64,000 bases of DNA. It comes from an uncultured Thermodesulfobacteriota bacterium (GTDB lineage Bacteria > Desulfobacterota > Desulfarculia > JACQYL01). A model generated the notes under the pieces. The model was not told where the DNA came from and did not search any database. It saw only the letters and a program-made list of their open reading frames with translations. The position numbers and the translations under genes were made by a program. Below are positions 1-64,000 of the stretch, in pieces; the first letter of the stretch is position 1; each line of letters begins with the position of its first letter. The stretch covers positions 6,099-70,098 of the forward strand of contig CAZQXK010000007.1 of assembly GCA_964597345.1 (NCBI GenBank). The letters run 5' to 3'.

Positions 1-2011
1 GCTGTGTCCAGGAAGTGTGGACCTTGGCCTCCCGGGCCGCTTTTTCCATGAAAGTGAGAACCCGCTCTGTCTCGATGGGCCATGCCCCCACCAGGATCTG
101 GTAGAGAAGGTATTCCGCGTTTCGATCCGGAACATTCCCTTGGCGGTATTTCTCATTATGTATTGACCAGTGCCTGACCGCTTCCTTCCATGCCCTGGGG
201 ATTTCCGAGAGGAGGGTCAGCCGGGCTCTCACGTCTTCGCTCCGCTTGGTATCGTGGGTGGAGGTGGCGAGCATAGCATGAGGGTGGCAGTTTGCAGACT
301 CAATCATGACCTGGTGAAAGTCTTCTAAGGAAACCCTGAACCGGGAGGGATCTCCGCCCACTTCATTGAGGCATATCAAACGATTGAAACAATAAAATGC
401 CGTATCCTCGATCCCTTTGGCCGTGGCAGGTCCGCTCAGTTGCTGAAAGCGCATGACCCATTCGGTTTCCAGGTCTCCCCGACGTTCCAGGAGAAGCACG
501 CTTTTGAGAAAATCGAACAGTTCGGGATCAAGCTCAGGGCGCAGGGTTTTGGCGGTCTTTGTTGCCTCGCTAATGACCCTCCTGTCTTCCTCCCTGACGT
601 CTTCATTCCCTCTCACATATGTTCGATAGACAGGAAAGCAGGCGATAAATTCCCTGATGGCCTCGTTGATCTCCCAGCGGGTATAGTCTCGGTAGCGGCG
701 ATGCCGCTCGCAGACCTGCACCATCAGGTCGGTCAAACGGTTCACGTCGCTGGCAAGAAGCTCATGCAGGACGCGATGTTTTTTCTCCCTGGCAATGATG
801 GTGTAGTCTGTCTGCTCTCCGGTAAATGCCGCGTAGAAATCCGTCAAGGGTTTTTCCCCTGCGGGGTCGATGAAAAGGCCTCCCAGCAGGTTCAGGAAGT
901 CATAACCCGTGGTACCCTCCACCGGCCATGGGTCAGGTAGATGTTCGCCCGGATGGAGGATCTTTTCCACCACGATCCAGGCCTCGGGCGCCGCTTCCCG
1001 AAGCCGTTCAAGATATTGCTCCGGATCTCTGAGCCCGTCCGGGTGATCGATTCGAACGCCGTCAAGTACGCCTTCATTCAGCCATTTAAGGATAAGCCGA
1101 TGGGTGTCGGCAAAGACATTTTTGTCTTCTATACGCATACCGATGAGGGTGTTAATGTCAAAAAAGCGCCTGTAGCCCAGATCACGGGCTGCGGCGCGCC
1201 AGAAGGCCAGGCGATAATTCTGTTCATCCAGGAAGGCGTCCAGAAGATCGGGAGATGCATTGACCTCCTCAACAACCTCATCCACAGCGATGCAGGTCTC
1301 CTGAGATTCATCGAGCGCCTGGGTAAGCAGGTTCTGGATAAAGGTCCAGTTTCGGCGCCGGCGACGGGTGTTTTCAAACTCATGGGCCTTTGGAATGGGA
1401 AGATGGCTCAGGGCATCGACGATGAATGCAACTTTTTCGGAGCCTGAAACCCTGACTGCCTGATCCAGTATTCCTGCAAGCGAGCCCGGGGCCGCGGGTA
1501 GCATGTGATCATGGTATTGGATGGAAAAACAGCCTTTCTCATGGACCAGCTGGATCTCTCCCGCCTCGAGTACCCGACCGTAATGGTCCCCTAAAATGGG
1601 TAAAAGTATTTTGTTGGCTAACCGCTCTTCGGTGGGATTCCAGTTCACGTCAAAGTAGGCGGCATAGGGGCTGGAGGGACCGTCTTCCAGTACATCCCGC
1701 CACCAGGCGTTTTCCGGACCTGTAATGGCCATGTGGTTGGGAACCACGTCCAGGATCTGCCCCAAACCCCACTCTTGCAAGGCCGAGCATAGCGTCTGAT
1801 GCCCTTCTACACCGCCCAGCTCTTCGTTGACGCGCCCGGTGTCCACCACGTCGTATCCATGTGTGCTCCCTTTTGCGGCCTGGAGATAGGGAGAGGCATA
1901 GAGATGGCTGACCCCAAGGGCCGCGAGATAATCCGTCAGGGCGGCGGCGTCCTGGAATGTAAAGCCGGGATGAAACTGGAGCCGGTAGGTAGCCCGAGGA
2001 ATTTTTATCAT
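1..2011 (-). CDS. treY: malto-oligosyltrehalose synthase TreY, partial (3' end beyond window start)
   Basis: Not in ORF track because it runs off the window. Manual reverse-strand translation from ATG at 2011-2009 gives MIKIPRATYRLQFHPGFTFQDAAALTDYLAALGVSHLYASPYLQAAKGSTHGYDVVD...LDVVPNHMA...FDVNW, the canonical TreY N-terminus and GH13 core. Start is 1 nt after the glgX stop (TGAAATG). Plus-strand ORFs 440..940 and 941..1447 are shadow frames of this gene. Confidence 0.8.
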   Translation of the reverse strand, partial: MIKIPRATYRLQFHPGFTFQDAAALTDYLAALGVSHLYASPYLQAAKGSTHGYDVVDTGRVNEELGGVEGHQTLCSALQEWGLGQILDVVPNHMAITGPENAWWRDVLEDGPSSPYAAYFDVNWNPTEERLANKILLPILGDHYGRVLEAGEIQLVHEKGCFSIQYHDHMLPAAPGSLAGILDQAVRVSGSEKVAFIVDALSHLPIPKAHEFENTRRRRRNWTFIQNLLTQALDESQETCIAVDEVVEEVNASPDLLDAFLDEQNYRLAFWRAAARDLGYRRFFDINTLIGMRIEDKNVFADTHRLILKWLNEGVLDGVRIDHPDGLRDPEQYLERLREAAPEAWIVVEKILHPGEHLPDPWPVEGTTGYDFLNLLGGLFIDPAGEKPLTDFYAAFTGEQTDYTIIAREKKHRVLHELLASDVNRLTDLMVQVCERHRRYRDYTRWEINEAIREFIACFPVYRTYVRGNEDVREEDRRVISEATKTAKTLRPELDPELFDFLKSVLLLERRGDLETEWVMRFQQLSGPATAKGIEDTAFYCFNRLICLNEVGGDPSRFRVSLEDFHQVMIESANCHPHAMLATSTHDTKRSEDVRARLTLLSEIPRAWKEAVRHWSIHNEKYRQGNVPDRNAEYLLYQILVGAWPIETERVLTFMEKAAREAKVHTSWTQ

Positions 2012-2012
2012 T

Positions 2013-4118
2013 TCACTCCTTCCTCATGAGCAAGACCAGGGATCGGCCTTGGACAGGGATTTCCTCACCGGCGACCAGGGCCTTTTCTTCTTCGATGAAG
2101 CCTCCATCCGCGGTGTCGAGCACCCGGACCCACTGTTTGCCCCATTCCGGGCCGGGAAGTGCAAAGGGGATCGATTCATAATGGGCGTTGAAAAGAACCA
2201 GGAAAGAGTCGTCAACGATTTTCTCGCCGCGTACATCCGGATAGGGTATAGCCCTGCCGTTCAAGAAAACGGCGATGGACCTGGCAAATCCCTCGCCCCA
2301 GTTCTCTTCGGCCATCTCGATGCCATCCGGTATGAACCAGCCGATGTCCTCCACCCCGCTGCCGTGGATGGCCCTGCCGAAGAACCAGCCCCGGCGCATG
2401 AAGACCGGGTGCTCCAACCTGAACCGGATGAGATCCCGGGTGAACGCCAGAAGGGTATCATCGGTTTTCTCCCAGTCAAACCAGGAGATCTCGTTGTCCT
2501 GGCAATAGCCGTTGTTATTTCCCTTTTGTGTGCGGCCCATTTCATCCCCGCCAAGGAGCATGGGGACCCCTTGGGAGAGAAAAAGGGTTGACAGGAAATT
2601 GCGCACCTGTTTGGAGCGAAGTGCCAGGACGTCGGCATCATCCGTAAAGCCCTCCTCCCCGCAGTTCCAGGAGCGGTTGTCGTCTGTCCCGTCCCTGTTA
2701 TCCTCCCCGTTGGCCTCGTTATGTTTCTCGTTGTAGGAGACCAGGTCGTGGAGGGTGAACCCGTCATGGGCCGTGATGAAATTTATGCTGGCGTTAGGCC
2801 TTCTGGTGGTGCTTTCATAGAGGTCCGAGCTACCCGTGAACCGGAAGGCGAATTCGGCCAGGGTCCGATCCTCGCCGCGCCAGAAATCACGGACACAGTC
2901 CCGGTATTTGCCATTCCACTCCGACCACAGGGGAGGAAAATTACCTACCTGATAGCCCCCTTCCCCCACGTCCCAGGGCTCGGCAATGAGCTTCACCTGG
3001 CTGACCACCGGGTCCTGCTGGACCAGGTCGAAAAAGGCGGAGAGTTTGTCCACCTCGTGGAGCTCCCGGGCGAGAGTGGAAGCCAGGTCGAACCGGAATC
3101 CGTCCACATGCATCTCCATCACCCAGTAACGGAGGGAATCCATGATGAGCTGGAGCACGTGGGGGTGCCGCATGTTCAGGCTGTTTCCGGTACCTGTATA
3201 ATCCATGTAATAGCGGGGATCATCATCCATAAGGCGATAATAGGCTGCGTTGTCGATTCCCTTGAAGCAAAGCATCGGTCCCAGGTGGTTTCCCTCTGCG
3301 GTGTGGTTATACACAACGTCCAGGATCACCTCCAGGCCCGCTTCGTGGAAGGTCTTGACCATCTGCTTGAACTCCTGGACCTGCTGACCGAGTTGGCCCC
3401 TGCTCGCGTATCCGTTATGGGGGGCAAGATATCCGATGGAGTTATATCCCCAGTAGTTGCGAAGGCCCCGTTCCAGCAGGTGCGCGTCGTGAATGAACTG
3501 ATGAACGGGAAGAAGTTCTATGGCCGTCACCCCCAGTCTGGCGAGGTAATCGATGGCCGCCGGATGGGAAAGTCCCGCATATGTCCCTTGGATTTCAGAG
3601 GGGATGCCGGGATGGCGGGCAGTGAAACCCTTTACATGGACCTCGTAGATGATGGTCTCGTGCAAAGATCTTCCGGGCGGGTGGTCGTTTTCCCAGGCAA
3701 AAAAAGGATTGATCACCACGGACCTGGGAACAAAAGGCGCGCTGTCATCCTCGTTGAGGGATCCTTCCGGGTCCTTGAATTGATAGGGAAAGACGGCCTC
3801 ATTCCAATGGACCTCGCCTTCCACCGCCTTCGCATAGGGATCCAGCAGGAGTTTACGGGGGTTGCACCGGTGGCCGTGCTCGGGCGACCAGGGGCCGTGA
3901 ACACGGAAACCGTAGCGCTGCCCCGGTTCCACGTCCGGAAGGTATCCGTGCCAGCAGAAACCGGTGACCTCGGGAAGGCCCACGCGGTTCTCAGCCCCGG
4001 CTTCATCAAATAGACATAATTCTACTTTCTCGGCCACCTCCGAAAATACCGAAAAGTTGGTCCCCACACCGTCGTAGGTGGCGCCTAAGGGATAAGGTTT
4101 CCCAGGCAATAGTTTCAT
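2013..4118 (-). CDS. glgX: glycogen debranching enzyme GlgX/TreX (isoamylase, GH13)
   Basis: 701 aa; N-terminus MKLLPGKPYPLGATYDGVGTNFSVFSE and GH13 catalytic regions. RBS AAGGGGGATGG upstream. Followed immediately by treY, the treX-treY arrangement of the glycogen-to-trehalose pathway. Confidence 0.9.
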   Translation of the reverse strand: MKLLPGKPYPLGATYDGVGTNFSVFSEVAEKVELCLFDEAGAENRVGLPEVTGFCWHGYLPDVEPGQRYGFRVHGPWSPEHGHRCNPRKLLLDPYAKAVEGEVHWNEAVFPYQFKDPEGSLNEDDSAPFVPRSVVINPFFAWENDHPPGRSLHETIIYEVHVKGFTARHPGIPSEIQGTYAGLSHPAAIDYLARLGVTAIELLPVHQFIHDAHLLERGLRNYWGYNSIGYLAPHNGYASRGQLGQQVQEFKQMVKTFHEAGLEVILDVVYNHTAEGNHLGPMLCFKGIDNAAYYRLMDDDPRYYMDYTGTGNSLNMRHPHVLQLIMDSLRYWVMEMHVDGFRFDLASTLARELHEVDKLSAFFDLVQQDPVVSQVKLIAEPWDVGEGGYQVGNFPPLWSEWNGKYRDCVRDFWRGEDRTLAEFAFRFTGSSDLYESTTRRPNASINFITAHDGFTLHDLVSYNEKHNEANGEDNRDGTDDNRSWNCGEEGFTDDADVLALRSKQVRNFLSTLFLSQGVPMLLGGDEMGRTQKGNNNGYCQDNEISWFDWEKTDDTLLAFTRDLIRFRLEHPVFMRRGWFFGRAIHGSGVEDIGWFIPDGIEMAEENWGEGFARSIAVFLNGRAIPYPDVRGEKIVDDSFLVLFNAHYESIPFALPGPEWGKQWVRVLDTADGGFIEEEKALVAGEEIPVQGRSLVLLMRKE

Positions 4119-4360
4119 TTCAATCCATCCCCCTTTTCTATTGTTCTTTCTTTACTAAAGTTTAGAGCCATGTAGGTTCCCCGGTCGGTTTACGAGAAGA
4201 TGGGTCTCCATGACGGGTTGAATATCCGTTGGCGCAAGGTCTCGATTTGTGTGAGGAAAGCCGGATATCAGGCGGCGCGCCCGTACTCCTCCCGCAACCG
4301 CTCATAAACCCGTTTGGCCGTATGCCTCTGTTTGACCGGCCGCTTCGTGTCCTCCTCCAT

Positions 4361-4594
4361 CTACTGCCCGATCAGTTCCACGAACGGTCCTATCGCACGC
4401 TTCAGCCTTGGCTTCTCCAGCGTATACACCGGAATCCCCGGATCATCAATCGCCTTCCGAACCGTCTTTCGGCTGTGCCCCGTCTCCCGTGCTATCCGGC
4501 GAATCGACTTGCGTTTCACAAAATACTCCCTCCGAATCACGTCCTTCTGCTCCACCGTAAGCATCTCCTCCAACCCCCTGGCCTTGGCTCTCAT
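4361..4594 (-). pseudogene. IS21-family transposase IstA, N-terminal HTH fragment (77 codons)
   Basis: Translation MLTVEQKDVIRREYFVKRKSIRRIARETGHSRKTVRKAI matches the IstA N-terminal helix-turn-helix. ORF stops after 77 aa (full IstA is about 400-500 aa) and no istB follows. Confidence 0.6.
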
Positions 4595-4821
4595 CTACAC
4601 AGCCTATCGGCCAAAGGGCTTCTACGGTGGTCCCCTTTCAAATGTCCATTACCTACTGAAATGGTCCCCTTTTAAATGAAGCAATCCGGAATCATGCGGC
4701 GACTCCCTCAAACCAACTTATTCACCACCCTCAAGCCCAAAAGGGGGGACATAAAGTGATTCCGAGGGGGATAAGTAACCTGATCATTGACAAAAGGTGC
4801 GTGAAAACAACGCTCCGCATA

Positions 4822-4880
4822 ACCGGCTGGCAATGAAGCGCAGAGGCACTGCCAGTCCGAGTTGGCGCGGTTGTTGAAGA
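4822..4880 (-). repeat. 58-nt stem-loop element copy A, immediately 3' of the 4881..5459 gene
   Basis: About 80% identical to 5489..5547. Nested inverted repeats AACCG..CGGTT (outer) and CTGGCA(G/A)T..ATTGCCAG (inner) are conserved, with a G-U wobble change in the inner stem. Confidence 0.6.
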
Positions 4881-5459
4881 TCATATTTGAATCAGCTTCT
4901 TCCCCAAACGCCTTGCCTTTGCCGTCAAGGATGACGAAACCTCTTTTGACTTCTTGGTTCCTGGCTTCGTTATAGTACCCACAGTCTTGTAACCTCCGTA
5001 GTGTAACACCTCTTTGACGGATCGTATGGCCCCCCTACTCTCGGGAACAATGAAATTGAAGGGCCACGGTGTCGTGCATGCAGTAACGACCACCGCACGC
5101 TTCCCTTTCTGCCTTGGAACTGGCATACCACCTGGGCTTTCCCCCATGAATACTGGAATGTTACGGTCGAAAAGAAGCTTCAGCGGTGCGCACATGTTCC
5201 CCCAGTGCGTCGGTGTACCAATGACCAAGGCATCGGCCTCCTGAATCTTTTTACCCACTATGTGCGCATCATCTTCAGGGAGGATACATGACTCTTCTTC
5301 TCGGCAGACCATGCAGGCTGTGCAGTACTTCATATTGAGTTTGCATACATCAATCCACTCGATTTCATGCTCGACTGATAGAGGTTCGGTTAAGGCTTTG
5401 AGGAGTGAAGAAACCGTTCCGTCTTTTCGGGGACTTCCGTTGAGCACCAATACTTTCAA
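4881..5459 (-). CDS. iron-sulfur flavoprotein-like NAD(P)H-dependent FMN reductase (flavodoxin fold)
   Basis: 192 aa; N-terminus MKVLVLNGSPRKDGTVSSLL (flavodoxin-like FMN reductase signature) and compact Cys cluster CTACMVCREEESC as in Isf proteins. Confidence 0.75.
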   Translation of the reverse strand: MKVLVLNGSPRKDGTVSSLLKALTEPLSVEHEIEWIDVCKLNMKYCTACMVCREEESCILPEDDAHIVGKKIQEADALVIGTPTHWGNMCAPLKLLFDRNIPVFMGESPGGMPVPRQKGKRAVVVTACTTPWPFNFIVPESRGAIRSVKEVLHYGGYKTVGTITKPGTKKSKEVSSSLTAKARRLGKKLIQI

Positions 5460-5488
5460 CGTCCTATCTTTCCTTCCAACGCCCCAAT

Positions 5489-5547
5489 TAACCAGCTGGC
5501 AATGGAGTGCAACGGAATTGCCAGACCGAGTTGATGCGGTTGTTATG
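5489..5547 (-). repeat. 58-nt stem-loop element copy B, immediately 3' of the 5543..6358 gene (starts at its TAA stop)
   Basis: Paralog of 4822..4880. Perfect 8-bp stem CTGGCAAT/ATTGCCAG plus outer AACC/GGTT pairing. Confidence 0.6.
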
Positions 5548-6358
5548 CCCTTCTGACATTCAGGACTCCAATTTCAACTCCATTCTCGTTTTGAATCTTT
5601 GGAGGATCTATTTCTTTTCCGTCATGAAACACAGTCCATGGTGGGCCATCACCATCTTTAGTCTTCCCGTTTTTATCCTGCTTGCCTTTATTCCACACAG
5701 AAATGACCCAACGATGTTTTTCGGATAGAAATTTCCTTTTGAGCTCCATTTCAAACCGCGTCATACGGTCATGGATGGGATTAAGGATAACATTGGCCTG
5801 ATCGGGGATGGCCTTTCGCAACCCGAATGTGTCATGTATCTTTTTATCTTCTTTTGAATACTTGACGCCGTTTGTCTCTCCACAGAGCAGTACGCAACAA
5901 TTGCCCATAATACGTTTTGGCACTTCATGTTTTACGAAGTGGACAAGTTTATCTTGATGCATGCCCGTAATAGTTCCGAATGACTGACAAAATTCGTACT
6001 CATCCCAACTCGATGCGGAACGATAATAGACGACGTAGCGATCTGCCTTTCGAGTTGCCCCATCCTGAAACTCTTCAAGAAGAATGGTTCTTATATTCAT
6101 TAAATCATTAAGCGCAGCACGACAATTATAGTCATTCCGTGGAATAATGCTGAACGATGAAAATAAAACTGTGTCGCAGCCTTTATCGTCAAGTCGCTTT
6201 AGTACACAAGGGAACGAATGACTGAAATCCCTGCGCCTATTGGGAAATTGTAGTTGATAATTCCGAGAGACTATACCGATCTTGCAAATGTGGAGATCTG
6301 GCTTCGGTCCGGATAAAGCAATTGTCGATTGGACGATAGTGCTTCGATGCTTTGTCAC
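5543..6358 (-). CDS. hypothetical protein (low-GC, no recognisable domain)
   Basis: 271-aa ORF in a locally AT-rich segment, much lower GC than its flanks by eye. It is 3 nt upstream-coupled to the 6361..6972 ORF. No motif I can assign. Confidence 0.55.
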   Translation of the reverse strand: MTKHRSTIVQSTIALSGPKPDLHICKIGIVSRNYQLQFPNRRRDFSHSFPCVLKRLDDKGCDTVLFSSFSIIPRNDYNCRAALNDLMNIRTILLEEFQDGATRKADRYVVYYRSASSWDEYEFCQSFGTITGMHQDKLVHFVKHEVPKRIMGNCCVLLCGETNGVKYSKEDKKIHDTFGLRKAIPDQANVILNPIHDRMTRFEMELKRKFLSEKHRWVISVWNKGKQDKNGKTKDGDGPPWTVFHDGKEIDPPKIQNENGVEIGVLNVRRA

Positions 6359-6360
6359 AG

Positions 6361-6972
6361 TCAGCCTCCATAGGTTTTGTATAAGATAATGTCTCTGAAT
6401 GCTTCAAGATCAGATTTCTTTTTTGGATCAAGTGAGCACCACACCAAGTCGCGTGAATACAAGCGGACTGTTTTCCCTGTTTCCCAAAGCTGGGGTACAA
6501 AGTCCCTGAGAGTGTCATACCAAGCCCGTTGTTCATCTCGGTAAGGAGGGTCATTATCCCGCTTATTCAGCTCTCGACATAATTTGCGCCATCTATCAAT
6601 GGAGAAGCCATAATGCACCTTATTTGGATAAAGACTGAGCGCAATCTCTCGTAGTTTAGTGAAATGCTGTGATTCGTCAAATTCAATGATGGTACGCTCG
6701 TTAGGGATGAAGAAATCGACTCTTGGCAACCTCTTGGCTTTCACAAACTCGTAATGGCCCCTGTGTTTTTGAAGTGCTTGATAAACGAGTGATAGGTCTG
6801 CATAAATAGTGGTATTCATTAAGTCCTCTATCCTGGAGGCGAACTGAATGTCGTAGTCAACGTGAACCTTATCATAGATCGTAGCAAGCAAACTACGAAT
6901 GGTTTGTTTACAGTCTCTGCAACGCTCATTGTGTGAGTGTGTCATCAGTCGATGTCTTCTTGGGCATAACAA
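6361..6972 (-). CDS. hypothetical protein with N-terminal Cys/His cluster (possible HNH-like zinc finger)
   Basis: 203 aa; N-terminus CPRRHRLMTHSHNERCRDCK (C-x13-C-x2-C with H-x-H-N) and a later acidic stretch DFFIPNERTIIEFDESQHF. Low GC like the downstream partner. Confidence 0.55.
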   Translation of the reverse strand: MLCPRRHRLMTHSHNERCRDCKQTIRSLLATIYDKVHVDYDIQFASRIEDLMNTTIYADLSLVYQALQKHRGHYEFVKAKRLPRVDFFIPNERTIIEFDESQHFTKLREIALSLYPNKVHYGFSIDRWRKLCRELNKRDNDPPYRDEQRAWYDTLRDFVPQLWETGKTVRLYSRDLVWCSLDPKKKSDLEAFRDIILYKTYGG

Positions 6973-7135
6973 TAATTAGAGGGATCCCTATAAGATGGAG
7001 GCTTTTTGCTTTCTGGCCGCACAAAACGCCTCAAGATATTGCATAGCTGGAGGGAAATTGGGTATAAATCATCGTACTCTTCACGTCATTGTGGCGGAGA
7101 AGTTCCTCCACGGTGCTGATGTCATAGCCGCTGAA

Positions 7136-8305
7136 TCATTTTACAGGTCTTAGTGTCGGGATCAGTTCATATCTTTCGCCCACAGCGACAGGGATCGGTG
7201 GCAGCCATTTAAGGACAAGGCGGCGTTTGTCCGGTTCTTTCATCGGGCCTGTCCAGAAGCTGTGCCAGTGCGCAACCCGGACATGGGGTTTAGGGCTTCC
7301 ATGCGTCCCGCCTTTGTATTCGCTTCGTGTTTCTGCTTCAGCTTTTCGGAGCGCAACGCCTAGCCGGTAGCCTGTCTCCCAGATTACAGGTTTCTCTTTT
7401 GCAAAGAGCCGCAAGCCTTTTTTCGTCTTCACAGGCATTGGGCGAGTCGGGCGGCTGTTGTCCTTTGATCGTACATCGGCTCCTATGGAGCATAAGTACA
7501 GCACTAAGTTTACCATGGGCGCGACTGCTTTTGATGCGGTATCAAGCTCGTCCTTGCTCATGACCAGCAAATGATCCTGTTCCGGTGAGCCGAAGCGCAT
7601 GTTCTGTCTTCTTGAGTATTCCATTGCGTCTTCAATGGATTCAACAAGGCCCTCGGCGCGGAGATGTATCGGGAAGGGGACAAGGCCGTTCGGTAGCTCG
7701 ATTCCTGCCGCCCTATACGGAGCATGGCTGTCGTCGGTGTCAAAAAGCAGGCGCAGCTCTGAATGGCCTTCATTCACGTCGTATTCCAGTTGCGCGAAAA
7801 AGCCTACGAGTTTGTATTTGTAGAATTCCAGTCCGGGCGCAGGGATATAGACGCACCATTCAGGAAGATGGTAGAGCAAATGGACCGGCAGTTTTCCATC
7901 GAGGGGTGTTGCTGCGATGCTCTCAAACAGTGTCTCGTCGAAATGGTAGATGCCTTTTGTGATGCGCCAGGCGGAAAGTGCAGCGACCCTGCCGATGTCA
8001 AGGCCGGCTTTTGAGCCGTAGGGGATGCGGTTATCCCCGCCGCCGCTTACAATGGCGTAGCTTGCTGAAAAGGGTGCGAAGCACCAGTGCGGCCAGTCGC
8101 CGAGCTTTTTCCGCTCAGCGCGGAACATGTCCATCATACGCCAGGCGTGCGGGTATCTGCGGCTGATTGTTGCAAGATGGGACTCGAGCCGGGCGATGAG
8201 GGATTGCATAGGTTTTTCGGCCGGGGTTTTGCTCGTCATTGGCCTGAGCCTCACAAACTGCATAACGCATGGTTGAAGAAGGCTGCAGAACAGGTTGTTG
8301 CACAA
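7136..8305 (-). CDS. hypothetical protein (389 aa in ORF track; start likely further in, at MTSKTPAEK or MQSLIARLE)
   Basis: Long coherent ORF of host-like GC with no recognisable family. Preceded by a small 70-aa ORF. Confidence 0.5.
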   Translation of the reverse strand: MCNNLFCSLLQPCVMQFVRLRPMTSKTPAEKPMQSLIARLESHLATISRRYPHAWRMMDMFRAERKKLGDWPHWCFAPFSASYAIVSGGGDNRIPYGSKAGLDIGRVAALSAWRITKGIYHFDETLFESIAATPLDGKLPVHLLYHLPEWCVYIPAPGLEFYKYKLVGFFAQLEYDVNEGHSELRLLFDTDDSHAPYRAAGIELPNGLVPFPIHLRAEGLVESIEDAMEYSRRQNMRFGSPEQDHLLVMSKDELDTASKAVAPMVNLVLYLCSIGADVRSKDNSRPTRPMPVKTKKGLRLFAKEKPVIWETGYRLGVALRKAEAETRSEYKGGTHGSPKPHVRVAHWHSFWTGPMKEPDKRRLVLKWLPPIPVAVGERYELIPTLRPVK

Positions 8306-8332
8306 TCGACAACAGTGGCAATGCTTTCGCGT

Positions 8333-8545
8333 TTACACCTTCTCGCCGAAGCGTTTTTCTACGAGCGCGTCCGCCTCGGCTTCAATCTTCAGTTCGTTCA
8401 AGGCGTCCTGCGGGACGATGGCGATGATTTCTTCGTAACGTTCCCGTGACAGGCCGGTTCCTTTCCACGGCCGTGCAGAGAGGTACTGTTTCTTCGTGAT
8501 CCCGAGCCGTTGCCAGGGCTTTAATCTAAGCTCCCGGATTGACAA
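8333..8545 (-). CDS. small hypothetical protein (70 aa)
   Basis: ORF MSIRELRLKPWQRLGITKKQYLSARPWKGTGLSRERYEEIIAIVPQDALNELKIEAEADALVEKRFGEKV lies 28 nt upstream of the 389-aa ORF on the same strand. Confidence 0.3.
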   Translation of the reverse strand: MSIRELRLKPWQRLGITKKQYLSARPWKGTGLSRERYEEIIAIVPQDALNELKIEAEADALVEKRFGEKV

Positions 8546-8567
8546 GGCCTTTTCTCCATCGTATAGC
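8539..8567 (+). promoter_or_regulatory. sigma70-like promoter TTGACA-17-TATAGC
   Basis: TTGACA at 8539-8544, 17-nt spacer, TATAGC at 8562-8567. Would drive the 8603..8863 plus-strand ORF. Confidence 0.3.
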
Positions 8568-8602
8568 CTGCAACAAAGGCTTTCCTGCTTCGAGGTTTCG
8601 AG

Positions 8603-8863
8603 ATGGCTTACCTAACGCCGTACTCGATGGCCGGTCTTTTCATGGCGGTCTTTTTCGGGCTTTACCAGCCTGGGTACGTTCAGATGCGCTCGAAACTGAA
8701 AACCGTCTCCCTACCCACGCTCCTTTCTCAACTCCAAAGAATCAAAGTGGGGGAACTGGAAACCAGCGCCACCAAAACCCGTGTCGTAACCCGTCGCACG
8801 GATGAACAGAAACACAGGCTCGCCTTGATCGGAGCGCCCCCTATTCCATCGTCCCTGCCATGA
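8603..8863 (+). CDS. small hypothetical membrane protein (86 aa)
   Basis: ORF with hydrophobic N-terminal segment AGLFMAVFFGLYQPGYV, downstream of the near-consensus promoter. Confidence 0.25.
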   Translation: MAYLTPYSMAGLFMAVFFGLYQPGYVQMRSKLKTVSLPTLLSQLQRIKVGELETSATKTRVVTRRTDEQKHRLALIGAPPIPSSLP

Positions 8864-9124
8864 TGAAAGGCTTGTAGTATAGAAACCGCCCCACCGAAAT
8901 ACTTAACTACTTGATATTCTTATGGTTATATCGCACAAACTGTCAAACTTCGGCGGGCCTGAAGCGACATCGGCTGGATCGATTCACAACTCAGGGAAAG
9001 GGCGCGAATGGCGAGGACTCTTGACGTTCCCTGAGTGCGGGTATATCTTGACATAAATTATGTATATACAGAGTCATGCGCCTGCGTAACCGCCGTTCCC
9101 TTCCGGCATGGCGAGGAGGTTAAC

Positions 9125-9325
9125 GTGTACAACTGGAAATGCACCGCATGCGGGTATACCACCGAATCGGAGCGATGCCCCTCCTGCAAATACGCCAACT
9201 GCAGAGGGTGCCACATCCTGGAATACGCCGACAACCCCCCCGGCAGGTGCCCTTCCTGCCGGCAGAATACCCGCTTCGTGGATCTGGACGAACAAGCCGT
9301 CCATTCAGGGGGTCATGTCGCCTGA
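9125..9325 (+). CDS. zinc-ribbon protein with four CxxC motifs (about 66 aa from GTG start)
   Basis: GGAGG RBS then GTG at about 9125; translation (V/M)YNWKCTACGYTTESERCPSCKYANCRGCHILEYADNPPGRCPSCRQ.. carries 4 CxxC pairs. ORF-track start at 9035 looks too early. Confidence 0.5.
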   Translation: MYNWKCTACGYTTESERCPSCKYANCRGCHILEYADNPPGRCPSCRQNTRFVDLDEQAVHSGGHVA

Positions 9326-9586
9326 ACACCGGATCTTTTCTCCAGCGGCACGGCTCTATGCCGGGGGAAGGCGACCGCCGGAGAGAGGAGATCCTTCGGA
9401 GCCGTCTGATCGCCCCTTCGGGGCCGTGGCTGTTCGGAAAGCCGGCAGCCCTCCGATCCAAGCTCAATCCCTTGCTTCAGGAGAATCGTTCGCGCGGCGT
9501 TGTGAGACGAAAGGCAAGAGGTTTCCTATTCCCGGCGGATGAAGATCGGGAATGCAACCCGAAACACGGCTTCGCCGCGGGGGAGA

Positions 9587-9680
9587 TGGCGGAGAGGGTG
9601 GGATTCGAACCCACGTGCCGGTTATGAGCCGACAACCCGATTTCGAGTCGGGCCCGTTACGACCACTTCGGTACCTCTCC
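9587..9680 (-). tRNA. tRNA-Ser (anticodon CGA), CCA encoded
   Basis: Reverse complement GGAGAGGTACCGAAGTGGTCGTAACGGGCCCGACTCGAAATCGGGTTGTCGGCTCATAACCGGCACGTGGGTTCGAATCCCACCCTCTCCGCCA. 7-bp acceptor stem, anticodon stem CCCGA/TCGGG with loop CTCGAAA (anticodon CGA), long variable arm, T-arm GTGGG-TTCGAAT-CCCAC, discriminator G plus CCA. Confidence 0.9.
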
Positions 9681-9717
9681 GCGCCGTAAAAGGCAACCAA
9701 AACAAACGCGCCGGCAT

Positions 9718-10182
9718 CTATCTCCGCCGCGCTTCAAAAAATCCCTGCACGACACGCCGGCATTCCTCTTCCAGCACGCCCGCAATCACCTCCACCCGGT
9801 GATTGAGCCGGGGATCGTACAGGAGCCGATGCAGCGAATCCACGGCTCCGAACCGCAGGTCCGGAGCGCCGTACACCAGCCGCCGGATGCGTGCGTGGAG
9901 CAGGGCCCCCGCGCACATGATGCAAGGTTCCATAGTGGCATAAAGCGTACAGTGGATCAACCGGTAATTGCCGGCGGTTTGAGCGGCCCGGCGAAGAGCC
10001 AGGATTTCGGCGTGCCCCGTAGGATCCATGAGGGATACCGGTGCGTTACAGCCCGTTCCCAGCACGGAGCCGGACCCGGACACCACCACGGCTCCCACGG
10101 GAACTTCCCCGGCCTCCGCCGCACTGCGGGCCAAATCCAGGGCAAGGCTCATGAAGCGTCGGTGGTCCAACCCGTTTTGCAC
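9718..10182 (-). CDS. tadA: tRNA-specific adenosine deaminase
   Basis: HAEILALR and EPCIMCAGAL zinc-binding deaminase motifs. Start is 5 nt after the gspD stop. Confidence 0.9.
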   Translation of the reverse strand: MQNGLDHRRFMSLALDLARSAAEAGEVPVGAVVVSGSGSVLGTGCNAPVSLMDPTGHAEILALRRAAQTAGNYRLIHCTLYATMEPCIMCAGALLHARIRRLVYGAPDLRFGAVDSLHRLLYDPRLNHRVEVIAGVLEEECRRVVQGFFEARRR

Positions 10183-10187
10183 GCCGG

Positions 10188-12425
10188 CTAATCGCCCAAG
10201 GCCCGTTCCACGGAAGCCCTCAGGGAAGCCACCTTCTGCCGGAACTCGGCGGTCACCAGATCGGCCTCCTCCAGATGTTCGATCACCCGGGGGGTCAGCA
10301 AAATCATGAGTTCCGTCTTGGTAATCTTTTCTTCCATATACCCGAAGAACCAGCCCACTACAGGCAGCTTGCTCAAGCCGGGAACGCCGGATCGGTTCCG
10401 GGTCTTATCCTGGCTGATCAGTCCCCCAATGAGCACGGACTGCCCATCCTGCACCGTTAACGTAGTGGTGGCCACGCGCTTGAAGAAGACGGGGGAGGTG
10501 ACCCCTTCCACCACCGTGGTGGTGTCGATGTTGCTGACTTCCTGGTTGATGTCGAGTTTTACAAGCCCCTGATCGTTGATGTACGGAGTCACGGTAAGAA
10601 TAATCCCTGTGTCCCGGTACGAGATGGTCTGGTCCCGCGTGGTGGTGCCTCCCGTCACCGTGGTCGTTGCAGCCACCGTGGTGGTCTGGCTGGTCACGAT
10701 GGGCACTTCGCGGCTGATGTCGATCTTGGCCTCCTTGTTGTTCGAGGCGATCACATGGGGCGAGGACAGCACATTCACTTTGTTTTCCGATGCAAAGGCC
10801 CTGAGGGCGCTGACGAAGGAGTCCACGTAATTTACCGTGTACACCAGCCCGGAGGAAATCCTCGGAGAAGTTCCCGTGAGACCCGACGTCCAGCCGACTT
10901 GAGAACCCGTACCCTGGGCGCCCAACTTGGTCCACTCGAACCCCATGGCTGTGGAATCATCCAGGGAAATTTCGGCGATGAGTATCTCGATCAAAACCTG
11001 GCGTGGATAGAGATCCAGCGCCTGAATCGTGTTCAGGATGAATCGATAGTCTCGGGGATTGGCGCGCACCAAGATCGCATTGTTGATGTCGTCCAGTACG
11101 AACTTCACTTCCCCGGTGATGAACCCGGTAAGTTCGCCCGCCCCCCGGGTGGAAGAAGCCGCGGCTTGCGGTTGGACCGCCGGCTGGGTGCCGGGGCGAT
11201 GCGGAATGACCGACGTCCCTGTAGTCCCCCGCTTATTCCGGTCCGTCTTCTCTCCGGTATACACCTCTTCCAGTATGGAAATCATGTCCTCCGCTTTGGC
11301 GTTTTGAACCCGGTATACATATACCCGCTCCTCCGTCTCGCCGGCTTCCGAATCCAACGTCTGGATAAGGGATTCGATTTTCTCGAAAAGTTCCGGCATG
11401 GAACTGATGACCAGGATGGAATTGATCCTGGGAATGGGCGTAAAGCTGAAAACGAGGTTCTTACCAAACCGTTCGGTCAGCTTGATGGATTCGAAGGCCG
11501 CCTTGAAATCATCTCCCACGTCCTGCACGCTGGCGTTCAGCAGGGTGTACAAATGGAAATGCACCCCTTCGAAGGTGTTCACATCCAATGCTTCCACCAC
11601 ACTCCGCACCCGTTGGATATGATTCAGACTGTCCGCGAGAATGATCATGTTCAGCAGGGGAAACTCGTACAGTCCCGCGCCTTCACTGGTAAAGGGCTTG
11701 ATCATCTTCGTCATTTCAGTGACGTCAATGTACCGGCACGGGATGATTTCGATAATCCTGCGATCCGGCCCCACGCCCCGTACGCGTCTCATTTCCTGCG
11801 GAACCACTTCGCCCCGGCGGACCGCCTCGGCCATGGGGATAATTTCATAAAATCCATCCTGACCGATGGCGGCTACGCCGTTCAACTCGAGGACCTTGTG
11901 GAAGATCGTGACCAGTTGTTCCCGGTTCAAATTGCTCTTGGTGTGGATGGTCACACGCCCCCGGACTCTCGGGTCCACGGTGTAGGTCATGCCCAGGATC
12001 TCCGCAAACACCTGCAGCACTTCGTAGAGATCCGCATTTTCGAAGTTCAGAACCACATCGGGCGAAGCTTCCGCGCGGCGGGATTTCTGGGGTGCGATCA
12101 CCGTGGGTTCGTCCGGACGAACCCGGGTTCTCTTAAGTCCTTCCGACAGACCCGTAAGAGCGCTCTCCAACTCCTCAGGTCCGGAAACGGGTTTCGGGTC
12201 GCGATCCGATTCGGGCGTCGCCGGAGATAGCCCGGGTTCCGGAGCCCTCCGGGGCTTACTGGAAAGGGTCATCTCGGGAGGAGAAAAGGCTTCCAGGCTC
12301 CTCTGCGCAACTTCGATCCGCTGCGCATCCGTTTCCCCGGACGCGGGGGCCGCCCGCCGTTCTCGCACCGAACCGCAGGAAGCCAACACGAGCACGGCCA
12401 GAAGTCCGATTCCCAGCTTCTTCAT
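10188..12425 (-). CDS. gspD: type II secretion system secretin GspD (lipoprotein form)
   Basis: 745 aa; lipobox LVLASC; about 110-aa Pro/Glu/Ala-rich linker; N0 domain (NFENADLYEVLQVFAEILGMTYTVDPRV); C-terminal secretin domain (SGVPGLSKLPVVGWFFG). Confidence 0.9.
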   Translation of the reverse strand: MKKLGIGLLAVLVLASCGSVRERRAAPASGETDAQRIEVAQRSLEAFSPPEMTLSSKPRRAPEPGLSPATPESDRDPKPVSGPEELESALTGLSEGLKRTRVRPDEPTVIAPQKSRRAEASPDVVLNFENADLYEVLQVFAEILGMTYTVDPRVRGRVTIHTKSNLNREQLVTIFHKVLELNGVAAIGQDGFYEIIPMAEAVRRGEVVPQEMRRVRGVGPDRRIIEIIPCRYIDVTEMTKMIKPFTSEGAGLYEFPLLNMIILADSLNHIQRVRSVVEALDVNTFEGVHFHLYTLLNASVQDVGDDFKAAFESIKLTERFGKNLVFSFTPIPRINSILVISSMPELFEKIESLIQTLDSEAGETEERVYVYRVQNAKAEDMISILEEVYTGEKTDRNKRGTTGTSVIPHRPGTQPAVQPQAAASSTRGAGELTGFITGEVKFVLDDINNAILVRANPRDYRFILNTIQALDLYPRQVLIEILIAEISLDDSTAMGFEWTKLGAQGTGSQVGWTSGLTGTSPRISSGLVYTVNYVDSFVSALRAFASENKVNVLSSPHVIASNNKEAKIDISREVPIVTSQTTTVAATTTVTGGTTTRDQTISYRDTGIILTVTPYINDQGLVKLDINQEVSNIDTTTVVEGVTSPVFFKRVATTTLTVQDGQSVLIGGLISQDKTRNRSGVPGLSKLPVVGWFFGYMEEKITKTELMILLTPRVIEHLEEADLVTAEFRQKVASLRASVERALGD

Positions 12426-12494
12426 GAATCACCTCAACTGACGGATAGACAACGCCTTTTGAAAGTTTCGGTTCGAGATGTTTACTAGAGGCGC

Positions 12495-12556
12495 CAAGCA
12501 CAAAACACGGTCTTTTCCGGGGGAGAACCCCGAACCCTTTTCCCCGGAAAAAGACT
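12495..12556 (-). terminator. strong hairpin plus U-rich tract between gspN/C-like and gspD (terminator/attenuator candidate)
   Basis: 13-bp inverted repeat GGTCTTTTCCGGG..CCCGGAAAAAGAC at about 12509-12556. On the minus-strand transcript the hairpin is followed by GUGUUUUGUGCUU. Confidence 0.35.
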
Positions 12557-12581
12557 CAAGACCGCAGGCGCCCCCCCTGGA

Positions 12582-13142
12582 TCATCTCCGGCCCGAGGGA
12601 CGTGTCGCCTCGGGTTGATTCAAATGCACTTCCACTTTCTCCTCACGCACCGAAAGCACCAGATAGTCGGTCTCAACACGTTCGACGGTGAAATCCCGTA
12701 TCTTTTGGCCTTCCTGAACCATGCGATTGACCTGCTTGATCTGCCGGGTTTGCGGATCCTGGTCATAAAAGCTCAATAGCGCGTATTTTTCCTTGCCGGC
12801 CACGGCCACTCCGAACAGCTTGAACCTGCGATCAAACGCCTCGGGCGGCTTCTGCGGTTCTTCCGCCAAAGCCAATTGCTCCTCGGGCTTCCTGCGATCT
12901 TGACGGAACAGATCCAAATCGACCACCTGAGCGTAGAAATCGAATTTACGAGGCGGAAACGACGAGAACAGGCCGGCGCTGGGAAGAGGGTCCGGGTTGA
13001 CCCGGCCGGGGACCGGATGCGCAGCCTCCAAGCTGGGTGCGGGTGGGGTGAACTCCTCCCACTGGCGATACACGATCAGACCCAACACGCAGATACCGGC
13101 CAGCAGCAACAGGTTCACCAGTCTCACATACCTGTAGATCAT
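12582..13142 (-). CDS. T2SS GspC/GspN-like protein (XpsN-type, single N-terminal TM)
   Basis: 186 aa, N-terminal TM LVNLLLLAGICVLGLIVY then a periplasmic region. Sits between gspM and gspD, as xpsN does in Xanthomonas-type clusters. Sequence similarity itself is weak. Confidence 0.55.
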   Translation of the reverse strand: MIYRYVRLVNLLLLAGICVLGLIVYRQWEEFTPPAPSLEAAHPVPGRVNPDPLPSAGLFSSFPPRKFDFYAQVVDLDLFRQDRRKPEEQLALAEEPQKPPEAFDRRFKLFGVAVAGKEKYALLSFYDQDPQTRQIKQVNRMVQEGQKIRDFTVERVETDYLVLSVREEKVEVHLNQPEATRPSGRR

Positions 13143-13146
13143 GACG

Positions 13147-13701
13147 TCAGGCTCCCCGCATCAATCCAGCGACGGTCATGTCCACTCGAATAAGCTGCGT
13201 TCCCCGTCCCACGGAAGCCACCTTGAATTCCGGCACCATAAACAAATACCTGTTTTCAAACAATTCATGGAGAATATGCGACAAGGCCTCCAGGGAAGCA
13301 TCCAGCTCGATTTTCACCTGGATCTGGCGATAATTGCCCGCCGTTCCCTCCTTAAGCATCCGGCTTCTCCGGATGGACACTCCCTGCTTCTGGCAAACCT
13401 CGCTCAGGAGCTGCTGGATCTCCGCTCCCACCAGGGAAGGGCGGTCTCCGGTGAACATACGGCGTTCCAGGTCTTCCATGCGGGCCAGATGATCTCTATA
13501 GGCTCGATCCAGAAGCTCCATCTGCTGCAGCTGTCGTTCCACCTGTTCCATCCGGCTGAGCAGCATCTCCATGCGGGTAAGGGTGGAACGGTAATCGTCA
13601 TACAGGGGCGTCCACGCAAAGGTATACAGAACGGCGGCAAGCAGGGCCGCGGCTCCGCCCAGGAGGATCGTGCGCATTCGTTCGTTCAGGCGGGACAGCA
13701 C
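13147..13701 (-). CDS. gspM: T2SS protein GspM-like (bitopic, coiled coil)
   Basis: 184 aa, N-terminal TM, coiled-coil, periplasmic domain. Positioned after gspL. Confidence 0.6.
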   Translation of the reverse strand: MLSRLNERMRTILLGGAAALLAAVLYTFAWTPLYDDYRSTLTRMEMLLSRMEQVERQLQQMELLDRAYRDHLARMEDLERRMFTGDRPSLVGAEIQQLLSEVCQKQGVSIRRSRMLKEGTAGNYRQIQVKIELDASLEALSHILHELFENRYLFMVPEFKVASVGRGTQLIRVDMTVAGLMRGA

Positions 13702-13702
13702 G

Positions 13703-15082
13703 CTATTCTTCCATTCTCATCGTGATGTTAAAATCCTCGAGATTTCCCCGCTTCACCACCGGGGAAGTGAACTCCACATCCTTGAAGTAGGCGGAGTTTT
13801 CCAGAAGGGGTATCAGCTCGGAGGCGTTTTCCGAATACCCCTGGATTTGAATGACATCCCCCTTCAAATCCAGATTTCGTATCCAAGTGTTCTCCGGCAC
13901 CAGGGGTGTGAGTTCCAAAAGCATATTCAAGATGTGATAGTGCTTGACCCGCGTCAACACTTCCATATCGCTTCGAACTCGATCCAGATTGGCGCGCTTG
14001 GCCTCCAACTCCCGGATTTCAGGAGCCAGGGCTTCATACCTGCGTTCCAGTTCCCGCAAACTGAATCGGGCCTGAAGGTAAGGAGTGGATACGGCGGCGA
14101 TTCCAAGAATCATCCCCAACGCGGCCAGAAGAAAAAACGCGTACATCTGGGCCCGCTTAGGTTTTCTACGTTTCTCGGGAGCGAGCAGATCCAGGATGGG
14201 AGCCGGTCGATCGACTCCTCTCAGCGCGGCGCCCAGAGCATGAAAAACGGCGGGGGAGAACCGCGGCAATCGGGCGTATCGGAAGCATTCGTCTCCATCC
14301 ACCTGTTTGTACGGCTCATCGAGGGGTTCCGTGGGGACGTTTCCCGAGGCCAGGACCAATGAATACAGTACTTCCGGCTGCGTTCCGTTCCAGATGGTCT
14401 TTCCATGGGATGAGAGCACGTCGGCGATGCCGTCCGATGGTCCGTTGCGCCCGAACCTGAAAAATCGGAACCGGTTGGCCCCCAAGCAGAGTAACAGTTC
14501 CCAGGATTGCCGCCCGGGGTACGCCGCCAGCAAGGGAAAGGAAAGACGTTTTCGGCGGTACAGCCATGAGACCATGGAAATCCGCGCCGACAAAGGGGCC
14601 TCCAGCCCCACCGGAGTCAATCCCGCCTTCTGCAACAGGTTCCAGTAAAACTCGTAGCGCTGCCGCTTCAACACCGCCAGAAGGACCCGCAACTCGGAAT
14701 CGGACTTTTCCTTGTCTCCAAGGAGCAGATAGTCATACAGCACATCTTCCTTCTTGAACGGAAAGAAATTCTCGAACTCGTACTCCAGCACATCGCTCAA
14801 ATTCTCGGAAGCCGCCCGGGGCAGATGAACGGTCTTGAACAAGACCTCATCCGCGGGCGCCACGGCCCATACTTCGTCCGTCTTGATCCGGTTCAGCAGA
14901 AGGTATTCCTTGATCCGAGGCACGGCCGCCTCGCGAGCGCGATCCGGCGAGTCGGGAGAAGGGTGCGGGAAGCTGGCCGCACCATACACCGGGGCTCGTC
15001 CACCCCGTTTCTGCACATGGACCAAGGATAACGCTTCCGAATCAAAGTACAAACCCAATGCTTCGATCAAAAGAACTCCCAC
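13703..15082 (-). CDS. gspL: T2SS protein GspL-like (cytoplasmic actin-like domain + TM + periplasmic domain)
   Basis: 459 aa with a TM segment near residue 300 (FFLLAALGMILGIAAV). Position between gspK and gspM. Confidence 0.65.
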   Translation of the reverse strand: MGVLLIEALGLYFDSEALSLVHVQKRGGRAPVYGAASFPHPSPDSPDRAREAAVPRIKEYLLLNRIKTDEVWAVAPADEVLFKTVHLPRAASENLSDVLEYEFENFFPFKKEDVLYDYLLLGDKEKSDSELRVLLAVLKRQRYEFYWNLLQKAGLTPVGLEAPLSARISMVSWLYRRKRLSFPLLAAYPGRQSWELLLCLGANRFRFFRFGRNGPSDGIADVLSSHGKTIWNGTQPEVLYSLVLASGNVPTEPLDEPYKQVDGDECFRYARLPRFSPAVFHALGAALRGVDRPAPILDLLAPEKRRKPKRAQMYAFFLLAALGMILGIAAVSTPYLQARFSLRELERRYEALAPEIRELEAKRANLDRVRSDMEVLTRVKHYHILNMLLELTPLVPENTWIRNLDLKGDVIQIQGYSENASELIPLLENSAYFKDVEFTSPVVKRGNLEDFNITMRMEE

Positions 15083-15091
15083 TCCCGTGGT

Positions 15092-16168
15092 TTAATACGT
15101 GGCATCCAGCCATCGTATGATGTGAAACAGGTCCTGTTGCCTCCGTCCGCCGACTTGGACCAAGACCTGGATTTCCTGAAAAACGCCTCCCTCCGTCTCC
15201 CCACGCGATCGAAGGGTGAAGGTCGATAGATTCTGATCGATGGTGACGTAAGGCTGGACGGCGTTGTAAATGTCATCCCCCAGCACGATTCGGAATTCGT
15301 CCGCCGTAACGAATTCCGACCCCCGCGACGTGCGGAGCTCCATAATACGGCGAACCAACCCGGGACCCAGGAAGGGAATCGCCCGCAAAACAGGTTCCGG
15401 GGCGAAGTTGAGATTGATGCGCCCACCGGTGTTGTTTACGGTAAAACAGTCCGCCACTCGGAGAGGGCGCGTTTCGGATTGCCGGTTCCCTTCTTCCGCC
15501 GACCAACCCTCGGCTTGCCGGACATCGGAAAGGGTCCGGTACAGAAGTTCCTGACTCATACCCCGCACCATCAGCCATTCCTCGACGCTTTCCAACGGCG
15601 CGTTCCTCGATTTGTAGGGCGGATCCAGCTTCTGATAGTAATCGCTCTCGGCGCCGTGGAGGCGGTGGAATTCATCCCCATCCTTCCAGTCCTCCAGGGA
15701 ATCCACGATGATGCTCGACTCCTGAGGCTCCAGATCCAGCGTCTCCAGGAAGCCTCGCAGGATTTTGGCATCGGACTTGTTCAAATCAATCTTCCCCGTT
15801 TCCGGAACAATCCAGACCTCTATGCGATCGGATCCCACGGACACCGTGTTTCCCGTTCCATCGAAAAACCAGAGGTCTCGCGTCTCCTGCTGCAACTCGC
15901 TCAGACTCTTGCCCCGGTTCCTGCGCACGTAGTCCAGTCTCCGTTGAATCTCCACCTTGGCCAGCTCGTATCCGGAGCGGGCAAGATAGTAGCTCCGTCG
16001 CTCATCCACAAAATTCCGAACGATGCGAGCTTCCAGTTTCATGTTCGCCGCGAATTCAAACGCGATCACGGTCACGAACACGGCGACCCACAGCACAACG
16101 ATCAAGGCGAATCCATCCTGGCGTTGCATTCGTTTCGCCCACGCTTCCCTGTCAGCTTTCCGGAACAC
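15092..16168 (-). CDS. gspK: T2SS minor pseudopilin GspK
   Basis: 358 aa; N-terminus DGFALIVVLWVAVFVTVIAF, typical of GspK. Size and position fit. Confidence 0.8.
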   Translation of the reverse strand: MFRKADREAWAKRMQRQDGFALIVVLWVAVFVTVIAFEFAANMKLEARIVRNFVDERRSYYLARSGYELAKVEIQRRLDYVRRNRGKSLSELQQETRDLWFFDGTGNTVSVGSDRIEVWIVPETGKIDLNKSDAKILRGFLETLDLEPQESSIIVDSLEDWKDGDEFHRLHGAESDYYQKLDPPYKSRNAPLESVEEWLMVRGMSQELLYRTLSDVRQAEGWSAEEGNRQSETRPLRVADCFTVNNTGGRINLNFAPEPVLRAIPFLGPGLVRRIMELRTSRGSEFVTADEFRIVLGDDIYNAVQPYVTIDQNLSTFTLRSRGETEGGVFQEIQVLVQVGGRRQQDLFHIIRWLDATY

Positions 16169-16862
16169 CTTCTACGCCTTCGAGGGCTGGCGAGACCTCG
16201 GAAACGGATGATCGGCCGGCACGCATCCCGGAACCGCGGGACGCGATACGCAGGTGAAAGATCCCCCCGCCTTCCTCATCCGGCTGAACATCCCCCAAAC
16301 AGACGGCCACCTTGCCCGGTGTGGATCCCGAATCCTCTTTCCAGGATTCCTCCCAGGTTCCTTCCGATTCTTCTGCAGCACCCGCCTTCTTTTTGAAGTA
16401 ATGAAACACGGGACGTTCATCCGTCCGCAACAGAACTTCATACTCGTCCCGGTTCACATCCTCTTTCAGGCGGTCGTTATCGAGCAGTTGTTCTTCAAAG
16501 ACCATGAAGGCATACCCATCGTCCGCAATCTCCCGGACCCGGTAGCTCACGCGCATGAATCCGCGTCTCCCACCCCAGCGGATGGAATAGGCGCTGACGA
16601 AATCCATGGCGTCCGAGTCTCCCAGGAAATAGATTTTCCCTTGCTGGGCCGTGTAGGGATAGGCGCTTTGTATCTGTCTGGACACGTGCTCCCATCCATA
16701 AACGCGTTCCTGGGTGATTTCCACCATACGCTCTCCCCGCTCGTAGGACTGGACACCCAGGTGAAACGCACCGAAAATAACCGCCACCATGAGCGCGAGG
16801 ATCACCAGGCTCACGAGCATCTCGAGCAACGTGAAACCGGCCGATCGGGCGGATTGTTCCAT
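16152..16862 (-). CDS. gspJ: T2SS minor pseudopilin GspJ
   Basis: Prepilin N-terminus MEQSARSAGFTLLEMLVSLVILALM from the internal Met at 16862; the ORF-track upstream extension is unlikely. Confidence 0.75.
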   Translation of the reverse strand: MEQSARSAGFTLLEMLVSLVILALMVAVIFGAFHLGVQSYERGERMVEITQERVYGWEHVSRQIQSAYPYTAQQGKIYFLGDSDAMDFVSAYSIRWGGRRGFMRVSYRVREIADDGYAFMVFEEQLLDNDRLKEDVNRDEYEVLLRTDERPVFHYFKKKAGAAEESEGTWEESWKEDSGSTPGKVAVCLGDVQPDEEGGGIFHLRIASRGSGMRAGRSSVSEVSPALEGVEGVPES

Positions 16863-16893
16863 TCGAAGTCTAAACCCCGCGTTGTCCTTCGGG

Positions 16894-17343
16894 CTATCCA
16901 CGACCCCGCCGGGATGGGGAGGTGGTGAACTGAGGCTGTTCAACGGTCTTGACGGCGTCCAATACCACGGTTCGTTCATGACGGCCGCTCTGCCATCTCA
17001 CCTCCAGGTAACAGATATACGTTTTCAAAGGGAGGGCCGGCCCCTCGTCTTCTCCCTGGATTTCGAGCGCCTCGATCTGAATCGTCCAATTATACCCATT
17101 TTCGAAGGTCCCCCCTTGGGGCCAATCTTCCTGCTTGAACATCTCGTCCCGGTCAAGAATGCGATCCATCTGTTGTCCGGCCAACTGCACGGCTTCCGCG
17201 TATTCCCTGGAAACGGCCGCCAGATTCATGGATCCCGACAACAGCTCCAGGGCCGTGGTGATCACGATTCCCAGGATCGCCAGCGCCACCAGGACCTCCA
17301 GAAGCGTGAATCCATGGGTCCTAAACGTCTTCGTCGTCTTGCA
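16894..17343 (-). CDS. gspI: T2SS minor pseudopilin GspI (5' end uncertain)
   Basis: Prepilin motif RTHGFTLLEVLVALAILGIV. No ATG/GTG/TTG found in frame between the gspH stop and the G-F cleavage site; the ORF-track start at 17610 would overlap gspH by about 290 nt and is rejected. Confidence 0.65.
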   Translation of the reverse strand, partial: CKTTKTFRTHGFTLLEVLVALAILGIVITTALELLSGSMNLAAVSREYAEAVQLAGQQMDRILDRDEMFKQEDWPQGGTFENGYNWTIQIEALEIQGEDEGPALPLKTYICYLEVRWQSGRHERTVVLDAVKTVEQPQFTTSPSRRGRG

Positions 17344-17962
17344 GAATTCGGACTTTGCCCGTGAGGGAGCTGATGCGGATGCGCCGCACAGTGCGGTTGG
17401 AATCCTCGAACTCAATTTGTCCTCCGCTGCTCGTACCCAACGGATAAAACACGAACATGTATATACCCTTGCTTCCCTCGCCGAGGGCGCGGACGTCCAC
17501 CGAAAGGATCCGAAGTCCCCCGGGCAGATCCAGGCGGATCGGCACGAAGAGCCTACCGGTTTCCCGGTTCCCGGAGGCGCCTTTGGAGGAAGACGGGTCC
17601 AATCCCCCATACTTGGCGACCACGGCGGCGTCCTCCTCGCGGCTTAACACGAGGAAGCCCTTTTCCTTATCCACCGTGACCACCATGGTCTCCTTACGGA
17701 ACGCCGCCTCGAGTCTGGCCTGGCGCATCATGGCCGCAGTTCCCCGCAGGGCGTTCCGTTCGTACAGAAAATCCAGACTTCCCGTTAGTCTCGGGATTGT
17801 GATGGAGGTCACCAGCCCCAAGATGATCAGGATCACCAGCAGCTCGAAGAGCGTGAATCCCGTCTGGAAGGGGATCCTATTCCAAACCCTTCCAGCTGAC
17901 GATATCCGTGGCGTTGCCTTCACCACCGGGCTGACCATCCTCGCCGTATGAGATAATGTCAT
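17321..17962 (-). CDS. gspH: T2SS minor pseudopilin GspH (5' end uncertain)
   Basis: Prepilin motif QTGFTLFELLVILIILGLV. The only in-frame Met upstream (17938) overlaps the gspG 3' end and gives a 25-aa leader. Otherwise no canonical start is seen. Confidence 0.65.
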   Translation of the reverse strand: MTLSHTARMVSPVVKATPRISSAGRVWNRIPFQTGFTLFELLVILIILGLVTSITIPRLTGSLDFLYERNALRGTAAMMRQARLEAAFRKETMVVTVDKEKGFLVLSREEDAAVVAKYGGLDPSSSKGASGNRETGRLFVPIRLDLPGGLRILSVDVRALGEGSKGIYMFVFYPLGTSSGGQIEFEDSNRTVRRIRISSLTGKVRILQDDEDV

Positions 17963-18305
17963 AATCTCCGTGGTCTCCCGGGGACTTGTACACGTAGTCG
18001 TTACCCCAGGGATCCTTGGGAATGGCTTTGCTCAGGTAGGGACCCGCCCAGTTTCGGGCGTCCGAGGGGCGCTCCACCAGGGCGTTCAGTCCCTGATCCG
18101 CAGACGGGTACCTGCCGTTGTCCAACCGGTACGCGCCCAGAGCACTGGAGAAAATCTCGATCTGTGTCTGGGCCGCCTGTTGGCGGGCCTTGTCCACCCG
18201 GCCGAACAGCTGGGGTCCCACCAGCGCCGCCAGAAGCGCAAGAATGATCATAACCACCAGCAGCTCGATAAGGGTAAACCCTCCTGATGCCTTCCGTCTT
18301 TGCAT
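17877..18305 (-). CDS. gspG: T2SS major pseudopilin GspG
   Basis: MQRRKASGGFTLIELLVVMIILALLAALV prepilin N-terminus; GGAGGAG RBS 8 nt upstream of the ATG at 18305; about 142 aa. Confidence 0.9.
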   Translation of the reverse strand: MQRRKASGGFTLIELLVVMIILALLAALVGPQLFGRVDKARQQAAQTQIEIFSSALGAYRLDNGRYPSADQGLNALVERPSDARNWAGPYLSKAIPKDPWGNDYVYKSPGDHGDYDIISYGEDGQPGGEGNATDIVSWKGLE

Positions 18306-18331
18306 AACAGACACTCCTCCGGGACCTAAAT

Positions 18332-19558
18332 TCACATGGGCATTTGGTTGATACTGAAAATGGCCGCCAGCATGCTGACCACCACAAATCCGATGACCAG
18401 CGCCATCACCAAGATCATGACCGGTTCCATGAGCGCGATCAACCGTTTGACCGCATTCTGAAAGTACCGATCATAGTTTTCCGCCACCTGCAACAACATA
18501 CGATCCAGGGTGCCGGTTTCTTCGCCCACCCGTATCAAATGTAGCGCCAGGGGCGGGAACACCCGGGCTTTGGCCAAGGGACCCGCAATGCCTTTTCCCC
18601 CACGCACATCCGAGGTCACGCCTTGGATGGCGCTCGATATCACCCGGTTCTGCAGGACGTCCCGGACGATATCCAAGGCCTGGAGGAACGGGACCCCGCT
18701 GTGAAGCAGGGTTCCCAGTGTCCGGGCAAACCTCGATGTCTCGATTTTCTGTACCAGCCCTCCCGCCAGCGGCAATTTGAGCTTGGCCTTGTCCCATGCC
18801 AGTCTCCCGGCCTCGGTTCTCACGTAAGACCGAAAGAAGGCCGATCCCGCCGCCATGGCCAGCACGAGGACCCACCAGTAGTGCCGGATGAATCCGCTGG
18901 TGCTCATAAGTATGGTGGTGGACAGAGGCAACGCCTGTCCCATGGACTCGAAAATCTCCTGAAATTTGGGAATCACAAAAGCCATGAGAATGATCATGGA
19001 GGCCGTGCCCACCAGCAGCAGCAGAGCCGGATAAATCAGTGCGGAAGCCAGATGCTCCTTGAGTTCCTGGATGCGGCCCTGATATTCTCCGAGTCGTTGG
19101 AGGATCGAGTCGAGGACGCCTCCCGCTTCCCCCGAGCGCACCATATTCACGTACAATTTGGAAAATACTTTCGGATGCGTCTGCATGGCCTCGGCCAGAC
19201 TGCTTCCTCCTTCCACCTTGATCAGAACATCCTGAATGACCTTGGCCAGTCTTTGGTTGGCGGTGACCTCGGATAAAATGGACAGGCATCGATCCAACGG
19301 GAGACCCGCCTGCACCAACGTTTCGAATTCCTGGGTAAAAATGAGCAGGTCTTTCTGGGAGACCCGGTTCCCCAAACCGGGCAACTTGATTTCCGCGCGA
19401 AGGGACAGGTCCTTACCGAACCCCTTTTCCACGATACGCAAGGGAATCTGAGAAGAGGCCTGGATTTTCCGCACGGCTTCTTCGCGAGTAGCCGCTTCCA
19501 GGACCCCCTCGGCAAGCTTCCCGTCCCGGGAACTGGCCTTGTATTTGTACAGAGGCAT
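18332..19558 (-). CDS. gspF: T2SS inner-membrane platform protein GspF
   Basis: 408 aa; duplicated GspF/PilC cytoplasmic domains and three TM segments. Confidence 0.9.
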   Translation of the reverse strand: MPLYKYKASSRDGKLAEGVLEAATREEAVRKIQASSQIPLRIVEKGFGKDLSLRAEIKLPGLGNRVSQKDLLIFTQEFETLVQAGLPLDRCLSILSEVTANQRLAKVIQDVLIKVEGGSSLAEAMQTHPKVFSKLYVNMVRSGEAGGVLDSILQRLGEYQGRIQELKEHLASALIYPALLLLVGTASMIILMAFVIPKFQEIFESMGQALPLSTTILMSTSGFIRHYWWVLVLAMAAGSAFFRSYVRTEAGRLAWDKAKLKLPLAGGLVQKIETSRFARTLGTLLHSGVPFLQALDIVRDVLQNRVISSAIQGVTSDVRGGKGIAGPLAKARVFPPLALHLIRVGEETGTLDRMLLQVAENYDRYFQNAVKRLIALMEPVMILVMALVIGFVVVSMLAAIFSINQMPM

Positions 19559-19562
19559 GAAC

Positions 19563-21089
19563 CTACTCTTCCAGAGTCACTCGAAAAAGCTCCGCGGTGG
19601 ATGTGACTCCCTGAATCACTTCCCGGAATCCGTCCATCCGGAGTGTGCGCATGCCTTCCTGCACAGCAGCCTTCTTGATGGCATTCGAATCGGCGCGCTC
19701 CAGTATGAGTTGTCGGATGCGGTCCGTGACCGGCAGATATTCATAAATGCCGGTACGTCTTCGATACCCCGTGTGGGCGCATTCTTCGCATCCCACCGGC
19801 TCGAACACCCTCTCGACGATTCCGTAATCCGCTCCGTCGATCTGACTGATAATGGACGGATCAACGGGCGCTTCTTTCTTGCAGTGGGGACACAAAACTC
19901 TCACCAGCCGCTGGGCGATGATGGCCAGCAGACAGGATGCGAGAAGGTAATGCTCGATTCCCATTTCCAGAAGACGAGAGACGGCCCCCGCTGCATCGTT
20001 GGTATGGAGGGTGCTGAATACGAGATGGCCTGTGAGAGCGGATTGAATTGCGATTTCAGCGGTTTCCGCATCCCGGATCTCACCGATGAGAATCACATCG
20101 GGGTCCTGCCGCACGATGGATCGAAGACCCTTGGCAAAAGTCAACCCGATTTGCGGCTTCACCTGAATCTGGTTGACTCCCTGGAGTTGATATTCCACGG
20201 GGTCTTCCACGGTGATGATTTTCTTGTCCGGAGAGTTGATCTGATCCAGGGCCGCATACAAGCTCGTGGTTTTCCCGCTTCCCGTGGGTCCCGTGACCAG
20301 GATCATCCCGTAAGGCTTGCGAATCAGCGCCGAAAAACGGTCTTGCATGTCCTCCGGCAACCCGAGATCCATGAGATTCAGCCGCACGGTTCCCCGGTCC
20401 AGGATTCGCATGACCACACTTTCGCCGAACAGCGTAGGAATGGTGGAAATACGGAAATCAATCTGCTTGCCTTGCACCAACATTTTGATGCGCCCGTCCT
20501 GGGGTAGGCGCCGTTCCGCGATATCCAGTTTGGCCATGATCTTGACTCTGGAAATGATGGCGGACTGGAGCCTGCGGGGGGGACTCTCTATGTCATGAAG
20601 AACCCCGTCGATACGATACCGTATCTTGAACCGGTTTTCGAACGGTTCCAGGTGTATGTCGCTGGCCCGCAATTCCACGGCCTTGGAAATGATGAGATTC
20701 ACCAGCCGGATCACGGGGGCCTCGGACGCCATACCCCGCAAGTGTTCTATACTGTCCTCGACGACCTCCGGGCTCTCTTCCTCGCTGCCGATCTCACGAA
20801 CAATGCGCTCCATGGCGGAGGCGCCCTGGCCGTACAAGCGCTCGATGGCATCGACGATCTCGTCTTCACTCCCCCGGCAGGGCTGTACGCTCAATCCCGT
20901 GGCCAACTGCAGCGCTTCAATGGTATCCCGATCCTCCGGACGCACCATGGAAATCTTGAGCACGCTGTTGTTGTGTTCAACGGGCACCAGGAGATTGTAG
21001 CGCATAAATTGAGGAGTGATTCCCTCCACGAGAATGGGCGCGGTAGGATATTCTTTTTCCGAGACTTCGACGAATCGATCCCCTTCCAT
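19563..21089 (-). CDS. gspE: T2SS ATPase GspE
   Basis: 508 aa; Walker A VTGPTGSGKTTSLYA; Asp box; His box; C-terminal tetracysteine CPHCK..CEEC. Its ATG directly abuts the TAG of the upstream sugar transferase (TAGATG). Confidence 0.95.
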   Translation of the reverse strand: MEGDRFVEVSEKEYPTAPILVEGITPQFMRYNLLVPVEHNNSVLKISMVRPEDRDTIEALQLATGLSVQPCRGSEDEIVDAIERLYGQGASAMERIVREIGSEEESPEVVEDSIEHLRGMASEAPVIRLVNLIISKAVELRASDIHLEPFENRFKIRYRIDGVLHDIESPPRRLQSAIISRVKIMAKLDIAERRLPQDGRIKMLVQGKQIDFRISTIPTLFGESVVMRILDRGTVRLNLMDLGLPEDMQDRFSALIRKPYGMILVTGPTGSGKTTSLYAALDQINSPDKKIITVEDPVEYQLQGVNQIQVKPQIGLTFAKGLRSIVRQDPDVILIGEIRDAETAEIAIQSALTGHLVFSTLHTNDAAGAVSRLLEMGIEHYLLASCLLAIIAQRLVRVLCPHCKKEAPVDPSIISQIDGADYGIVERVFEPVGCEECAHTGYRRRTGIYEYLPVTDRIRQLILERADSNAIKKAAVQEGMRTLRMDGFREVIQGVTSTAELFRVTLEE

Positions 21090-22529
21090 CTACATCCCTT
21101 TTCCAAGGAGCATCACCGGAATGGTCTTAAGCAGGATCTTGAGATCCAGTTCCAGCCGCCAATTGTCGATGTACTCGAGATCCATGTTGATCCAGCGCTT
21201 GAAATCCACTTCATTCCGGCCGCTTACTTGCCACAAGCCTGTAAGCCCGGGTTTCATGCTCAGGCGTCTCATCTGCCAGCGCTCATACCGGGCCAATTCT
21301 TCCTCGAGCGGCGGACGGGGACCCACCAGACTCATATCCCCCTTGAGCACATTGAAGAGCTGAGGCAATTCATCCAGACTCGTTCTCCGCAACCATTTGC
21401 CCACGGGAGTGATCCTGGGATCGTTTTTGATCTTGAACACAGGCCCGTCCATTTCGTTTAACGGCATGAGCTGCTCCCGAAGCCGCTCCGCATCCCGCAC
21501 CATGGATCTGAATTTGAATATGACGAACCGTCTTCCGTGGAGTCCGCAACGGATCTGACGAATCACCGCCGGACCCGGCGACGTGAGCTTGATCAATACT
21601 GCGATCATCGCCATGAAGGGGGACAGCAGGATCAGGAGGACCAGAGAACCCACCCGGTCCATCAAGGCCTTGAGGAACAAGGGCACCCCGTCCCTAGGAA
21701 TCGTCGAAAAGGAAATCAACGGGATATCGTTTAAGGAACTCAGTTCCGCACGGGCGATCACATTGGGAAAGAAGTTCAACGCCACACGGGCTTTGACGCC
21801 CACGTCCTCCAGGAACAGGAACACGTTCTCCAACTCGGCCAGCTTCTGGCGGGTCACCAGAAATACTACTTCATCGACCACTTCCGCCATGACAATCTGT
21901 TCCAACTCTTCAATGCGGCCCAAGACCGGATATCGCTTTCGGATGTCCGGAATGGCTCCCTGGTCTTCCACCGTGATGAACCCCAGGACCCGGAGCCCCC
22001 ACCATCGCGTCTGTTCCACCATCCGGGCAAACTCCAGAGCACGCTCATCATCCCCCACGATGATCATGTTCCGGAAGTTGTAGCCTTTCCTCCGAACCCA
22101 TCGGCTGAACACCCTTATGCCGACGCGCATCATCACGAAAAAGGCGAGGTTCAGCAGCAGAAAGCATAAAATGAACATACGGCTGAGCACATCGTTGTAC
22201 TTCAGCAGGAAGATGCCGAACCCCAGCACGAGGCCCGAAACTGCAACCACTTTGAACAAGGCCCAGGCTTCCTTGTGAATCCTGGTGGTCCTGTAGGAAC
22301 GATAGATGTTGAAGTAATGCAGGAAAAAGGTCCATGTGGGGAGGATCAACAGGAGAAGCTTCAGGTAATGATCGATGGGAAACAGTTCTCTGAAGTACGG
22401 CTCCGGAAACTGGTTGCGGATCCAGTAAGTGAGTAGAAACGCCCCGGTAGTCACCAGAAGATCCAGGACAAACAAGCCGGTTTCAATGGCCTTCGCGCGC
22501 TGTCTCAGCATGCCTTCTCTCCGTTCCAC
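21090..22529 (-). CDS. polyprenyl-phosphate sugar (hexose-1-P) transferase, WbaP/WcaJ/EpsB-like
   Basis: 479 aa, N-terminal TM domain plus C-terminal bacterial sugar-transferase domain (PGLTGLWQVSGRNEVDFKRWINMDLEYIDNWRLELDLKIL). Confidence 0.85.
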   Translation of the reverse strand: MERREGMLRQRAKAIETGLFVLDLLVTTGAFLLTYWIRNQFPEPYFRELFPIDHYLKLLLLILPTWTFFLHYFNIYRSYRTTRIHKEAWALFKVVAVSGLVLGFGIFLLKYNDVLSRMFILCFLLLNLAFFVMMRVGIRVFSRWVRRKGYNFRNMIIVGDDERALEFARMVEQTRWWGLRVLGFITVEDQGAIPDIRKRYPVLGRIEELEQIVMAEVVDEVVFLVTRQKLAELENVFLFLEDVGVKARVALNFFPNVIARAELSSLNDIPLISFSTIPRDGVPLFLKALMDRVGSLVLLILLSPFMAMIAVLIKLTSPGPAVIRQIRCGLHGRRFVIFKFRSMVRDAERLREQLMPLNEMDGPVFKIKNDPRITPVGKWLRRTSLDELPQLFNVLKGDMSLVGPRPPLEEELARYERWQMRRLSMKPGLTGLWQVSGRNEVDFKRWINMDLEYIDNWRLELDLKILLKTIPVMLLGKGM

Positions 22530-23320
22530 TTGGCACCGCGGGATGTTCCGAATCGAGAATGTTTTAAAACGAATTTCATGTAGCTTCTCAAGTGTTCCCA
22601 GTTGGCCCGACTGAAGGGATGGCGGGCGCTGCGACGCCGATGGTCATGCAGCATGACCGCTGCGGGATAGTAGACCACTTTCCAGCCGCGCTTCCAAAGG
22701 TCCATGCACAAGTCCACGTCTTCGAGATACAAAAAGTAACGGTCGTCGAACAGACGGTCCGGCTGGAGAGCGTCCCTGCGCACTAGGAAGGCGGCCCCTA
22801 AAGCCCAGTCCACTTCCATGCTTTTCGTGCGGTCCGCATCCTTCATCAGGTGGCGGTCCACCCGGGACCACGGGAGCGATCTCAGCCAAGGCGTACGCCT
22901 TAAAACCACGGTGGGCCAATCATAGAATTTCCTGCAGGAGAGCTGAACGGCCCCATCACGATCCAGCAGCTTGGGAAACACCACCCCCACCTTGGGGTGG
23001 CTCTCAAGAAAACAATACAACTCCATTACGGCGTTGCAAAGCACTTGCACATCCGGATTCAAATGCAGGATGTATTCCCCTCGAGAAGTTTGAAAGGCTT
23101 GGTTGGCCGCCCGGGCCAAGCCCTCGTTTCTTCGATTCCAAATTAGATGAAGCGGTTGACGGCTGTCGCGGCATATCCGGCGAACTGTACCTTCGCAGCC
23201 GGAATCGTTGTCCACCACGAGGATTTCCACGGGAACGGGAAGCGAAGCCCCGGAAACCGACTCGAGACACCGTCCGAGCGCCTCCGGGTCCCTGTAATGA
23301 ACAATGATGATGGAGAGCAT
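22505..23320 (-). CDS. family 2 glycosyltransferase
   Basis: MLSIIIVHYRDPEALGRCLESV ... VDNDS ... DxD-type motifs (YLEDVDLCMDLWKRGW). Confidence 0.8.
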   Translation of the reverse strand: MLSIIIVHYRDPEALGRCLESVSGASLPVPVEILVVDNDSGCEGTVRRICRDSRQPLHLIWNRRNEGLARAANQAFQTSRGEYILHLNPDVQVLCNAVMELYCFLESHPKVGVVFPKLLDRDGAVQLSCRKFYDWPTVVLRRTPWLRSLPWSRVDRHLMKDADRTKSMEVDWALGAAFLVRRDALQPDRLFDDRYFLYLEDVDLCMDLWKRGWKVVYYPAAVMLHDHRRRSARHPFSRANWEHLRSYMKFVLKHSRFGTSRGAKWNGEKAC

Positions 23321-23503
23321 GCTAGAGTTAGTTTTTCAGGGTAACCGGGATTTGAAGTCTATGAAAAACAAAGGGAATTGTCAACGAAGGTTCGAAAGAT
23401 ACGCATCGTAACGAACGGGCGCCCTGTCTTCCAACGGGCGTACCGTGGAGAGCCGTTCGCCCATCGCCGCGACGGCGCCCGGATGCTCTTCTCATGATCG
23501 ATG

Positions 23504-25246
23504 TCATGAAGCACAGAGGCCGCAGCGCCGGCAGGTGTCCGGAATGCAGTCCGGAGATGTCTTTCCGTCCAGAGCCCGTTCATGTTCCTCCCAGAGGTAG
23601 TCTTTGCGGACACCCGTATCGATGAAGTCCCAGGGAAGAGTTTCATTGACTTCCTTGCGCCGATGCACAAAAAAGTCCGGATTCAGGGGCGCCGAACGAA
23701 ACGCATCGAACCATCGCCCCTCACGCGCATGAACCCCATCGAGTACTTGAGACGATCTGCGATCCCCCAAAGACAGAAACGCCTGAACATAAGCCCATTT
23801 CGGTACTTCAGCGGAAAACGACACTCCTTTGATCCCTTTCAACCGGCGCTTTACCGTGGCGATTTTTTCCTTGAGATCCCGGATCGAATCCATGGGCTCC
23901 CACTGAAAAGGGGTTTGCGGCTTGGGGACGAAGCAATTGACGCTGGCCGCCAGACGAGGGATTCCACGATTTTTCCGGGTTCGACGTTTCAGTACATGAA
24001 CCATGCGCTTGATCAATTCGGAAATGGCTTCCACATCTTCCCGGGTTTCGGTGGGAAGTCCCACCATAAAGTACAGCTTGACGATGCTCATGCCGGAGTC
24101 CGCCAGGCGCACCAGGGCATTCAGGATGTCTTCCTCATGGAGTTTTTTGTTCAGCACATCCCGTAATCTCTGGGATCCCGCTTCCGGGGCGATGGCCACG
24201 CTGGTCTGGCCGCATTCACGGAGCAAGCGGAGCAAGCGTTCGTCCGCCGCATCCCCTCTCAAGGAGGATGTCGAAACGGATGCGCCCAGATTGCGGATAT
24301 ATTCGATCAGAGGGACGGTGTCCGGAATGTCCCCCAAGGCCGGAGACACCAAGCCGAATCGGTTCGAGTCCGATGCCGACGCGGTGACACAGGCCCGCAC
24401 TTGATCCGGATCCGCGGGACGAAAGGGGCGATACACGTATCCCGCAGCACAGAAACGGCATCCACGGCCGCAACCCTTTCCGAGTTCGACCAGGGTCATG
24501 TCGCTGAATTCGGTATCCGCCGTGAGGACGGTCGTATGAGGAGGAGGGCCGAAAAGACGGGGGCGTCTTACCAACTCTATACGATCGGGGGCTTCGAAAT
24601 CCGCCTCCCGACCGGCGATGGTTCCATCGGCGCCGTAGTGTTCGCGGTAGAAGGAAGGCACGTACATTCCCGGAAGCTTGCAGGCTCGGCGCAACCACTC
24701 GGCGCGCCAGTCGGGGAGGGGGAAGATCTCACGGACCAAGGAAAGGATTCCAGGAAGCAGAGACTCGCCTTCGCCTAAGGCCAACATGTCGAAGTATGGG
24801 GCCAGGGGTTCGGGATTCAGGGATACGGCCACACCCCCACAGATCACCAGAGGGTGTTCCGAAGTTCTCTGGGCGGAATACAGAGGAAGACGAGCCAGCC
24901 GGAGCAGAGTCAAAATGTGAATGTAGTCGTTTTCAAAAGAAACGGAAAAAGCGACGATGTGATTTCGGAACACTTCCACCTGGGACTCCAGGGTCAGCAG
25001 CGGGGCGCCGCTCTCCTCATACCATGCTCTCTCCTCGGGATCCGGGAGAAACACCCGCTCGCACACGACGTCGGCCTCGTCATTGAACCGGCCGTAGAGA
25101 AACTGAAAACCCAGGTTGGACATCCCCAGGTGATACCGGTTCGGATACGCCGCCGCCACTCGGATCCGCCCGCCGGGATCTTTCACCACGGCGCCCCGTT
25201 CCCCGGACAGCCTCATCCGATACCGCTTCCGCATTTCCCAGGACAT
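23504..25246 (-). CDS. B12-binding domain radical SAM protein
   Basis: 580 aa; CGRGCRFCAAGYVYRP (CxxxCxxC radical SAM cluster) preceded by an N-terminal B12-binding-like domain. Starts 8 nt after the ftsZ stop. Confidence 0.8.
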   Translation of the reverse strand: MSWEMRKRYRMRLSGERGAVVKDPGGRIRVAAAYPNRYHLGMSNLGFQFLYGRFNDEADVVCERVFLPDPEERAWYEESGAPLLTLESQVEVFRNHIVAFSVSFENDYIHILTLLRLARLPLYSAQRTSEHPLVICGGVAVSLNPEPLAPYFDMLALGEGESLLPGILSLVREIFPLPDWRAEWLRRACKLPGMYVPSFYREHYGADGTIAGREADFEAPDRIELVRRPRLFGPPPHTTVLTADTEFSDMTLVELGKGCGRGCRFCAAGYVYRPFRPADPDQVRACVTASASDSNRFGLVSPALGDIPDTVPLIEYIRNLGASVSTSSLRGDAADERLLRLLRECGQTSVAIAPEAGSQRLRDVLNKKLHEEDILNALVRLADSGMSIVKLYFMVGLPTETREDVEAISELIKRMVHVLKRRTRKNRGIPRLAASVNCFVPKPQTPFQWEPMDSIRDLKEKIATVKRRLKGIKGVSFSAEVPKWAYVQAFLSLGDRRSSQVLDGVHAREGRWFDAFRSAPLNPDFFVHRRKEVNETLPWDFIDTGVRKDYLWEEHERALDGKTSPDCIPDTCRRCGLCAS

Positions 25247-25254
25247 GACTCGTC

Positions 25255-26412
25255 TTAGTCCGCCTGTTTTCTCAAGAACGTGGGTTCATCGTACACATCC
25301 GTATCGAACAGGAAATCGTTATCCGTTTCCACGTAATGGGACCCGGCGTTTACGGCGGGTCTGACTCGTTTGTACTTCCGCAGATGGGTTGGAACCTCCA
25401 ATTCCCGATTGGTGAAGATTTCCTTTCCGCGCACGGTCTTAAGTCTCGTTTCCGCTTTGTCTTCGATACCGGTGGCAATCACCGTAATACGAATCTCGTC
25501 GGCCAAATTCTCGTCGAACACGGCTCCCCAGATGATGTTGGCATCCTCGTGAGCGCTTTCCTGAACGAACGTGGAAGCTTCCTGGACTTCTTCCATCAAA
25601 AGGTCGCTCGAGCTGGTGATGTTGACCAGCAGGCCACGGGCGCCCTCGATGGACACATCGTCCAGCAGGGGACTGGATACCGCCGCCTGAGCGGCATCGA
25701 TGGCGCGGTTTTCACCCCGGCCCACTCCCGTCCCCATAAGGGCCACCCCCATCTCGCTCATGATGGTGCGCACATCGGCGAAATCCAGGTTGATCAGGCC
25801 CGGAACCATGATGAGGTCACTGATGCCCTTTACCGCATAGTACAAGACCTCGTCGGCTTTTTTCAGCATTTCTTTGAAGGTGGCTCCCTTGGGCGCCAGC
25901 GCCACCAACCGGTCGTTGGGTATGGTAATCAAGGTATCCACGACGTCTTTGAGGCCTTCGATCCCTTCCCGCGCCTGGGTCATGCGCCGCTTTCCTTCGA
26001 AAGTAAACGGTTTGGTCACCACCGCCACCGTAAGCGCGCCCGCCTCCTTAGCCAACTCCGCCACAACCGGAGCTCCGCCCGTACCCGTTCCCCCTCCAAG
26101 ACCCGCGGTGATAAACACCATATCAGAATCCTTTAACGCCTCACGGATCTTGTGACTATCCTCCAAAGCGGCATCCCGGCCCACTTCCGGATTGGCGCCG
26201 GCGCCTAATCCCTTGGTCAGGTTGCATCCCAGTTGAATACGAACACTGGCCATAGACACCTCCAACGCCTGAAGGTCCGTATTGGCCACCATGAATTCCA
26301 CTCCTTGCAGGCGGGATTCGATCATGTTGTTGATGGCGTTTCCACCGGCCCCGCCCACGCCGATGACCTTGATCCTGGCGGAACTCGCCACTTGCACCGG
26401 TTCGAATCTCAT
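25255..26412 (-). CDS. ftsZ: cell division GTPase FtsZ
   Basis: [31 protein letters not shown] tubulin signature. RBS GGAAGGAGAT before the ATG at 26412; the ORF-track upstream extension is rejected. Confidence 0.95.
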
Positions 26413-26465
26413 ACTCCGATCTCCTTCCCCTGTGGATCTGAAGTTGGCTTGATTCCTTCCCTTAT

Positions 26466-26615
26466 CAGGCCGGCGAAAAACGCGATCTGCGTCGTTGGGC
26501 TTCATCCTTCGTCCTTGCGGCGTACCGGTTGTACGCCTCATTCCTCAGGATTCGCCCGCCTTGCTTCTCATCGTTTTTCACCGGCCTGCCCGCAATACGT
26601 TTTATAAACGGGCTG
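26466..26615 (+). mobile_element. MITE-like structured repeat, copy 1 (orientation A, 150 bp)
   Basis: Fills the ftsA-ftsZ spacer. Ends CAGGCCGGCGAAAAACGCG ... CGTTTTATAAACGGGCTG form imperfect TIRs. Flanked by TTAT/TTAT; the right flank is the ftsA TAA stop. Confidence 0.75.
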
Positions 26616-27836
26616 TTATATGATTTCCTGGAACCAGCGTTTCATGCGGACCAGGAGCTTCTGAAGCAAATTCTTGTCCTTGGCGGCCAACTTCGGCGTC
26701 GGCTTGGCATGTTTCCCATACAAGACCAGGCCCACGCCGGTGGAATACATGGGATTGTTCACGATATCCACCAGGCCGCCGATGTTCCTGGGGTATCCGC
26801 AACGCACCGGCAGGTTGAATATCTGTTCGGCGACTTGAGCCATCCCCGGCAGGAGGGAGGAGCCGCCGGTGAGAACTACACCGGAAACCACCAGGTCTTC
26901 GAATCCCGAACGAATCATTTCCCTCTGGATCAAGGTGAAAAGCTCTTCCACCCTGGGCTCCAGGATTTCGCCCAGAATACGCCGCGAAATCTTGCGTCTG
27001 GGTCCCCCTCCCGCACTGGGCACTTCCAGGACTTCGTCCTTGTTGATCATGGATATGACGGCGCACCCGAAACGCTTCTTGATCTGCTCCGCCTCCGCCT
27101 CGGGCGTTCTTAGTCCCACGGCGATGTCGTGGGTGAGATTGTTTCCACCCAAGGCCAGCACGGACGTATGCCGGATGCTGCCCTCGGAAAAGATTGCCAG
27201 GTCCGTGGTACCGCCGCCGAAATCGATGAGAGCCACTCCCAGGTGACGCTCTTCGGGAGTCAAAACGGCTTCGGCGGAGGCGATGGGTTCCAGGACGATA
27301 TCGCATACATCCAGCCCTGCGCGATTGGCGCACTTGATGATATTGTGGGCTGAGGTAGCCGCCGCCGTCACAATATGAACACGGGCTTCCAAACGCACCC
27401 CCGCTATCCCGATAGGATCTTGGATACCCCCTTCATCGTCTACGATGAATTCCTGAGGAAGGATGTGGATGACCTCCCGGTCATTGGGAATGGCCACCGC
27501 CCTCGCCGTATCGATCACCCGATCCACATCGCCCTGCGTCACTTCCTTGCTCTTGATGGCGATGACCCCGATGCTGTTGAATCCACGAATATGTCCGCCG
27601 GCGATACCCGCATACACCTGGGTGATCTCGCACCCCGCCATGAGTTCCGCTTCCTCCACTGCTTTGCGGATGGACGTGACCGTGCTCTCGATATTGACCA
27701 CCACCCCTTTCCGCAGTCCCATGGAAGGATGAGATCCCATCCCGACGATGTTGACCCCTTTCTCGGACACCTCACCCACCACGGCGCAGATCTTGGTGGT
27801 TCCAATATCCAATCCGACAACGAGCCGGTTCTTCAT
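26616..27836 (-). CDS. ftsA: cell division protein FtsA
   Basis: MKNRLVVGLDIGTTKICAVVGE actin-like ATPase; overlaps ftsQ stop (ATGA). Confidence 0.95.
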   Translation of the reverse strand: MKNRLVVGLDIGTTKICAVVGEVSEKGVNIVGMGSHPSMGLRKGVVVNIESTVTSIRKAVEEAELMAGCEITQVYAGIAGGHIRGFNSIGVIAIKSKEVTQGDVDRVIDTARAVAIPNDREVIHILPQEFIVDDEGGIQDPIGIAGVRLEARVHIVTAAATSAHNIIKCANRAGLDVCDIVLEPIASAEAVLTPEERHLGVALIDFGGGTTDLAIFSEGSIRHTSVLALGGNNLTHDIAVGLRTPEAEAEQIKKRFGCAVISMINKDEVLEVPSAGGGPRRKISRRILGEILEPRVEELFTLIQREMIRSGFEDLVVSGVVLTGGSSLLPGMAQVAEQIFNLPVRCGYPRNIGGLVDIVNNPMYSTGVGLVLYGKHAKPTPKLAAKDKNLLQKLLVRMKRWFQEII

Positions 27837-28699
27837 ACGTGCTCCAGGTTCTTTCTTGGTCCGCGATAGGTAACGACCACCTGCTCTTCAAAGTCCAGAT
27901 CGATGGACTGGATGAGGTGCCAGTGTCCCCTCCGGTTCAAATCCTCCATGACTTCGGAGAGCCGGCGGAACTTGCCCGAATAATGGGTGGTTCCCAGCCG
28001 AATACGTACCTGGTCCCGGGTAAGCAGGGCCAGAGAACCTTCTCCTTCCACCTGGATCTCCGAAACCATGGCCGACTGAACCGGCGTCCGGTTGTGCTCG
28101 AGCAGATTCAGCAGCAGCAGAATCCGCTCTTTCATTTCGCTTTCCTGAAACAACCCGCCTTCAAACTTCTCGGCGCCCAGCCCGGTAATCACGGGATAGT
28201 TCAGGGAGTCTCCCCGCCGCACTTTCTGGAACGGTATTCCCTGATCGTCCAGATAATAAAGCTGCTGCAGGCTCAAAAGGGCCAGGGGTTTGCGCTCCCA
28301 GATACGAACCCAGAGTTCGTCGGGAAGCTCCCTCCGAACCAGAGCCTTGGAAACCCACGGTTCCGTCTCGATCCGGGCGGCCGTTTGCTGAAGATCCAGA
28401 GCGAGTACGCTGGTCCGGCTGTCCACGTTCATGAGTTGAATAACGTGCTGTTCCTCCAATTGTTCGCATCCCACGAGAGTGATTCCCCTGAGAAAGAAAT
28501 ACGGCGATCGGAGCACCCAGTCGTACAGGGTCAGAATGGAGACACTCGCCAGGAACCCGCCCAGGAGACAGCCGAGAACCCTCACGCAGAACGCCGTGGG
28601 CGGGATTCTCCTTCTTCCCCCGTTTCCCGCGGCAACATACCGGTTTCTCTTGAATCTCTTCGGCTTGGGAGGAATCATGGCGTCTCGTCCAACAACCAT
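27833..28699 (-). CDS. ftsQ: cell division protein FtsQ (POTRA)
   Basis: Single TM then POTRA/FtsQ domain; position between murB and ftsA. Start may be Met8 (28678). Confidence 0.8.
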   Translation of the reverse strand: MVVGRDAMIPPKPKRFKRNRYVAAGNGGRRRIPPTAFCVRVLGCLLGGFLASVSILTLYDWVLRSPYFFLRGITLVGCEQLEEQHVIQLMNVDSRTSVLALDLQQTAARIETEPWVSKALVRRELPDELWVRIWERKPLALLSLQQLYYLDDQGIPFQKVRRGDSLNYPVITGLGAEKFEGGLFQESEMKERILLLLNLLEHNRTPVQSAMVSEIQVEGEGSLALLTRDQVRIRLGTTHYSGKFRRLSEVMEDLNRRGHWHLIQSIDLDFEEQVVVTYRGPRKNLEHV

Positions 28700-29637
28700 T
28701 CCATTACACCGGTTTCGCCCAGCAACGTCACTTCAGGATGCAGAACCACGCCGAAGCGGCTCCGGACCGCCTGCCGTATCGAGCGCATCAGAGTCAGGAT
28801 ATCCGCCGCCGTGGCATCACCCCGGTTCAGGATGAAATTGGCGTGATCCCGGCTGACCATCGCTCCTCCCCGTCGCGTTCCCTTGAGTCCCGCCTCATCG
28901 ATCAGCCGGCCGGCGGACTGTTCCCCCGGATTCCTGAATACACATCCCGCCGAACGCGGATGTGTCGGCTGAGTATTCATCCGTTCCCTCAAGCGGCTCC
29001 GAATGTCCCGCCGAATGTGTTCGGACTTTCTGGGAAACACTTCGAATGCAGCCCGAAGAATCACGGAACCCGGAGGCAGATTCAGGTGTCGATACGCAAA
29101 AGACAGGTCCCGGCGGGGGACGCGTTCCACGACGCCGTCCGTTTTCATCCACTCCACCCACCGGGTGCGTTCCTCAACGGCTCCCCACCGCGTCCCCGCG
29201 TTCATGCACAAGCCTCCCCCCACCGAGCCCGGAATCCCCACGGCGAACTCGAAGCCTCCCAGACCCCGGCGCAGCAGTTGCCTTTGGAGAGCGGGAAGGG
29301 AAACCCCCGCTTCGACCTCACAGATCATGGGATCTCCAGGGTGCTCCCGCTCCTCGGGAATCAGGGTGGCGGAAAAACCGCCCCGAAGGGAAACGATCAC
29401 CCCCCGGAACCCGGCATCCGTCGCCAGGAGATTGGTCCCCCTTCCCAGGAAAAATACGGGAATTTCGTACTCCCGGGTCACATCCATAAGAAACCCGAGC
29501 TGACGCACATCCTTGGGAAACGCCAGGGCGTCCGCGGGCCCGCCCACACGGAAGCTTGTAAGCCGTTTCAGAGGCGCCCCGAACTGCACGCCTTCGCCTA
29601 AAGAGGTTTGCAGCAATTCCGTAACGCGGCGGTTCAT
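28675..29637 (-). CDS. murB: UDP-N-acetylenolpyruvoylglucosamine reductase
   Basis: FAD-binding PCMH domain (SFRVGGPAD) and MurB C-terminal domain. Confidence 0.9.
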   Translation of the reverse strand: MNRRVTELLQTSLGEGVQFGAPLKRLTSFRVGGPADALAFPKDVRQLGFLMDVTREYEIPVFFLGRGTNLLATDAGFRGVIVSLRGGFSATLIPEEREHPGDPMICEVEAGVSLPALQRQLLRRGLGGFEFAVGIPGSVGGGLCMNAGTRWGAVEERTRWVEWMKTDGVVERVPRRDLSFAYRHLNLPPGSVILRAAFEVFPRKSEHIRRDIRSRLRERMNTQPTHPRSAGCVFRNPGEQSAGRLIDEAGLKGTRRGGAMVSRDHANFILNRGDATAADILTLMRSIRQAVRSRFGVVLHPEVTLLGETGVMEWLLDETP

Positions 29638-31013
29638 CCCGATTGCTTTCCCTCAAGAAATTCCCGGGCCACCTCGTACACATTCCCCGCACCCAAGGTG
29701 AGCAGAAGGTCCCCCGGACGGCAGTGCGTTTTCACATGCCGGGCCACGTCTTCCAACCGTCCTATATAGCAAACATCCCGATGACCGTGTTCTCGGATAC
29801 CTTCGCTCAGACGTTTTCCGCTCACATCAGGAACAGGAGACTCTCCCGCCGGATAAATGTCCGTTATGACGAGATGATCCGCATGGTAGAAAGATTTTAC
29901 GAACTCGTCATAGAGAAACCGGGTACGGGTATACCGATGAGGCTGGAACACCACCACTACACGTCGCTGCTCCCAAGAATCGCGCACGGCTTTCAGGGTG
30001 GCCCGGATCTCTGTGGGATGGTGCCCGTAGTCGTCCATGACGAGGATGTCGTCCACGGTACCCAGCAGTTCCAGCCGGCGCCCCACCTGGCCCAGCTTGT
30101 CCAGACTGCGGGCCATCGCTTCGAAAGGGACATCCAACTCCAGGCCCACGGCCAAGGAGGCCAACGCATTGTATAAATTGTGGATGCCCGGGATATTCAG
30201 TTGCACCTGCCCCAGTTCCCGACCCTGATACTGCGCTTTGAAACGCGTGACGGTCCCCGCCGGCTGTACATCCGACGCCCGCAGGTCCGCCTGGGCCGTG
30301 AGGCCGTATGTGACCCGCCGGCGCTGGACATGCGGCAACAAGTCCTGCAGCCCCGGGTCGTCCAGACAAAGCACGTTCAATCCGTAGAAAGGCACCTTGT
30401 TGATGAACTGGAGAAAGGTGGACTTCACGTGATCCAGGTCCCGATAATAGTCCAGGTGCTCCGCATCCAAATTGGTTACCACGACGATAGCGGGAGACAG
30501 CCTCAAGAACGATCCATCGCTTTCATCCGCTTCCGCCACCATGATATCGCTTTGCCCCAAACGGGCGTTGCTGCCGAACGTGGACAGTCGGCCTCCGATC
30601 ACGACCGTGGGATCCAGTCCGGCATCCGTTAGAATCTGGCCCACCATACTGGTGGTCGTGGTCTTTCCATGGGCCCCCGCAACGGCGATACCGTGTTTGG
30701 TCCGCATCAGTTCGGAAAGCATTTCCGCTCGTTGAATGACCGGGATTTTCAGTTCCCGAGCCATCCGGACTTCCTCGTTCTCCTCATGAACCGCGGAAGA
30801 CACCACCACTACGTCCGCGCCTTGAATCTGTTCGGCGCGGTGTCCCAGAAACACGTGAGCCCCCAGGGACATGAGCCGCCGAACGAGGTCCGACGTCCGG
30901 ATATCGGATCCCTGCACGCGGTAGCCCTGATTGAGCAACACCTCGGCGATGCCGCTCATGCCCACGCCGCCGATACCTACAAAATGGATGTTTCGTATCT
31001 TGGTGCGTTTCAT
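29634..31013 (-). CDS. murC: UDP-N-acetylmuramate--L-alanine ligase
   Basis: MKRTKIRNIHFVGIGGVGMSGIAEVL; GKTTTTSM P-loop. Confidence 0.9.
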   Translation of the reverse strand: MKRTKIRNIHFVGIGGVGMSGIAEVLLNQGYRVQGSDIRTSDLVRRLMSLGAHVFLGHRAEQIQGADVVVVSSAVHEENEEVRMARELKIPVIQRAEMLSELMRTKHGIAVAGAHGKTTTTSMVGQILTDAGLDPTVVIGGRLSTFGSNARLGQSDIMVAEADESDGSFLRLSPAIVVVTNLDAEHLDYYRDLDHVKSTFLQFINKVPFYGLNVLCLDDPGLQDLLPHVQRRRVTYGLTAQADLRASDVQPAGTVTRFKAQYQGRELGQVQLNIPGIHNLYNALASLAVGLELDVPFEAMARSLDKLGQVGRRLELLGTVDDILVMDDYGHHPTEIRATLKAVRDSWEQRRVVVVFQPHRYTRTRFLYDEFVKSFYHADHLVITDIYPAGESPVPDVSGKRLSEGIREHGHRDVCYIGRLEDVARHVKTHCRPGDLLLTLGAGNVYEVAREFLEGKQSG

Positions 31014-32083
31014 GCTCGTATCACTTCCGCGCACACCGCCACGGCCTGAGCCGCAGCGTCCCGCCGGGAAAGGGTTCCGGCCCGTTCCCCCATGACCCTG
31101 AGTTCTTCCGGGCTCGAAATCAGCTCGGCGAGTTCACGGGCCAGGCGCTCCGGAGTCAGTTCGGATTCCAGGATCACTCGAGCCGCTTTCCGGACCTCCC
31201 ACACGCGGGCGTTCATTTCCTGATGGTTATGGGCCGCGTACGGATAGGGAATCAGTACGGCCCCACGCCCCACGGCGGCCAGTTCCGCCAGGATAGTGGC
31301 TCCGGCCCGCCCCACCACGAGGTCCGCTCTGGAAATCGCCGCGGCCATGTCATCGACAAACGGCGCCGTTTGCGCCGAGACCCCGGCGGATTCATAGTTT
31401 CGAGCCGTTTCCGTTTCCTCATCGGTCCCCGTCTGATGCAACACGGAAACCGGGTTCCCCGTTCGTTCGAGCAAGCCCAGCGCCGCAGGCGTCACCCGAT
31501 TGATCTTCCTGGAACCCTGACTTCCTCCGGTTACCAGCAGATGAATGCGCCCCGGTTCCCGGAGATCGGGACCGTGAAGGAACGATTCCCGCACCGGGTT
31601 TCCCACCACCCGCACCCGATCCCGAGGAAACCAGCCGGCGGATTCTTCGTAGGAACACAGAATCCTGTGCGCCAGCCGACCCAGCCATCGGTTGGTCATT
31701 CCGGGGCGCACATTCTGTTCCTGGATGACCAGGGGGATCCCCATCAGACGCGCCGCAACACCCATGGGTCCCGAGGAATATCCTCCCAGCCCGATGACCA
31801 GCGACGGTTTCAGCCGTCGAAGGAGCCACACGCTCTGCCCGATCCCGCGTAGCGCCCGGAACAATGAAACGGGCTTTCCCCAGAGTCCCTTGTCCGCCAA
31901 TCCGGCACCGTCGATGACGTGGTAGCCGTAACCCGTTCGCGGCAACACGCGTCGTTCCACCGGCCGCCCGGTCCCCACGAACACCGTTTCGACGGTTTGC
32001 AGGGTCCGCTCCAACGCTCCAGCCAGAGCCAACCCGGGGAAAAGATGACCTCCGGTCCCACCTCCCGCGAACACGATGCGCAT
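31010..32083 (-). CDS. murG: undecaprenyldiphospho-muramoylpentapeptide beta-N-acetylglucosaminyltransferase
   Basis: MRIVFAGGGTGGHLFPGLA; its ATG overlaps the ftsW TGA (ATGA). Confidence 0.9.
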   Translation of the reverse strand: MRIVFAGGGTGGHLFPGLALAGALERTLQTVETVFVGTGRPVERRVLPRTGYGYHVIDGAGLADKGLWGKPVSLFRALRGIGQSVWLLRRLKPSLVIGLGGYSSGPMGVAARLMGIPLVIQEQNVRPGMTNRWLGRLAHRILCSYEESAGWFPRDRVRVVGNPVRESFLHGPDLREPGRIHLLVTGGSQGSRKINRVTPAALGLLERTGNPVSVLHQTGTDEETETARNYESAGVSAQTAPFVDDMAAAISRADLVVGRAGATILAELAAVGRGAVLIPYPYAAHNHQEMNARVWEVRKAARVILESELTPERLARELAELISSPEELRVMGERAGTLSRRDAAAQAVAVCAEVIRA

Positions 32084-33216
32084 CACGTGGAACTCCGTCG
32101 ATTCAGGTACCGAATGTTGCACAGAATTCCCAGCATACTCAGACTCACCACCATGGAGGAACCTCCGTAACTGATGAACGGCAGCGGCAGGCCCTTGGTG
32201 GGAACCAATCCGAGGACGACAAACAAATTCAGGATCACCTGGGTACTGAGCAGTAAGGTAATGCCGAAAGCCAGTAAGGATCCGAAGGGGTCCAGAACGG
32301 ACCGGGCGATCTTCATGCCCCTCCAGAATATGAGCACGTATACGCCGGTGGTCAGCGCCACGCCCAGGAGTCCCATTTCCTCCCCCAGCACCGATAGTAT
32401 GAAGTCCGTGTGCGGCTCGGGAAGATAGAAGAGTTTCTGTTTACCGTCCCCTACTCCCACGCCCAGGATCCCGCCGGAACCGAAGGCCATGAACGAGTGA
32501 ATGATCTGAAATCCTCGATTCAGAGGATCCGCCCAGGGGTCCAGGAACGCCAGGAGACGGTCCAAGCGGTACGGTTCCACCAAAATGCTTACGGCCAGGA
32601 GCACCAGGCCGGCCAACGACGTGGCCGCCAGATGCATCAAACGAGCCCCGCCGACGAACAGCATCGCCACGGTTACCACCGTCAGCACCGCCACCGTGCC
32701 GAGGTCCTTCTGGGAAAGCACCAGAAGGACGACAATGCCCAGAAAAATCATGTGAGGTATGTATCCCGTGGCCAGGTCCCGAATCTGCTCCCCCTTTTTG
32801 CTTATGGAATAGGCCATGTACATGACCAACCCCACCTTGGCCGCTTCGGAAGGTTGAAACGACCATCCCAACACGTGAATCCATCTTCTGGCCCCACCCA
32901 CTTCGACCCCGAGTCCGGGGACGAATACCAGCAGCATCAAGCCGCAAACCCCAAAAAATATGGGGTACACCAACCGCCTGTAGACGCCGTAGGGCAGGTG
33001 CGAAAGGAAAATCAAGGCGCATATCCCGAGCCCCGCCGAAAAGGCCTGACGTTTCAAGAAGTAATAGGCGTCCCCATACTGTCTGGAGGCCAGAGCCGAA
33101 CTCGCGCTGAACACCATGACCAGGCCCAGACCCACTAATGCGCATACACTCAGAGCCAGTGCAGGGTCCAAAGGCGTCAGGACATTCCATCGGCGGAACC
33201 GGCTCACCGCGTCCAA
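32083..33216 (-). CDS. ftsW: lipid II flippase/peptidoglycan polymerase FtsW (SEDS)
   Basis: 10-TM SEDS protein with conserved FtsW/RodA motifs. Confidence 0.9.
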   Translation of the reverse strand: MDAVSRFRRWNVLTPLDPALALSVCALVGLGLVMVFSASSALASRQYGDAYYFLKRQAFSAGLGICALIFLSHLPYGVYRRLVYPIFFGVCGLMLLVFVPGLGVEVGGARRWIHVLGWSFQPSEAAKVGLVMYMAYSISKKGEQIRDLATGYIPHMIFLGIVVLLVLSQKDLGTVAVLTVVTVAMLFVGGARLMHLAATSLAGLVLLAVSILVEPYRLDRLLAFLDPWADPLNRGFQIIHSFMAFGSGGILGVGVGDGKQKLFYLPEPHTDFILSVLGEEMGLLGVALTTGVYVLIFWRGMKIARSVLDPFGSLLAFGITLLLSTQVILNLFVVLGLVPTKGLPLPFISYGGSSMVVSLSMLGILCNIRYLNRRSST

Positions 33217-33316
33217 TCCCCATCAGCATTGCCGAGGGGCCGGAGTACTCTTCTTCCGCCGCCCCCCCCGGCAACCTCGTTCTTTTTGGGGTTGTCATAC
33301 TTGGGTTGCATGCGTT

Positions 33317-34396
33317 TCACCGTAACTTCAACGTACTTATCCCGATGAGTCCCAGGATGAATGCAATGATCCAGAAACGAACGATGACTTTGGGCTCCGC
33401 CCAGCCTTTCAATTCAAAATGATGGTGTATGGGCGCCATGCGAAAGATACGCCGTCCGTTGGTGAGCTTGAAATATCCCACCTGAAAAATGACCGACAGG
33501 GCTTCGAGTACGAAAATTCCCCCCACGATAACGAGCAGGATTTCCTGCTTGGTCAGGACGGCCAACGTTCCCAGGGCGCCTCCCAGGGACAGCGACCCCG
33601 TATCTCCCATGAAGATCTGCGCCGGATACGTGTTGAACCACAAGAACCCCACGGCGGCCCCCACCATGGCCCCGCAAAACACCGTGAGTTCCCCCGTACC
33701 GGGTATGTGCGTGATCTGGAGGTACTTGGCGATGATCGCGTTTCCCACCAGGTAACAGAACACCAGATACGTGGCGAAAGCCACGATCCCCGGCCCTATG
33801 GCGAGCCCGTCCAACCCGTCGGTAAGGTTCACCGCATTGGAGCATCCCGTAATGATAAACATGGATAGGGCAATGTACCCCAATCCCAAATCCGGGTTCA
33901 GCGCCTTGAAAAACGGAAAGGCCAATCGCGTGTCGAAATCCGTGAACACCACCAGGTACACGGTCACGAGAAAACTGGCGCCCAATTGCCCCAAGAGCTT
34001 GTATCTTCCCTTGAGACCCTTGTTGCGTCTCCGGATGAGCTTGAAATAATCGTCCGCGAACCCAATGGCGCCGCACACCAGGGTTATGAACAACACGATC
34101 CATATATATATGTTGTCCAGGCGGGCCCATAGTAGTGTGGAGAAGACCACCGCAAACAATATCAGAACTCCCCCCATGGTAGGAGTCCCCTCCTTGGGCT
34201 TGTGGGTAACGGGGCCTTCCTTTCGAATGAACTGTCCCACACGGTATTCAGTGAGCTTTTGTATGATCCATGGACCCAGTACGAAACAGATCATCAGCGC
34301 CGTGAGAATGGCGTAAATCGTCCGGAACGTGATGTAACGGAACACGTTGAACACCGGGTGGAGCGTGTGCAGGGGATATAACAGTTCATACAGCAT
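33317..34396 (-). CDS. mraY: phospho-N-acetylmuramoyl-pentapeptide transferase
   Basis: [27 protein letters not shown]; DD..N motifs. Confidence 0.95.
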
Positions 34397-34399
34397 GAA

Positions 34400-35800
34400 T
34401 CAGTCGTCCTCTTTCAAGCGCGCCAGTACCCGTTCCATGCGCATGACCCGGCTGGCCTTGATCAACAGCACATCACCGGGCCTTACCGCCTGAGGCAAGA
34501 CTTCCAACAGGGTTTCCACAGAGGCGAACCCGTGAATCCGGTCGGAATCCATGCCGCCGTCCACGGCTCCTTGCCGCATCATCCTCCTTTGCGGCCCCAC
34601 GAAAAAGACTTCGTCCAGGTTCCGGGCCGCCGTCTGAAGACCCAATCCATAATGGGCTCCTTCCGTCTCCTCTCCGAGTTCGGCCATTTCCCCCAGCACC
34701 GCCAGAATGCGGCCGCGTCCTTTCAGTCGCACCAAGGTATTCAGGGCGGCTTCCATGCTGGCCGGGTTCGCATTGTAGGCGTCATCCAGGACGCGGATGT
34801 TCCGCGGCAGTTCCAAGAGCCGGGTGCGGCCCTCCAGGGGCCTGAAATCCCGAAGTCCGTTACGGACGGCGTCCATGTCCGAACCCGCCGCCCACGCCGT
34901 TGCGGCCGCCGCCAGTGCGTTCTGTTCCAGCGGTTCTCCCGAGCCCGTCAACTCCGCCACGAGTTCTCGGCCGTCTATTTCCATGAGCAAAACCGTCGTA
35001 TTGTTATCCCGGATTCTCGCTTCCTTGAGCCGCACCGCCGCTGGTCGGCGGCGGGAGAACGTCACCGTGTTTCCCTGAAATCCTTTGGCCGTTTCCACCA
35101 GGCGCGGGTCATCCGCGTTCAGCACGAAGGTCCCGTCGGCCGGCAACGCGGGCAGAAGTTCGCCTTTCGCCCTGGCCACCCCTTCCAGACTGCCGAAACC
35201 TTCCAGATGGGCCGGTCCGATGTTCGTAATGAGCCCCACCGTGGGACGGGCGATATCGGCCAACCGTTTGATTTCGCCAAAGGCGTTGGCGCCCATCTCG
35301 AGGACCAGGTACCGGTGCTCCGGAGCCAATCGAAACAGAGTCAGGGGAAGTCCCACCAGGTTATTCAGGTTTCCTGAATTTTTCAGGACCGGCCCCAGAA
35401 AGGACAGAATCCCGGCCACCATCTCCTTGGTGGTGGTTTTCCCGTTACTCCCCGTGATCCCCACCACGGGTCCCCGGAAGGTGCTTCGCACCGCGACGGC
35501 GAGATCACCCAGAGCCTGCAAAGTATCCTTGACGGCGATAAGAAAGAAATCCGGTCGAAGATCGTCCCAAGCCCCCGAAGCCGGCCTTTCTTCATGCACC
35601 ACGGCTCCGGCGGCCCCCTTGGAGCAGACTTCCGCCACGAACCCGTGCCCGTCGAACCGGTCCCCCGAGAGCGCCACAAAAAGTTCCCCGGGACTCAGAG
35701 TGCGGGAATCCGTGGATACGCCTCGAGCCGTCGTGTCCGGACGCCCCCGAATCAGGCGCCCACGGACGGCCCGGCATAGCTCGCCGGCCTTCCGTTTCAT
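34400..35800 (-). CDS. murF: UDP-MurNAc-tripeptide--D-Ala-D-Ala ligase
   Basis: Starts at MKRKAGELC (overlaps murE stop); DSR..G.LFVAL.G...DGH and GITGSNGKTTTKEM motifs. Confidence 0.85.
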   Translation of the reverse strand: MKRKAGELCRAVRGRLIRGRPDTTARGVSTDSRTLSPGELFVALSGDRFDGHGFVAEVCSKGAAGAVVHEERPASGAWDDLRPDFFLIAVKDTLQALGDLAVAVRSTFRGPVVGITGSNGKTTTKEMVAGILSFLGPVLKNSGNLNNLVGLPLTLFRLAPEHRYLVLEMGANAFGEIKRLADIARPTVGLITNIGPAHLEGFGSLEGVARAKGELLPALPADGTFVLNADDPRLVETAKGFQGNTVTFSRRRPAAVRLKEARIRDNNTTVLLMEIDGRELVAELTGSGEPLEQNALAAAATAWAAGSDMDAVRNGLRDFRPLEGRTRLLELPRNIRVLDDAYNANPASMEAALNTLVRLKGRGRILAVLGEMAELGEETEGAHYGLGLQTAARNLDEVFFVGPQRRMMRQGAVDGGMDSDRIHGFASVETLLEVLPQAVRPGDVLLIKASRVMRMERVLARLKEDD

Positions 35801-37332
35801 GATGGCCCCGCCTTCCGTTTCAGGGCTTCCCGAACCTCCTCGGTGTCGTCGAAATGAAGCCTTTGGGAACCGACGATCTGGTCCGTCTCGTGACCTTTGC
35901 CCGCCACCAATACCACGTCGTATGAACCGGCCAGGGCCACGGCCCATTGAATGGCTTTACGCCGGTCGGGTTCCACCGCGTACCACCCGACTTCCTCGGC
36001 CAAACCGTGCGCAAGCGGGCGTTTCACAAGGCCGGCGGCATTCACACCGGTTTCGATGTCCCGTATGACGGCCTCCGGTCTCTCACTGCGGGGATTATCC
36101 GATGTGATGATGACCGCGCTGCTGCGTTCCGCCGCCGCCACGCCCATGAGGGGGCGTTTGCCCCGATCGCGATCGCCGCCGCAGCCGAACACGGTAACCA
36201 CTCTCCGCGGAGACAAACCCTGAACCGCGTCCAATACCTTCTCCATGGCTTCGGGCGTGTGCGCGTAATCCACCACGACCCGTTCGTCCCGATCTCCCCG
36301 AAACCATTCCATTCGTCCCGGGACACGCTCTAGACGAACAGCGCCCTCCTGCACGGCGTCCAGGGGAACTCCCATCGCCAAGGCAGCCGCGGCCGCAGCC
36401 AGGACATTCATGGCATTCAGACGCCCCACGAGAGGAGAACGCAGGCGTATCGAATTTCCTTCCCATTGGAGGAGGAGATCGAAACCCTCCATGTCCGATT
36501 TGAGAATCGTCCCGGAATAGTCGCTGTCGAAAACCATTCCATAGGAGCGAACCCTTCCCGGAAAAGCCTGGATGAGTTCCCGCCCGTACGGGTCATCCGC
36601 GTTGCTCAAGGCGGGCGCGGAAACCCGAGTCTCGGACGTATCCAGCACCATCTGGAAGAGCAGCTTCTTGGCGGCGAAGTAATCGTCCATATCCCGGTGG
36701 TAGTCCAGATGATCCCGGGACAGGTTGGTGAAGAGCACCGTGCAAAACCGGCATCCCGCCACACGGCTCTGGCGCAGGGCATGGGAAGACACTTCCATGA
36801 CCGCGTGCGTCACCCCCGAGTCGGACATGCGCGCCAGAAGACGTTGAAGGTCCACGGACTCCGGGGTGGTGGCGGAAGCGGGCAGAGAAGCGCCCGGATA
36901 GCGGTATCCTATGGTTCCGATGACCCCGACACGATGTCCCGCAGCCGTCAACATGGATTCGAGGAGATAGGTGGTGGTGGTTTTCCCATTGGTCCCCGTG
37001 ACCCCGATGAGGGCCATTTTCTCCGAAGGCATGCCGAAAAACCGATGGGCCGCCCAGCCCAAGGTCTTCCGGGCATCCGCCACGTTCAACACAGGACCCG
37101 GAAACCGGGGCCACCCCATCGAAGGCGCTTCGTCCAGCAGGAGAGCCGCCGCCCCGTTTCGGACGGCATCGGATAGAAACTCGAGACCGTGGCTCCTGCC
37201 GCCCTTCAATGCCGCAAAGAGCGTGTTTGGGCCCACCCTTCGGGAATCGTACGCCAGATCCTCGATGACGGGATCCCCCGAACCTCTCCGGTCCAGGATC
37301 GCTTCGGCGGGAACCAACTCAGACAGTCTCAA
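35797..37332 (-). CDS. murE: UDP-MurNAc-L-Ala-D-Glu--2,6-diaminopimelate ligase
   Basis: GVTGTNGKTTTTYL P-loop; C-terminal TSDNPRSE motif. Confidence 0.9.
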   Translation of the reverse strand: MRLSELVPAEAILDRRGSGDPVIEDLAYDSRRVGPNTLFAALKGGRSHGLEFLSDAVRNGAAALLLDEAPSMGWPRFPGPVLNVADARKTLGWAAHRFFGMPSEKMALIGVTGTNGKTTTTYLLESMLTAAGHRVGVIGTIGYRYPGASLPASATTPESVDLQRLLARMSDSGVTHAVMEVSSHALRQSRVAGCRFCTVLFTNLSRDHLDYHRDMDDYFAAKKLLFQMVLDTSETRVSAPALSNADDPYGRELIQAFPGRVRSYGMVFDSDYSGTILKSDMEGFDLLLQWEGNSIRLRSPLVGRLNAMNVLAAAAAALAMGVPLDAVQEGAVRLERVPGRMEWFRGDRDERVVVDYAHTPEAMEKVLDAVQGLSPRRVVTVFGCGGDRDRGKRPLMGVAAAERSSAVIITSDNPRSERPEAVIRDIETGVNAAGLVKRPLAHGLAEEVGWYAVEPDRRKAIQWAVALAGSYDVVLVAGKGHETDQIVGSQRLHFDDTEEVREALKRKAGPS

Positions 37333-39326
37333 GAATCCTCCTCTTCCCCGAGGATCAACGTGCAGGCTTCCACACCCTTGAGGGATACTCCCGGAGCCGG
37401 TTCCTGACGGATCACGGATCCTCCGCCTTGCAGGGATATTTCCACTCCGCGGAGACTCAGTATGCTCAAGGCGCTGCGCACATCCAAGCCCAGCAGATAG
37501 GGCATGACCCCGGATTCGGCGTCCAGGGAACTTGCCGACTCCGCCGGATGGATCACCGGGAAAGGCTCACGGGCCGGGGCGGCGGCGGAGTCGATTTGTC
37601 GTTGAACGAGATAGACGCCTTGCGGTTTAACCCCCATATAGGAAATGACGTGTTCCATGATGTTCCTGAACACCGGTGCGGCCACCAGACCGCCGTATAC
37701 GGACTTGCGGGGTTCGTCGATCATGACCAGCAAGGCCACGGGCGGCTTCCCGTCCGGGAAAAAGCCCATGAAAGAGGACACGAAGTCGGTACGGGAGTAG
37801 CTGCGCGTCCTGGGATCCACTTTCTGGGCCGTACCCGTTTTTCCGGCCACGGAATATCCCTGGATGGCCGCCCGGGTGCCGGTGCCTCCCTCCCGCACCA
37901 CCTTCTGAAGCATGACGGCCATGTTTTCCGCGGCTTCCCGGGAAATCACCCGGCGCATGATCTCGGGTTCAAAGGTCTGAACCACGTTGCCGTCCCTGTC
38001 TTCGATCCGGCGCACCATTCGGGGTCGGACCAGGGCGCCGCCGTTGGCAATGGCGCACAGGGCCGTGATTTGCTGAATGGGTGAAATGCTGACTCCCTGG
38101 CCGAAGGCGATGGTGGCGAAGTCGATGGTGGCCCAGGAGTTCTCGGGACGAAGAATTCCCCGGCATTCTCCAGGGAGATCGACGCCGGTGGGGGAACCGA
38201 ACCCGAATTGAGTCAGACCCGAATACAGCAGATTCTTCTTCATCCGCATACCCACCTTCAGGGCCCCGATGTTACTGGATACCTGGATGATTCCCGGCAA
38301 CGTCAGCCATCCATGCTTGTGGGTATCGCGAACCGTGTGTCCTCCCACCTGAAATCTGCCGTTCTCGCAGTAGATGAGTTCATCGGTGCCGATCAGTCCG
38401 TTGTCGAGCGCCAAGGCGGCCGTAAACACCTTCATGGTGGAACCGGGTTCGAAGGCGTCCACCACGACCCGGTTCCGGCGGGTTGAAGCGGAAAACTCCC
38501 GGAACCGGTTCGGATCGTAAGACGGATACACCGCCATGCCCAGGATTTCACCCGTCGCCGGTTCCATCATCACCGCCAGGCCGGCCCGAGCCTTTTGTTC
38601 GATCACCGCATCCCGCAACGCACGTTCCATGCGGTATTGGATGGTCTTGTCCAGGGTGAGCACCAGTCGGAGTCCCGTTTGTTCCGGGCGTTCCTCGGCT
38701 TCGTGCCTGGAAACCGTCCTGCCCAAACGGTCCCGGTGCACTCGAATACGACCCTCCTCACCACGCAATACCTGATCGTACAGGAGTTCCAAACCTTCCA
38801 GACCGTGATCGTCCATCCCCACAAAGCCCAGCGCGTGGGCGGCCAGTTCCTGATTCGGATAATATCGCTGGGCTTCCGGGACAAACCCCAAACCCGGCGC
38901 GCCGAGTTTCAGCACCTCCGCCTTCTGGTACGGCGTGAGCTTCCGTTGGATCCAAACAAAACCCCGATCGCTCGAAAGTTTCCGGTAAGTCTCTCCGTAA
39001 TCCACGTACAGCAGGGACGCCAGCTTCCGGGCCAGTTGTTTCGGCTCTTCCACCCGCCTGGGCTCGGCGTACAGCGAATACACTTCCACGCTGGAGGCAA
39101 GCTTCCTCCCCTTGATATCCACAATATCGCCCCGGCGCGGCATCAGGGTGACGGCCCCCGTATACTGGCGCCGGGCCAGTTCGGCCAACCGTTCCCTCTG
39201 AACCACCTGAAGACGGCCTGCCTGGAACAACGCAAGCCCGAAACAAACCAACACCAGGCACCAAACGACGACCATACGAGTCCGCAGCCGTTGGCCCCAT
39301 TGTCGTTTATGGGCGGAGGAATTCAT
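37329..39326 (-). CDS. ftsI: peptidoglycan D,D-transpeptidase FtsI (PBP3) with C-terminal PASTA-like extension
   Basis: N-terminal TM, PBP dimer domain, transpeptidase motifs (STMK, SSN, KTGT). Confidence 0.9.
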   Translation of the reverse strand: MNSSAHKRQWGQRLRTRMVVVWCLVLVCFGLALFQAGRLQVVQRERLAELARRQYTGAVTLMPRRGDIVDIKGRKLASSVEVYSLYAEPRRVEEPKQLARKLASLLYVDYGETYRKLSSDRGFVWIQRKLTPYQKAEVLKLGAPGLGFVPEAQRYYPNQELAAHALGFVGMDDHGLEGLELLYDQVLRGEEGRIRVHRDRLGRTVSRHEAEERPEQTGLRLVLTLDKTIQYRMERALRDAVIEQKARAGLAVMMEPATGEILGMAVYPSYDPNRFREFSASTRRNRVVVDAFEPGSTMKVFTAALALDNGLIGTDELIYCENGRFQVGGHTVRDTHKHGWLTLPGIIQVSSNIGALKVGMRMKKNLLYSGLTQFGFGSPTGVDLPGECRGILRPENSWATIDFATIAFGQGVSISPIQQITALCAIANGGALVRPRMVRRIEDRDGNVVQTFEPEIMRRVISREAAENMAVMLQKVVREGGTGTRAAIQGYSVAGKTGTAQKVDPRTRSYSRTDFVSSFMGFFPDGKPPVALLVMIDEPRKSVYGGLVAAPVFRNIMEHVISYMGVKPQGVYLVQRQIDSAAAPAREPFPVIHPAESASSLDAESGVMPYLLGLDVRSALSILSLRGVEISLQGGGSVIRQEPAPGVSLKGVEACTLILGEEEDS

Positions 39327-39661
39327 GGCAACCTTACAATTTGATCGGGGGTAGGGGGTTTGAGCCCCAGTTGCGTAACGGCGATGCGTTCAATGCGTTG
39401 CGGGGACTTCAAATTGGCCACTTCCACTTCCAGTCGCCTCCCGTTTTCCCGCTCCCGCTTAATCTGTTCTTCCAGCAATGAAATCTCGTACGTCAACACC
39501 CGGCACTTTTCCGTCAACCACACATTGGCAAAGGCCGCGGCGAGCAGGATGGCCAGGAAGAGCAGGGAACCGACCAGGGACCCCCACTGTATCTCCCGCC
39601 GAACCTTCTTTCCCGCGGGGTTCCGTCCCTTATCCGCGGCGGCGGCTCTTTTCGCACTCAT
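39323..39661 (-). CDS. ftsL: cell division protein FtsL
   Basis: 112-aa bitopic coiled-coil protein between rsmH and ftsI. Confidence 0.7.
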   Translation of the reverse strand: MSAKRAAAADKGRNPAGKKVRREIQWGSLVGSLLFLAILLAAAFANVWLTEKCRVLTYEISLLEEQIKRERENGRRLEVEVANLKSPQRIERIAVTQLGLKPPTPDQIVRLP

Positions 39662-39664
39662 GGG

Positions 39665-40600
39665 TTACACCCGTTCGCACGCTCTCAAGCGGGCGCTGCG
39701 GCTCCGGGGATTCGCTTCCCTCTCGGCGGCCGAGGGCTTCAACGGTTTGGGAGTCAGAAGACGGAACAATCTGCGGCCCCTGCACGTGCATCGGGGCATA
39801 GACTTGGGACACACGCAGTCCCGGCTCCAATCCTGCATGCGATGCTTGACCAATCGATCTTCCAGGGAATGGTAAGCGATCACCGCCAGTCTCCCTTCCG
39901 GCTCAAGCCATTCGGGCGCCCGCTGGAGGAAGCGTTCCAGGTGTTCCAATTCGTCGTTCACTGCGATGCGAAGGGCCTGGAACACCCGTGTGGCCGGATG
40001 AATGGAACCCTTTCGGAATCGGGCGGGAACCGCTTCCGCGAGGACCCGGGCCAGATGCGCCGTAGTCCGGATGGGAGTGCGTCGCCGTTCCAGGACGACG
40101 GCTCGCACCATGCGCGAAGCCCAGCGTTCTTCCCCGTATTCACGGAATATGCGGAGCAATTCGGCGGCCTCGGCGTCATTCACCAGGTCCGCGGCCGTCC
40201 GCGTCCGACTCCGGTCGAAACGCATGTCCAGGGGTCCATCGAATCGGAAACTGAAGCCCCGATCCGGATCGTCCAGGTGCGCGGAAGAGACCCCCAAGTC
40301 CAACAAGATCCCATGGGCGCGGGGAACATTAGCCAGAAAAAACACCTCGTCCAACCGATCGTAGGGCTTCTGAAAGAGCAGAAACTCCTTCGATACGCCG
40401 GACAGACGTTCCCGTGCGCGATTCAGCATACGTTCATCCCGGTCCAGTCCGAGAAGCAGCCCTCTCGTTCCCAGTTTTCCCAGCACGGCGGCGGCGTGAC
40501 CGCCCTCGCCCACGGTACCGTCCACGTAAACACCGTCCTCCCGGATACGAAGACAGTCCAGCGTTTCAGGTAATAAAACCGGCCGATGAACCGTTCTCAT
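39665..40600 (-). CDS. rsmH: 16S rRNA (cytosine1402-N4)-methyltransferase RsmH/MraW
   Basis: MRTVHRPVLLPETLDCL..DGTVGEGGHA SAM-binding motif. Confidence 0.9.
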   Translation of the reverse strand: MRTVHRPVLLPETLDCLRIREDGVYVDGTVGEGGHAAAVLGKLGTRGLLLGLDRDERMLNRARERLSGVSKEFLLFQKPYDRLDEVFFLANVPRAHGILLDLGVSSAHLDDPDRGFSFRFDGPLDMRFDRSRTRTAADLVNDAEAAELLRIFREYGEERWASRMVRAVVLERRRTPIRTTAHLARVLAEAVPARFRKGSIHPATRVFQALRIAVNDELEHLERFLQRAPEWLEPEGRLAVIAYHSLEDRLVKHRMQDWSRDCVCPKSMPRCTCRGRRLFRLLTPKPLKPSAAEREANPRSRSARLRACERV

Positions 40601-40607
40601 GAATGGC

Positions 40608-41049
40608 TCAAAATCCGAGCTTCTCCGCGCCTTCCATCAAGAGAGTCTCATTGTCCCGGCCTGCCTCAATGGTGGTTTCCCACTTGGTGCGATCCCAGAT
40701 TTCAAAATTATTCAGCATGCCGGCCAATACCACCTCTTTTTCCAATTGTGCGTATTGCCTCAAATTGCTGGGAATCAAGACGCGGCCCTGTTTGTCGGGC
40801 GCGCATTCCATGGCGGAAGAAATAAAAAGACGAATGAAATCACGATAGCGGCGATCAAAGATGGGGAGAGCGGCGGCTTTTTCCTCAATGATTTTCCATC
40901 GGTCCGGGGCAAAGGCCATGAGACAGGAAGTTCCGTGGGTGATGATTACGCTGCCTTCTCCACGGTCATTGAGGGTATCGCGGAACCGTGCGGGAATGGC
41001 GAGCCGGCCTTTTTGATCGATGGTATGGATGCTGAGGCCCCGGAACATC
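40608..41049 (-). CDS. mraZ: transcriptional regulator MraZ
   Basis: MFRGLSIHTIDQKGRLAIPARFR; two MraZ repeats; start at Met22 of the track ORF. Confidence 0.9.
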
Positions 41050-41101
41050 TCCCCACTTTCTTCACCCAGGTGACACTTTATACCACCTTTCCCCACCTGC
41101 A

Positions 41102-41130
41102 AGCATAAATAGGCCCCCGGTGGCTGTCAA
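41102..41130 (-). promoter_or_regulatory. candidate Pmra promoter TTGACA-17-TATGCT
   Basis: Minus strand reads TTGACAGCCACCGGGGGCCTATTTATGCTTGCAGG. Downstream TGGGG/TGGGT repeats are possible MraZ boxes. Confidence 0.35.
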
Positions 41131-41151
41131 GCTAAAAACGCTTTTGCAATC

Positions 41152-42153
41152 CTATCGGTTCTTTTTCTGAAATGTGGCCACGTATCGGTTGTGTTCGGCC
41201 AAAGTGCGGGAAAATCGGTGGGAACCGTCGTTGGCGGACACGAAGTACAGGAAGTCCGTATCCGCGGGGTTCAGCGCGGCCCGGATGGATGCTTCGCCGG
41301 GGGCTCCGATGGGGCCCACGGGAAGCCCCCGGCGTGTGTATGTATTGTACGGGGAATCCACGGTGAGGTGCGCCCGGGTGATCGGACCGTCGAAATCCTC
41401 CAGCCCGTACACCGCGGTGGGGTCGGACTGAAGGCGCATGCCCTTCCGGAGCCGGTTCCAGAACACGGAACTCACCAGCGCCCGTTCCCCGTCCAGTCCC
41501 GTCTCCTTCTCAATGAGCGAGGCCAGGGTCACGACTTCCCGGGGAGACAATCCCATCTCCCGGGAACGCTCCCGGTAGGCGTCAAACACTTTGCGCCACT
41601 GGTTCGCCATGGTCCGGACGACGAGGTATGGATCGGTCTTCCGCTCGAACAGATACGTTTCCGGAAAGAGATACCCTTCCAAGGTGGGACCGGGCACCCC
41701 GAGAGAGGACACGAAATCCGGATCACCCGCCGCATTCCGGAAGCCTTCCTCCGAAGTCACTCCCAGCAAGGCCAGTTGCCGCGAAATATCCCGGAGCGTC
41801 GAGCCCTCGGGAATGACCACCTTGACCCGATACACATCCCCCCGGAGGAACATGTCGAGCATGATCCCCGGACTAAGGTCCGGAGTGAGCCGGTATTCCC
41901 CCGCCTTGACGGACCGGGTCCGGTCCGTGGCCCGGGCGTATACATTCAGCTTCCAGGGGGAACGCAGCAACCCGAGATCCGCCAGCTCCCGGGTCACCGT
42001 GCTGAATCCCACGCCTTTCCGGATTTCCAGGAACACCGCATCCTGGCCGTTCCCGGCCGGAGTGTCCAGATAGGACCGCCAGTGCAGCCACACCAGGCAC
42101 AGGGACAGGATCGCCGCCAGCGCCGGCGGGAATCTTTTGCCGAAGCGCCTCAT
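41152..42153 (-). CDS. mltG: endolytic murein transglycosylase MltG (YceG-like)
   Basis: Starts MRRFGKRFPPALAAILSLCLVWL (N-terminal TM) followed by a YceG domain; the track's N-terminal extension is encoded by the MITE and is rejected. Confidence 0.85.
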   Translation of the reverse strand: MRRFGKRFPPALAAILSLCLVWLHWRSYLDTPAGNGQDAVFLEIRKGVGFSTVTRELADLGLLRSPWKLNVYARATDRTRSVKAGEYRLTPDLSPGIMLDMFLRGDVYRVKVVIPEGSTLRDISRQLALLGVTSEEGFRNAAGDPDFVSSLGVPGPTLEGYLFPETYLFERKTDPYLVVRTMANQWRKVFDAYRERSREMGLSPREVVTLASLIEKETGLDGERALVSSVFWNRLRKGMRLQSDPTAVYGLEDFDGPITRAHLTVDSPYNTYTRRGLPVGPIGAPGEASIRAALNPADTDFLYFVSANDGSHRFSRTLAEHNRYVATFQKKNR

Positions 42154-42155
42154 AT

Positions 42156-42329
42156 CAGTCCGTTGATAACCATGATTGCGTGCAGGCCGGTGCAAAACGA
42201 CGATATGCAAGCCACGCCTTTGACGTGGCGAATCCTGAGAAATGAGGCGTACATGCAGCACGCCCCAACGACCCGGGATGAAACCTCACGCCGAAGGCGT
42301 GAAAGCAGATCGCGTTTTTCAACGGCATG
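42156..42329 (-). mobile_element. MITE-like structured repeat, copy 2 (orientation B, 174 bp)
   Basis: Reverse complement aligns along its length with copy 1 and copy 6. Flanked by ATAT/ATAT. Begins 2 nt upstream of the mltG ATG. Confidence 0.75.
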
Positions 42330-42350
42330 ATATCCGTCCTCCTCCGCGTG

Positions 42351-43268
42351 TCAGCGCAAGGAAGCCACATACGCCGCCAGCCCGTCCGCCAACAGGCCGG
42401 CCATCATGAGCAGGCCCGTCACCAGGTGGGCCTTGATGGTCAGGGCCTGCACCGGCACCATACCCTTGTGGTCCCGGTACGTCCGGCCCAGCAGACGGAT
42501 CGCCTTGTAGGAAAGGGGAAACGCCCCCAGCGCCAGGAGAAACCAGGGCGTGTAGCGCTCCATGAAGGAAAACAGGATCACCGTGGGGTAAGGCAGGAGC
42601 ACCAGGACCGCATAAACATGCCGGCTCGCATCGAGACCCAGCCGAACCACCAGGTTGCGCTTGCCCGTATCCCGGTCGGCCTCGAAATCCGGGAACTGGT
42701 TGATCCAGATGACGGCCGTGATGAGATATCCGCTGGGGAACCCCAGCAGGAAGGCCCCGGCATCCAGCGCTCCGGTGATCGCCAGAAACGTTCCGAAAGT
42801 AAGGAACGGGCCGAAAGCCAGGAAGATGGTCAGTTCTCCGGCTCCCCGGCTCATGAGGCGCACGGGCTGGTAGGAATACAGCAGACCGGCAAGAAGCCCC
42901 AGAAGCCCCACCAGCAGGACCCCGCATCCCTTCCAGATTCCCAGAAGAATCCCCATAAGAACCGCGGTCCCGAAAAAAGCGAGACTCAATCGAAACACGG
43001 TGTTCCGGGACAGGCCGTGCTCCTGGATCACGCGGCTCCCGCCGCTGAAGGGCGTAATTCTCCGGTTGATCCGGTCCGTGCCCGGAGCGTCGTAGTAATC
43101 GTTGATCAAGTTGGCGGCCACGTGCAGGCAGGCCACGCCCACCGCGGCGAGCAGCAAGGGCAACGCCTCGAAACGGTCCAGGCGCCATGCGTACAAACCG
43201 GCCAGCGCCACGGGCGTCATGGAGCCCGTAAGAAAAGGAAGCCTGAGACCGATCCAAATGGGATGCAT
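42351..43268 (-). CDS. UbiA-family prenyltransferase, MenA-like (1,4-dihydroxy-2-naphthoate polyprenyltransferase)
   Basis: NDYYDAPGTDRINRR Asp-rich motif; 8-9 TM helices; start taken at MMHPIWIG (the track's N-terminal extension is low-complexity). Confidence 0.7.
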   Translation of the reverse strand: MHPIWIGLRLPFLTGSMTPVALAGLYAWRLDRFEALPLLLAAVGVACLHVAANLINDYYDAPGTDRINRRITPFSGGSRVIQEHGLSRNTVFRLSLAFFGTAVLMGILLGIWKGCGVLLVGLLGLLAGLLYSYQPVRLMSRGAGELTIFLAFGPFLTFGTFLAITGALDAGAFLLGFPSGYLITAVIWINQFPDFEADRDTGKRNLVVRLGLDASRHVYAVLVLLPYPTVILFSFMERYTPWFLLALGAFPLSYKAIRLLGRTYRDHKGMVPVQALTIKAHLVTGLLMMAGLLADGLAAYVASLR

Positions 43269-43534
43269 CATCTGCCTGTCCGACCCTCCACGGCCCGATG
43301 GTTGCTCGACGGGAACCGCCCGAGGGACCCCTCGGCGGCGGGCCGCGGGGTCCCTCGACCTGCTGAAAGGGTATCCACCCGGATACCGGGGGTCAAGCGG
43401 ATCCGGGAAACTGCTCTGCAAAAAAGGGGACCTTGGGTCACGGCGCCCCGTTTTCAACCGTATCGAGGGACGGAAATCGCTTCACTCCGAAACCGATGCC
43501 GAATACTCGGGGGAGAAATCGCCTGGACGAGAAG

Positions 43535-44149
43535 CTATCGGGTATCCGTTGTAGGTCTTCTCGGAAAGAGGGCGTCGATATCGCCTCGCACCGTATCCAG
43601 CCACTCCCTTCGTTGCGCTTCCGTGCTCGTGACCACCACACGGAACATCCGCCGGTGGAAATCCGAAACGCCGCAGAGGCCGAAGATACAGTTTTTCCAA
43701 AGGGTTTCCAGCGGGTCTCCAAAGACCTCCCGTTCCCGGTCCGCTCCGGTATTGGACGTATTCAAGACCAAGGCCGTTCGGGCTTTCAGGAGCCCCTTGG
43801 GTACTCCTTCCCCGGAATCGCCTTCCAGAAACTCATACGCGATACCCGGGCGAATGACTCGATCCACCCATCCTTTCAGAATGGCGGGGGGTTGGCCCCA
43901 CCAGTTCGGATGCACGATGACGATTCCCTCGGCCTCGGCGATCCGCCGGCCATGCTCCGCTATGGCTTCGGGCAGGGAAGCATTCCGGGGAATTTCGTCC
44001 CGGGTGAGCACCGGGTCGAACCGTTCCCGGTAGAGGTCGTGGAAGAACACCGCCCGGCCGTTGCGTTCCAACTGCGTGACCGCGGTTCGTGCAATGGCAT
44101 GATTGAAACTGTCCGCATCGGGATGGGCGAGAATGACGGATACCGCCAT
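43535..44149 (-). CDS. flavodoxin-like NAD(P)H dehydrogenase (quinone)/FMN reductase, KefF/MdaB-like
   Basis: MAVSVILAHPDADSFNHAIA ... IVIVHPNWWGQPPAILKGWVDRV. Confidence 0.75.
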   Translation of the reverse strand: MAVSVILAHPDADSFNHAIARTAVTQLERNGRAVFFHDLYRERFDPVLTRDEIPRNASLPEAIAEHGRRIAEAEGIVIVHPNWWGQPPAILKGWVDRVIRPGIAYEFLEGDSGEGVPKGLLKARTALVLNTSNTGADREREVFGDPLETLWKNCIFGLCGVSDFHRRMFRVVVTSTEAQRREWLDTVRGDIDALFPRRPTTDTR

Positions 44150-44174
44150 GGGAAAGGAAGCCTCCTCCGGGTGT

Positions 44175-44260
44175 CGGCCCGTCGATGCACCGTATTGCGG
44201 GCGGGCCGGTTAGAAACCATGTGATGAGGCGTACCGTACGCTGCAATGACGAAGATCGCC
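44175..44260 (-). mobile_element. MITE-like repeat, copy 3 (truncated, about 85 bp)
   Basis: Retains the 3' TIR region (CGGCCCGTCGATG..GCGGGCGGGCCGGTTAGAAACCATGTGATGAGGCGTAC) but lacks the remainder. Confidence 0.55.
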
Positions 44261-44311
44261 GTATAGAATGGTTAATTGCTGTATCACCCCAACGTTACTT
44301 GGACTTCAAGA

Positions 44312-45310
44312 TTAAACCGTTATGGACCGGCGTGCATAAATGATACCCATGAGAATGAGCAACGTTACGATCCATCCCAAGATATATGCGGCCATAGCAC
44401 GCTTGGCCGTCTCCTTCTCCAGCCAGGTGCGTGGGCGAATTCCCTTGACGAAGAAGATTATTTTGCCGGCCAGGTTGACGCACACTATGTTCACGGCCAA
44501 TAACAAACCGGCGCCAACCGCCAAGCTGATGTTTCCCTGTCCCAACATGAGCCCCATCGTCGCCGCAGGGGGAAGCAGAGCCACGGCAACCATGACTCCC
44601 ACGAGTACGCTCGATAGACCCGTGGTGAGAGAGAGCGCCGCTGCCGCGCCCGATGCAAGGGCCAGAGCGACGGAATCCATACTGGCTGCGGTGCGTGACA
44701 TCAGTTCAGGACTGGTTACGTCCAGATGCCAGATTGAACCGTTACCCGCGAATCCGATGGCCGCAGAAAGGAACAGCGCCAGCAGAATACCCGCCAGAAA
44801 TGTTTCGACGGACTTCCTCATCAAGGAGATATCCCCCAATGCCGTCCCCAGACTCAAGGCAAGGTTCGGACCCAGCAACGGTGCAATGACCATGGCCCCG
44901 ATCACGACGGCAACGTTGTTCTTGATGAGGCCTATGGCGGCCACCACCGTCGAGAGGACAACCAGCACCAGAAAATTCAAGTCCAGCCGCGTATTCTTTT
45001 CTACCTCCTGATAGAGCGCTTCCCGTGCGGAGGTCGCCGATTTCTCTTGCTTTCGCTTCTCTTCTTCCGTCTTGGGAAGAGATACTTCTACAGCCAAAAC
45101 CACAATTCGTGCGGTATGTTGAGCACCGAGGACACTTTGCAGCATGTCCAGAACGGGCTGGAGCTTGTTGTCGTCTACCAGCATACGCATCTGCCTCATG
45201 CCGTCTTCACCCACCGAACCGAGCCTGACATCCTGCGCTTTTGCCTTTTGTGCTATCTTTACAATCGTCTTCGAACTGCTCTCTTCGGCGATCACTTCTA
45301 TATATTTCAT
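44312..45310 (-). CDS. DUF389/TIGR00341-type integral membrane protein
   Basis: N-terminal soluble domain plus C-terminal polytopic region (VVIGAMVIAPLLGPNLALSLG). Confidence 0.7.
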   Translation of the reverse strand: MKYIEVIAEESSSKTIVKIAQKAKAQDVRLGSVGEDGMRQMRMLVDDNKLQPVLDMLQSVLGAQHTARIVVLAVEVSLPKTEEEKRKQEKSATSAREALYQEVEKNTRLDLNFLVLVVLSTVVAAIGLIKNNVAVVIGAMVIAPLLGPNLALSLGTALGDISLMRKSVETFLAGILLALFLSAAIGFAGNGSIWHLDVTSPELMSRTAASMDSVALALASGAAAALSLTTGLSSVLVGVMVAVALLPPAATMGLMLGQGNISLAVGAGLLLAVNIVCVNLAGKIIFFVKGIRPRTWLEKETAKRAMAAYILGWIVTLLILMGIIYARRSITV

Positions 45311-45445
45311 CTTGGGTCCTTCCTAAGCCGTCACCAGGATGTTGTAGCTATGGAGGTTTACCTCAAGTATGCTGATTTCTCGCCGTTACGCAAGGCGTAG
45401 CTCAAGGGCGAAAAAAGATCCCGGCAAAAGGGTTCCCAGGCTTAA

Positions 45446-45629
45446 CAGCCCGTTGATGAAACTATTGGGGGCAGGCCGGTTGAAAACCATGTGATGCAAG
45501 CCACGCCTTCGGCGTAGCCGATCCTGAGGAATGAGGCGTACAACCCGTACGCCGCAATGACGAAGGATACAAGTTACGTCAAAGACGTGATCGGCGGGGT
45601 GAAAGCGGATCGCGGTTGTCGACGACCTG
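45446..45629 (-). mobile_element. MITE-like structured repeat, copy 4 (orientation B, 184 bp)
   Basis: CAGCCCGTTGATGAAAC ... GCGGATCGCGGTTGTCGACGACCTG; central core GGCGTACGGGTTGTACGCCTCATTCCTCAGGAT is identical to copies 1 and 6. Confidence 0.75.
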
Positions 45630-45726
45630 TCAGGCACACGTTTCCCGGTGTCTGCTCCATTCCGACATCATGAGATGCCTTGTAACCTATTTATATTACT
45701 TGGTATTTGTCTATTGTCAAACCCCG

Positions 45727-45755
45727 TTGACTTTGGGAAGCAGAGCATTTATTGT
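45727..45755 (+). promoter_or_regulatory. sigma70-like promoter TTGACT-17-TATTGT upstream of hicB
   Basis: In an AT-rich segment about 35 nt upstream of the hicB start. Confidence 0.3.
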
Positions 45756-45789
45756 GACTTAATGAGTTATTTTTTCAGGATATTTTGAC

Positions 45790-46026
45790 ATGACCAGCTA
45801 TACGGCCAAATACACAAAGATCCCTTCCGGATACATGGGCCAGATAGTGGAGTGGCCCGAGGTTGTCACCGAGGGAAAGGACCTGGAAGAATGCAGGGCC
45901 ATGCTCCGGGACGCTCTCCATGAAATGGTGCTTGCCTACCGCCAAACCGGCCAGGAGGTTCCTGTCGGAAACGCCCTCATCGAGCAGCTTCCCATAGAGA
46001 TCGAGCGTGTCGGTCAAACAACGTGA
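45790..46026 (+). CDS. hicB: HicB-family (UPF0150) type II antitoxin
   Basis: 78 aa, MTSYTAKYTKIPSGYMGQIVEWPEVVTEGKDLEECRAMLRDALHEMV matches the HicB/UPF0150 fold. Confidence 0.6.
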   Translation: MTSYTAKYTKIPSGYMGQIVEWPEVVTEGKDLEECRAMLRDALHEMVLAYRQTGQEVPVGNALIEQLPIEIERVGQTT

Positions 46027-46072
46027 TCTGGTCCGATACCTGGAGCAGCATGGCCGGCGCGAGGATCAATAA
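46007..46072 (+). pseudogene. truncated/frameshifted hicA toxin remnant (21 codons)
   Basis: GTG-initiated frame overlapping the hicB stop reads MSVKQRDLVRYLEQHGRREDQ*. HicA proteins begin MKQRDLIK.LE..GW. The reading frame is lost right after the HG. Confidence 0.3.
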
Positions 46073-46129
46073 CCAGACTGCAGCCGACTTAAGGACAAGC
46101 ATGCTCGGGCGCCTCCGACGCAGCGCGGC

Positions 46130-47236
46130 CTACAAGACGACCGCATCGAGCGGACGTCTTACTGACCGCGGCAGTTCCGGACCGCGGCCGAAACGGACGA
46201 CGAGATCGGGCCTTTGACCGCCGATCTCGAGAAAACCCGCGAACTCCGGCCGAATCGACGACACTTCCACAGGCTGATTCAAATGCGCATGCCGAATCCC
46301 GAGCGCCGTGGCTTGCAGGGCGAAGCGCTCGAAAGCCCGCCCCGCCTCGACCCAGTGCGCCTTGTCATCGCGTTCCGAAACAAAGACGGCGATTCCGGAA
46401 GCGCTGCGGACATGCCTTGCATACTTGTCGTTTTCCGCTCCCTCCGTAAAGAACAGGTCGAACATCCGCCTGCCAAGCCATGTCGGCACGGAGGGATTGC
46501 CTGCGGAACCCGCGAACAGGCCGTCACCGGTTCTTGCGGCATGAGCGCCGTTGAAGCGCACCCACTGTTTGAGTTCATCCACGAACCGGCGGTCCCGCAT
46601 TTGTGACGTGTTTCCCTGAATCACGAATTCTAGAACACGCTCCATGGCTTGCCGCCCGGTGAGCAGGAGAACACTGACGCCATAACCGGCGCCTGCCGTT
46701 TCCAGCAACTTGAGATCCTGCAAGGATATGGGCTTGCCGTCGTACTCGCCGCGTGTCGATTGCCGCAACGGGATGGCTTCAAACAATGGGGAAACAACGG
46801 GTGGCGCTGGCTCCAGGGCGATATGGACGAAGCCGCTATCCGCATTGAAAGACGCCGCCCCTCGAACCCCGCCCGCTGCCGCAGCCTGGATGAAGTTTTC
46901 CGCAGCGCACCCGAGGCTGACAAAGAGGTGATGATCGTCCGGATCCACCACCGGGCAACGACGCTCGAAATCAGGAAGAACGGAAACCATGTCCTCCCCG
47001 ATCCTGAAATTCCAGCACTGCGTGTTGTGGCTGGAAGGCGCAAGCGTCGCATAGCGGACCCATTCAAGCATTGGTAAAGGCGGCGCACCCGTATCGCGCG
47101 CGGTGTGGCGCCACGTCTGTTGGACCCGGGCCTCGTATTGGACGCGGGCATTGCGCGCCGTCAACGCGAACCCTCCCACCGCCACACCGGCGCCCGCTGC
47201 GGCTGCTGTGGCAATGAATTTTCGTCTCGACATCAT
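46130..47236 (-). CDS. Tat-signal nitroreductase-family protein
   Basis: Twin-arginine signal MMSRRKFIATAAAAGAGVAV; SHNTQCW nitroreductase motif. Confidence 0.7.
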   Translation of the reverse strand: MMSRRKFIATAAAAGAGVAVGGFALTARNARVQYEARVQQTWRHTARDTGAPPLPMLEWVRYATLAPSSHNTQCWNFRIGEDMVSVLPDFERRCPVVDPDDHHLFVSLGCAAENFIQAAAAGGVRGAASFNADSGFVHIALEPAPPVVSPLFEAIPLRQSTRGEYDGKPISLQDLKLLETAGAGYGVSVLLLTGRQAMERVLEFVIQGNTSQMRDRRFVDELKQWVRFNGAHAARTGDGLFAGSAGNPSVPTWLGRRMFDLFFTEGAENDKYARHVRSASGIAVFVSERDDKAHWVEAGRAFERFALQATALGIRHAHLNQPVEVSSIRPEFAGFLEIGGQRPDLVVRFGRGPELPRSVRRPLDAVVL

Positions 47237-47339
47237 GGGGATATTCGCTTTGTAGGGCCTAACACTCAGCTTAATCGGCCGGCATCGAGACACCAGCGGA
47301 AAGGCCGGTCCGAGTTGAAGCTGTGGTTACCCGGCTGCT

Positions 47340-47996
47340 TCATGATACAACGCCCGCTGATGTTTTCGGCCTCTTTGACCGTGCCAATACGACCACCCCT
47401 ACTACCACCGCAGCAACGAGACCGAAATCTTGATGAACACCGAGCAGGAACGCGGCTTGCCCACCTACGAAACACCAAAGAACAGGGACGACAAAAGGAC
47501 TGCGCGGATACGGCGGCACAAGAAACGCGAGCAGGCCAATGGTGAATATGGTGGTCGGACACGGAAGTCCAAAAGTAGGCATATGCGGATAAGAGTGCCC
47601 TGCGTACCATGACCATATTGGATAGAGGGCAAGCGCGAACACGACGAGAACACTGCCAACGAACGCGCGTCCACCACCAACCCACGCGAATTGAAGCCGA
47701 CGCCGGACAACCCCTTGCCACACAAATATGAGTGCTCCCACCAGTGACACGCCAGAAAACACATAGGCCAGCGGATTGATCCGCGTAAAGAAGGCAAGAT
47801 GGTAAGCAATCGCGAGCCACGCCCACAGGAAGGCGAGAATTGCCGATACCCCGACGCCAGACCAGCGTCGCGGCCTTAGTACGAGAAAAATTGCGCCAAA
47901 CGCCAACCCAACTAGAAACACCTGGGCGGGCCACAGTGCTTCATTGTATTCCCGGAATATGCCAAAAAAATCTTCAATTGTAAATGGAAGCTGCAT
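47340..47996 (-). CDS. hypothetical polytopic membrane protein
   Basis: MQLPFTIEDFFGIFREYNEALWPAQVF followed by 5-6 hydrophobic helices. Confidence 0.5.
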   Translation of the reverse strand: MQLPFTIEDFFGIFREYNEALWPAQVFLVGLAFGAIFLVLRPRRWSGVGVSAILAFLWAWLAIAYHLAFFTRINPLAYVFSGVSLVGALIFVWQGVVRRRLQFAWVGGGRAFVGSVLVVFALALYPIWSWYAGHSYPHMPTFGLPCPTTIFTIGLLAFLVPPYPRSPFVVPVLWCFVGGQAAFLLGVHQDFGLVAAVVVGVVVLARSKRPKTSAGVVS

Positions 47997-48694
47997 ACGC
48001 CTCCTGACGGCCAACAATGCTTATATGAATTCTTTATAAAATCTATAGCCCACGAAACGCAGTCCGCACCTCGAAATCAGCCGTCTGGCTGCAGGAGGTT
48101 GTATCGTCGATAATGTCTCCAGCGGCTTGATATATAGTTCCGCATAACCTGCCGTGACTCTTCTCTATCGATCCTGCATGGGGCTTCGGACGTCCCGGCC
48201 CTTTCGGTTCCACGCGTGCAGGCACCTGACCGGCTTTTCCGGCATCTTCGCCGCCACGAGAACGGACAGCCTATGAGTACGGCCTCTTATCCAACCCCCC
48301 CTACAACAGCTCGCACGGCGGATTCAAGGTTTTTCTTGCGGAAAACGATCCTGTTCGGGGATACCGCCATTTCAGATGTCCCTCCTCCCCCTCCGATGCA
48401 AACCGGGCGCCCCGTATCTGCTCCTGCTTCGCCCTATCGAGGGCGGGGTACTCCGCAGGAAGCCGAGTGGCAATCCCGCCCGTGAATCTTGCGTGGAATC
48501 CATGAGAATCGGGAGAGTATGGGACATCCATGCACGATTCATGAGGTTACGCAAATGGAACACAACGATCACCGAAAAAGATTATCCTTGGTTCAAAATT
48601 CCCGGGAAGGCGCTTCGCAGCGAAACACAAGCCGCAGTGGGAGAGAAGTGTCGATCATCCTCGCGCCGGTGGATGACCTCGGATTTTCCAGTGG

Positions 48695-49168
48695 TCAGTC
48701 GTCCGCTGAAGAGTCTGGTTCCACGATTTTTTGCATGAGTTCAAACGTGATGCCGTGCTCCAAAAACAGCGGATGCTCGGGTGCGCGTCCCGGTGAAGGT
48801 TTAAATCCAACTTCTCTGAAAAAGTCCGCCGACGTGTTTCGCGCGATGGTATGAATCCTACGGCGCATGTTGGCCGAGGCGATACGTACCAGTTCCGTAA
48901 CCAGTCGGCGACCGACCGCTTTCCCCCGGGCACCGGAAGCGACGGCCAAATGTCTCAGCTCCATCTCGTCGCCGACCGTCGCTATTGGGACCAAGCCGCC
49001 CACGATCCGGCCGTCTTGTTTGGCCGCCAACTCGATTTCCTCGCCGTCGATATGGAACGTACTCCGGATATCACGGGGAAGCCCGAGAGGCCGCCATAGG
49101 ACGCTCCAGAGAAGGTCGTCCAGTTCCGCCGCGTCGGCCGCCGTTTTTACCCTCTCCACAGTGATCAT
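48695..49168 (-). CDS. GNAT family N-acetyltransferase
   Basis: RGKAVGRRLVTELVRIA acetyl-CoA binding motif. Confidence 0.8.
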   Translation of the reverse strand: MITVERVKTAADAAELDDLLWSVLWRPLGLPRDIRSTFHIDGEEIELAAKQDGRIVGGLVPIATVGDEMELRHLAVASGARGKAVGRRLVTELVRIASANMRRRIHTIARNTSADFFREVGFKPSPGRAPEHPLFLEHGITFELMQKIVEPDSSADD

Positions 49169-49174
49169 GTTCCC

Positions 49175-49654
49175 TTACCGTCTGTTCCCCGGACGCAGCG
49201 CCTTCTTCCCGGACCAGTACTTCAGGCGCTCTCCTCCGCCCACATCCAGAACACACTCCTCGAGAACTTCGTAGCCGAGACGTTCATAGAAGTGCTTTGA
49301 CGGCAAAGATAGGCTCAGGCTGACTTCCGGAATCCCCCGCTCCATCGCTTTGTGCTCAAGCTCCGCCATTATGGCTTTTCCATAGCCCCGCCCCTGACGA
49401 TCCGGACGCACAAAAACGCCGAGTATCTCCGAGTTCACCAATGAACCGGTAGCCAGGACAGCGTCGTCGCGCCGTGACAGGAGCACCAGTATGTCCCCGA
49501 TCAGACTTCGCTCCGCGATGTTCCTCTCGGAATGGTGTTCTTTAAAGAAAGCAACGGCGCGGGGAGGGTATACTTTCGAATAAGAAGCATCGATAGTCTC
49601 ACAAATCATACTATGAAGCGCATGCAGATCCGTCCTCTTGAATGCGCGAATCAT
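49175..49654 (-). CDS. GNAT family N-acetyltransferase
   Basis: Starts MIRAFKRTDLHALH; motif QGRGYGKAIMAELEHKA. The track's 31-aa N-terminal extension is encoded by MITE copy 5 and is rejected. Confidence 0.8.
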   Translation of the reverse strand: MIRAFKRTDLHALHSMICETIDASYSKVYPPRAVAFFKEHHSERNIAERSLIGDILVLLSRRDDAVLATGSLVNSEILGVFVRPDRQGRGYGKAIMAELEHKAMERGIPEVSLSLSLPSKHFYERLGYEVLEECVLDVGGGERLKYWSGKKALRPGNRR

Positions 49655-49691
49655 GGTTTTGCCTTCTTTCGTCGCTTTTTGCAGATGATCG

Positions 49692-49791
49692 CAGGCCGTT
49701 GAAAAGCGCGATCCGCCTTCACGGCCAAGGCCCGCCTTGCATCTCATCGTTTTTGACCGGCCCGCCCGCCATAAGCTTTATGAACGGGCCG
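49692..49791 (+). mobile_element. MITE-like repeat, copy 5 (internally deleted, about 100 bp)
   Basis: CAGGCCGTTGAAAAGCGCGATCCGCC ... CATCTCATCGTTTTTGACCGGCCCGCCCGCCATAAGCTTTATGAACGGGCCG. Both TIR regions are present; the central hairpin core is missing. Confidence 0.65.
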
Positions 49792-49825
49792 CCCAACAAC
49801 GTCCCCCCGGAAATAGAACCCCTGT

Positions 49826-51031
49826 CTATTCATGGCGCAACGCTTCGATGGGATCCAGCCGGGCCGCTTTGAGCGCCGGGAAGTAGCCGAAAATCACCCC
49901 GATGGCCGCCGAAAAAAAGAACGCGACCGCCACAATCCCGGCGTTGAAAACGAAAGGCACGCGCAACACGCCGGCAAGCCAGACCGACGAACCGAGGGCC
50001 AGGGCCATGCCGGCCAAGCCGCCCAAGGAAGACAGGACCACCGCCTCCACCAGAAATTGCAGGAGCACTTCCCGTTCGAGAGCGCCGATGGCGAGCCGGA
50101 TACCGATTTCCCGTGTGCGCTCGGTGACCGAAACCAGCATGATATTCATGATGCCGATCCCGCCCACCAGAAGGCTCACCGCGGCCACCGATCCCAGCAG
50201 GGCGGTCAGCACCCTGGTGGTCCCGGTAAGGGTTTTCGCGATCTCCTTCATGTCCATGACATTGAAATTGTCGTCCTCGCTGGGCGACACATGGCGGCGC
50301 TCGCGCATCAGCCGCTCGATTTCCTGCCGGACTCTCTCCGTGGACGCGTTTTCGCGGGCCGAAACCATGATCAGTCCAATGTCCTGATTTCCCGCAATAC
50401 GCCGCTGGAAAGTGCGGAGGGGGATCACCACCACATCGTCCTGATCCGTTCCCATACTGGTCTGACCTTTAGATTCCAACAGGCCGATTACCTCGCACGT
50501 GATCTTTTCCAGACGGATTGTGCTCCCCAGAACGTCCTGACTCCCAAAAAGCCTCCTGCGCACGGTCTCCCCCAAAATGCAGACCGCGGCGCCGGCGCGC
50601 AGCTCGCTGTCGGTGAACAGCCTGCCTGCTTCCAGGGACAAGTTCCGTACCTGGAAATACTCGTTTCGCGTTCCGGTGACCACGGTGGTCCAGTTGGCAT
50701 TGCCGTACACGGCCATAACGGAACGAGACGCGGCGGGGGCCACGGCCGCCACCGAGCGGATCTCCGCGGCGATGGCTTCGGCGTCCTTCGCCTTGAAGAG
50801 TGGAGCGGTGGATGCTTGGCCCGGACCCAAGCGCTTTCCCGGAGTCACCATCAACAGATTACTGCCCAACCCGGCAATCTGATTCGTGATCTGGACGGTG
50901 GCGCCTCCGCCGATGGTGACCATGGTAATCACCGCGCCCACCCCGATCACGATACCCAGCATGGTCAGGAAGGAACGCATCATATTGCGGCGGATCTCCC
51001 GTACGGCCAGTAGAATCGTGTTTCCGATCAC
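49826..51031 (-). CDS. MacB-like ABC transporter permease (FtsX domain)
   Basis: 401 aa, 4 TM with a large periplasmic domain; C-terminal FtsX motifs. Confidence 0.85.
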   Translation of the reverse strand: MIGNTILLAVREIRRNMMRSFLTMLGIVIGVGAVITMVTIGGGATVQITNQIAGLGSNLLMVTPGKRLGPGQASTAPLFKAKDAEAIAAEIRSVAAVAPAASRSVMAVYGNANWTTVVTGTRNEYFQVRNLSLEAGRLFTDSELRAGAAVCILGETVRRRLFGSQDVLGSTIRLEKITCEVIGLLESKGQTSMGTDQDDVVVIPLRTFQRRIAGNQDIGLIMVSARENASTERVRQEIERLMRERRHVSPSEDDNFNVMDMKEIAKTLTGTTRVLTALLGSVAAVSLLVGGIGIMNIMLVSVTERTREIGIRLAIGALEREVLLQFLVEAVVLSSLGGLAGMALALGSSVWLAGVLRVPFVFNAGIVAVAFFFSAAIGVIFGYFPALKAARLDPIEALRHE

Positions 51032-51768
51032 CGGGTTCCCCTTCCATTGTGCTCATCGGAGTCCACCAGACCGTCCATAAAAAGGACGGTGCGCCGGGCA
51101 TAGGCCGCCATGTCCCGCTCATGGGTGATCATGACGATGGTGATTCCGCCGCGGCGGTTCAAATCGATCAGCAACTCCATGATCTCCCTGCTGCGGGCCG
51201 TATCCAGATTGCCCGTGGGTTCGTCCGCCAGCAGCATTGCGGGTCCCGTGACGATGGCCCGGGCGATGGCGACCCGTTGTTGCTGGCCGCCCGAGAGTTC
51301 GCCGGGGGTATGGGTTTCCCATCCGCCGAGCCCCACCGTCTCCAGAGCTTGAAGGGCGCGGGCCCGTCGTTCCCCGGTCGGGGCGCCGCGATACACCAGG
51401 GGCAGTTCGACGTTCTCCAGAGCCGTGGTGCGGTTCAACAGGTTGAAACCCTGGAACACAAACCCCTGGTAATGGCGGCGGAGGAGCGCTCGTTGATTGC
51501 GGGTCAGTCCGCTCACCTCGACCCCCTTGAACCGGTAGGACCCTGCGGTAGGGCTGTCCAGACAACCCAGGATGTTCAGGAACGTGGACTTCCCCGACCC
51601 GCTCGGACCCATCACCGCCAAAAATTCGCCCTCGTTGATGATGAGATCGATTCCGCGCAGCGCCTCTACGGCTCCCTGCCCTTCCCCATAGACTTTGGTC
51701 ACTCCTTTAAACACAATCAGGGGCGACTCGGAGGGATGGTTTGCCGATTCGGGATTGCCCGTTTTCAT
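51028..51768 (-). CDS. ABC transporter ATP-binding protein (MacB/LolD-type)
   Basis: Starts at MKTGNPES; Walker A GPSGSGKST; signature LSGGQQQRVAIARA. Confidence 0.9.
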   Translation of the reverse strand: MKTGNPESANHPSESPLIVFKGVTKVYGEGQGAVEALRGIDLIINEGEFLAVMGPSGSGKSTFLNILGCLDSPTAGSYRFKGVEVSGLTRNQRALLRRHYQGFVFQGFNLLNRTTALENVELPLVYRGAPTGERRARALQALETVGLGGWETHTPGELSGGQQQRVAIARAIVTGPAMLLADEPTGNLDTARSREIMELLIDLNRRGGITIVMITHERDMAAYARRTVLFMDGLVDSDEHNGRGTR

Positions 51769-53051
51769 AGACCGGTCCCCACTGTGTCGATGATCACCGG
51801 CGTCCCGGCTTGGATGTCTCCGGCGGTTATTTCGGTCATAACGCCGTCCGTGGCTCCGATGCCGACAGGGACGGCGGAAGGTTTTCCCTCTTTCAACGTC
51901 CAAACGCGTTGTTCCGGCTTACCGCTTGTCGCCTCCTGCATCGATCTGGACGGCGACGCGGGCGGGCGCGGAAGCAAAGCGCCCACCAGGCCGTCGAACG
52001 ACTTCTCTGCTTGCTGCACCGGCGGGGTAAAGCGCAGGGCGGCGTTGGGAACCAACACCACGTTCTCGACTTTTTTGACCGTGATATCCGCGGTGGCCGT
52101 CATGCCGGGCCGCAGGGAGAGATCATGATTATCCACTTTCAGCACGGTTTCATAGGTTACCACGCCCTCCGCGGTCTTGGAGCCGTAACGGACCTGGGTG
52201 ATCCGCGCCTCGAAGATACGCCCCGGATAGGCGTCTATGCCGAACGTGGCCGTCTGCCCTTCCCTCACTTGACCTACGTCGGCCTCGTCCACATCGACAT
52301 GCAATTCCATCTGGGTCAAGTCTTCGGCCAGGGTGAAGAGCACCGGGGCCTGAAAGGACGCGGCCACGGTCTGGCCGGGTTCGGCGCTGCGGGCCAGGAC
52401 GACGCCGTTGATCGGGGACACGATGACGGACTTGGACAGGTCCGTTTCATGGGCTTCCAGAGTGGCGCGAGCCTGGGAGACCGCCGCTTTGGCGCTGACT
52501 TCATCAGCCCGGGCCCGCTCGAGCGCCGCCTCCGCCGCATCCATTTCGGATTGCGACGGCACTTTGTTCCCGCTTAACGCCCACGCCTTCCGGAGCTGTC
52601 CAAGTTTGCTGCGCATCTCCTTGACGGTGGCCTGGGCCTGCAAGACGGACGCTTCCGCCGATTCCAGGACCGCTTTGGATTGCATCACTTGAGCCTCCAG
52701 CTTCATGGTGTCGAGCGTCGCCAACGCCTGCCCGACCTTCACGTGGTCATTGTGGTCCACGGCCACGGTCTTGATGATGCCGGACAACTCGCTGCTCACA
52801 TCCACCTGGACGGTCGGCTGCAAGGCGCCGGTAGCCGTTACGATGAGTGTGAGATCTCCCGTCCGCGCTTCCCGGGTTTCATAGCGGACTTCCTTCGAGG
52901 CCCCCGTCATGTTCCAGATCACAACCACGGCCGTCACCCCCGCAATGAGAGCGACGAAAATCCATTTCCACGGTTTTTTTCCGTGCTCCGACGACTCCTC
53001 TATGTTCAGGACCCGTGCGACATCGGATACTCCGTCAGAGTTCGACTTCAT
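51765..53051 (-). CDS. efflux membrane fusion protein (HlyD/MacA family)
   Basis: TM anchor, lipoyl/barrel domains, coiled-coil hairpin. Confidence 0.85.
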   Translation of the reverse strand: MKSNSDGVSDVARVLNIEESSEHGKKPWKWIFVALIAGVTAVVVIWNMTGASKEVRYETREARTGDLTLIVTATGALQPTVQVDVSSELSGIIKTVAVDHNDHVKVGQALATLDTMKLEAQVMQSKAVLESAEASVLQAQATVKEMRSKLGQLRKAWALSGNKVPSQSEMDAAEAALERARADEVSAKAAVSQARATLEAHETDLSKSVIVSPINGVVLARSAEPGQTVAASFQAPVLFTLAEDLTQMELHVDVDEADVGQVREGQTATFGIDAYPGRIFEARITQVRYGSKTAEGVVTYETVLKVDNHDLSLRPGMTATADITVKKVENVVLVPNAALRFTPPVQQAEKSFDGLVGALLPRPPASPSRSMQEATSGKPEQRVWTLKEGKPSAVPVGIGATDGVMTEITAGDIQAGTPVIIDTVGTGL

Positions 53052-54526
53052 TTCTCCTCTCCACATGCAAACTGGTCCTGGGCTTCTTGAGCCCAAGACG
53101 TCCATCCGCCGCCCAGGGCCTTGTACAGGCCGATCAAGTTGGAAGCCGCCCTTCCGTCGCTTTGCGCCAGCTGATCCTGAAACGAGAAGAGCGAGCGCTG
53201 GGCATCCAGGACATGGATGAAATCGGTGAGTCCCGCCCGGTACTTTTCCCGTACAAGATCCGTCGCCCGCTGAGCCGCCCGGATCGTCTCGGTCAGGGAC
53301 TCCCTGAGACGCCGCTCCTCGGCGTACGCCACAATGGCGTTTTCCACCTCTTCCAGGGCATTCAATACGGCTGCTTCATAGGCGATCAGGTATTGCTCCT
53401 GCAGAGCCGATTGTACTTCGATATTCCGGCGCACCGCACCGGCGTCGAAAATCTTCCAGGTTAAGCCGGGACCCCCGCCGAGAAACGTGCTCCCGGACGA
53501 AACCAGGCTGCCGGCGGAAAAGGCCTCCAGTCCGATGGATCCGCTCAGTCTTAATTTGGGGTAGAGATCCGCCGCGGCCACACCGATCCTCGCCGTTTGA
53601 GCCGCCAGATCCCGTTCAGCCCGAAGCACATCGGGACGCCGCCGCAAGAGATCCGCAGGGACCCCGACGGCAACCTGCGGTGGAATGTCCGGGACCGGCA
53701 GATACGTCGCCAGTTCCCCATGTACCGCGCCCGGCGCTTCGCCCAGGAGCACGGCAATGCGGTTCATGCCCTGCTCCGCCCCGGCGCGCAGGTTCGGTAT
53801 TTGGGAACGCGTGTTCTCGAGGTTATAGCTGGCCTGCGCCACGTCCAGTTCATCGCCCAATCCCGCTTCGAACAGCCATACGGTCAACCGGTAGGTCTCA
53901 TCCTGAGCCTCCAGATTCGCTTCCGCAACAGCCCGCCGCGCCTGAAAAGTGCGGACTTCCACGTAATTCAGGGCCACTTCGGCGAGCAAGGAAACCAGGA
54001 CGTCGCGCCGTTCCTCCTGCATGGCCCCCAGATCCGCCTCCGCCGCCTCGACGGAGCGTCGGACCCCGCCGAAGATATCCAGCTCCCAGCCGGCATCCAT
54101 GCCGACGGTATAAAGACTGCCGGTCTTACCGCTCCCCGTCTCTTCACTGCCGCGATTCCGGACGGCGGAACCCGTGACGTCCAACGTGGGGAAACGGCCC
54201 GCCTGGGCGGTCCCACGACGAGCCCGCGCCTCACGAACCCGCGCCCCGGCTGTCTTCAAGTCCAGGTTACCCGCCGCCGCGCGTTCCATGAGACGGGAGA
54301 GTGCAGCATCGTCCAGTGTGGTCCACCAGGCCGCCAGGACCTCGGGATTCGTTTCCCGAGCCGTCAGACCTCCCTGGAGGGTCGCGTGCCAGTCTTTGGA
54401 CACCGATGTCCTGGGCGCCGCATAATCCGGGCCCACGGACGCGCACCCCGCGGCCAGTATGACGGCCATCCCCAGTGGGAGCCATGAAACGAATGCAAAG
54501 GAAGTTACGTTACGGGCGAATTCCAT
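53048..54526 (-). CDS. efflux outer membrane factor lipoprotein (TolC/NodT family)
   Basis: Lipobox ILAAGCAS; duplicated TolC repeats. Confidence 0.85.
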   Translation of the reverse strand: MEFARNVTSFAFVSWLPLGMAVILAAGCASVGPDYAAPRTSVSKDWHATLQGGLTARETNPEVLAAWWTTLDDAALSRLMERAAAGNLDLKTAGARVREARARRGTAQAGRFPTLDVTGSAVRNRGSEETGSGKTGSLYTVGMDAGWELDIFGGVRRSVEAAEADLGAMQEERRDVLVSLLAEVALNYVEVRTFQARRAVAEANLEAQDETYRLTVWLFEAGLGDELDVAQASYNLENTRSQIPNLRAGAEQGMNRIAVLLGEAPGAVHGELATYLPVPDIPPQVAVGVPADLLRRRPDVLRAERDLAAQTARIGVAAADLYPKLRLSGSIGLEAFSAGSLVSSGSTFLGGGPGLTWKIFDAGAVRRNIEVQSALQEQYLIAYEAAVLNALEEVENAIVAYAEERRLRESLTETIRAAQRATDLVREKYRAGLTDFIHVLDAQRSLFSFQDQLAQSDGRAASNLIGLYKALGGGWTSWAQEAQDQFACGEEK

Positions 54527-54600
54527 GAAGATATCCTATCGCAGACCGGTCCCTGCCTGCAAAACGGTGTATCAACGGGCTGACAGTCAGCGTTGATCAG

Positions 54601-54762
54601 CAGGCTGTTGAAGAACGCGGTCTGCTTTCACGCCTTTGGCGTGACGCTTCATCCTTCGTCCTTGCGGCGTACGGGTTGTACGCCTCATTCCTCAGGATTC
54701 ACGCGCCTTGCATCTCATCGTTTTTGGACAGCCTGTCCGAAATGCTGTTTTTCAAGGGGCTG
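54601..54762 (+). mobile_element. MITE-like structured repeat, copy 6 (orientation A, 162 bp)
   Basis: CAGGCTGTTGAAGAACGCGGTCTGC ... TTTTTCAAGGGGCTG. Its last about 63 nt encode the final 21 codons and the stop of the TetR gene. Confidence 0.75.
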
Positions 54763-55412
54763 TTAGGGCTCTCTTCGTTCCTTTCGCCATACGCACGCAG
54801 GGCACGCATGCCCCCCAGAGAGAATTGCATGACGTGGTCGGTATAGGCGTCCATATCCTCGATTTCCGGAAGATCGTCTCCGCTCCCCCGCCCCTTTCCA
54901 ACCACCACGGGATTGAGGCACTGGCTGATGATGCTTATTTCGCAAAACCGGGCTCTCAGGTCTGAAACATGCGGGCCGAGCAGTTCACGAACCAGGACCC
55001 GGACCCGGTCTTGCAGGGGCCGGATCACCTCCCGCATAACCTCCTTTAAAAGCCCCGTAGGGGTGGCAAGCTCTTTTTGGACAATGCGAAACTCCCTGTT
55101 GTTTTCGTCCGCAATCCGACGCAGAAGAGCCGCCACCTGTCCCCGCAGACGTTCTTCGGGGGGCGCGTCATGGGGCACGCCGCCGTCCGGTGGATGCGCT
55201 TTTATGGATTCGAGAAAGGAATGCCGCCACGCCTCCCGATACAGGGTTTCCTTGTCTCCGAAGTGGTAATTGACGGCGGCGATGTTCGCTGCGGCTCGTT
55301 CGGAAATTTCGGCAATGGTGGCATCCCGGTATCCTTTCTCCGCGAAGATATCGGCGGCGGCGGCCAGGAGCCTTTTATAGGTTTTCGCGGAACTCGTTCT
55401 TGGGAGTTTCAT
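54699..55412 (-). CDS. TetR/AcrR family transcriptional regulator
   Basis: N-terminal HTH RLLAAAADIFAEKGYRDATIAEISERAAANIAAVNYHF. Confidence 0.85.
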   Translation of the reverse strand: MKLPRTSSAKTYKRLLAAAADIFAEKGYRDATIAEISERAAANIAAVNYHFGDKETLYREAWRHSFLESIKAHPPDGGVPHDAPPEERLRGQVAALLRRIADENNREFRIVQKELATPTGLLKEVMREVIRPLQDRVRVLVRELLGPHVSDLRARFCEISIISQCLNPVVVGKGRGSGDDLPEIEDMDAYTDHVMQFSLGGMRALRAYGERNEESPNSPLKNSISDRLSKNDEMQGA

Positions 55413-55687
55413 TCCGGGTTCTCCGTCGTTTATTTGAATTCATCATTTAAAATAACTATTTCAAATTATCAAGCGGCAAAACGGATCGCCCCACGCCGCA
55501 CCGTATCGGGCGGGAAGAATCGCCCATCTTTACTCACGACACCGACTTTGCTATGATCACCCGTAACGCATTTCAGGAAGCTCCGCCTCCATGGGAAAGA
55601 TGGATTCCCCGGGAAGGCGAACTTCTTACCAAGGCGGATGGGCCGCCGCCGTTTCCGGCGGAGACGGCGGCAGGGCAAGGGGAAGTC

Positions 55688-56509
55688 ATGGCTATTGTCG
55701 CCGTTTCCAGGGCCGTGGGCAGCCTGGGAGACGAAATCGCCGCCGAAACGGCCCGGCGGCGCAACTACACCCTGGTGGGCCAGGAAGCCATCCACGAACT
55801 GGCCGAAACCATGGATCGCGAATTCCGTAAAGAGTTGGACCGGTTTGAGACGGAAACCCGGCCCCGATTCCTGGAGCGCTTTTTCTACCACCGTCCCGTG
55901 TATCAAAGCCTGTACGCCGCCCTCATTTACGAGTTGGCCTCCCGGCGCCGGGTCGTCCTGCTGGGGCGGGGCGCACAGATCATCCTGGCCGGAATCCCTC
56001 AAGTGCTGCGGGTTCGCATCCTGGCCCCCGTCGAAATCCGAGCCGAACGCATACGACGGGAACGGGAAGGGGTGTCTTTCCAGGAAGCCCTCCAGTTCGT
56101 GGAAAAGCACGATCTGGAACGCAAGAACCTGGTTCGGGATATTTACGACCGGGATCCGGACAATCCGGAATTGTATGATCTGGTCATCAATACGGCGCTT
56201 TTCAGTCAGGCCGTTGCCGCCGATTTCCTGTGCCGAGCCATCGACCATATCGTGCAATGCGAACCCATGGAAGACGTCGCCGAAAACCTTCGCGCCCTAG
56301 CCCTGGGAAAACGTATCGAGGCCAAGATTCGAAAGGAATTGGTGCGTTCCCTGAATGTGCGCGTCACGGGGTCACCCGGAGGTAAGATCCTCCTGGAAGG
56401 CACCGTAGCCACCCAGCGGGAGAGCCGGGAGATGGAAGAGCTGGCGCGGTCCTTCCCCGACGTTCAAAGCGTCACCAACGACATCCGGACCACCGCCCTC
56501 GCCTTCTGA
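55688..56509 (+). CDS. cytidylate kinase-like family protein with C-terminal BON domain
   Basis: Start at MAIVAVSRAVGSLGDEIAAETARR (P-loop-like CMP-kinase-like fold); C-terminal BON-like segment VRVTGSPGGKILLEGTVATQRESREMEELARSFPDVQSV. Confidence 0.65.
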   Translation: MAIVAVSRAVGSLGDEIAAETARRRNYTLVGQEAIHELAETMDREFRKELDRFETETRPRFLERFFYHRPVYQSLYAALIYELASRRRVVLLGRGAQIILAGIPQVLRVRILAPVEIRAERIRREREGVSFQEALQFVEKHDLERKNLVRDIYDRDPDNPELYDLVINTALFSQAVAADFLCRAIDHIVQCEPMEDVAENLRALALGKRIEAKIRKELVRSLNVRVTGSPGGKILLEGTVATQRESREMEELARSFPDVQSVTNDIRTTALAF

Positions 56510-56673
56510 CGGAACGCCCCAGGGGGGTTCGGCTGAAACAGGATCCGCCGTTCCGCGCCCATGATTCGCCATGGGTCCCGCGGAGCGTATCACGGACGCC
56601 TCCCGACGGGGAGAACACCCGACGGGATTCGGGGTCCGGTTCCCTCATTTTCGAAGCATCGGGAGTCGAAATC

Positions 56674-57816
56674 ATGCCGTACCAGAAGGAAGCACACCCA
56701 GGGTGGGACCGCGTCGTTCCCCGACGCGCCTTCTTCAGGTCCGCGGCGGCATCGGCGGGCGCCTGGGGGCTTGCGGCGGCCGGGGAAGCTTCCGCGGCGA
56801 CGGTCTCCAACTGGAAGATTCAAACCGCCTGGGAGGAGGGCACGCTGGGATTCGCCCAATTCCAGCGATTCTGCCACCGCGTCACCCAGATGTGCGACGG
56901 GAAACTCCGGTTGGAACCCGTGGCTCCCGGGATCGTGGTTCAGACTTCCGAACTGTTCGACGCGGTCAAACAAAACATCCTGGACGCCATGCACGGCTTC
57001 ACCATGGACTGGCGCCGCAAACTGCCCCTCTCCTGGTTTCTTTCCGCCTATCCCCTGGGCATGGATCGGCCGGATCTTTGGGAGACCTGGTTCGACGCCC
57101 TGGACGGACGGGAGCTGTGCCGGGAAGCCTTCGGAGCCCACCAGATGGTGTTCCTAGGCCCCATTCATACGCCTCCGCGCCTGATCCAAGCCCGGGCGCC
57201 CATCCGTTCCTTCGGAGACTTCAAGGGAAAGAAAATCCAGATTCAGCCCGGCATGGGCGCGGACTTGTTCCGAGCCGCCGGGGCGGCGCCGGTACATCTC
57301 CCGGACGACAAGATCTACGACGCCCTGAAACAGGGAACCATCGACGCCGTGGATACGGTGAGCGCGGCGGCGGCCTACAATAGAGGCTTTGGAGAACTCG
57401 CCAAGTTTCTCATCGTGGGGCCGCCGGGAACGCCTTCCCTTCACCGGCCGTCCGATCTGATGGGCCTCGTGGTAAACCAGCGCAGATGGAACGCACTCTC
57501 CCCGTCTCTCCAGTGGATTCTGGAGGCGGCGGTCAAGCAGCACTCCTGGGATCAGTTCACGGCATTTCAGAAGGCGGACCTCGAAGCCATCGAACGCATG
57601 GAGCAGGATCAGGGACTGGAAGTCATCCGCCTGGATCTCCTCGACGTGGACGCGTTCCGCAAGCTGGCTCCCGAGATCTGGGTCTCCTACGCCAGGCGTT
57701 CCTCCCAGTCTCTCAAAGCCTTCCGGTCACAGCTGTCCTTCATGAAATCCGCCAAGGCCGGGCTGCTGCCCCCCGGGGACCTGGTGGATTCCAAGGGTCA
57801 AAAACTGGACGTCTGA
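56674..57816 (+). CDS. TRAP transporter substrate-binding protein (DctP family) with Tat-type signal
   Basis: RRAFFRSAAASAGAWGLAAAG signal; DctP-like core (IVVQTSELFDAVKQNILDAMHG..). Confidence 0.7.
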   Translation: MPYQKEAHPGWDRVVPRRAFFRSAAASAGAWGLAAAGEASAATVSNWKIQTAWEEGTLGFAQFQRFCHRVTQMCDGKLRLEPVAPGIVVQTSELFDAVKQNILDAMHGFTMDWRRKLPLSWFLSAYPLGMDRPDLWETWFDALDGRELCREAFGAHQMVFLGPIHTPPRLIQARAPIRSFGDFKGKKIQIQPGMGADLFRAAGAAPVHLPDDKIYDALKQGTIDAVDTVSAAAAYNRGFGELAKFLIVGPPGTPSLHRPSDLMGLVVNQRRWNALSPSLQWILEAAVKQHSWDQFTAFQKADLEAIERMEQDQGLEVIRLDLLDVDAFRKLAPEIWVSYARRSSQSLKAFRSQLSFMKSAKAGLLPPGDLVDSKGQKLDV

Positions 57817-57924
57817 GGGTCGCAAGAAACATAGGGACCGTAGTGGTTCATCGGGCCGCCGCCGACAAACCGGCCGCGTGGTAAAGTGTTGAGCGCGCGC
57901 CAAGCGGGAGGGAAAGAACGCATG

Positions 57925-59445
57925 AGCGTCTATGACTACACCCTGTACGACATGATCCGCCGGAATGCCCTGCTCTATCCCAACCGGGACTGCATGGTAT
58001 ACAATCACATGCGCATCACCCACCTGGACTTCAAGGAGCGCTGCGATCGCGTCGCCGCGGGACTCTTCGAGGCGGGGATCGTCCGGGGAGACCGGATCGG
58101 CGTCCTGGCGCACAACTCGGACGAATTCATGATCCTCTACGGCGCCGCGGCAAAGATCGGCGCCGTGGTAGTCCCGGTGAACTGGCGATTTCAACCGTCC
58201 GAAGTAACCTACGTCATCGAGGACACCAAGCCCAAGTTCCTTTTCGTGGGATCCCATTTCCAGGAAACGGGGGCGCGCCTGATTTCCGAGGTTTCCGGCA
58301 TCCAGAAAGTGTTTCTTCTGGGAGGCGACGAGCCCGGCGCGCCGTTCGTTCCGTTCAAGAGCCTGTACGCGGACCGCGGTCTCCACACGGAATTCCCCGT
58401 TCCCGCCGAATCCGCGTTCGTCATCATCCATACCGCGGCCGTGGAAGGCCGCCCCCGGGGAGCGATCTTGAGTCACCGGTGCATCCTGGCCGGAAACCTG
58501 ATGATGATGTACGCGTATCGTTTGGATTCGGACGATGTACACATGGCTTTTCTGCCCCTGTTTCATATCGCCGGTTTGAATGTTTCCCTGGGAGTCATGC
58601 AGGCCGGCGGGAAGAACGTGCTGATGGAGCGGTTCGATCCCGAGATGACCTTGGAACTCATCCAAAAAGAGAAAGGGACCCTGTTTTTCGAGTTCGCTCC
58701 CATCCTCAAGAACCTGCTGGATCAGTACGAAAAGGGATCCTATGATATTTCCTCGCTCCGGAACGTCATGGGGCTGGACCATCCCGATACCATCCGGCGG
58801 TTTCTGGACCGGGCGCCCCACGCCGTCTTCTGGAGCATGTTCGGCCAAACCGAAGCGCTTATGGTGTGCCAGGCTCCCTTCACCGACAAGCCCGGAAGCG
58901 CCGGCGTTCCCTGCCCGTGGACCCGGACGGCCCTGTTCGACGACTACGACAACGAAGTTCCCACAGGCGCCCCCGGAGAAATCTGCGTCCGGTCGCCCAA
59001 TGTGTTTTCCGGATATTGGGGTTTGGATGCGGAAACGGAGCACGCCTTCCGCAACGGCTGGCACCACACCGGGGACGTGGGTCGATTCGATGAGGACGGA
59101 TACCTCTGGTACGTGAAACGAAAAGCGCAGAAGGAATTGATCAAGCCGGGCGGGGAAAACGTGTACCCGGCCGAAGTGGAGAAGGTCATTCTGTTGCACG
59201 AGGCCATCGCCCGAGCCTGCGTCATCGGGGTCCCGGATCCGCACTGGGGGGAAGCCGTCAAAGCGGTATGCGTCCTCAAGGAAGATCAAACCGTGGAAGC
59301 GGCGGATCTCATCGAATTCGTGGCCTCCCGAATCGCCCGCTACAAGAAGCCGAAGCACGTCGTCTTCGTGGATGCGCTTCCGGAAACATCCGACGGCGAA
59401 ATCGACCGGGAACAGGTGAAACAGGACCACGGAGGCCGTTACTGA
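57925..59445 (+). CDS. AMP-dependent acyl-CoA synthetase/ligase
   Basis: AMP-binding motifs (VIIHTAAVEGRPRGAILSHR; GWHHTGDVGRFDEDGYLWYVKRK); start at MSVYDYTLYD. Confidence 0.85.
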   Translation, partial: SVYDYTLYDMIRRNALLYPNRDCMVYNHMRITHLDFKERCDRVAAGLFEAGIVRGDRIGVLAHNSDEFMILYGAAAKIGAVVVPVNWRFQPSEVTYVIEDTKPKFLFVGSHFQETGARLISEVSGIQKVFLLGGDEPGAPFVPFKSLYADRGLHTEFPVPAESAFVIIHTAAVEGRPRGAILSHRCILAGNLMMMYAYRLDSDDVHMAFLPLFHIAGLNVSLGVMQAGGKNVLMERFDPEMTLELIQKEKGTLFFEFAPILKNLLDQYEKGSYDISSLRNVMGLDHPDTIRRFLDRAPHAVFWSMFGQTEALMVCQAPFTDKPGSAGVPCPWTRTALFDDYDNEVPTGAPGEICVRSPNVFSGYWGLDAETEHAFRNGWHHTGDVGRFDEDGYLWYVKRKAQKELIKPGGENVYPAEVEKVILLHEAIARACVIGVPDPHWGEAVKAVCVLKEDQTVEAADLIEFVASRIARYKKPKHVVFVDALPETSDGEIDREQVKQDHGGRY

Positions 59446-59533
59446 AATCCGGCGACCCGCCCCCGAATCCGCCGGAGCGCGGGAGGATTCGGGGGCGCAT
59501 CCTTACGGGGACAGGGAAACGCAGGGGCGGAAA

Positions 59534-59576
59534 GATGCGCCGTCACGCCGTCGGCGTGACGGCGCATCGCCTTTTT
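59534..59576 (+). terminator. rho-independent terminator after the acyl-CoA synthetase gene
   Basis: Perfect 15-bp stem GATGCGCCGTCACGC-CGTCG-GCGTGACGGCGCATC followed by GCCTTTTTC. Confidence 0.6.
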
Positions 59577-59715
59577 CAACAGTCTGGCAATGAATCAAAA
59601 ACGGCCGCAGGCGCCATCGGTTCACGGTTTACAAGGAAAACGTGGACCGAATTTGCGCCGACAGCCGAAAATCCAACCTGAATCACCCCTGCCCTTCCAT
59701 CCGAAACCCGCGCCT

Positions 59716-61311
59716 TCAGGGCAGGGTCTCCAAAATGTCCCCGGCTATGCGCCCCTGGAACTGATCGAAGTTCCTCTTGAAACGCTCCGCGAGCTTGCGG
59801 GCTCGAACCTGGTACTCGGCGGGATCGGACGCCTGCAAGGCGGGATTCAGTATCTCGGACGGAACGCCGGGGCACGATGCGGGAACTAGGAACCCGAACA
59901 GGGGATCGGGCGCGAACTCCGCTTGTTCCAGGGAACCGTCTAGGATGCTGCTGATGAGGGCCCTGGAATACAGGATGGAGATTCGGTCCCCCCTGCCGTA
60001 GGGTTCTCCCACCCATCCGGTGTTCAGCAGCCAGCACGACGCGCCGTGGGTACGAACCTTCTGCCGGAACAGTTCGGCGTAAAACGTGGGAGGCAGGGCC
60101 ATGAAAGGCGCTCCGAAGCATGGACTGAATACGGCCTTGGGCTCCTGGATCCCCACTTCCGTACCCGCCACCTTGGCCGTGTAGCCGGAGAGAAAATGAA
60201 ACACCGCCTGCTCCGGTGAGAGCTTGGCCACGGGGGGCATTACCCCGAAAGCATCGCACGTCAGCATGATCACATGATTCGGGTGCCCGCAGACCCCCTC
60301 GCGCAACGCACTGGGTATGTGGGACACGGGGTACGCGGCCCGGGTGTTCTCCGTAAGGGAATCATCGTCCAAGTCCAGGCGGCGCGACACGTGATCGAAG
60401 GTCACGTTCTCCAGGATCGTGCCGAAACGGCGGGTGCACTCGTAGATCTCGGGCTCCGCGTCCTTGGAAAGCCGGATCACCTTGGCATAGCAGCCGCCTT
60501 CGAAGTTAAACACCCCGCTGTCGCTCCAACCGTGTTCGTCGTCTCCCACGAGTTTTCGCCCGGGATCCGCGGAAAGGGACGTTTTGCCCGTGCCCGAAAG
60601 GCCGAAGAACACCGCCGAGTCCCCCGCTTCTCCCACGTTGGCCGAACAGTGCATGGACAGCACGGATTCCTGGGGGTACACATAGTTCAAGATGGTGAAC
60701 ACGGACTTCTTGATCTCTCCCGCGTAACTCGTGCCTCCGATGAGCACCAGCTTCTTGCCCAAGTGAAGCAGGACAAACGCCTCGGAACGGGTCTTGTCCA
60801 GTTCGGGCAGCGCGTGAAAGCGGGGCGCATTGATGATGGTGAAGTCCGGATCGTGGCCTTCGGCTTCCTCGAACCGCTTCATCTGTATGAACATGTTCCT
60901 GGCAAAGAGACTGTGCCAGGCCGTCTCGGTGATCACCCGGATAGGAATGCGATACGCCGGGTCCGCGCCCGCGTAGCAATCCTGCACAAAGATGTCCTTG
61001 TTCTGGAGATAGGCCTGCAACCTGTGCAGAATACTGAAGAAAGCGCTCTCCTCCATACCCTTGTTCTCGGACCCCCACCAGATCTTGTCATAGCTGGAAG
61101 GCTCCTGAACGATGAACTTGTCCAGGGGGGATCTTCCCATGTGCTGGCCGGTTCGCACCACCACGGGACCCAAATGCGCCACGTTCCCTTCCCTTCTGCG
61201 GACGACCTCCTCGTACAGAATCGGCGTGGCGGCATTCCAGTAAATGTTCCCCAGATTCCTGAATCCCATGTGCTCCAGGTCCGGTCTCACGTCTTTCCGA
61301 TTGAACATGCC
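59716..61311 (-). CDS. pckA: phosphoenolpyruvate carboxykinase (ATP)
   Basis: Start MFNRKDVRPDLEHMGF with AGGAGGGAGG RBS; kinase-1a GLSGTGKT motif; the ORF-track upstream extension is rejected. Confidence 0.9.
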   Translation of the reverse strand, partial: GMFNRKDVRPDLEHMGFRNLGNIYWNAATPILYEEVVRRREGNVAHLGPVVVRTGQHMGRSPLDKFIVQEPSSYDKIWWGSENKGMEESAFFSILHRLQAYLQNKDIFVQDCYAGADPAYRIPIRVITETAWHSLFARNMFIQMKRFEEAEGHDPDFTIINAPRFHALPELDKTRSEAFVLLHLGKKLVLIGGTSYAGEIKKSVFTILNYVYPQESVLSMHCSANVGEAGDSAVFFGLSGTGKTSLSADPGRKLVGDDEHGWSDSGVFNFEGGCYAKVIRLSKDAEPEIYECTRRFGTILENVTFDHVSRRLDLDDDSLTENTRAAYPVSHIPSALREGVCGHPNHVIMLTCDAFGVMPPVAKLSPEQAVFHFLSGYTAKVAGTEVGIQEPKAVFSPCFGAPFMALPPTFYAELFRQKVRTHGASCWLLNTGWVGEPYGRGDRISILYSRALISSILDGSLEQAEFAPDPLFGFLVPASCPGVPSEILNPALQASDPAEYQVRARKLAERFKRNFDQFQGRIAGDILETLP

Positions 61312-61766
61312 TCCCTCCTGCTTGATGGTCTGTCGGGTTGTTCCCGGGGGCCACTCCGGGAAGATACATCCGTGAACGGGCCTGGCGCGTCTTTCCGCAC
61401 CCACCCGGAGGTCTTCGTCGCAACCTGGGGGCAGGTCCCGATGCCGGCCGGTCCCGAATGGGTCCGGATCGGCCGGAGCACCGGTCGCCCCAGCGGGAAG
61501 GGCTGCTCCGGCGCGGCGGAGCCCAAAGGGTCTCCGCATCCGAGGAATTCCGGTCGGGTCGCCCGGACCTTCTTCCCGATTCCATACCCGAACCGCTCCT
61601 GCTTGTCAAAACCGGCGCGCGCTGGCGCTCCGGAAACATGCGCCCACGGAAAGATGGGGCGCCGGAGGACCAACCGAGGATCGCGCCCGGCATCCGCCGG
61701 GCCCGGGTTCCTATCGTGTTCCCGTGGCGTCCTCCCCCCGGGGAGAGGGCGGGGAGCCCCATTTAC

Positions 61767-63584
61767 TCACCATTTCCAGGCGAGTCCCACCTGAAAAGTC
61801 CGATCCGGTTCGGGAAAAGCGGGATTATGGTAGTGGGACGTATTGAACAGATTCAAAATGGATCCGAAGGGCTCCAGGGTCCCCCACGGGTATTGTGGAA
61901 AGGTGTAGCGGACGTGATAATCCAGCAGGAACCGGCGGTCCCGGGTTTCGGGAAGGGAGGAATTGAAGTGCACCCAACGACCCCGTAAGGACTGAAACAG
62001 GTGTTCCCCACGGTGAACGCATCCGAAGTTCCAATACTGCCTCGGAACGTCTCGAATCACACGACCCGTTTCCCGGTCCACGGCGTCCACCCATGTGAAC
62101 GCGGCCTCGAGCCCCAACCCGGCTCCGATGTCCCATCCGCCCCAGGCCTCGATCCCCCGCCGCCACGCCTCGTCCAGGTTTCGATACCGGCGGGTGGAAA
62201 AATCGAATACGATGAATCCGTCGACGACGGCCCAAAACCCGTTTATTCCCAGGCGAAAACGGTCCTTGGGACGGGCCCTCCACCCGACTTCGACATCCAT
62301 GGACCGTTCCGGTCCCAGCGACGGATTCCCGAAATCCGGATCCTTGGCCCATGTGGCGGGCGGCGCATCGAATCCCCAGGCGAGCTGGACCCTGAAAACG
62401 GACTCCCACCATGGCAGAGGATACGCCCAGCCCGCGGAGGGGCTCCATCGGGAACCGAAATCCAGATCTTCATCGTAGCGAACCCCCGCATTGAGGAGTC
62501 CCTCGCCCGCCTTCAGGGCGTATCCACCCGACCAGGCCGTGGTGCGCGTATCCACGTCCCCCTGGGCGGGGCTGAAGTCATACGTACCCCAATCCCCCGA
62601 AGCTCCCACCGTCAAGAGATGGTCCTCCCGCCAGGCATAATTCAGTTCCGCAGAACCGCCCCGGGTGGTTTCCACGTAGTCGAAGGCCCGTACCGTCCCG
62701 ACGTCGGCGTCGTGGTGACGATCGGACAGGCTCGTGAATCGGTGGTTCCTCAAGGACAGGCTCACCAGTAACCGTTCAGAGGGGACGCCCTCCATCTCCA
62801 CCACCTGGTAGAAGCGGCGGGATCGGCTTCGTTCCCAAAACGCCGCCACTGTGGGAAGGGGGTTTTCAAACCAGCCCTCCATATAATTGGCGACCAGAGA
62901 CACCTGGAACCGATCCTGGAACGTTTTTCCTAAACGGACCATGACATTGTCGTGTCTGGATGCCCCGTGCTCCAAAAAACCGCCGGTCTCCCTATGGGCT
63001 GCAGTCACCAGATACGACCCCATAGGGGGCGCCCCGAACGCGCTGAACTCTCCCAGCAACGTATCGTTTCGACCCGCGGACATGCGGGCCTCGATCACCG
63101 GGCCATGCGCCGTGTCGGGCCGGCGGGTCGAGATATTCAGCACCCCTCCCGAGGCGGAATTCCATCTGGAGGTCGCGGCCCCCTTGATCACCTGAATGGT
63201 TTCCACCTGGTTCAGAAGAACGGGGGAAAGATCCGCCGTGGGGTTCCCCAATTGATTCAAACGGACCCCATCCATGTACACTTTCACCTGACGAGCCTCG
63301 GAGCCATGAATCGAGGGTATGGACAGCGCACCCAAACCTCCGCTGAACTGCATGAACAAGCCCGGAAGAAACCGGAGGGCCTCGCCCGCATCCCGGGCCG
63401 GAAACTCATGGAAATCCTGCCGGTTCAGGAAACCTACGTTAGCGGTGACCCGCTCGGAAACAAACAGAGCGGGGTCGGCCCATACCTTCACGGGAGCCAA
63501 CTCAAACGGTTTCGGTGGGGAAGCCGGTGTTTGGGTCGCCCATAGGACTCCGAAACACAGGATCAAGACCGGAACGGCACGCAT
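61767..63584 (-). CDS. TonB-dependent outer membrane receptor
   Basis: Signal peptide MRAVPVLILCFGVLWATQTPA; plug-domain motifs; C-terminal aromatic residue (..QVGLAWKW). About 400-nt upstream leader. Confidence 0.8.
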   Translation of the reverse strand: MRAVPVLILCFGVLWATQTPASPPKPFELAPVKVWADPALFVSERVTANVGFLNRQDFHEFPARDAGEALRFLPGLFMQFSGGLGALSIPSIHGSEARQVKVYMDGVRLNQLGNPTADLSPVLLNQVETIQVIKGAATSRWNSASGGVLNISTRRPDTAHGPVIEARMSAGRNDTLLGEFSAFGAPPMGSYLVTAAHRETGGFLEHGASRHDNVMVRLGKTFQDRFQVSLVANYMEGWFENPLPTVAAFWERSRSRRFYQVVEMEGVPSERLLVSLSLRNHRFTSLSDRHHDADVGTVRAFDYVETTRGGSAELNYAWREDHLLTVGASGDWGTYDFSPAQGDVDTRTTAWSGGYALKAGEGLLNAGVRYDEDLDFGSRWSPSAGWAYPLPWWESVFRVQLAWGFDAPPATWAKDPDFGNPSLGPERSMDVEVGWRARPKDRFRLGINGFWAVVDGFIVFDFSTRRYRNLDEAWRRGIEAWGGWDIGAGLGLEAAFTWVDAVDRETGRVIRDVPRQYWNFGCVHRGEHLFQSLRGRWVHFNSSLPETRDRRFLLDYHVRYTFPQYPWGTLEPFGSILNLFNTSHYHNPAFPEPDRTFQVGLAWKW

Positions 63585-64000
63585 TCGGCGCCCGGGCCCG
63601 TTCTTACTCCCTCCTGCGCCGGCGAACCGGGACCATCCCCCGCTTCCCGGCGAAGGACTTGACGCCGTTCGGCGACCTATCCTATGTAATAGATTGGTTA
63701 CGACTTCATGGGAGCTGCATCGGCAGGATCGCACGGCTTTGGTCAACCCGTCGAAACGCAGGCCGGGCTGCCGGCGGGAAAAAACCTTTGAAAGGCCGGG
63801 ATCGCGCATCCTGAGCATTGAGGCGCACAGCGCGGGCGCCTTCGGCTTCGTCTTTCGACGGCCCGTCCTGCCCGCGTCCGTCCGGGACCCGTTCATGGTT
63901 ATCCGCAGCAAGTTATACCTCAAATTCCTTACCTTCATAATCCCGCTGGTGATCCTGGCCGTCACCCTTCCGGCGCTCCTGGTCACCGAAATCAGCCGGA

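Follow-up and report, generated by a model that had tools for sequence, protein, structure and literature searches.

A MITE-like repeat family with a conserved hairpin core in a Thermodesulfobacteriota genome and its modular relatives

Introduction

Correia repeat-enclosed elements (CREE/NEMIS) of Neisseria are ~100-160 bp long, have inverted ends and a target duplication, and are co-transcribed with their neighbours, with a long stable RNA hairpin. Tn3-family ends are ~38 bp long, begin with GGGG and are accompanied by 5-bp duplications. Correia elements are listed in PMC3184786, and so is Chunjie, a MITE from Geobacter uraniireducens, an A+T-rich element of 178-235 bp whose terminal inverted repeats measure 21 bp and whose direct repeats measure 9 bp. 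ERIC/IRU sequences, imperfect palindromes of ~127 bp, occupy intergenic regions that are transcribed; they can lie either way round, at times reach over gene ends, and have no known parent insertion sequence (IS) (PMC3184786, PMC2759123). PMC4133298 presents TIMEs (Tn3-derived inverted-repeat miniature elements) as non-autonomous, with common ends and mosaic or composite units of varied interiors; to that extent they resemble the superfamily described below, in which ends are shared and interiors differ.

The family reported here was found in a 64,000-nucleotide stretch (the window) of an uncultured Thermodesulfobacteriota genome. It is like the Correia elements in its many intergenic copies in both orientations, its inverted ends, target duplication and hairpin; however, Correia elements duplicate TA and are restricted to Neisseria, whereas the family described here, whose ends are unrelated to theirs, makes duplications of 4 or 6 bp, has three arms and occurs in genomes labelled as two phyla. 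With Chunjie it shares the character of a MITE, a 'deltaproteobacterial' host, the ability to lie in operons and a very stable hairpin (PMC3184786), but it differs in its length of 150-185 bp, its ~17-nt arms and its 4- or 6-bp duplications. Identity with Chunjie was rejected on these duplications and the different arms, the description of Chunjie setting the two apart. The arms also differ from Tn3-family ends in that they do not begin with GGGG and that type A is accompanied by a 6-bp and type B by a 4-bp duplication. The enterobacterial repeat units, ERIC/IRU and their relatives, are similar in being intergenic palindromes that sometimes overlap gene ends and have no known parent IS, but ERIC is unrelated in sequence and has no well-defined target duplication, while the present family has one.

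Results

Copies in the window

With the four full window copies as the basis of an nhmmer profile, a search of the window identified nine copies and fragments of one family, of which four are full (150-184 bp), two are partial and three are small fragments. The preliminary description had listed six copies, some of them truncated or internally deleted; all six were recovered where it had placed them, and the three fragments are additions to its list. Copy 1 (26466-26615, plus strand, 150 bp; nhmmer span 26463-26619) occupies the ftsA|ftsZ spacer, its flanking genes being assigned by Pfam. Copy 2 (42156-42329, minus strand, 174 bp; span 42151-42332) lies between a ubiA-like gene and mltG and has side hairpins on both sides of its core. 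Copy 3 (45446-45629, minus strand, 184 bp; span 45441-45632) and copy 4 (54601-54762, plus strand, 162 bp; span 54598-54767) complete the set, the latter between a tetR-family gene and a gene for an outer-membrane efflux protein (OEP; Pfam). E-values run from 4.5e-47 (copy 1) to 1.2e-58 (copy 2), with 4.2e-54 and 7.7e-53 for copies 3 and 4. Both orientations are thus represented, as had been reported. The idea that the copies sit in gene-poor spacers has to be abandoned, since ftsA|ftsZ, ubiA-like|mltG and tetR|OEP are all short gaps within dense same-strand gene arrays.

Each element is built from one left arm (L), a long hairpin and two inverted right arms, R1 (subterminal) and R2 (terminal), the arms being ~17 nt long. 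The ends had been interpreted as terminal inverted repeats; inverted arms do exist, but as three arms rather than one simple pair. In copy 1, L (CAGGCCGGCGAAAAACG; 26466-26482, plus strand) is matched almost perfectly (16/17) by its inverted copy R1 (CGTTTTTCACCGGCCTG; 26572-26588, plus strand). R2 (CGTTTTATAAACGGGCTG; 26598-26615, plus strand), a second inverted copy of L, adjoins the target duplication. Its match to L is weaker and degenerate in the window copies, at 9-14/20 ungapped positions, while the consensus arms of the window lineage agree at 13/15 and L and R2 in L059 at 14/15. The conserved core of copy 1 (26504-26551, plus strand) comprises the P1 stem ATCCT/AGGAT, the opposed conserved segments TCGTCCTTGC / TCATTCCTC, and the P2 stem GGCGTAC/GTACGCC with the loop CGGTT, and its complementarity with two other cores, at 45521-45568 and at 54651-54698, is 96-98%. 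As first proposed, the elements show this core sequence, a GGCGTAC/GTACGCC hairpin and, as an optional part, the side hairpin TTTCACGCC-TTYG-GGCGTGA. Folding of the hairpin gave minimum free energies of -55 to -67 kcal/mol and z-scores of -4.4 to -8.5, and an A5 run brackets it on one side and a T5 run on the other. L, core and R1 would together form a rod-like hairpin of ~130 nt between the A-run and the T-run, and an element, once transcribed, is predicted to yield a strong RNA hairpin, which might influence how transcripts are terminated, stabilised or processed.

The two partial copies have lost different pieces of this plan. At 49692-49791 (plus strand; nhmmer 49691-49724 and 49721-49789, with alignment) the core is absent and the L arm is fused to the R1-R2 part, and at 44174-44260 (minus strand; nhmmer 44174-44254, E = 1.3e-08, with alignment) R1, R2 and part of the core persist without an L arm. 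The fragments are an L-type arm (CAGACTGTTGAAAAAGGCGATGCGC) with a side hairpin (59531-59590, minus strand; nhmmer 59531-59588, E = 1.1e-05), a weakly scoring R2-like arm that stands alone, 16 bp upstream of copy 4 (54552-54585, plus strand; E = 6.6e-03), and a weak, possible degenerate remnant of a core (63773-63834, minus strand; E = 4.7e-04). Full copies are pairwise 75-81% identical over aligned positions, inside the 70-90% estimated before. Such identities suggest that the window copies are old and decaying, and that the family is therefore probably inactive by now in this genome.

As had been judged from the start, no plausible protein is encoded. There is no conserved frame, loop length differing by 1-2 nt and the arms holding stop codons, and the same observations speak against the view that the copies derive from a duplicated gene or are an artefact of assembly, a reading that could point to the spurious ORFs that begin inside copies. 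The family moreover recurs in independent assemblies from many studies, isolate genomes included, and we give this reading next to no credence.

Target duplications and empty sites

Read from the sequence, copy 1 is flanked by TTAT (26462-26465 and 26616-26619) and copy 2 by ATAT (42152-42155 at its R2 end, 42330-42333 at its L end), exactly the direct repeats that had been claimed. Copies 3 and 4 have no intact target duplication, their flanks being CTGA / TTAA and TCAG / TTAG. The arms of the window lineage are of type B (CAGGCYGTTGAAAAAC). Elsewhere the majority of copies have arms of type A (GAYGGCTTCGTAAAAAG), whose ends form inverted repeats when GAYGGCTTCGTAAAAAG is set against the reverse complement of CTTTTTACGAGNNCRTC. 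For type A, 23/34 copies showed a direct repeat of 5 bp or more in fixed register, versus 2.6% with mismatched flanks, and an independent metagenome sample gave a perfect 6-bp repeat in 32/85 versus 1.5% in the control. The logo of this 6-bp duplication has the palindromic consensus AANNTT, and two more elements in L145 are flanked by AAACTT and AAAGTT duplications. Type B showed perfect 4-bp repeats in 4/16 copies, the two window cases included, at AT-rich sites of the form Y-T-A/G-R that are often a stop codon. Because both type B flanks favour the same AT-rich motif, chance 4-bp matches are likelier than 1 in 256, and the case for a type B duplication is a thin one, weaker than that for type A.

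These duplications bear on a comparison with REP/BIME sequences, which are likewise extragenic palindromes just downstream of stop codons with a mosaic build. One could propose that the repeats are palindromes of this type, spread by a RAYT (Y1, IS200-like) transposase, given that they are intergenic, palindromic, numerous and near stop codons. REP units, however, are far shorter (20-40 nt), depend on Y1 (RAYT) transposases and do not duplicate their target, whereas here we find 150-185 bp, inverted ends and 4- or 6-bp duplications; a GTAG-type head motif is not visible, and no Y1 transposase gene was seen beside any copy. We consider this origin very improbable.

Comparison with relatives provided an empty site. 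Four relatives whose FtsA is ~84% identical have an element-free spacer of 38-40 nt between ftsA and ftsZ, while a 99% relative has the element there. The copy 2 insertion, with the same flanks, is shared with 95% relatives, in which flanks and arms are kept, the interior is rearranged and the left half of the core is gone. An intrinsic terminator consists of a G+C-rich stem-loop with a U-run immediately behind it. The long hairpin between A5 and T5 runs might have raised the suspicion of bidirectional terminators or regulatory sites that are inherited vertically and stay in place, not mobile. That explanation is contradicted by the empty ftsA-ftsZ site and the target duplications; in addition, the genes beside elements are unrelated from one locus to the next, a simple terminator scan calls no terminator at the elements (the loop exceeds the limit of the scan), and strong termination in the ftsA-ftsZ spacer would presumably be costly. 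It too seems highly unlikely.

Taken together, the repeats are very probably a MITE, an element of 150-185 bp that encodes nothing and is mobilised in trans by a putative transposase. They are below ~500 bp and without coding capacity, and have terminal inverted repeats, a target duplication of fixed length, dispersed copies and insertion polymorphism. The proposal that the element is transposable and non-autonomous thus holds up well, given the inverted arms, duplications above the mismatched-flank control, the empty orthologous site, further copies in other genomes and the absence of coding capacity. Observations that might have overturned it did not materialize: the inverted-repeat relation withstood alignment, further copies were located elsewhere, and the copies are not pieces of a duplicated gene. 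A DDE-type transposase is the putative agent, which would bind the arms and make staggered cuts. Counting against the interpretation, a search of ~1.6 Mb of loci, of the window and of a plasmid collection yielded no autonomous IS with the same ends; in the ~1.6 Mb no arm pair encloses a transposase, and none lies near the window copies.

Insertion at gene ends

Insertions cluster at the extreme ends of genes. Reading inwards, one meets TGA and TAA in the arms, so that an upstream reading frame still stops at once, and the upstream ORF stops at the terminal TGA of the arm in 15/28 and 10/36 cases in two separate samples (25/64 together). In the window, the ftsA stop codon TAA (26618-26616, minus strand) falls within the right TTAT duplication of copy 1, and the start codon of mltG (42153-42151, minus strand; a 333-aa gene call backed by an identical database protein) overlaps the ATAT duplication at the R2 end of copy 2. 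The target choice amounts to insertion exactly at stop codons with the protein unchanged, which may explain how the elements persist in essential operons, for instance the dcw cluster for cell division and cell wall.

We also considered an integron attC site. Such sites have the architecture R''/L''...L'/R' and lie in a cassette array beside intI. By inspection the ends here misfit the RYYYAAC/GTTRRRY consensus, and in place of cassettes there are housekeeping neighbours, those of the dcw cluster; the candidate was rejected.

Signs of structure in the core

Structural constraint on the core is visible. The core is conserved over >100 loci and, across lineages, better than the arms, whereas in ordinary MITEs the ends are best conserved; a plain deletion derivative of an IS does not explain this. 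Compensatory changes occur in P1 and at one A-T pair, with 11 cells changed on both sides, a count reached in 0/500 shuffles, though copies related by descent are not independent events. The reverse strand folds better in 121/130 cores, A.C (G.U on the reverse strand) outnumbers G.T at variable sites by 166 to 44, and six conserved opposed positions would make three tandem G.A motifs on the reverse strand. Compensatory changes and the better reverse-strand fold are no more than suggestive.

These are the observations that favour viewing the repeats primarily as structured-RNA genes or cis-elements, whether sRNA, sponge for a protein, terminator or stabiliser, with spread secondary, and the preliminary description had offered a structured sRNA as the other possible identity. 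Against it, overall pairing is equal on both strands when one invariant G.T is counted (86.8% vs 86.1%), and the elements lie in both orientations relative to flanking genes (30, 17, 13 and 12 across four arrangements), and mRNAs would more often bear the less stable forward strand (30 vs 17). At Rfam gathering thresholds the window matches tRNA-Ser only, and in three copy-bearing loci nothing relevant matched, even with E allowed to reach 1. Elements that have these arms but no core still have target duplications, and the orthologous copy 2 of the 95% relatives has lost half of its core; its scrambled interior argues against a function at each locus. As a primary identity, structured RNA is in our judgement improbable and the sRNA label is unsupported.

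It could be that the ~75-nt core is no transposon scrap but a strand-specific structured nucleic-acid module, forming an uninterrupted helix in which the strand ATCCTGAGGAATGAGGCGTAC...GTACGCCGCARTGACGAAGGAT has three tandem G.A motifs, borne by two or more transposon backbones that differ in arms and in duplication length, in genomes carrying the labels of two phyla, and kept for doing something, e.g., protein binding or deciding transcript fate at gene ends. We put this forward as a tentative and rather doubtful idea. If the core is functional, it would represent a structured module spreading by hitch-hiking on transposons.

A modular superfamily

Beyond the window, a 21-nt core motif occurs at >105 places in the genome collection (genomes labelled Desulfobacterales, Syntrophales, Syntrophobacterales and Nitrospirae) and at no fewer than 120 loci in metagenomes. 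Elements of this wider superfamily measure 61-371 bp. The core is found with both arm types, and type A arms also enclose several unrelated interiors, indicating that the core behaves as an exchangeable module and not as the transposase-binding part. The superfamily is modular, with shared ends and varied interiors, and offers a clean natural case of MITEs with swappable palindromic interiors. We found no published description of the family in the literature. The window repeats are a new family within a well-known kind of element, and the superfamily, in sulfate-reducing and related anaerobic bacteria, is apparently undescribed.

There are also practical consequences. Many core matches lie at contig ends, as expected of a multi-copy repeat, and the elements accordingly break assemblies of sediment and groundwater anaerobes. 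They provide a real gene with its stop codon in a sizeable minority of the upstream ORFs examined (the 25/64 above), and one window element adjoins a start codon, so a model of the family would improve gene calls in metagenome-assembled genomes of Thermodesulfobacteriota and Nitrospirota. Elements of this kind also seed spurious ORFs, and in the window such ORFs start within the copies.

Copies, anatomy and gene context

A repeat scan of both strands and a profile search established that the repeat family proposed in the preliminary description is real. The profile, made from the four long copies, recovered these at 26463-26619 (+, copy 1), 42151-42332 (-, copy 2), 45441-45632 (-, copy 3) and 54598-54767 (+, copy 4) with E = 4.5e-47 to 1.2e-58, and found again both the internally deleted copy (49691-49789, +) and the truncated copy (44174-44254, -), together with fragments absent from that description at 59531-59588 (-), 54552-54585 (+) and, weakly, 63773-63834 (-). 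Identity among the long copies, counted over aligned positions, is 75-81%. Their core, its GGCGTAC/GTACGCC hairpin and the optional side hairpin are as first described, and so are the direct repeats flanking copy 1 (TTAT, 26462-26465 and 26616-26619) and copy 2 (ATAT, 42152-42155 and 42330-42333). What did not stand was the placement of the copies in gene-poor spacers, because their neighbors show that they occupy short gaps within dense gene arrays: copy 1 sits in the ftsA-ftsZ spacer, copy 2 separates a UbiA-family gene from mltG (YceG), copy 4 is flanked by a TetR-family gene and a gene for outer-membrane efflux, and the internally deleted copy by genes for a GNAT acetyltransferase and a MacB-type permease.

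A full element consists of a left arm (L), the core and two right arms, R1 and R2, each of which is an inverted copy of L. Pairing of L with R1 closes a rod-like hairpin of ~130 nt, with the core inside. The direct repeats on either side of the element are adjacent to L and to R2, which makes R2 the true right terminus. Single-strand folding of the elements gave -55 to -67 kcal/mol, with z-scores of -4.4 to -8.5.

Distribution and arm types

A scan of species-representative genomes for the 21-mer GTACGCCTCATTYCTCAGGAT gave more than 105 sites, a minimum drawn from the matches listed. Record labels among these include Desulfobacterales, Syntrophales, Syntrophobacterales, Smithella and Desulfocapsa, the isolates among them are Desulfosarcina variabilis and D. 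cetonica, and four Nitrospirae/Nitrospiraceae MAGs also carry the 21-mer, this occurrence across phyla being taken from record titles. Many of the listed matches lie at contig ends, as expected of a multi-copy repeat. Only one Syntrophobacteraceae MAG among them (loci L007, L035 and L074) comes near the window type over the full length; in other genomes the core is the same and the arms differ. Most copies elsewhere have type A arms, GAYGGCTTCGTAAAAAG...CTTTTTACGAGNNCRTC, and the window lineage with about a dozen others has type B arms, CAGGCYGTTGAAAAAC, which we take to be similar to the IS903 end GGCTTTGTTGAATAAATCG.

Insertion and decay

Of 34 type A copies, 23 have exact direct repeats of 5 bp or more in fixed register, against 2.6% when flanks were mismatched between copies. 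In an independent metagenome sample, a perfect 6-bp repeat abutted GAYGG...CRTC in 32/85 type A elements (control 1.5%), and the logo of these 32 duplications, A30 A21 N N T27 T31, reads AANNTT; at one locus (L145) two neighboring elements carry AAACTT and AAAGTT duplications. For type B, perfect 4-bp repeats are present in 4/16 copies (TTAT, ATAT, CTAA and TTAA) and three of four positions match in six more, evidence that is weaker because both flanks favor the same AT-rich motif.

Comparison with relatives provided an empty site: four contigs whose FtsA is ~84% identical have an element-free ftsA-ftsZ spacer of 38-40 nt. A contig with 99% identity (L106) does carry the ftsA-ftsZ element, at 11222-11347 against 26466-26615 in the window; its R1 and R2 are fused by the loss of 23 nt between them, apparently through recombination of these similar arms. 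The spacer upstream of mltG was examined for another empty site in relatives with MltG 95% identical, and none was found; since these carry the same insertion, the mltG site is uninformative for mobility. Copy 2 is at the same place in these contigs (L239, 600-910; L240, 400-710), and relative to 42120-42400 in the window its ATAT flanks and arms are kept and its interior is rearranged, the left half of the core and the side hairpins having been replaced by unrelated sequence. The interior of this element turns over far faster than the neighboring genes. Taken together, the target duplications, the empty site and the orthologous copy show insertion by staggered cut followed by neutral decay, to which the 75-81% identity among the window copies also points.

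Placement at gene ends

Type A elements are often found exactly at the ends of genes. The base preceding the element and its first two bases form a TGA, and on the L side the upstream ORF (of at least 120 codons) stops exactly at this arm TGA in 15/28 cases and within 12 nt upstream in seven more; the corresponding figures in the metagenome sample were 10/36, with 10 more within 8 nt. At the other end, TAA, TAG or TGA directly follows the right-hand repeat in 10 of the 22 copies whose duplication is clear. Judged from sequence, this triplet is the original stop codon; many insertions therefore hit a stop codon at its first base and restore a stop. Type B flanks mostly consist of a pyrimidine and then a stop triplet, and the ftsA TAA lies inside the TTAT/ATAA duplication of copy 1. 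One end of copy 2 reaches the start of mltG: its ATAT duplication shares bases with the ATG (42153-42151, minus strand; site 42151-42155), and the R2 end of this copy now makes up the mltG 5' leader, including whatever acts as a ribosome-binding site. The stop-codon pattern may reflect target preference, selection or both.

Modular build and nested elements

Scanning metagenomes for the type A arm, with the standard core left out, gave at least 120 loci. There this arm adjoins a variety of unrelated interiors: palindromes of the GTCAYYCCCGCGAAAGCGGG and GTCATTGCGAGCGAAGCGCGGCAATC types, a CGTTCGACA...GAAGGGC module, in some cases expanded in tandem, and deletion derivatives. Elements lacking the core have the duplication all the same, and for this reason it is the arms that serve for movement. 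The core, which is found with both arm types, is one of several exchangeable interiors.

Within the core itself, between CATCC and TCAYTGC, some loci hold a second, nested element of ~105 nt (e.g., L089, 1046-1150, -) with its own inverted ends, CCCTGTTAAAT...ATTTAACAGGG. Its junction recurs in L019, L029, L046, L006, L016, L001 and L072, and the composite of core and nested element seems to have spread as a subfamily. In L034, L069, L073 and L087 the core site holds other short palindromic inserts. The CGTTCGACA...GAAGGGC module, 39 nt long, also occurs in the L-side stem, without duplication and sometimes tandemly expanded (L013, L024, L159, L160, L170, L173, L175 and L225). Among the interiors on these arms are GTCATTCC...GGAATGAC and GTCATTGCGAG...CGCAATGAC palindromes (L061, 1716-1880, and many metagenome loci among L119-L238). 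These presumably resemble the widespread repeats that give spurious short peptides in metagenome annotations, and they may have spread through a link with this transposon backbone.

Structure of the core

Pairing of the core, with its stems P1 (ATCCT/AGGAT) and P2 (GGCGTAC/GTACGCC), was assessed in a sample drawn without reference to the core motif. Of its cells, 86.8% agree with the proposed pairing and 11 have changes on both sides, a number reached by 0/500 shuffles; the covariation score was 0.088 vs 0.063. Compensatory changes in P1 run from C-G to T-A six times and from T-A to C-G twice, and one core A-T pair became G-C six times, counts that are not independent events because the copies are related by descent. 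Such pairing may also reflect a symmetric constraint on double-stranded DNA, and strand totals are equal (86.8% vs 86.1%), as one invariant G.T goes the other way. Bearing on strand asymmetry, the better fold is on the strand opposite to the one first read in 121 of 130 cores, and A.C outnumbers G.T at variable core sites by 166 to 44. Six conserved opposed positions are pyrimidine-pyrimidine on the strand first read and on the other would form three tandem G.A motifs. We regard this asymmetry as a lead, not a finding. Given the conserved core, there is a modest chance that more is involved. Compared by eye, hammerhead-like CUGANGA, kink-turn and CsrA-site (AAGGAUG) readings misfit in spacing or register, and a small-peptide reading was dropped, the loop length not being divisible by three. 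Inspection by eye and a scan for an internal sigma-70-type promoter gave nothing convincing.

Relationship to known elements

Rfam returned no match at gathering thresholds in the window, or at E up to 1 in three copy-bearing loci. Identity as REP/BIME, attC or a gene remnant fails on the features tested, and a terminator conserved in place is contradicted by the empty site and the target duplications. A gene-specific regulatory RNA is unlikely since the elements have no consistent orientation to neighboring genes (30 co-directional, 17 opposite, 13 divergent and 12 convergent).

A transposase partner was sought in the loci at lone arms and at paired arms spaced by more than 400 bp, in long repeats common to several loci, among ORFs downstream of solo arms, by Pfam in window genes adjoining copies, and by blastn of the whole element against a plasmid collection, and none was found. 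Arm patterns in viral contigs likewise gave no transposase, type A returning only more MITEs and type B chance matches, and the core-excluded metagenome scan gave many other interiors and no IS. ISNCY/ISDol1-group elements make 6-7-bp duplications, and IS5-group elements have a YTAR target; two papers name ISDol1 and give no end sequences. This family is without description in the accessible literature, where the only named family found was Chunjie, which differs in having 21-bp inverted repeats and 9-bp direct repeats (PMC3184786). Chunjie (compared by description), Correia elements and ERIC work in a similar way but share neither ends nor duplication length. The window family is part of a large modular superfamily of a known kind of element; the mechanism is ordinary, and what deserves attention is how widely the superfamily occurs, its modular build and its placement at stop codons.

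Other features of the window

The window has a G+C of 58% and carries the dcw (cell-division and cell-wall) gene cluster on its minus strand; the nearest FtsA proteins are labelled, e.g., Deltaproteobacteria, Syntrophobacteria or Thermodesulfobacteriota MAGs. At 16781-18281 lie four tandem paralogous genes with a common prepilin-type hydrophobic N-terminus (repeat families D1 and D5), a predicted pseudopilin cluster given that homologues in L107 have Pfam N_methyl and T2SSG matches. Two minus-strand ORFs at 5543-6972, with third-position G+C of 0.41-0.45 vs ~0.7 in most other genes, may be foreign DNA.
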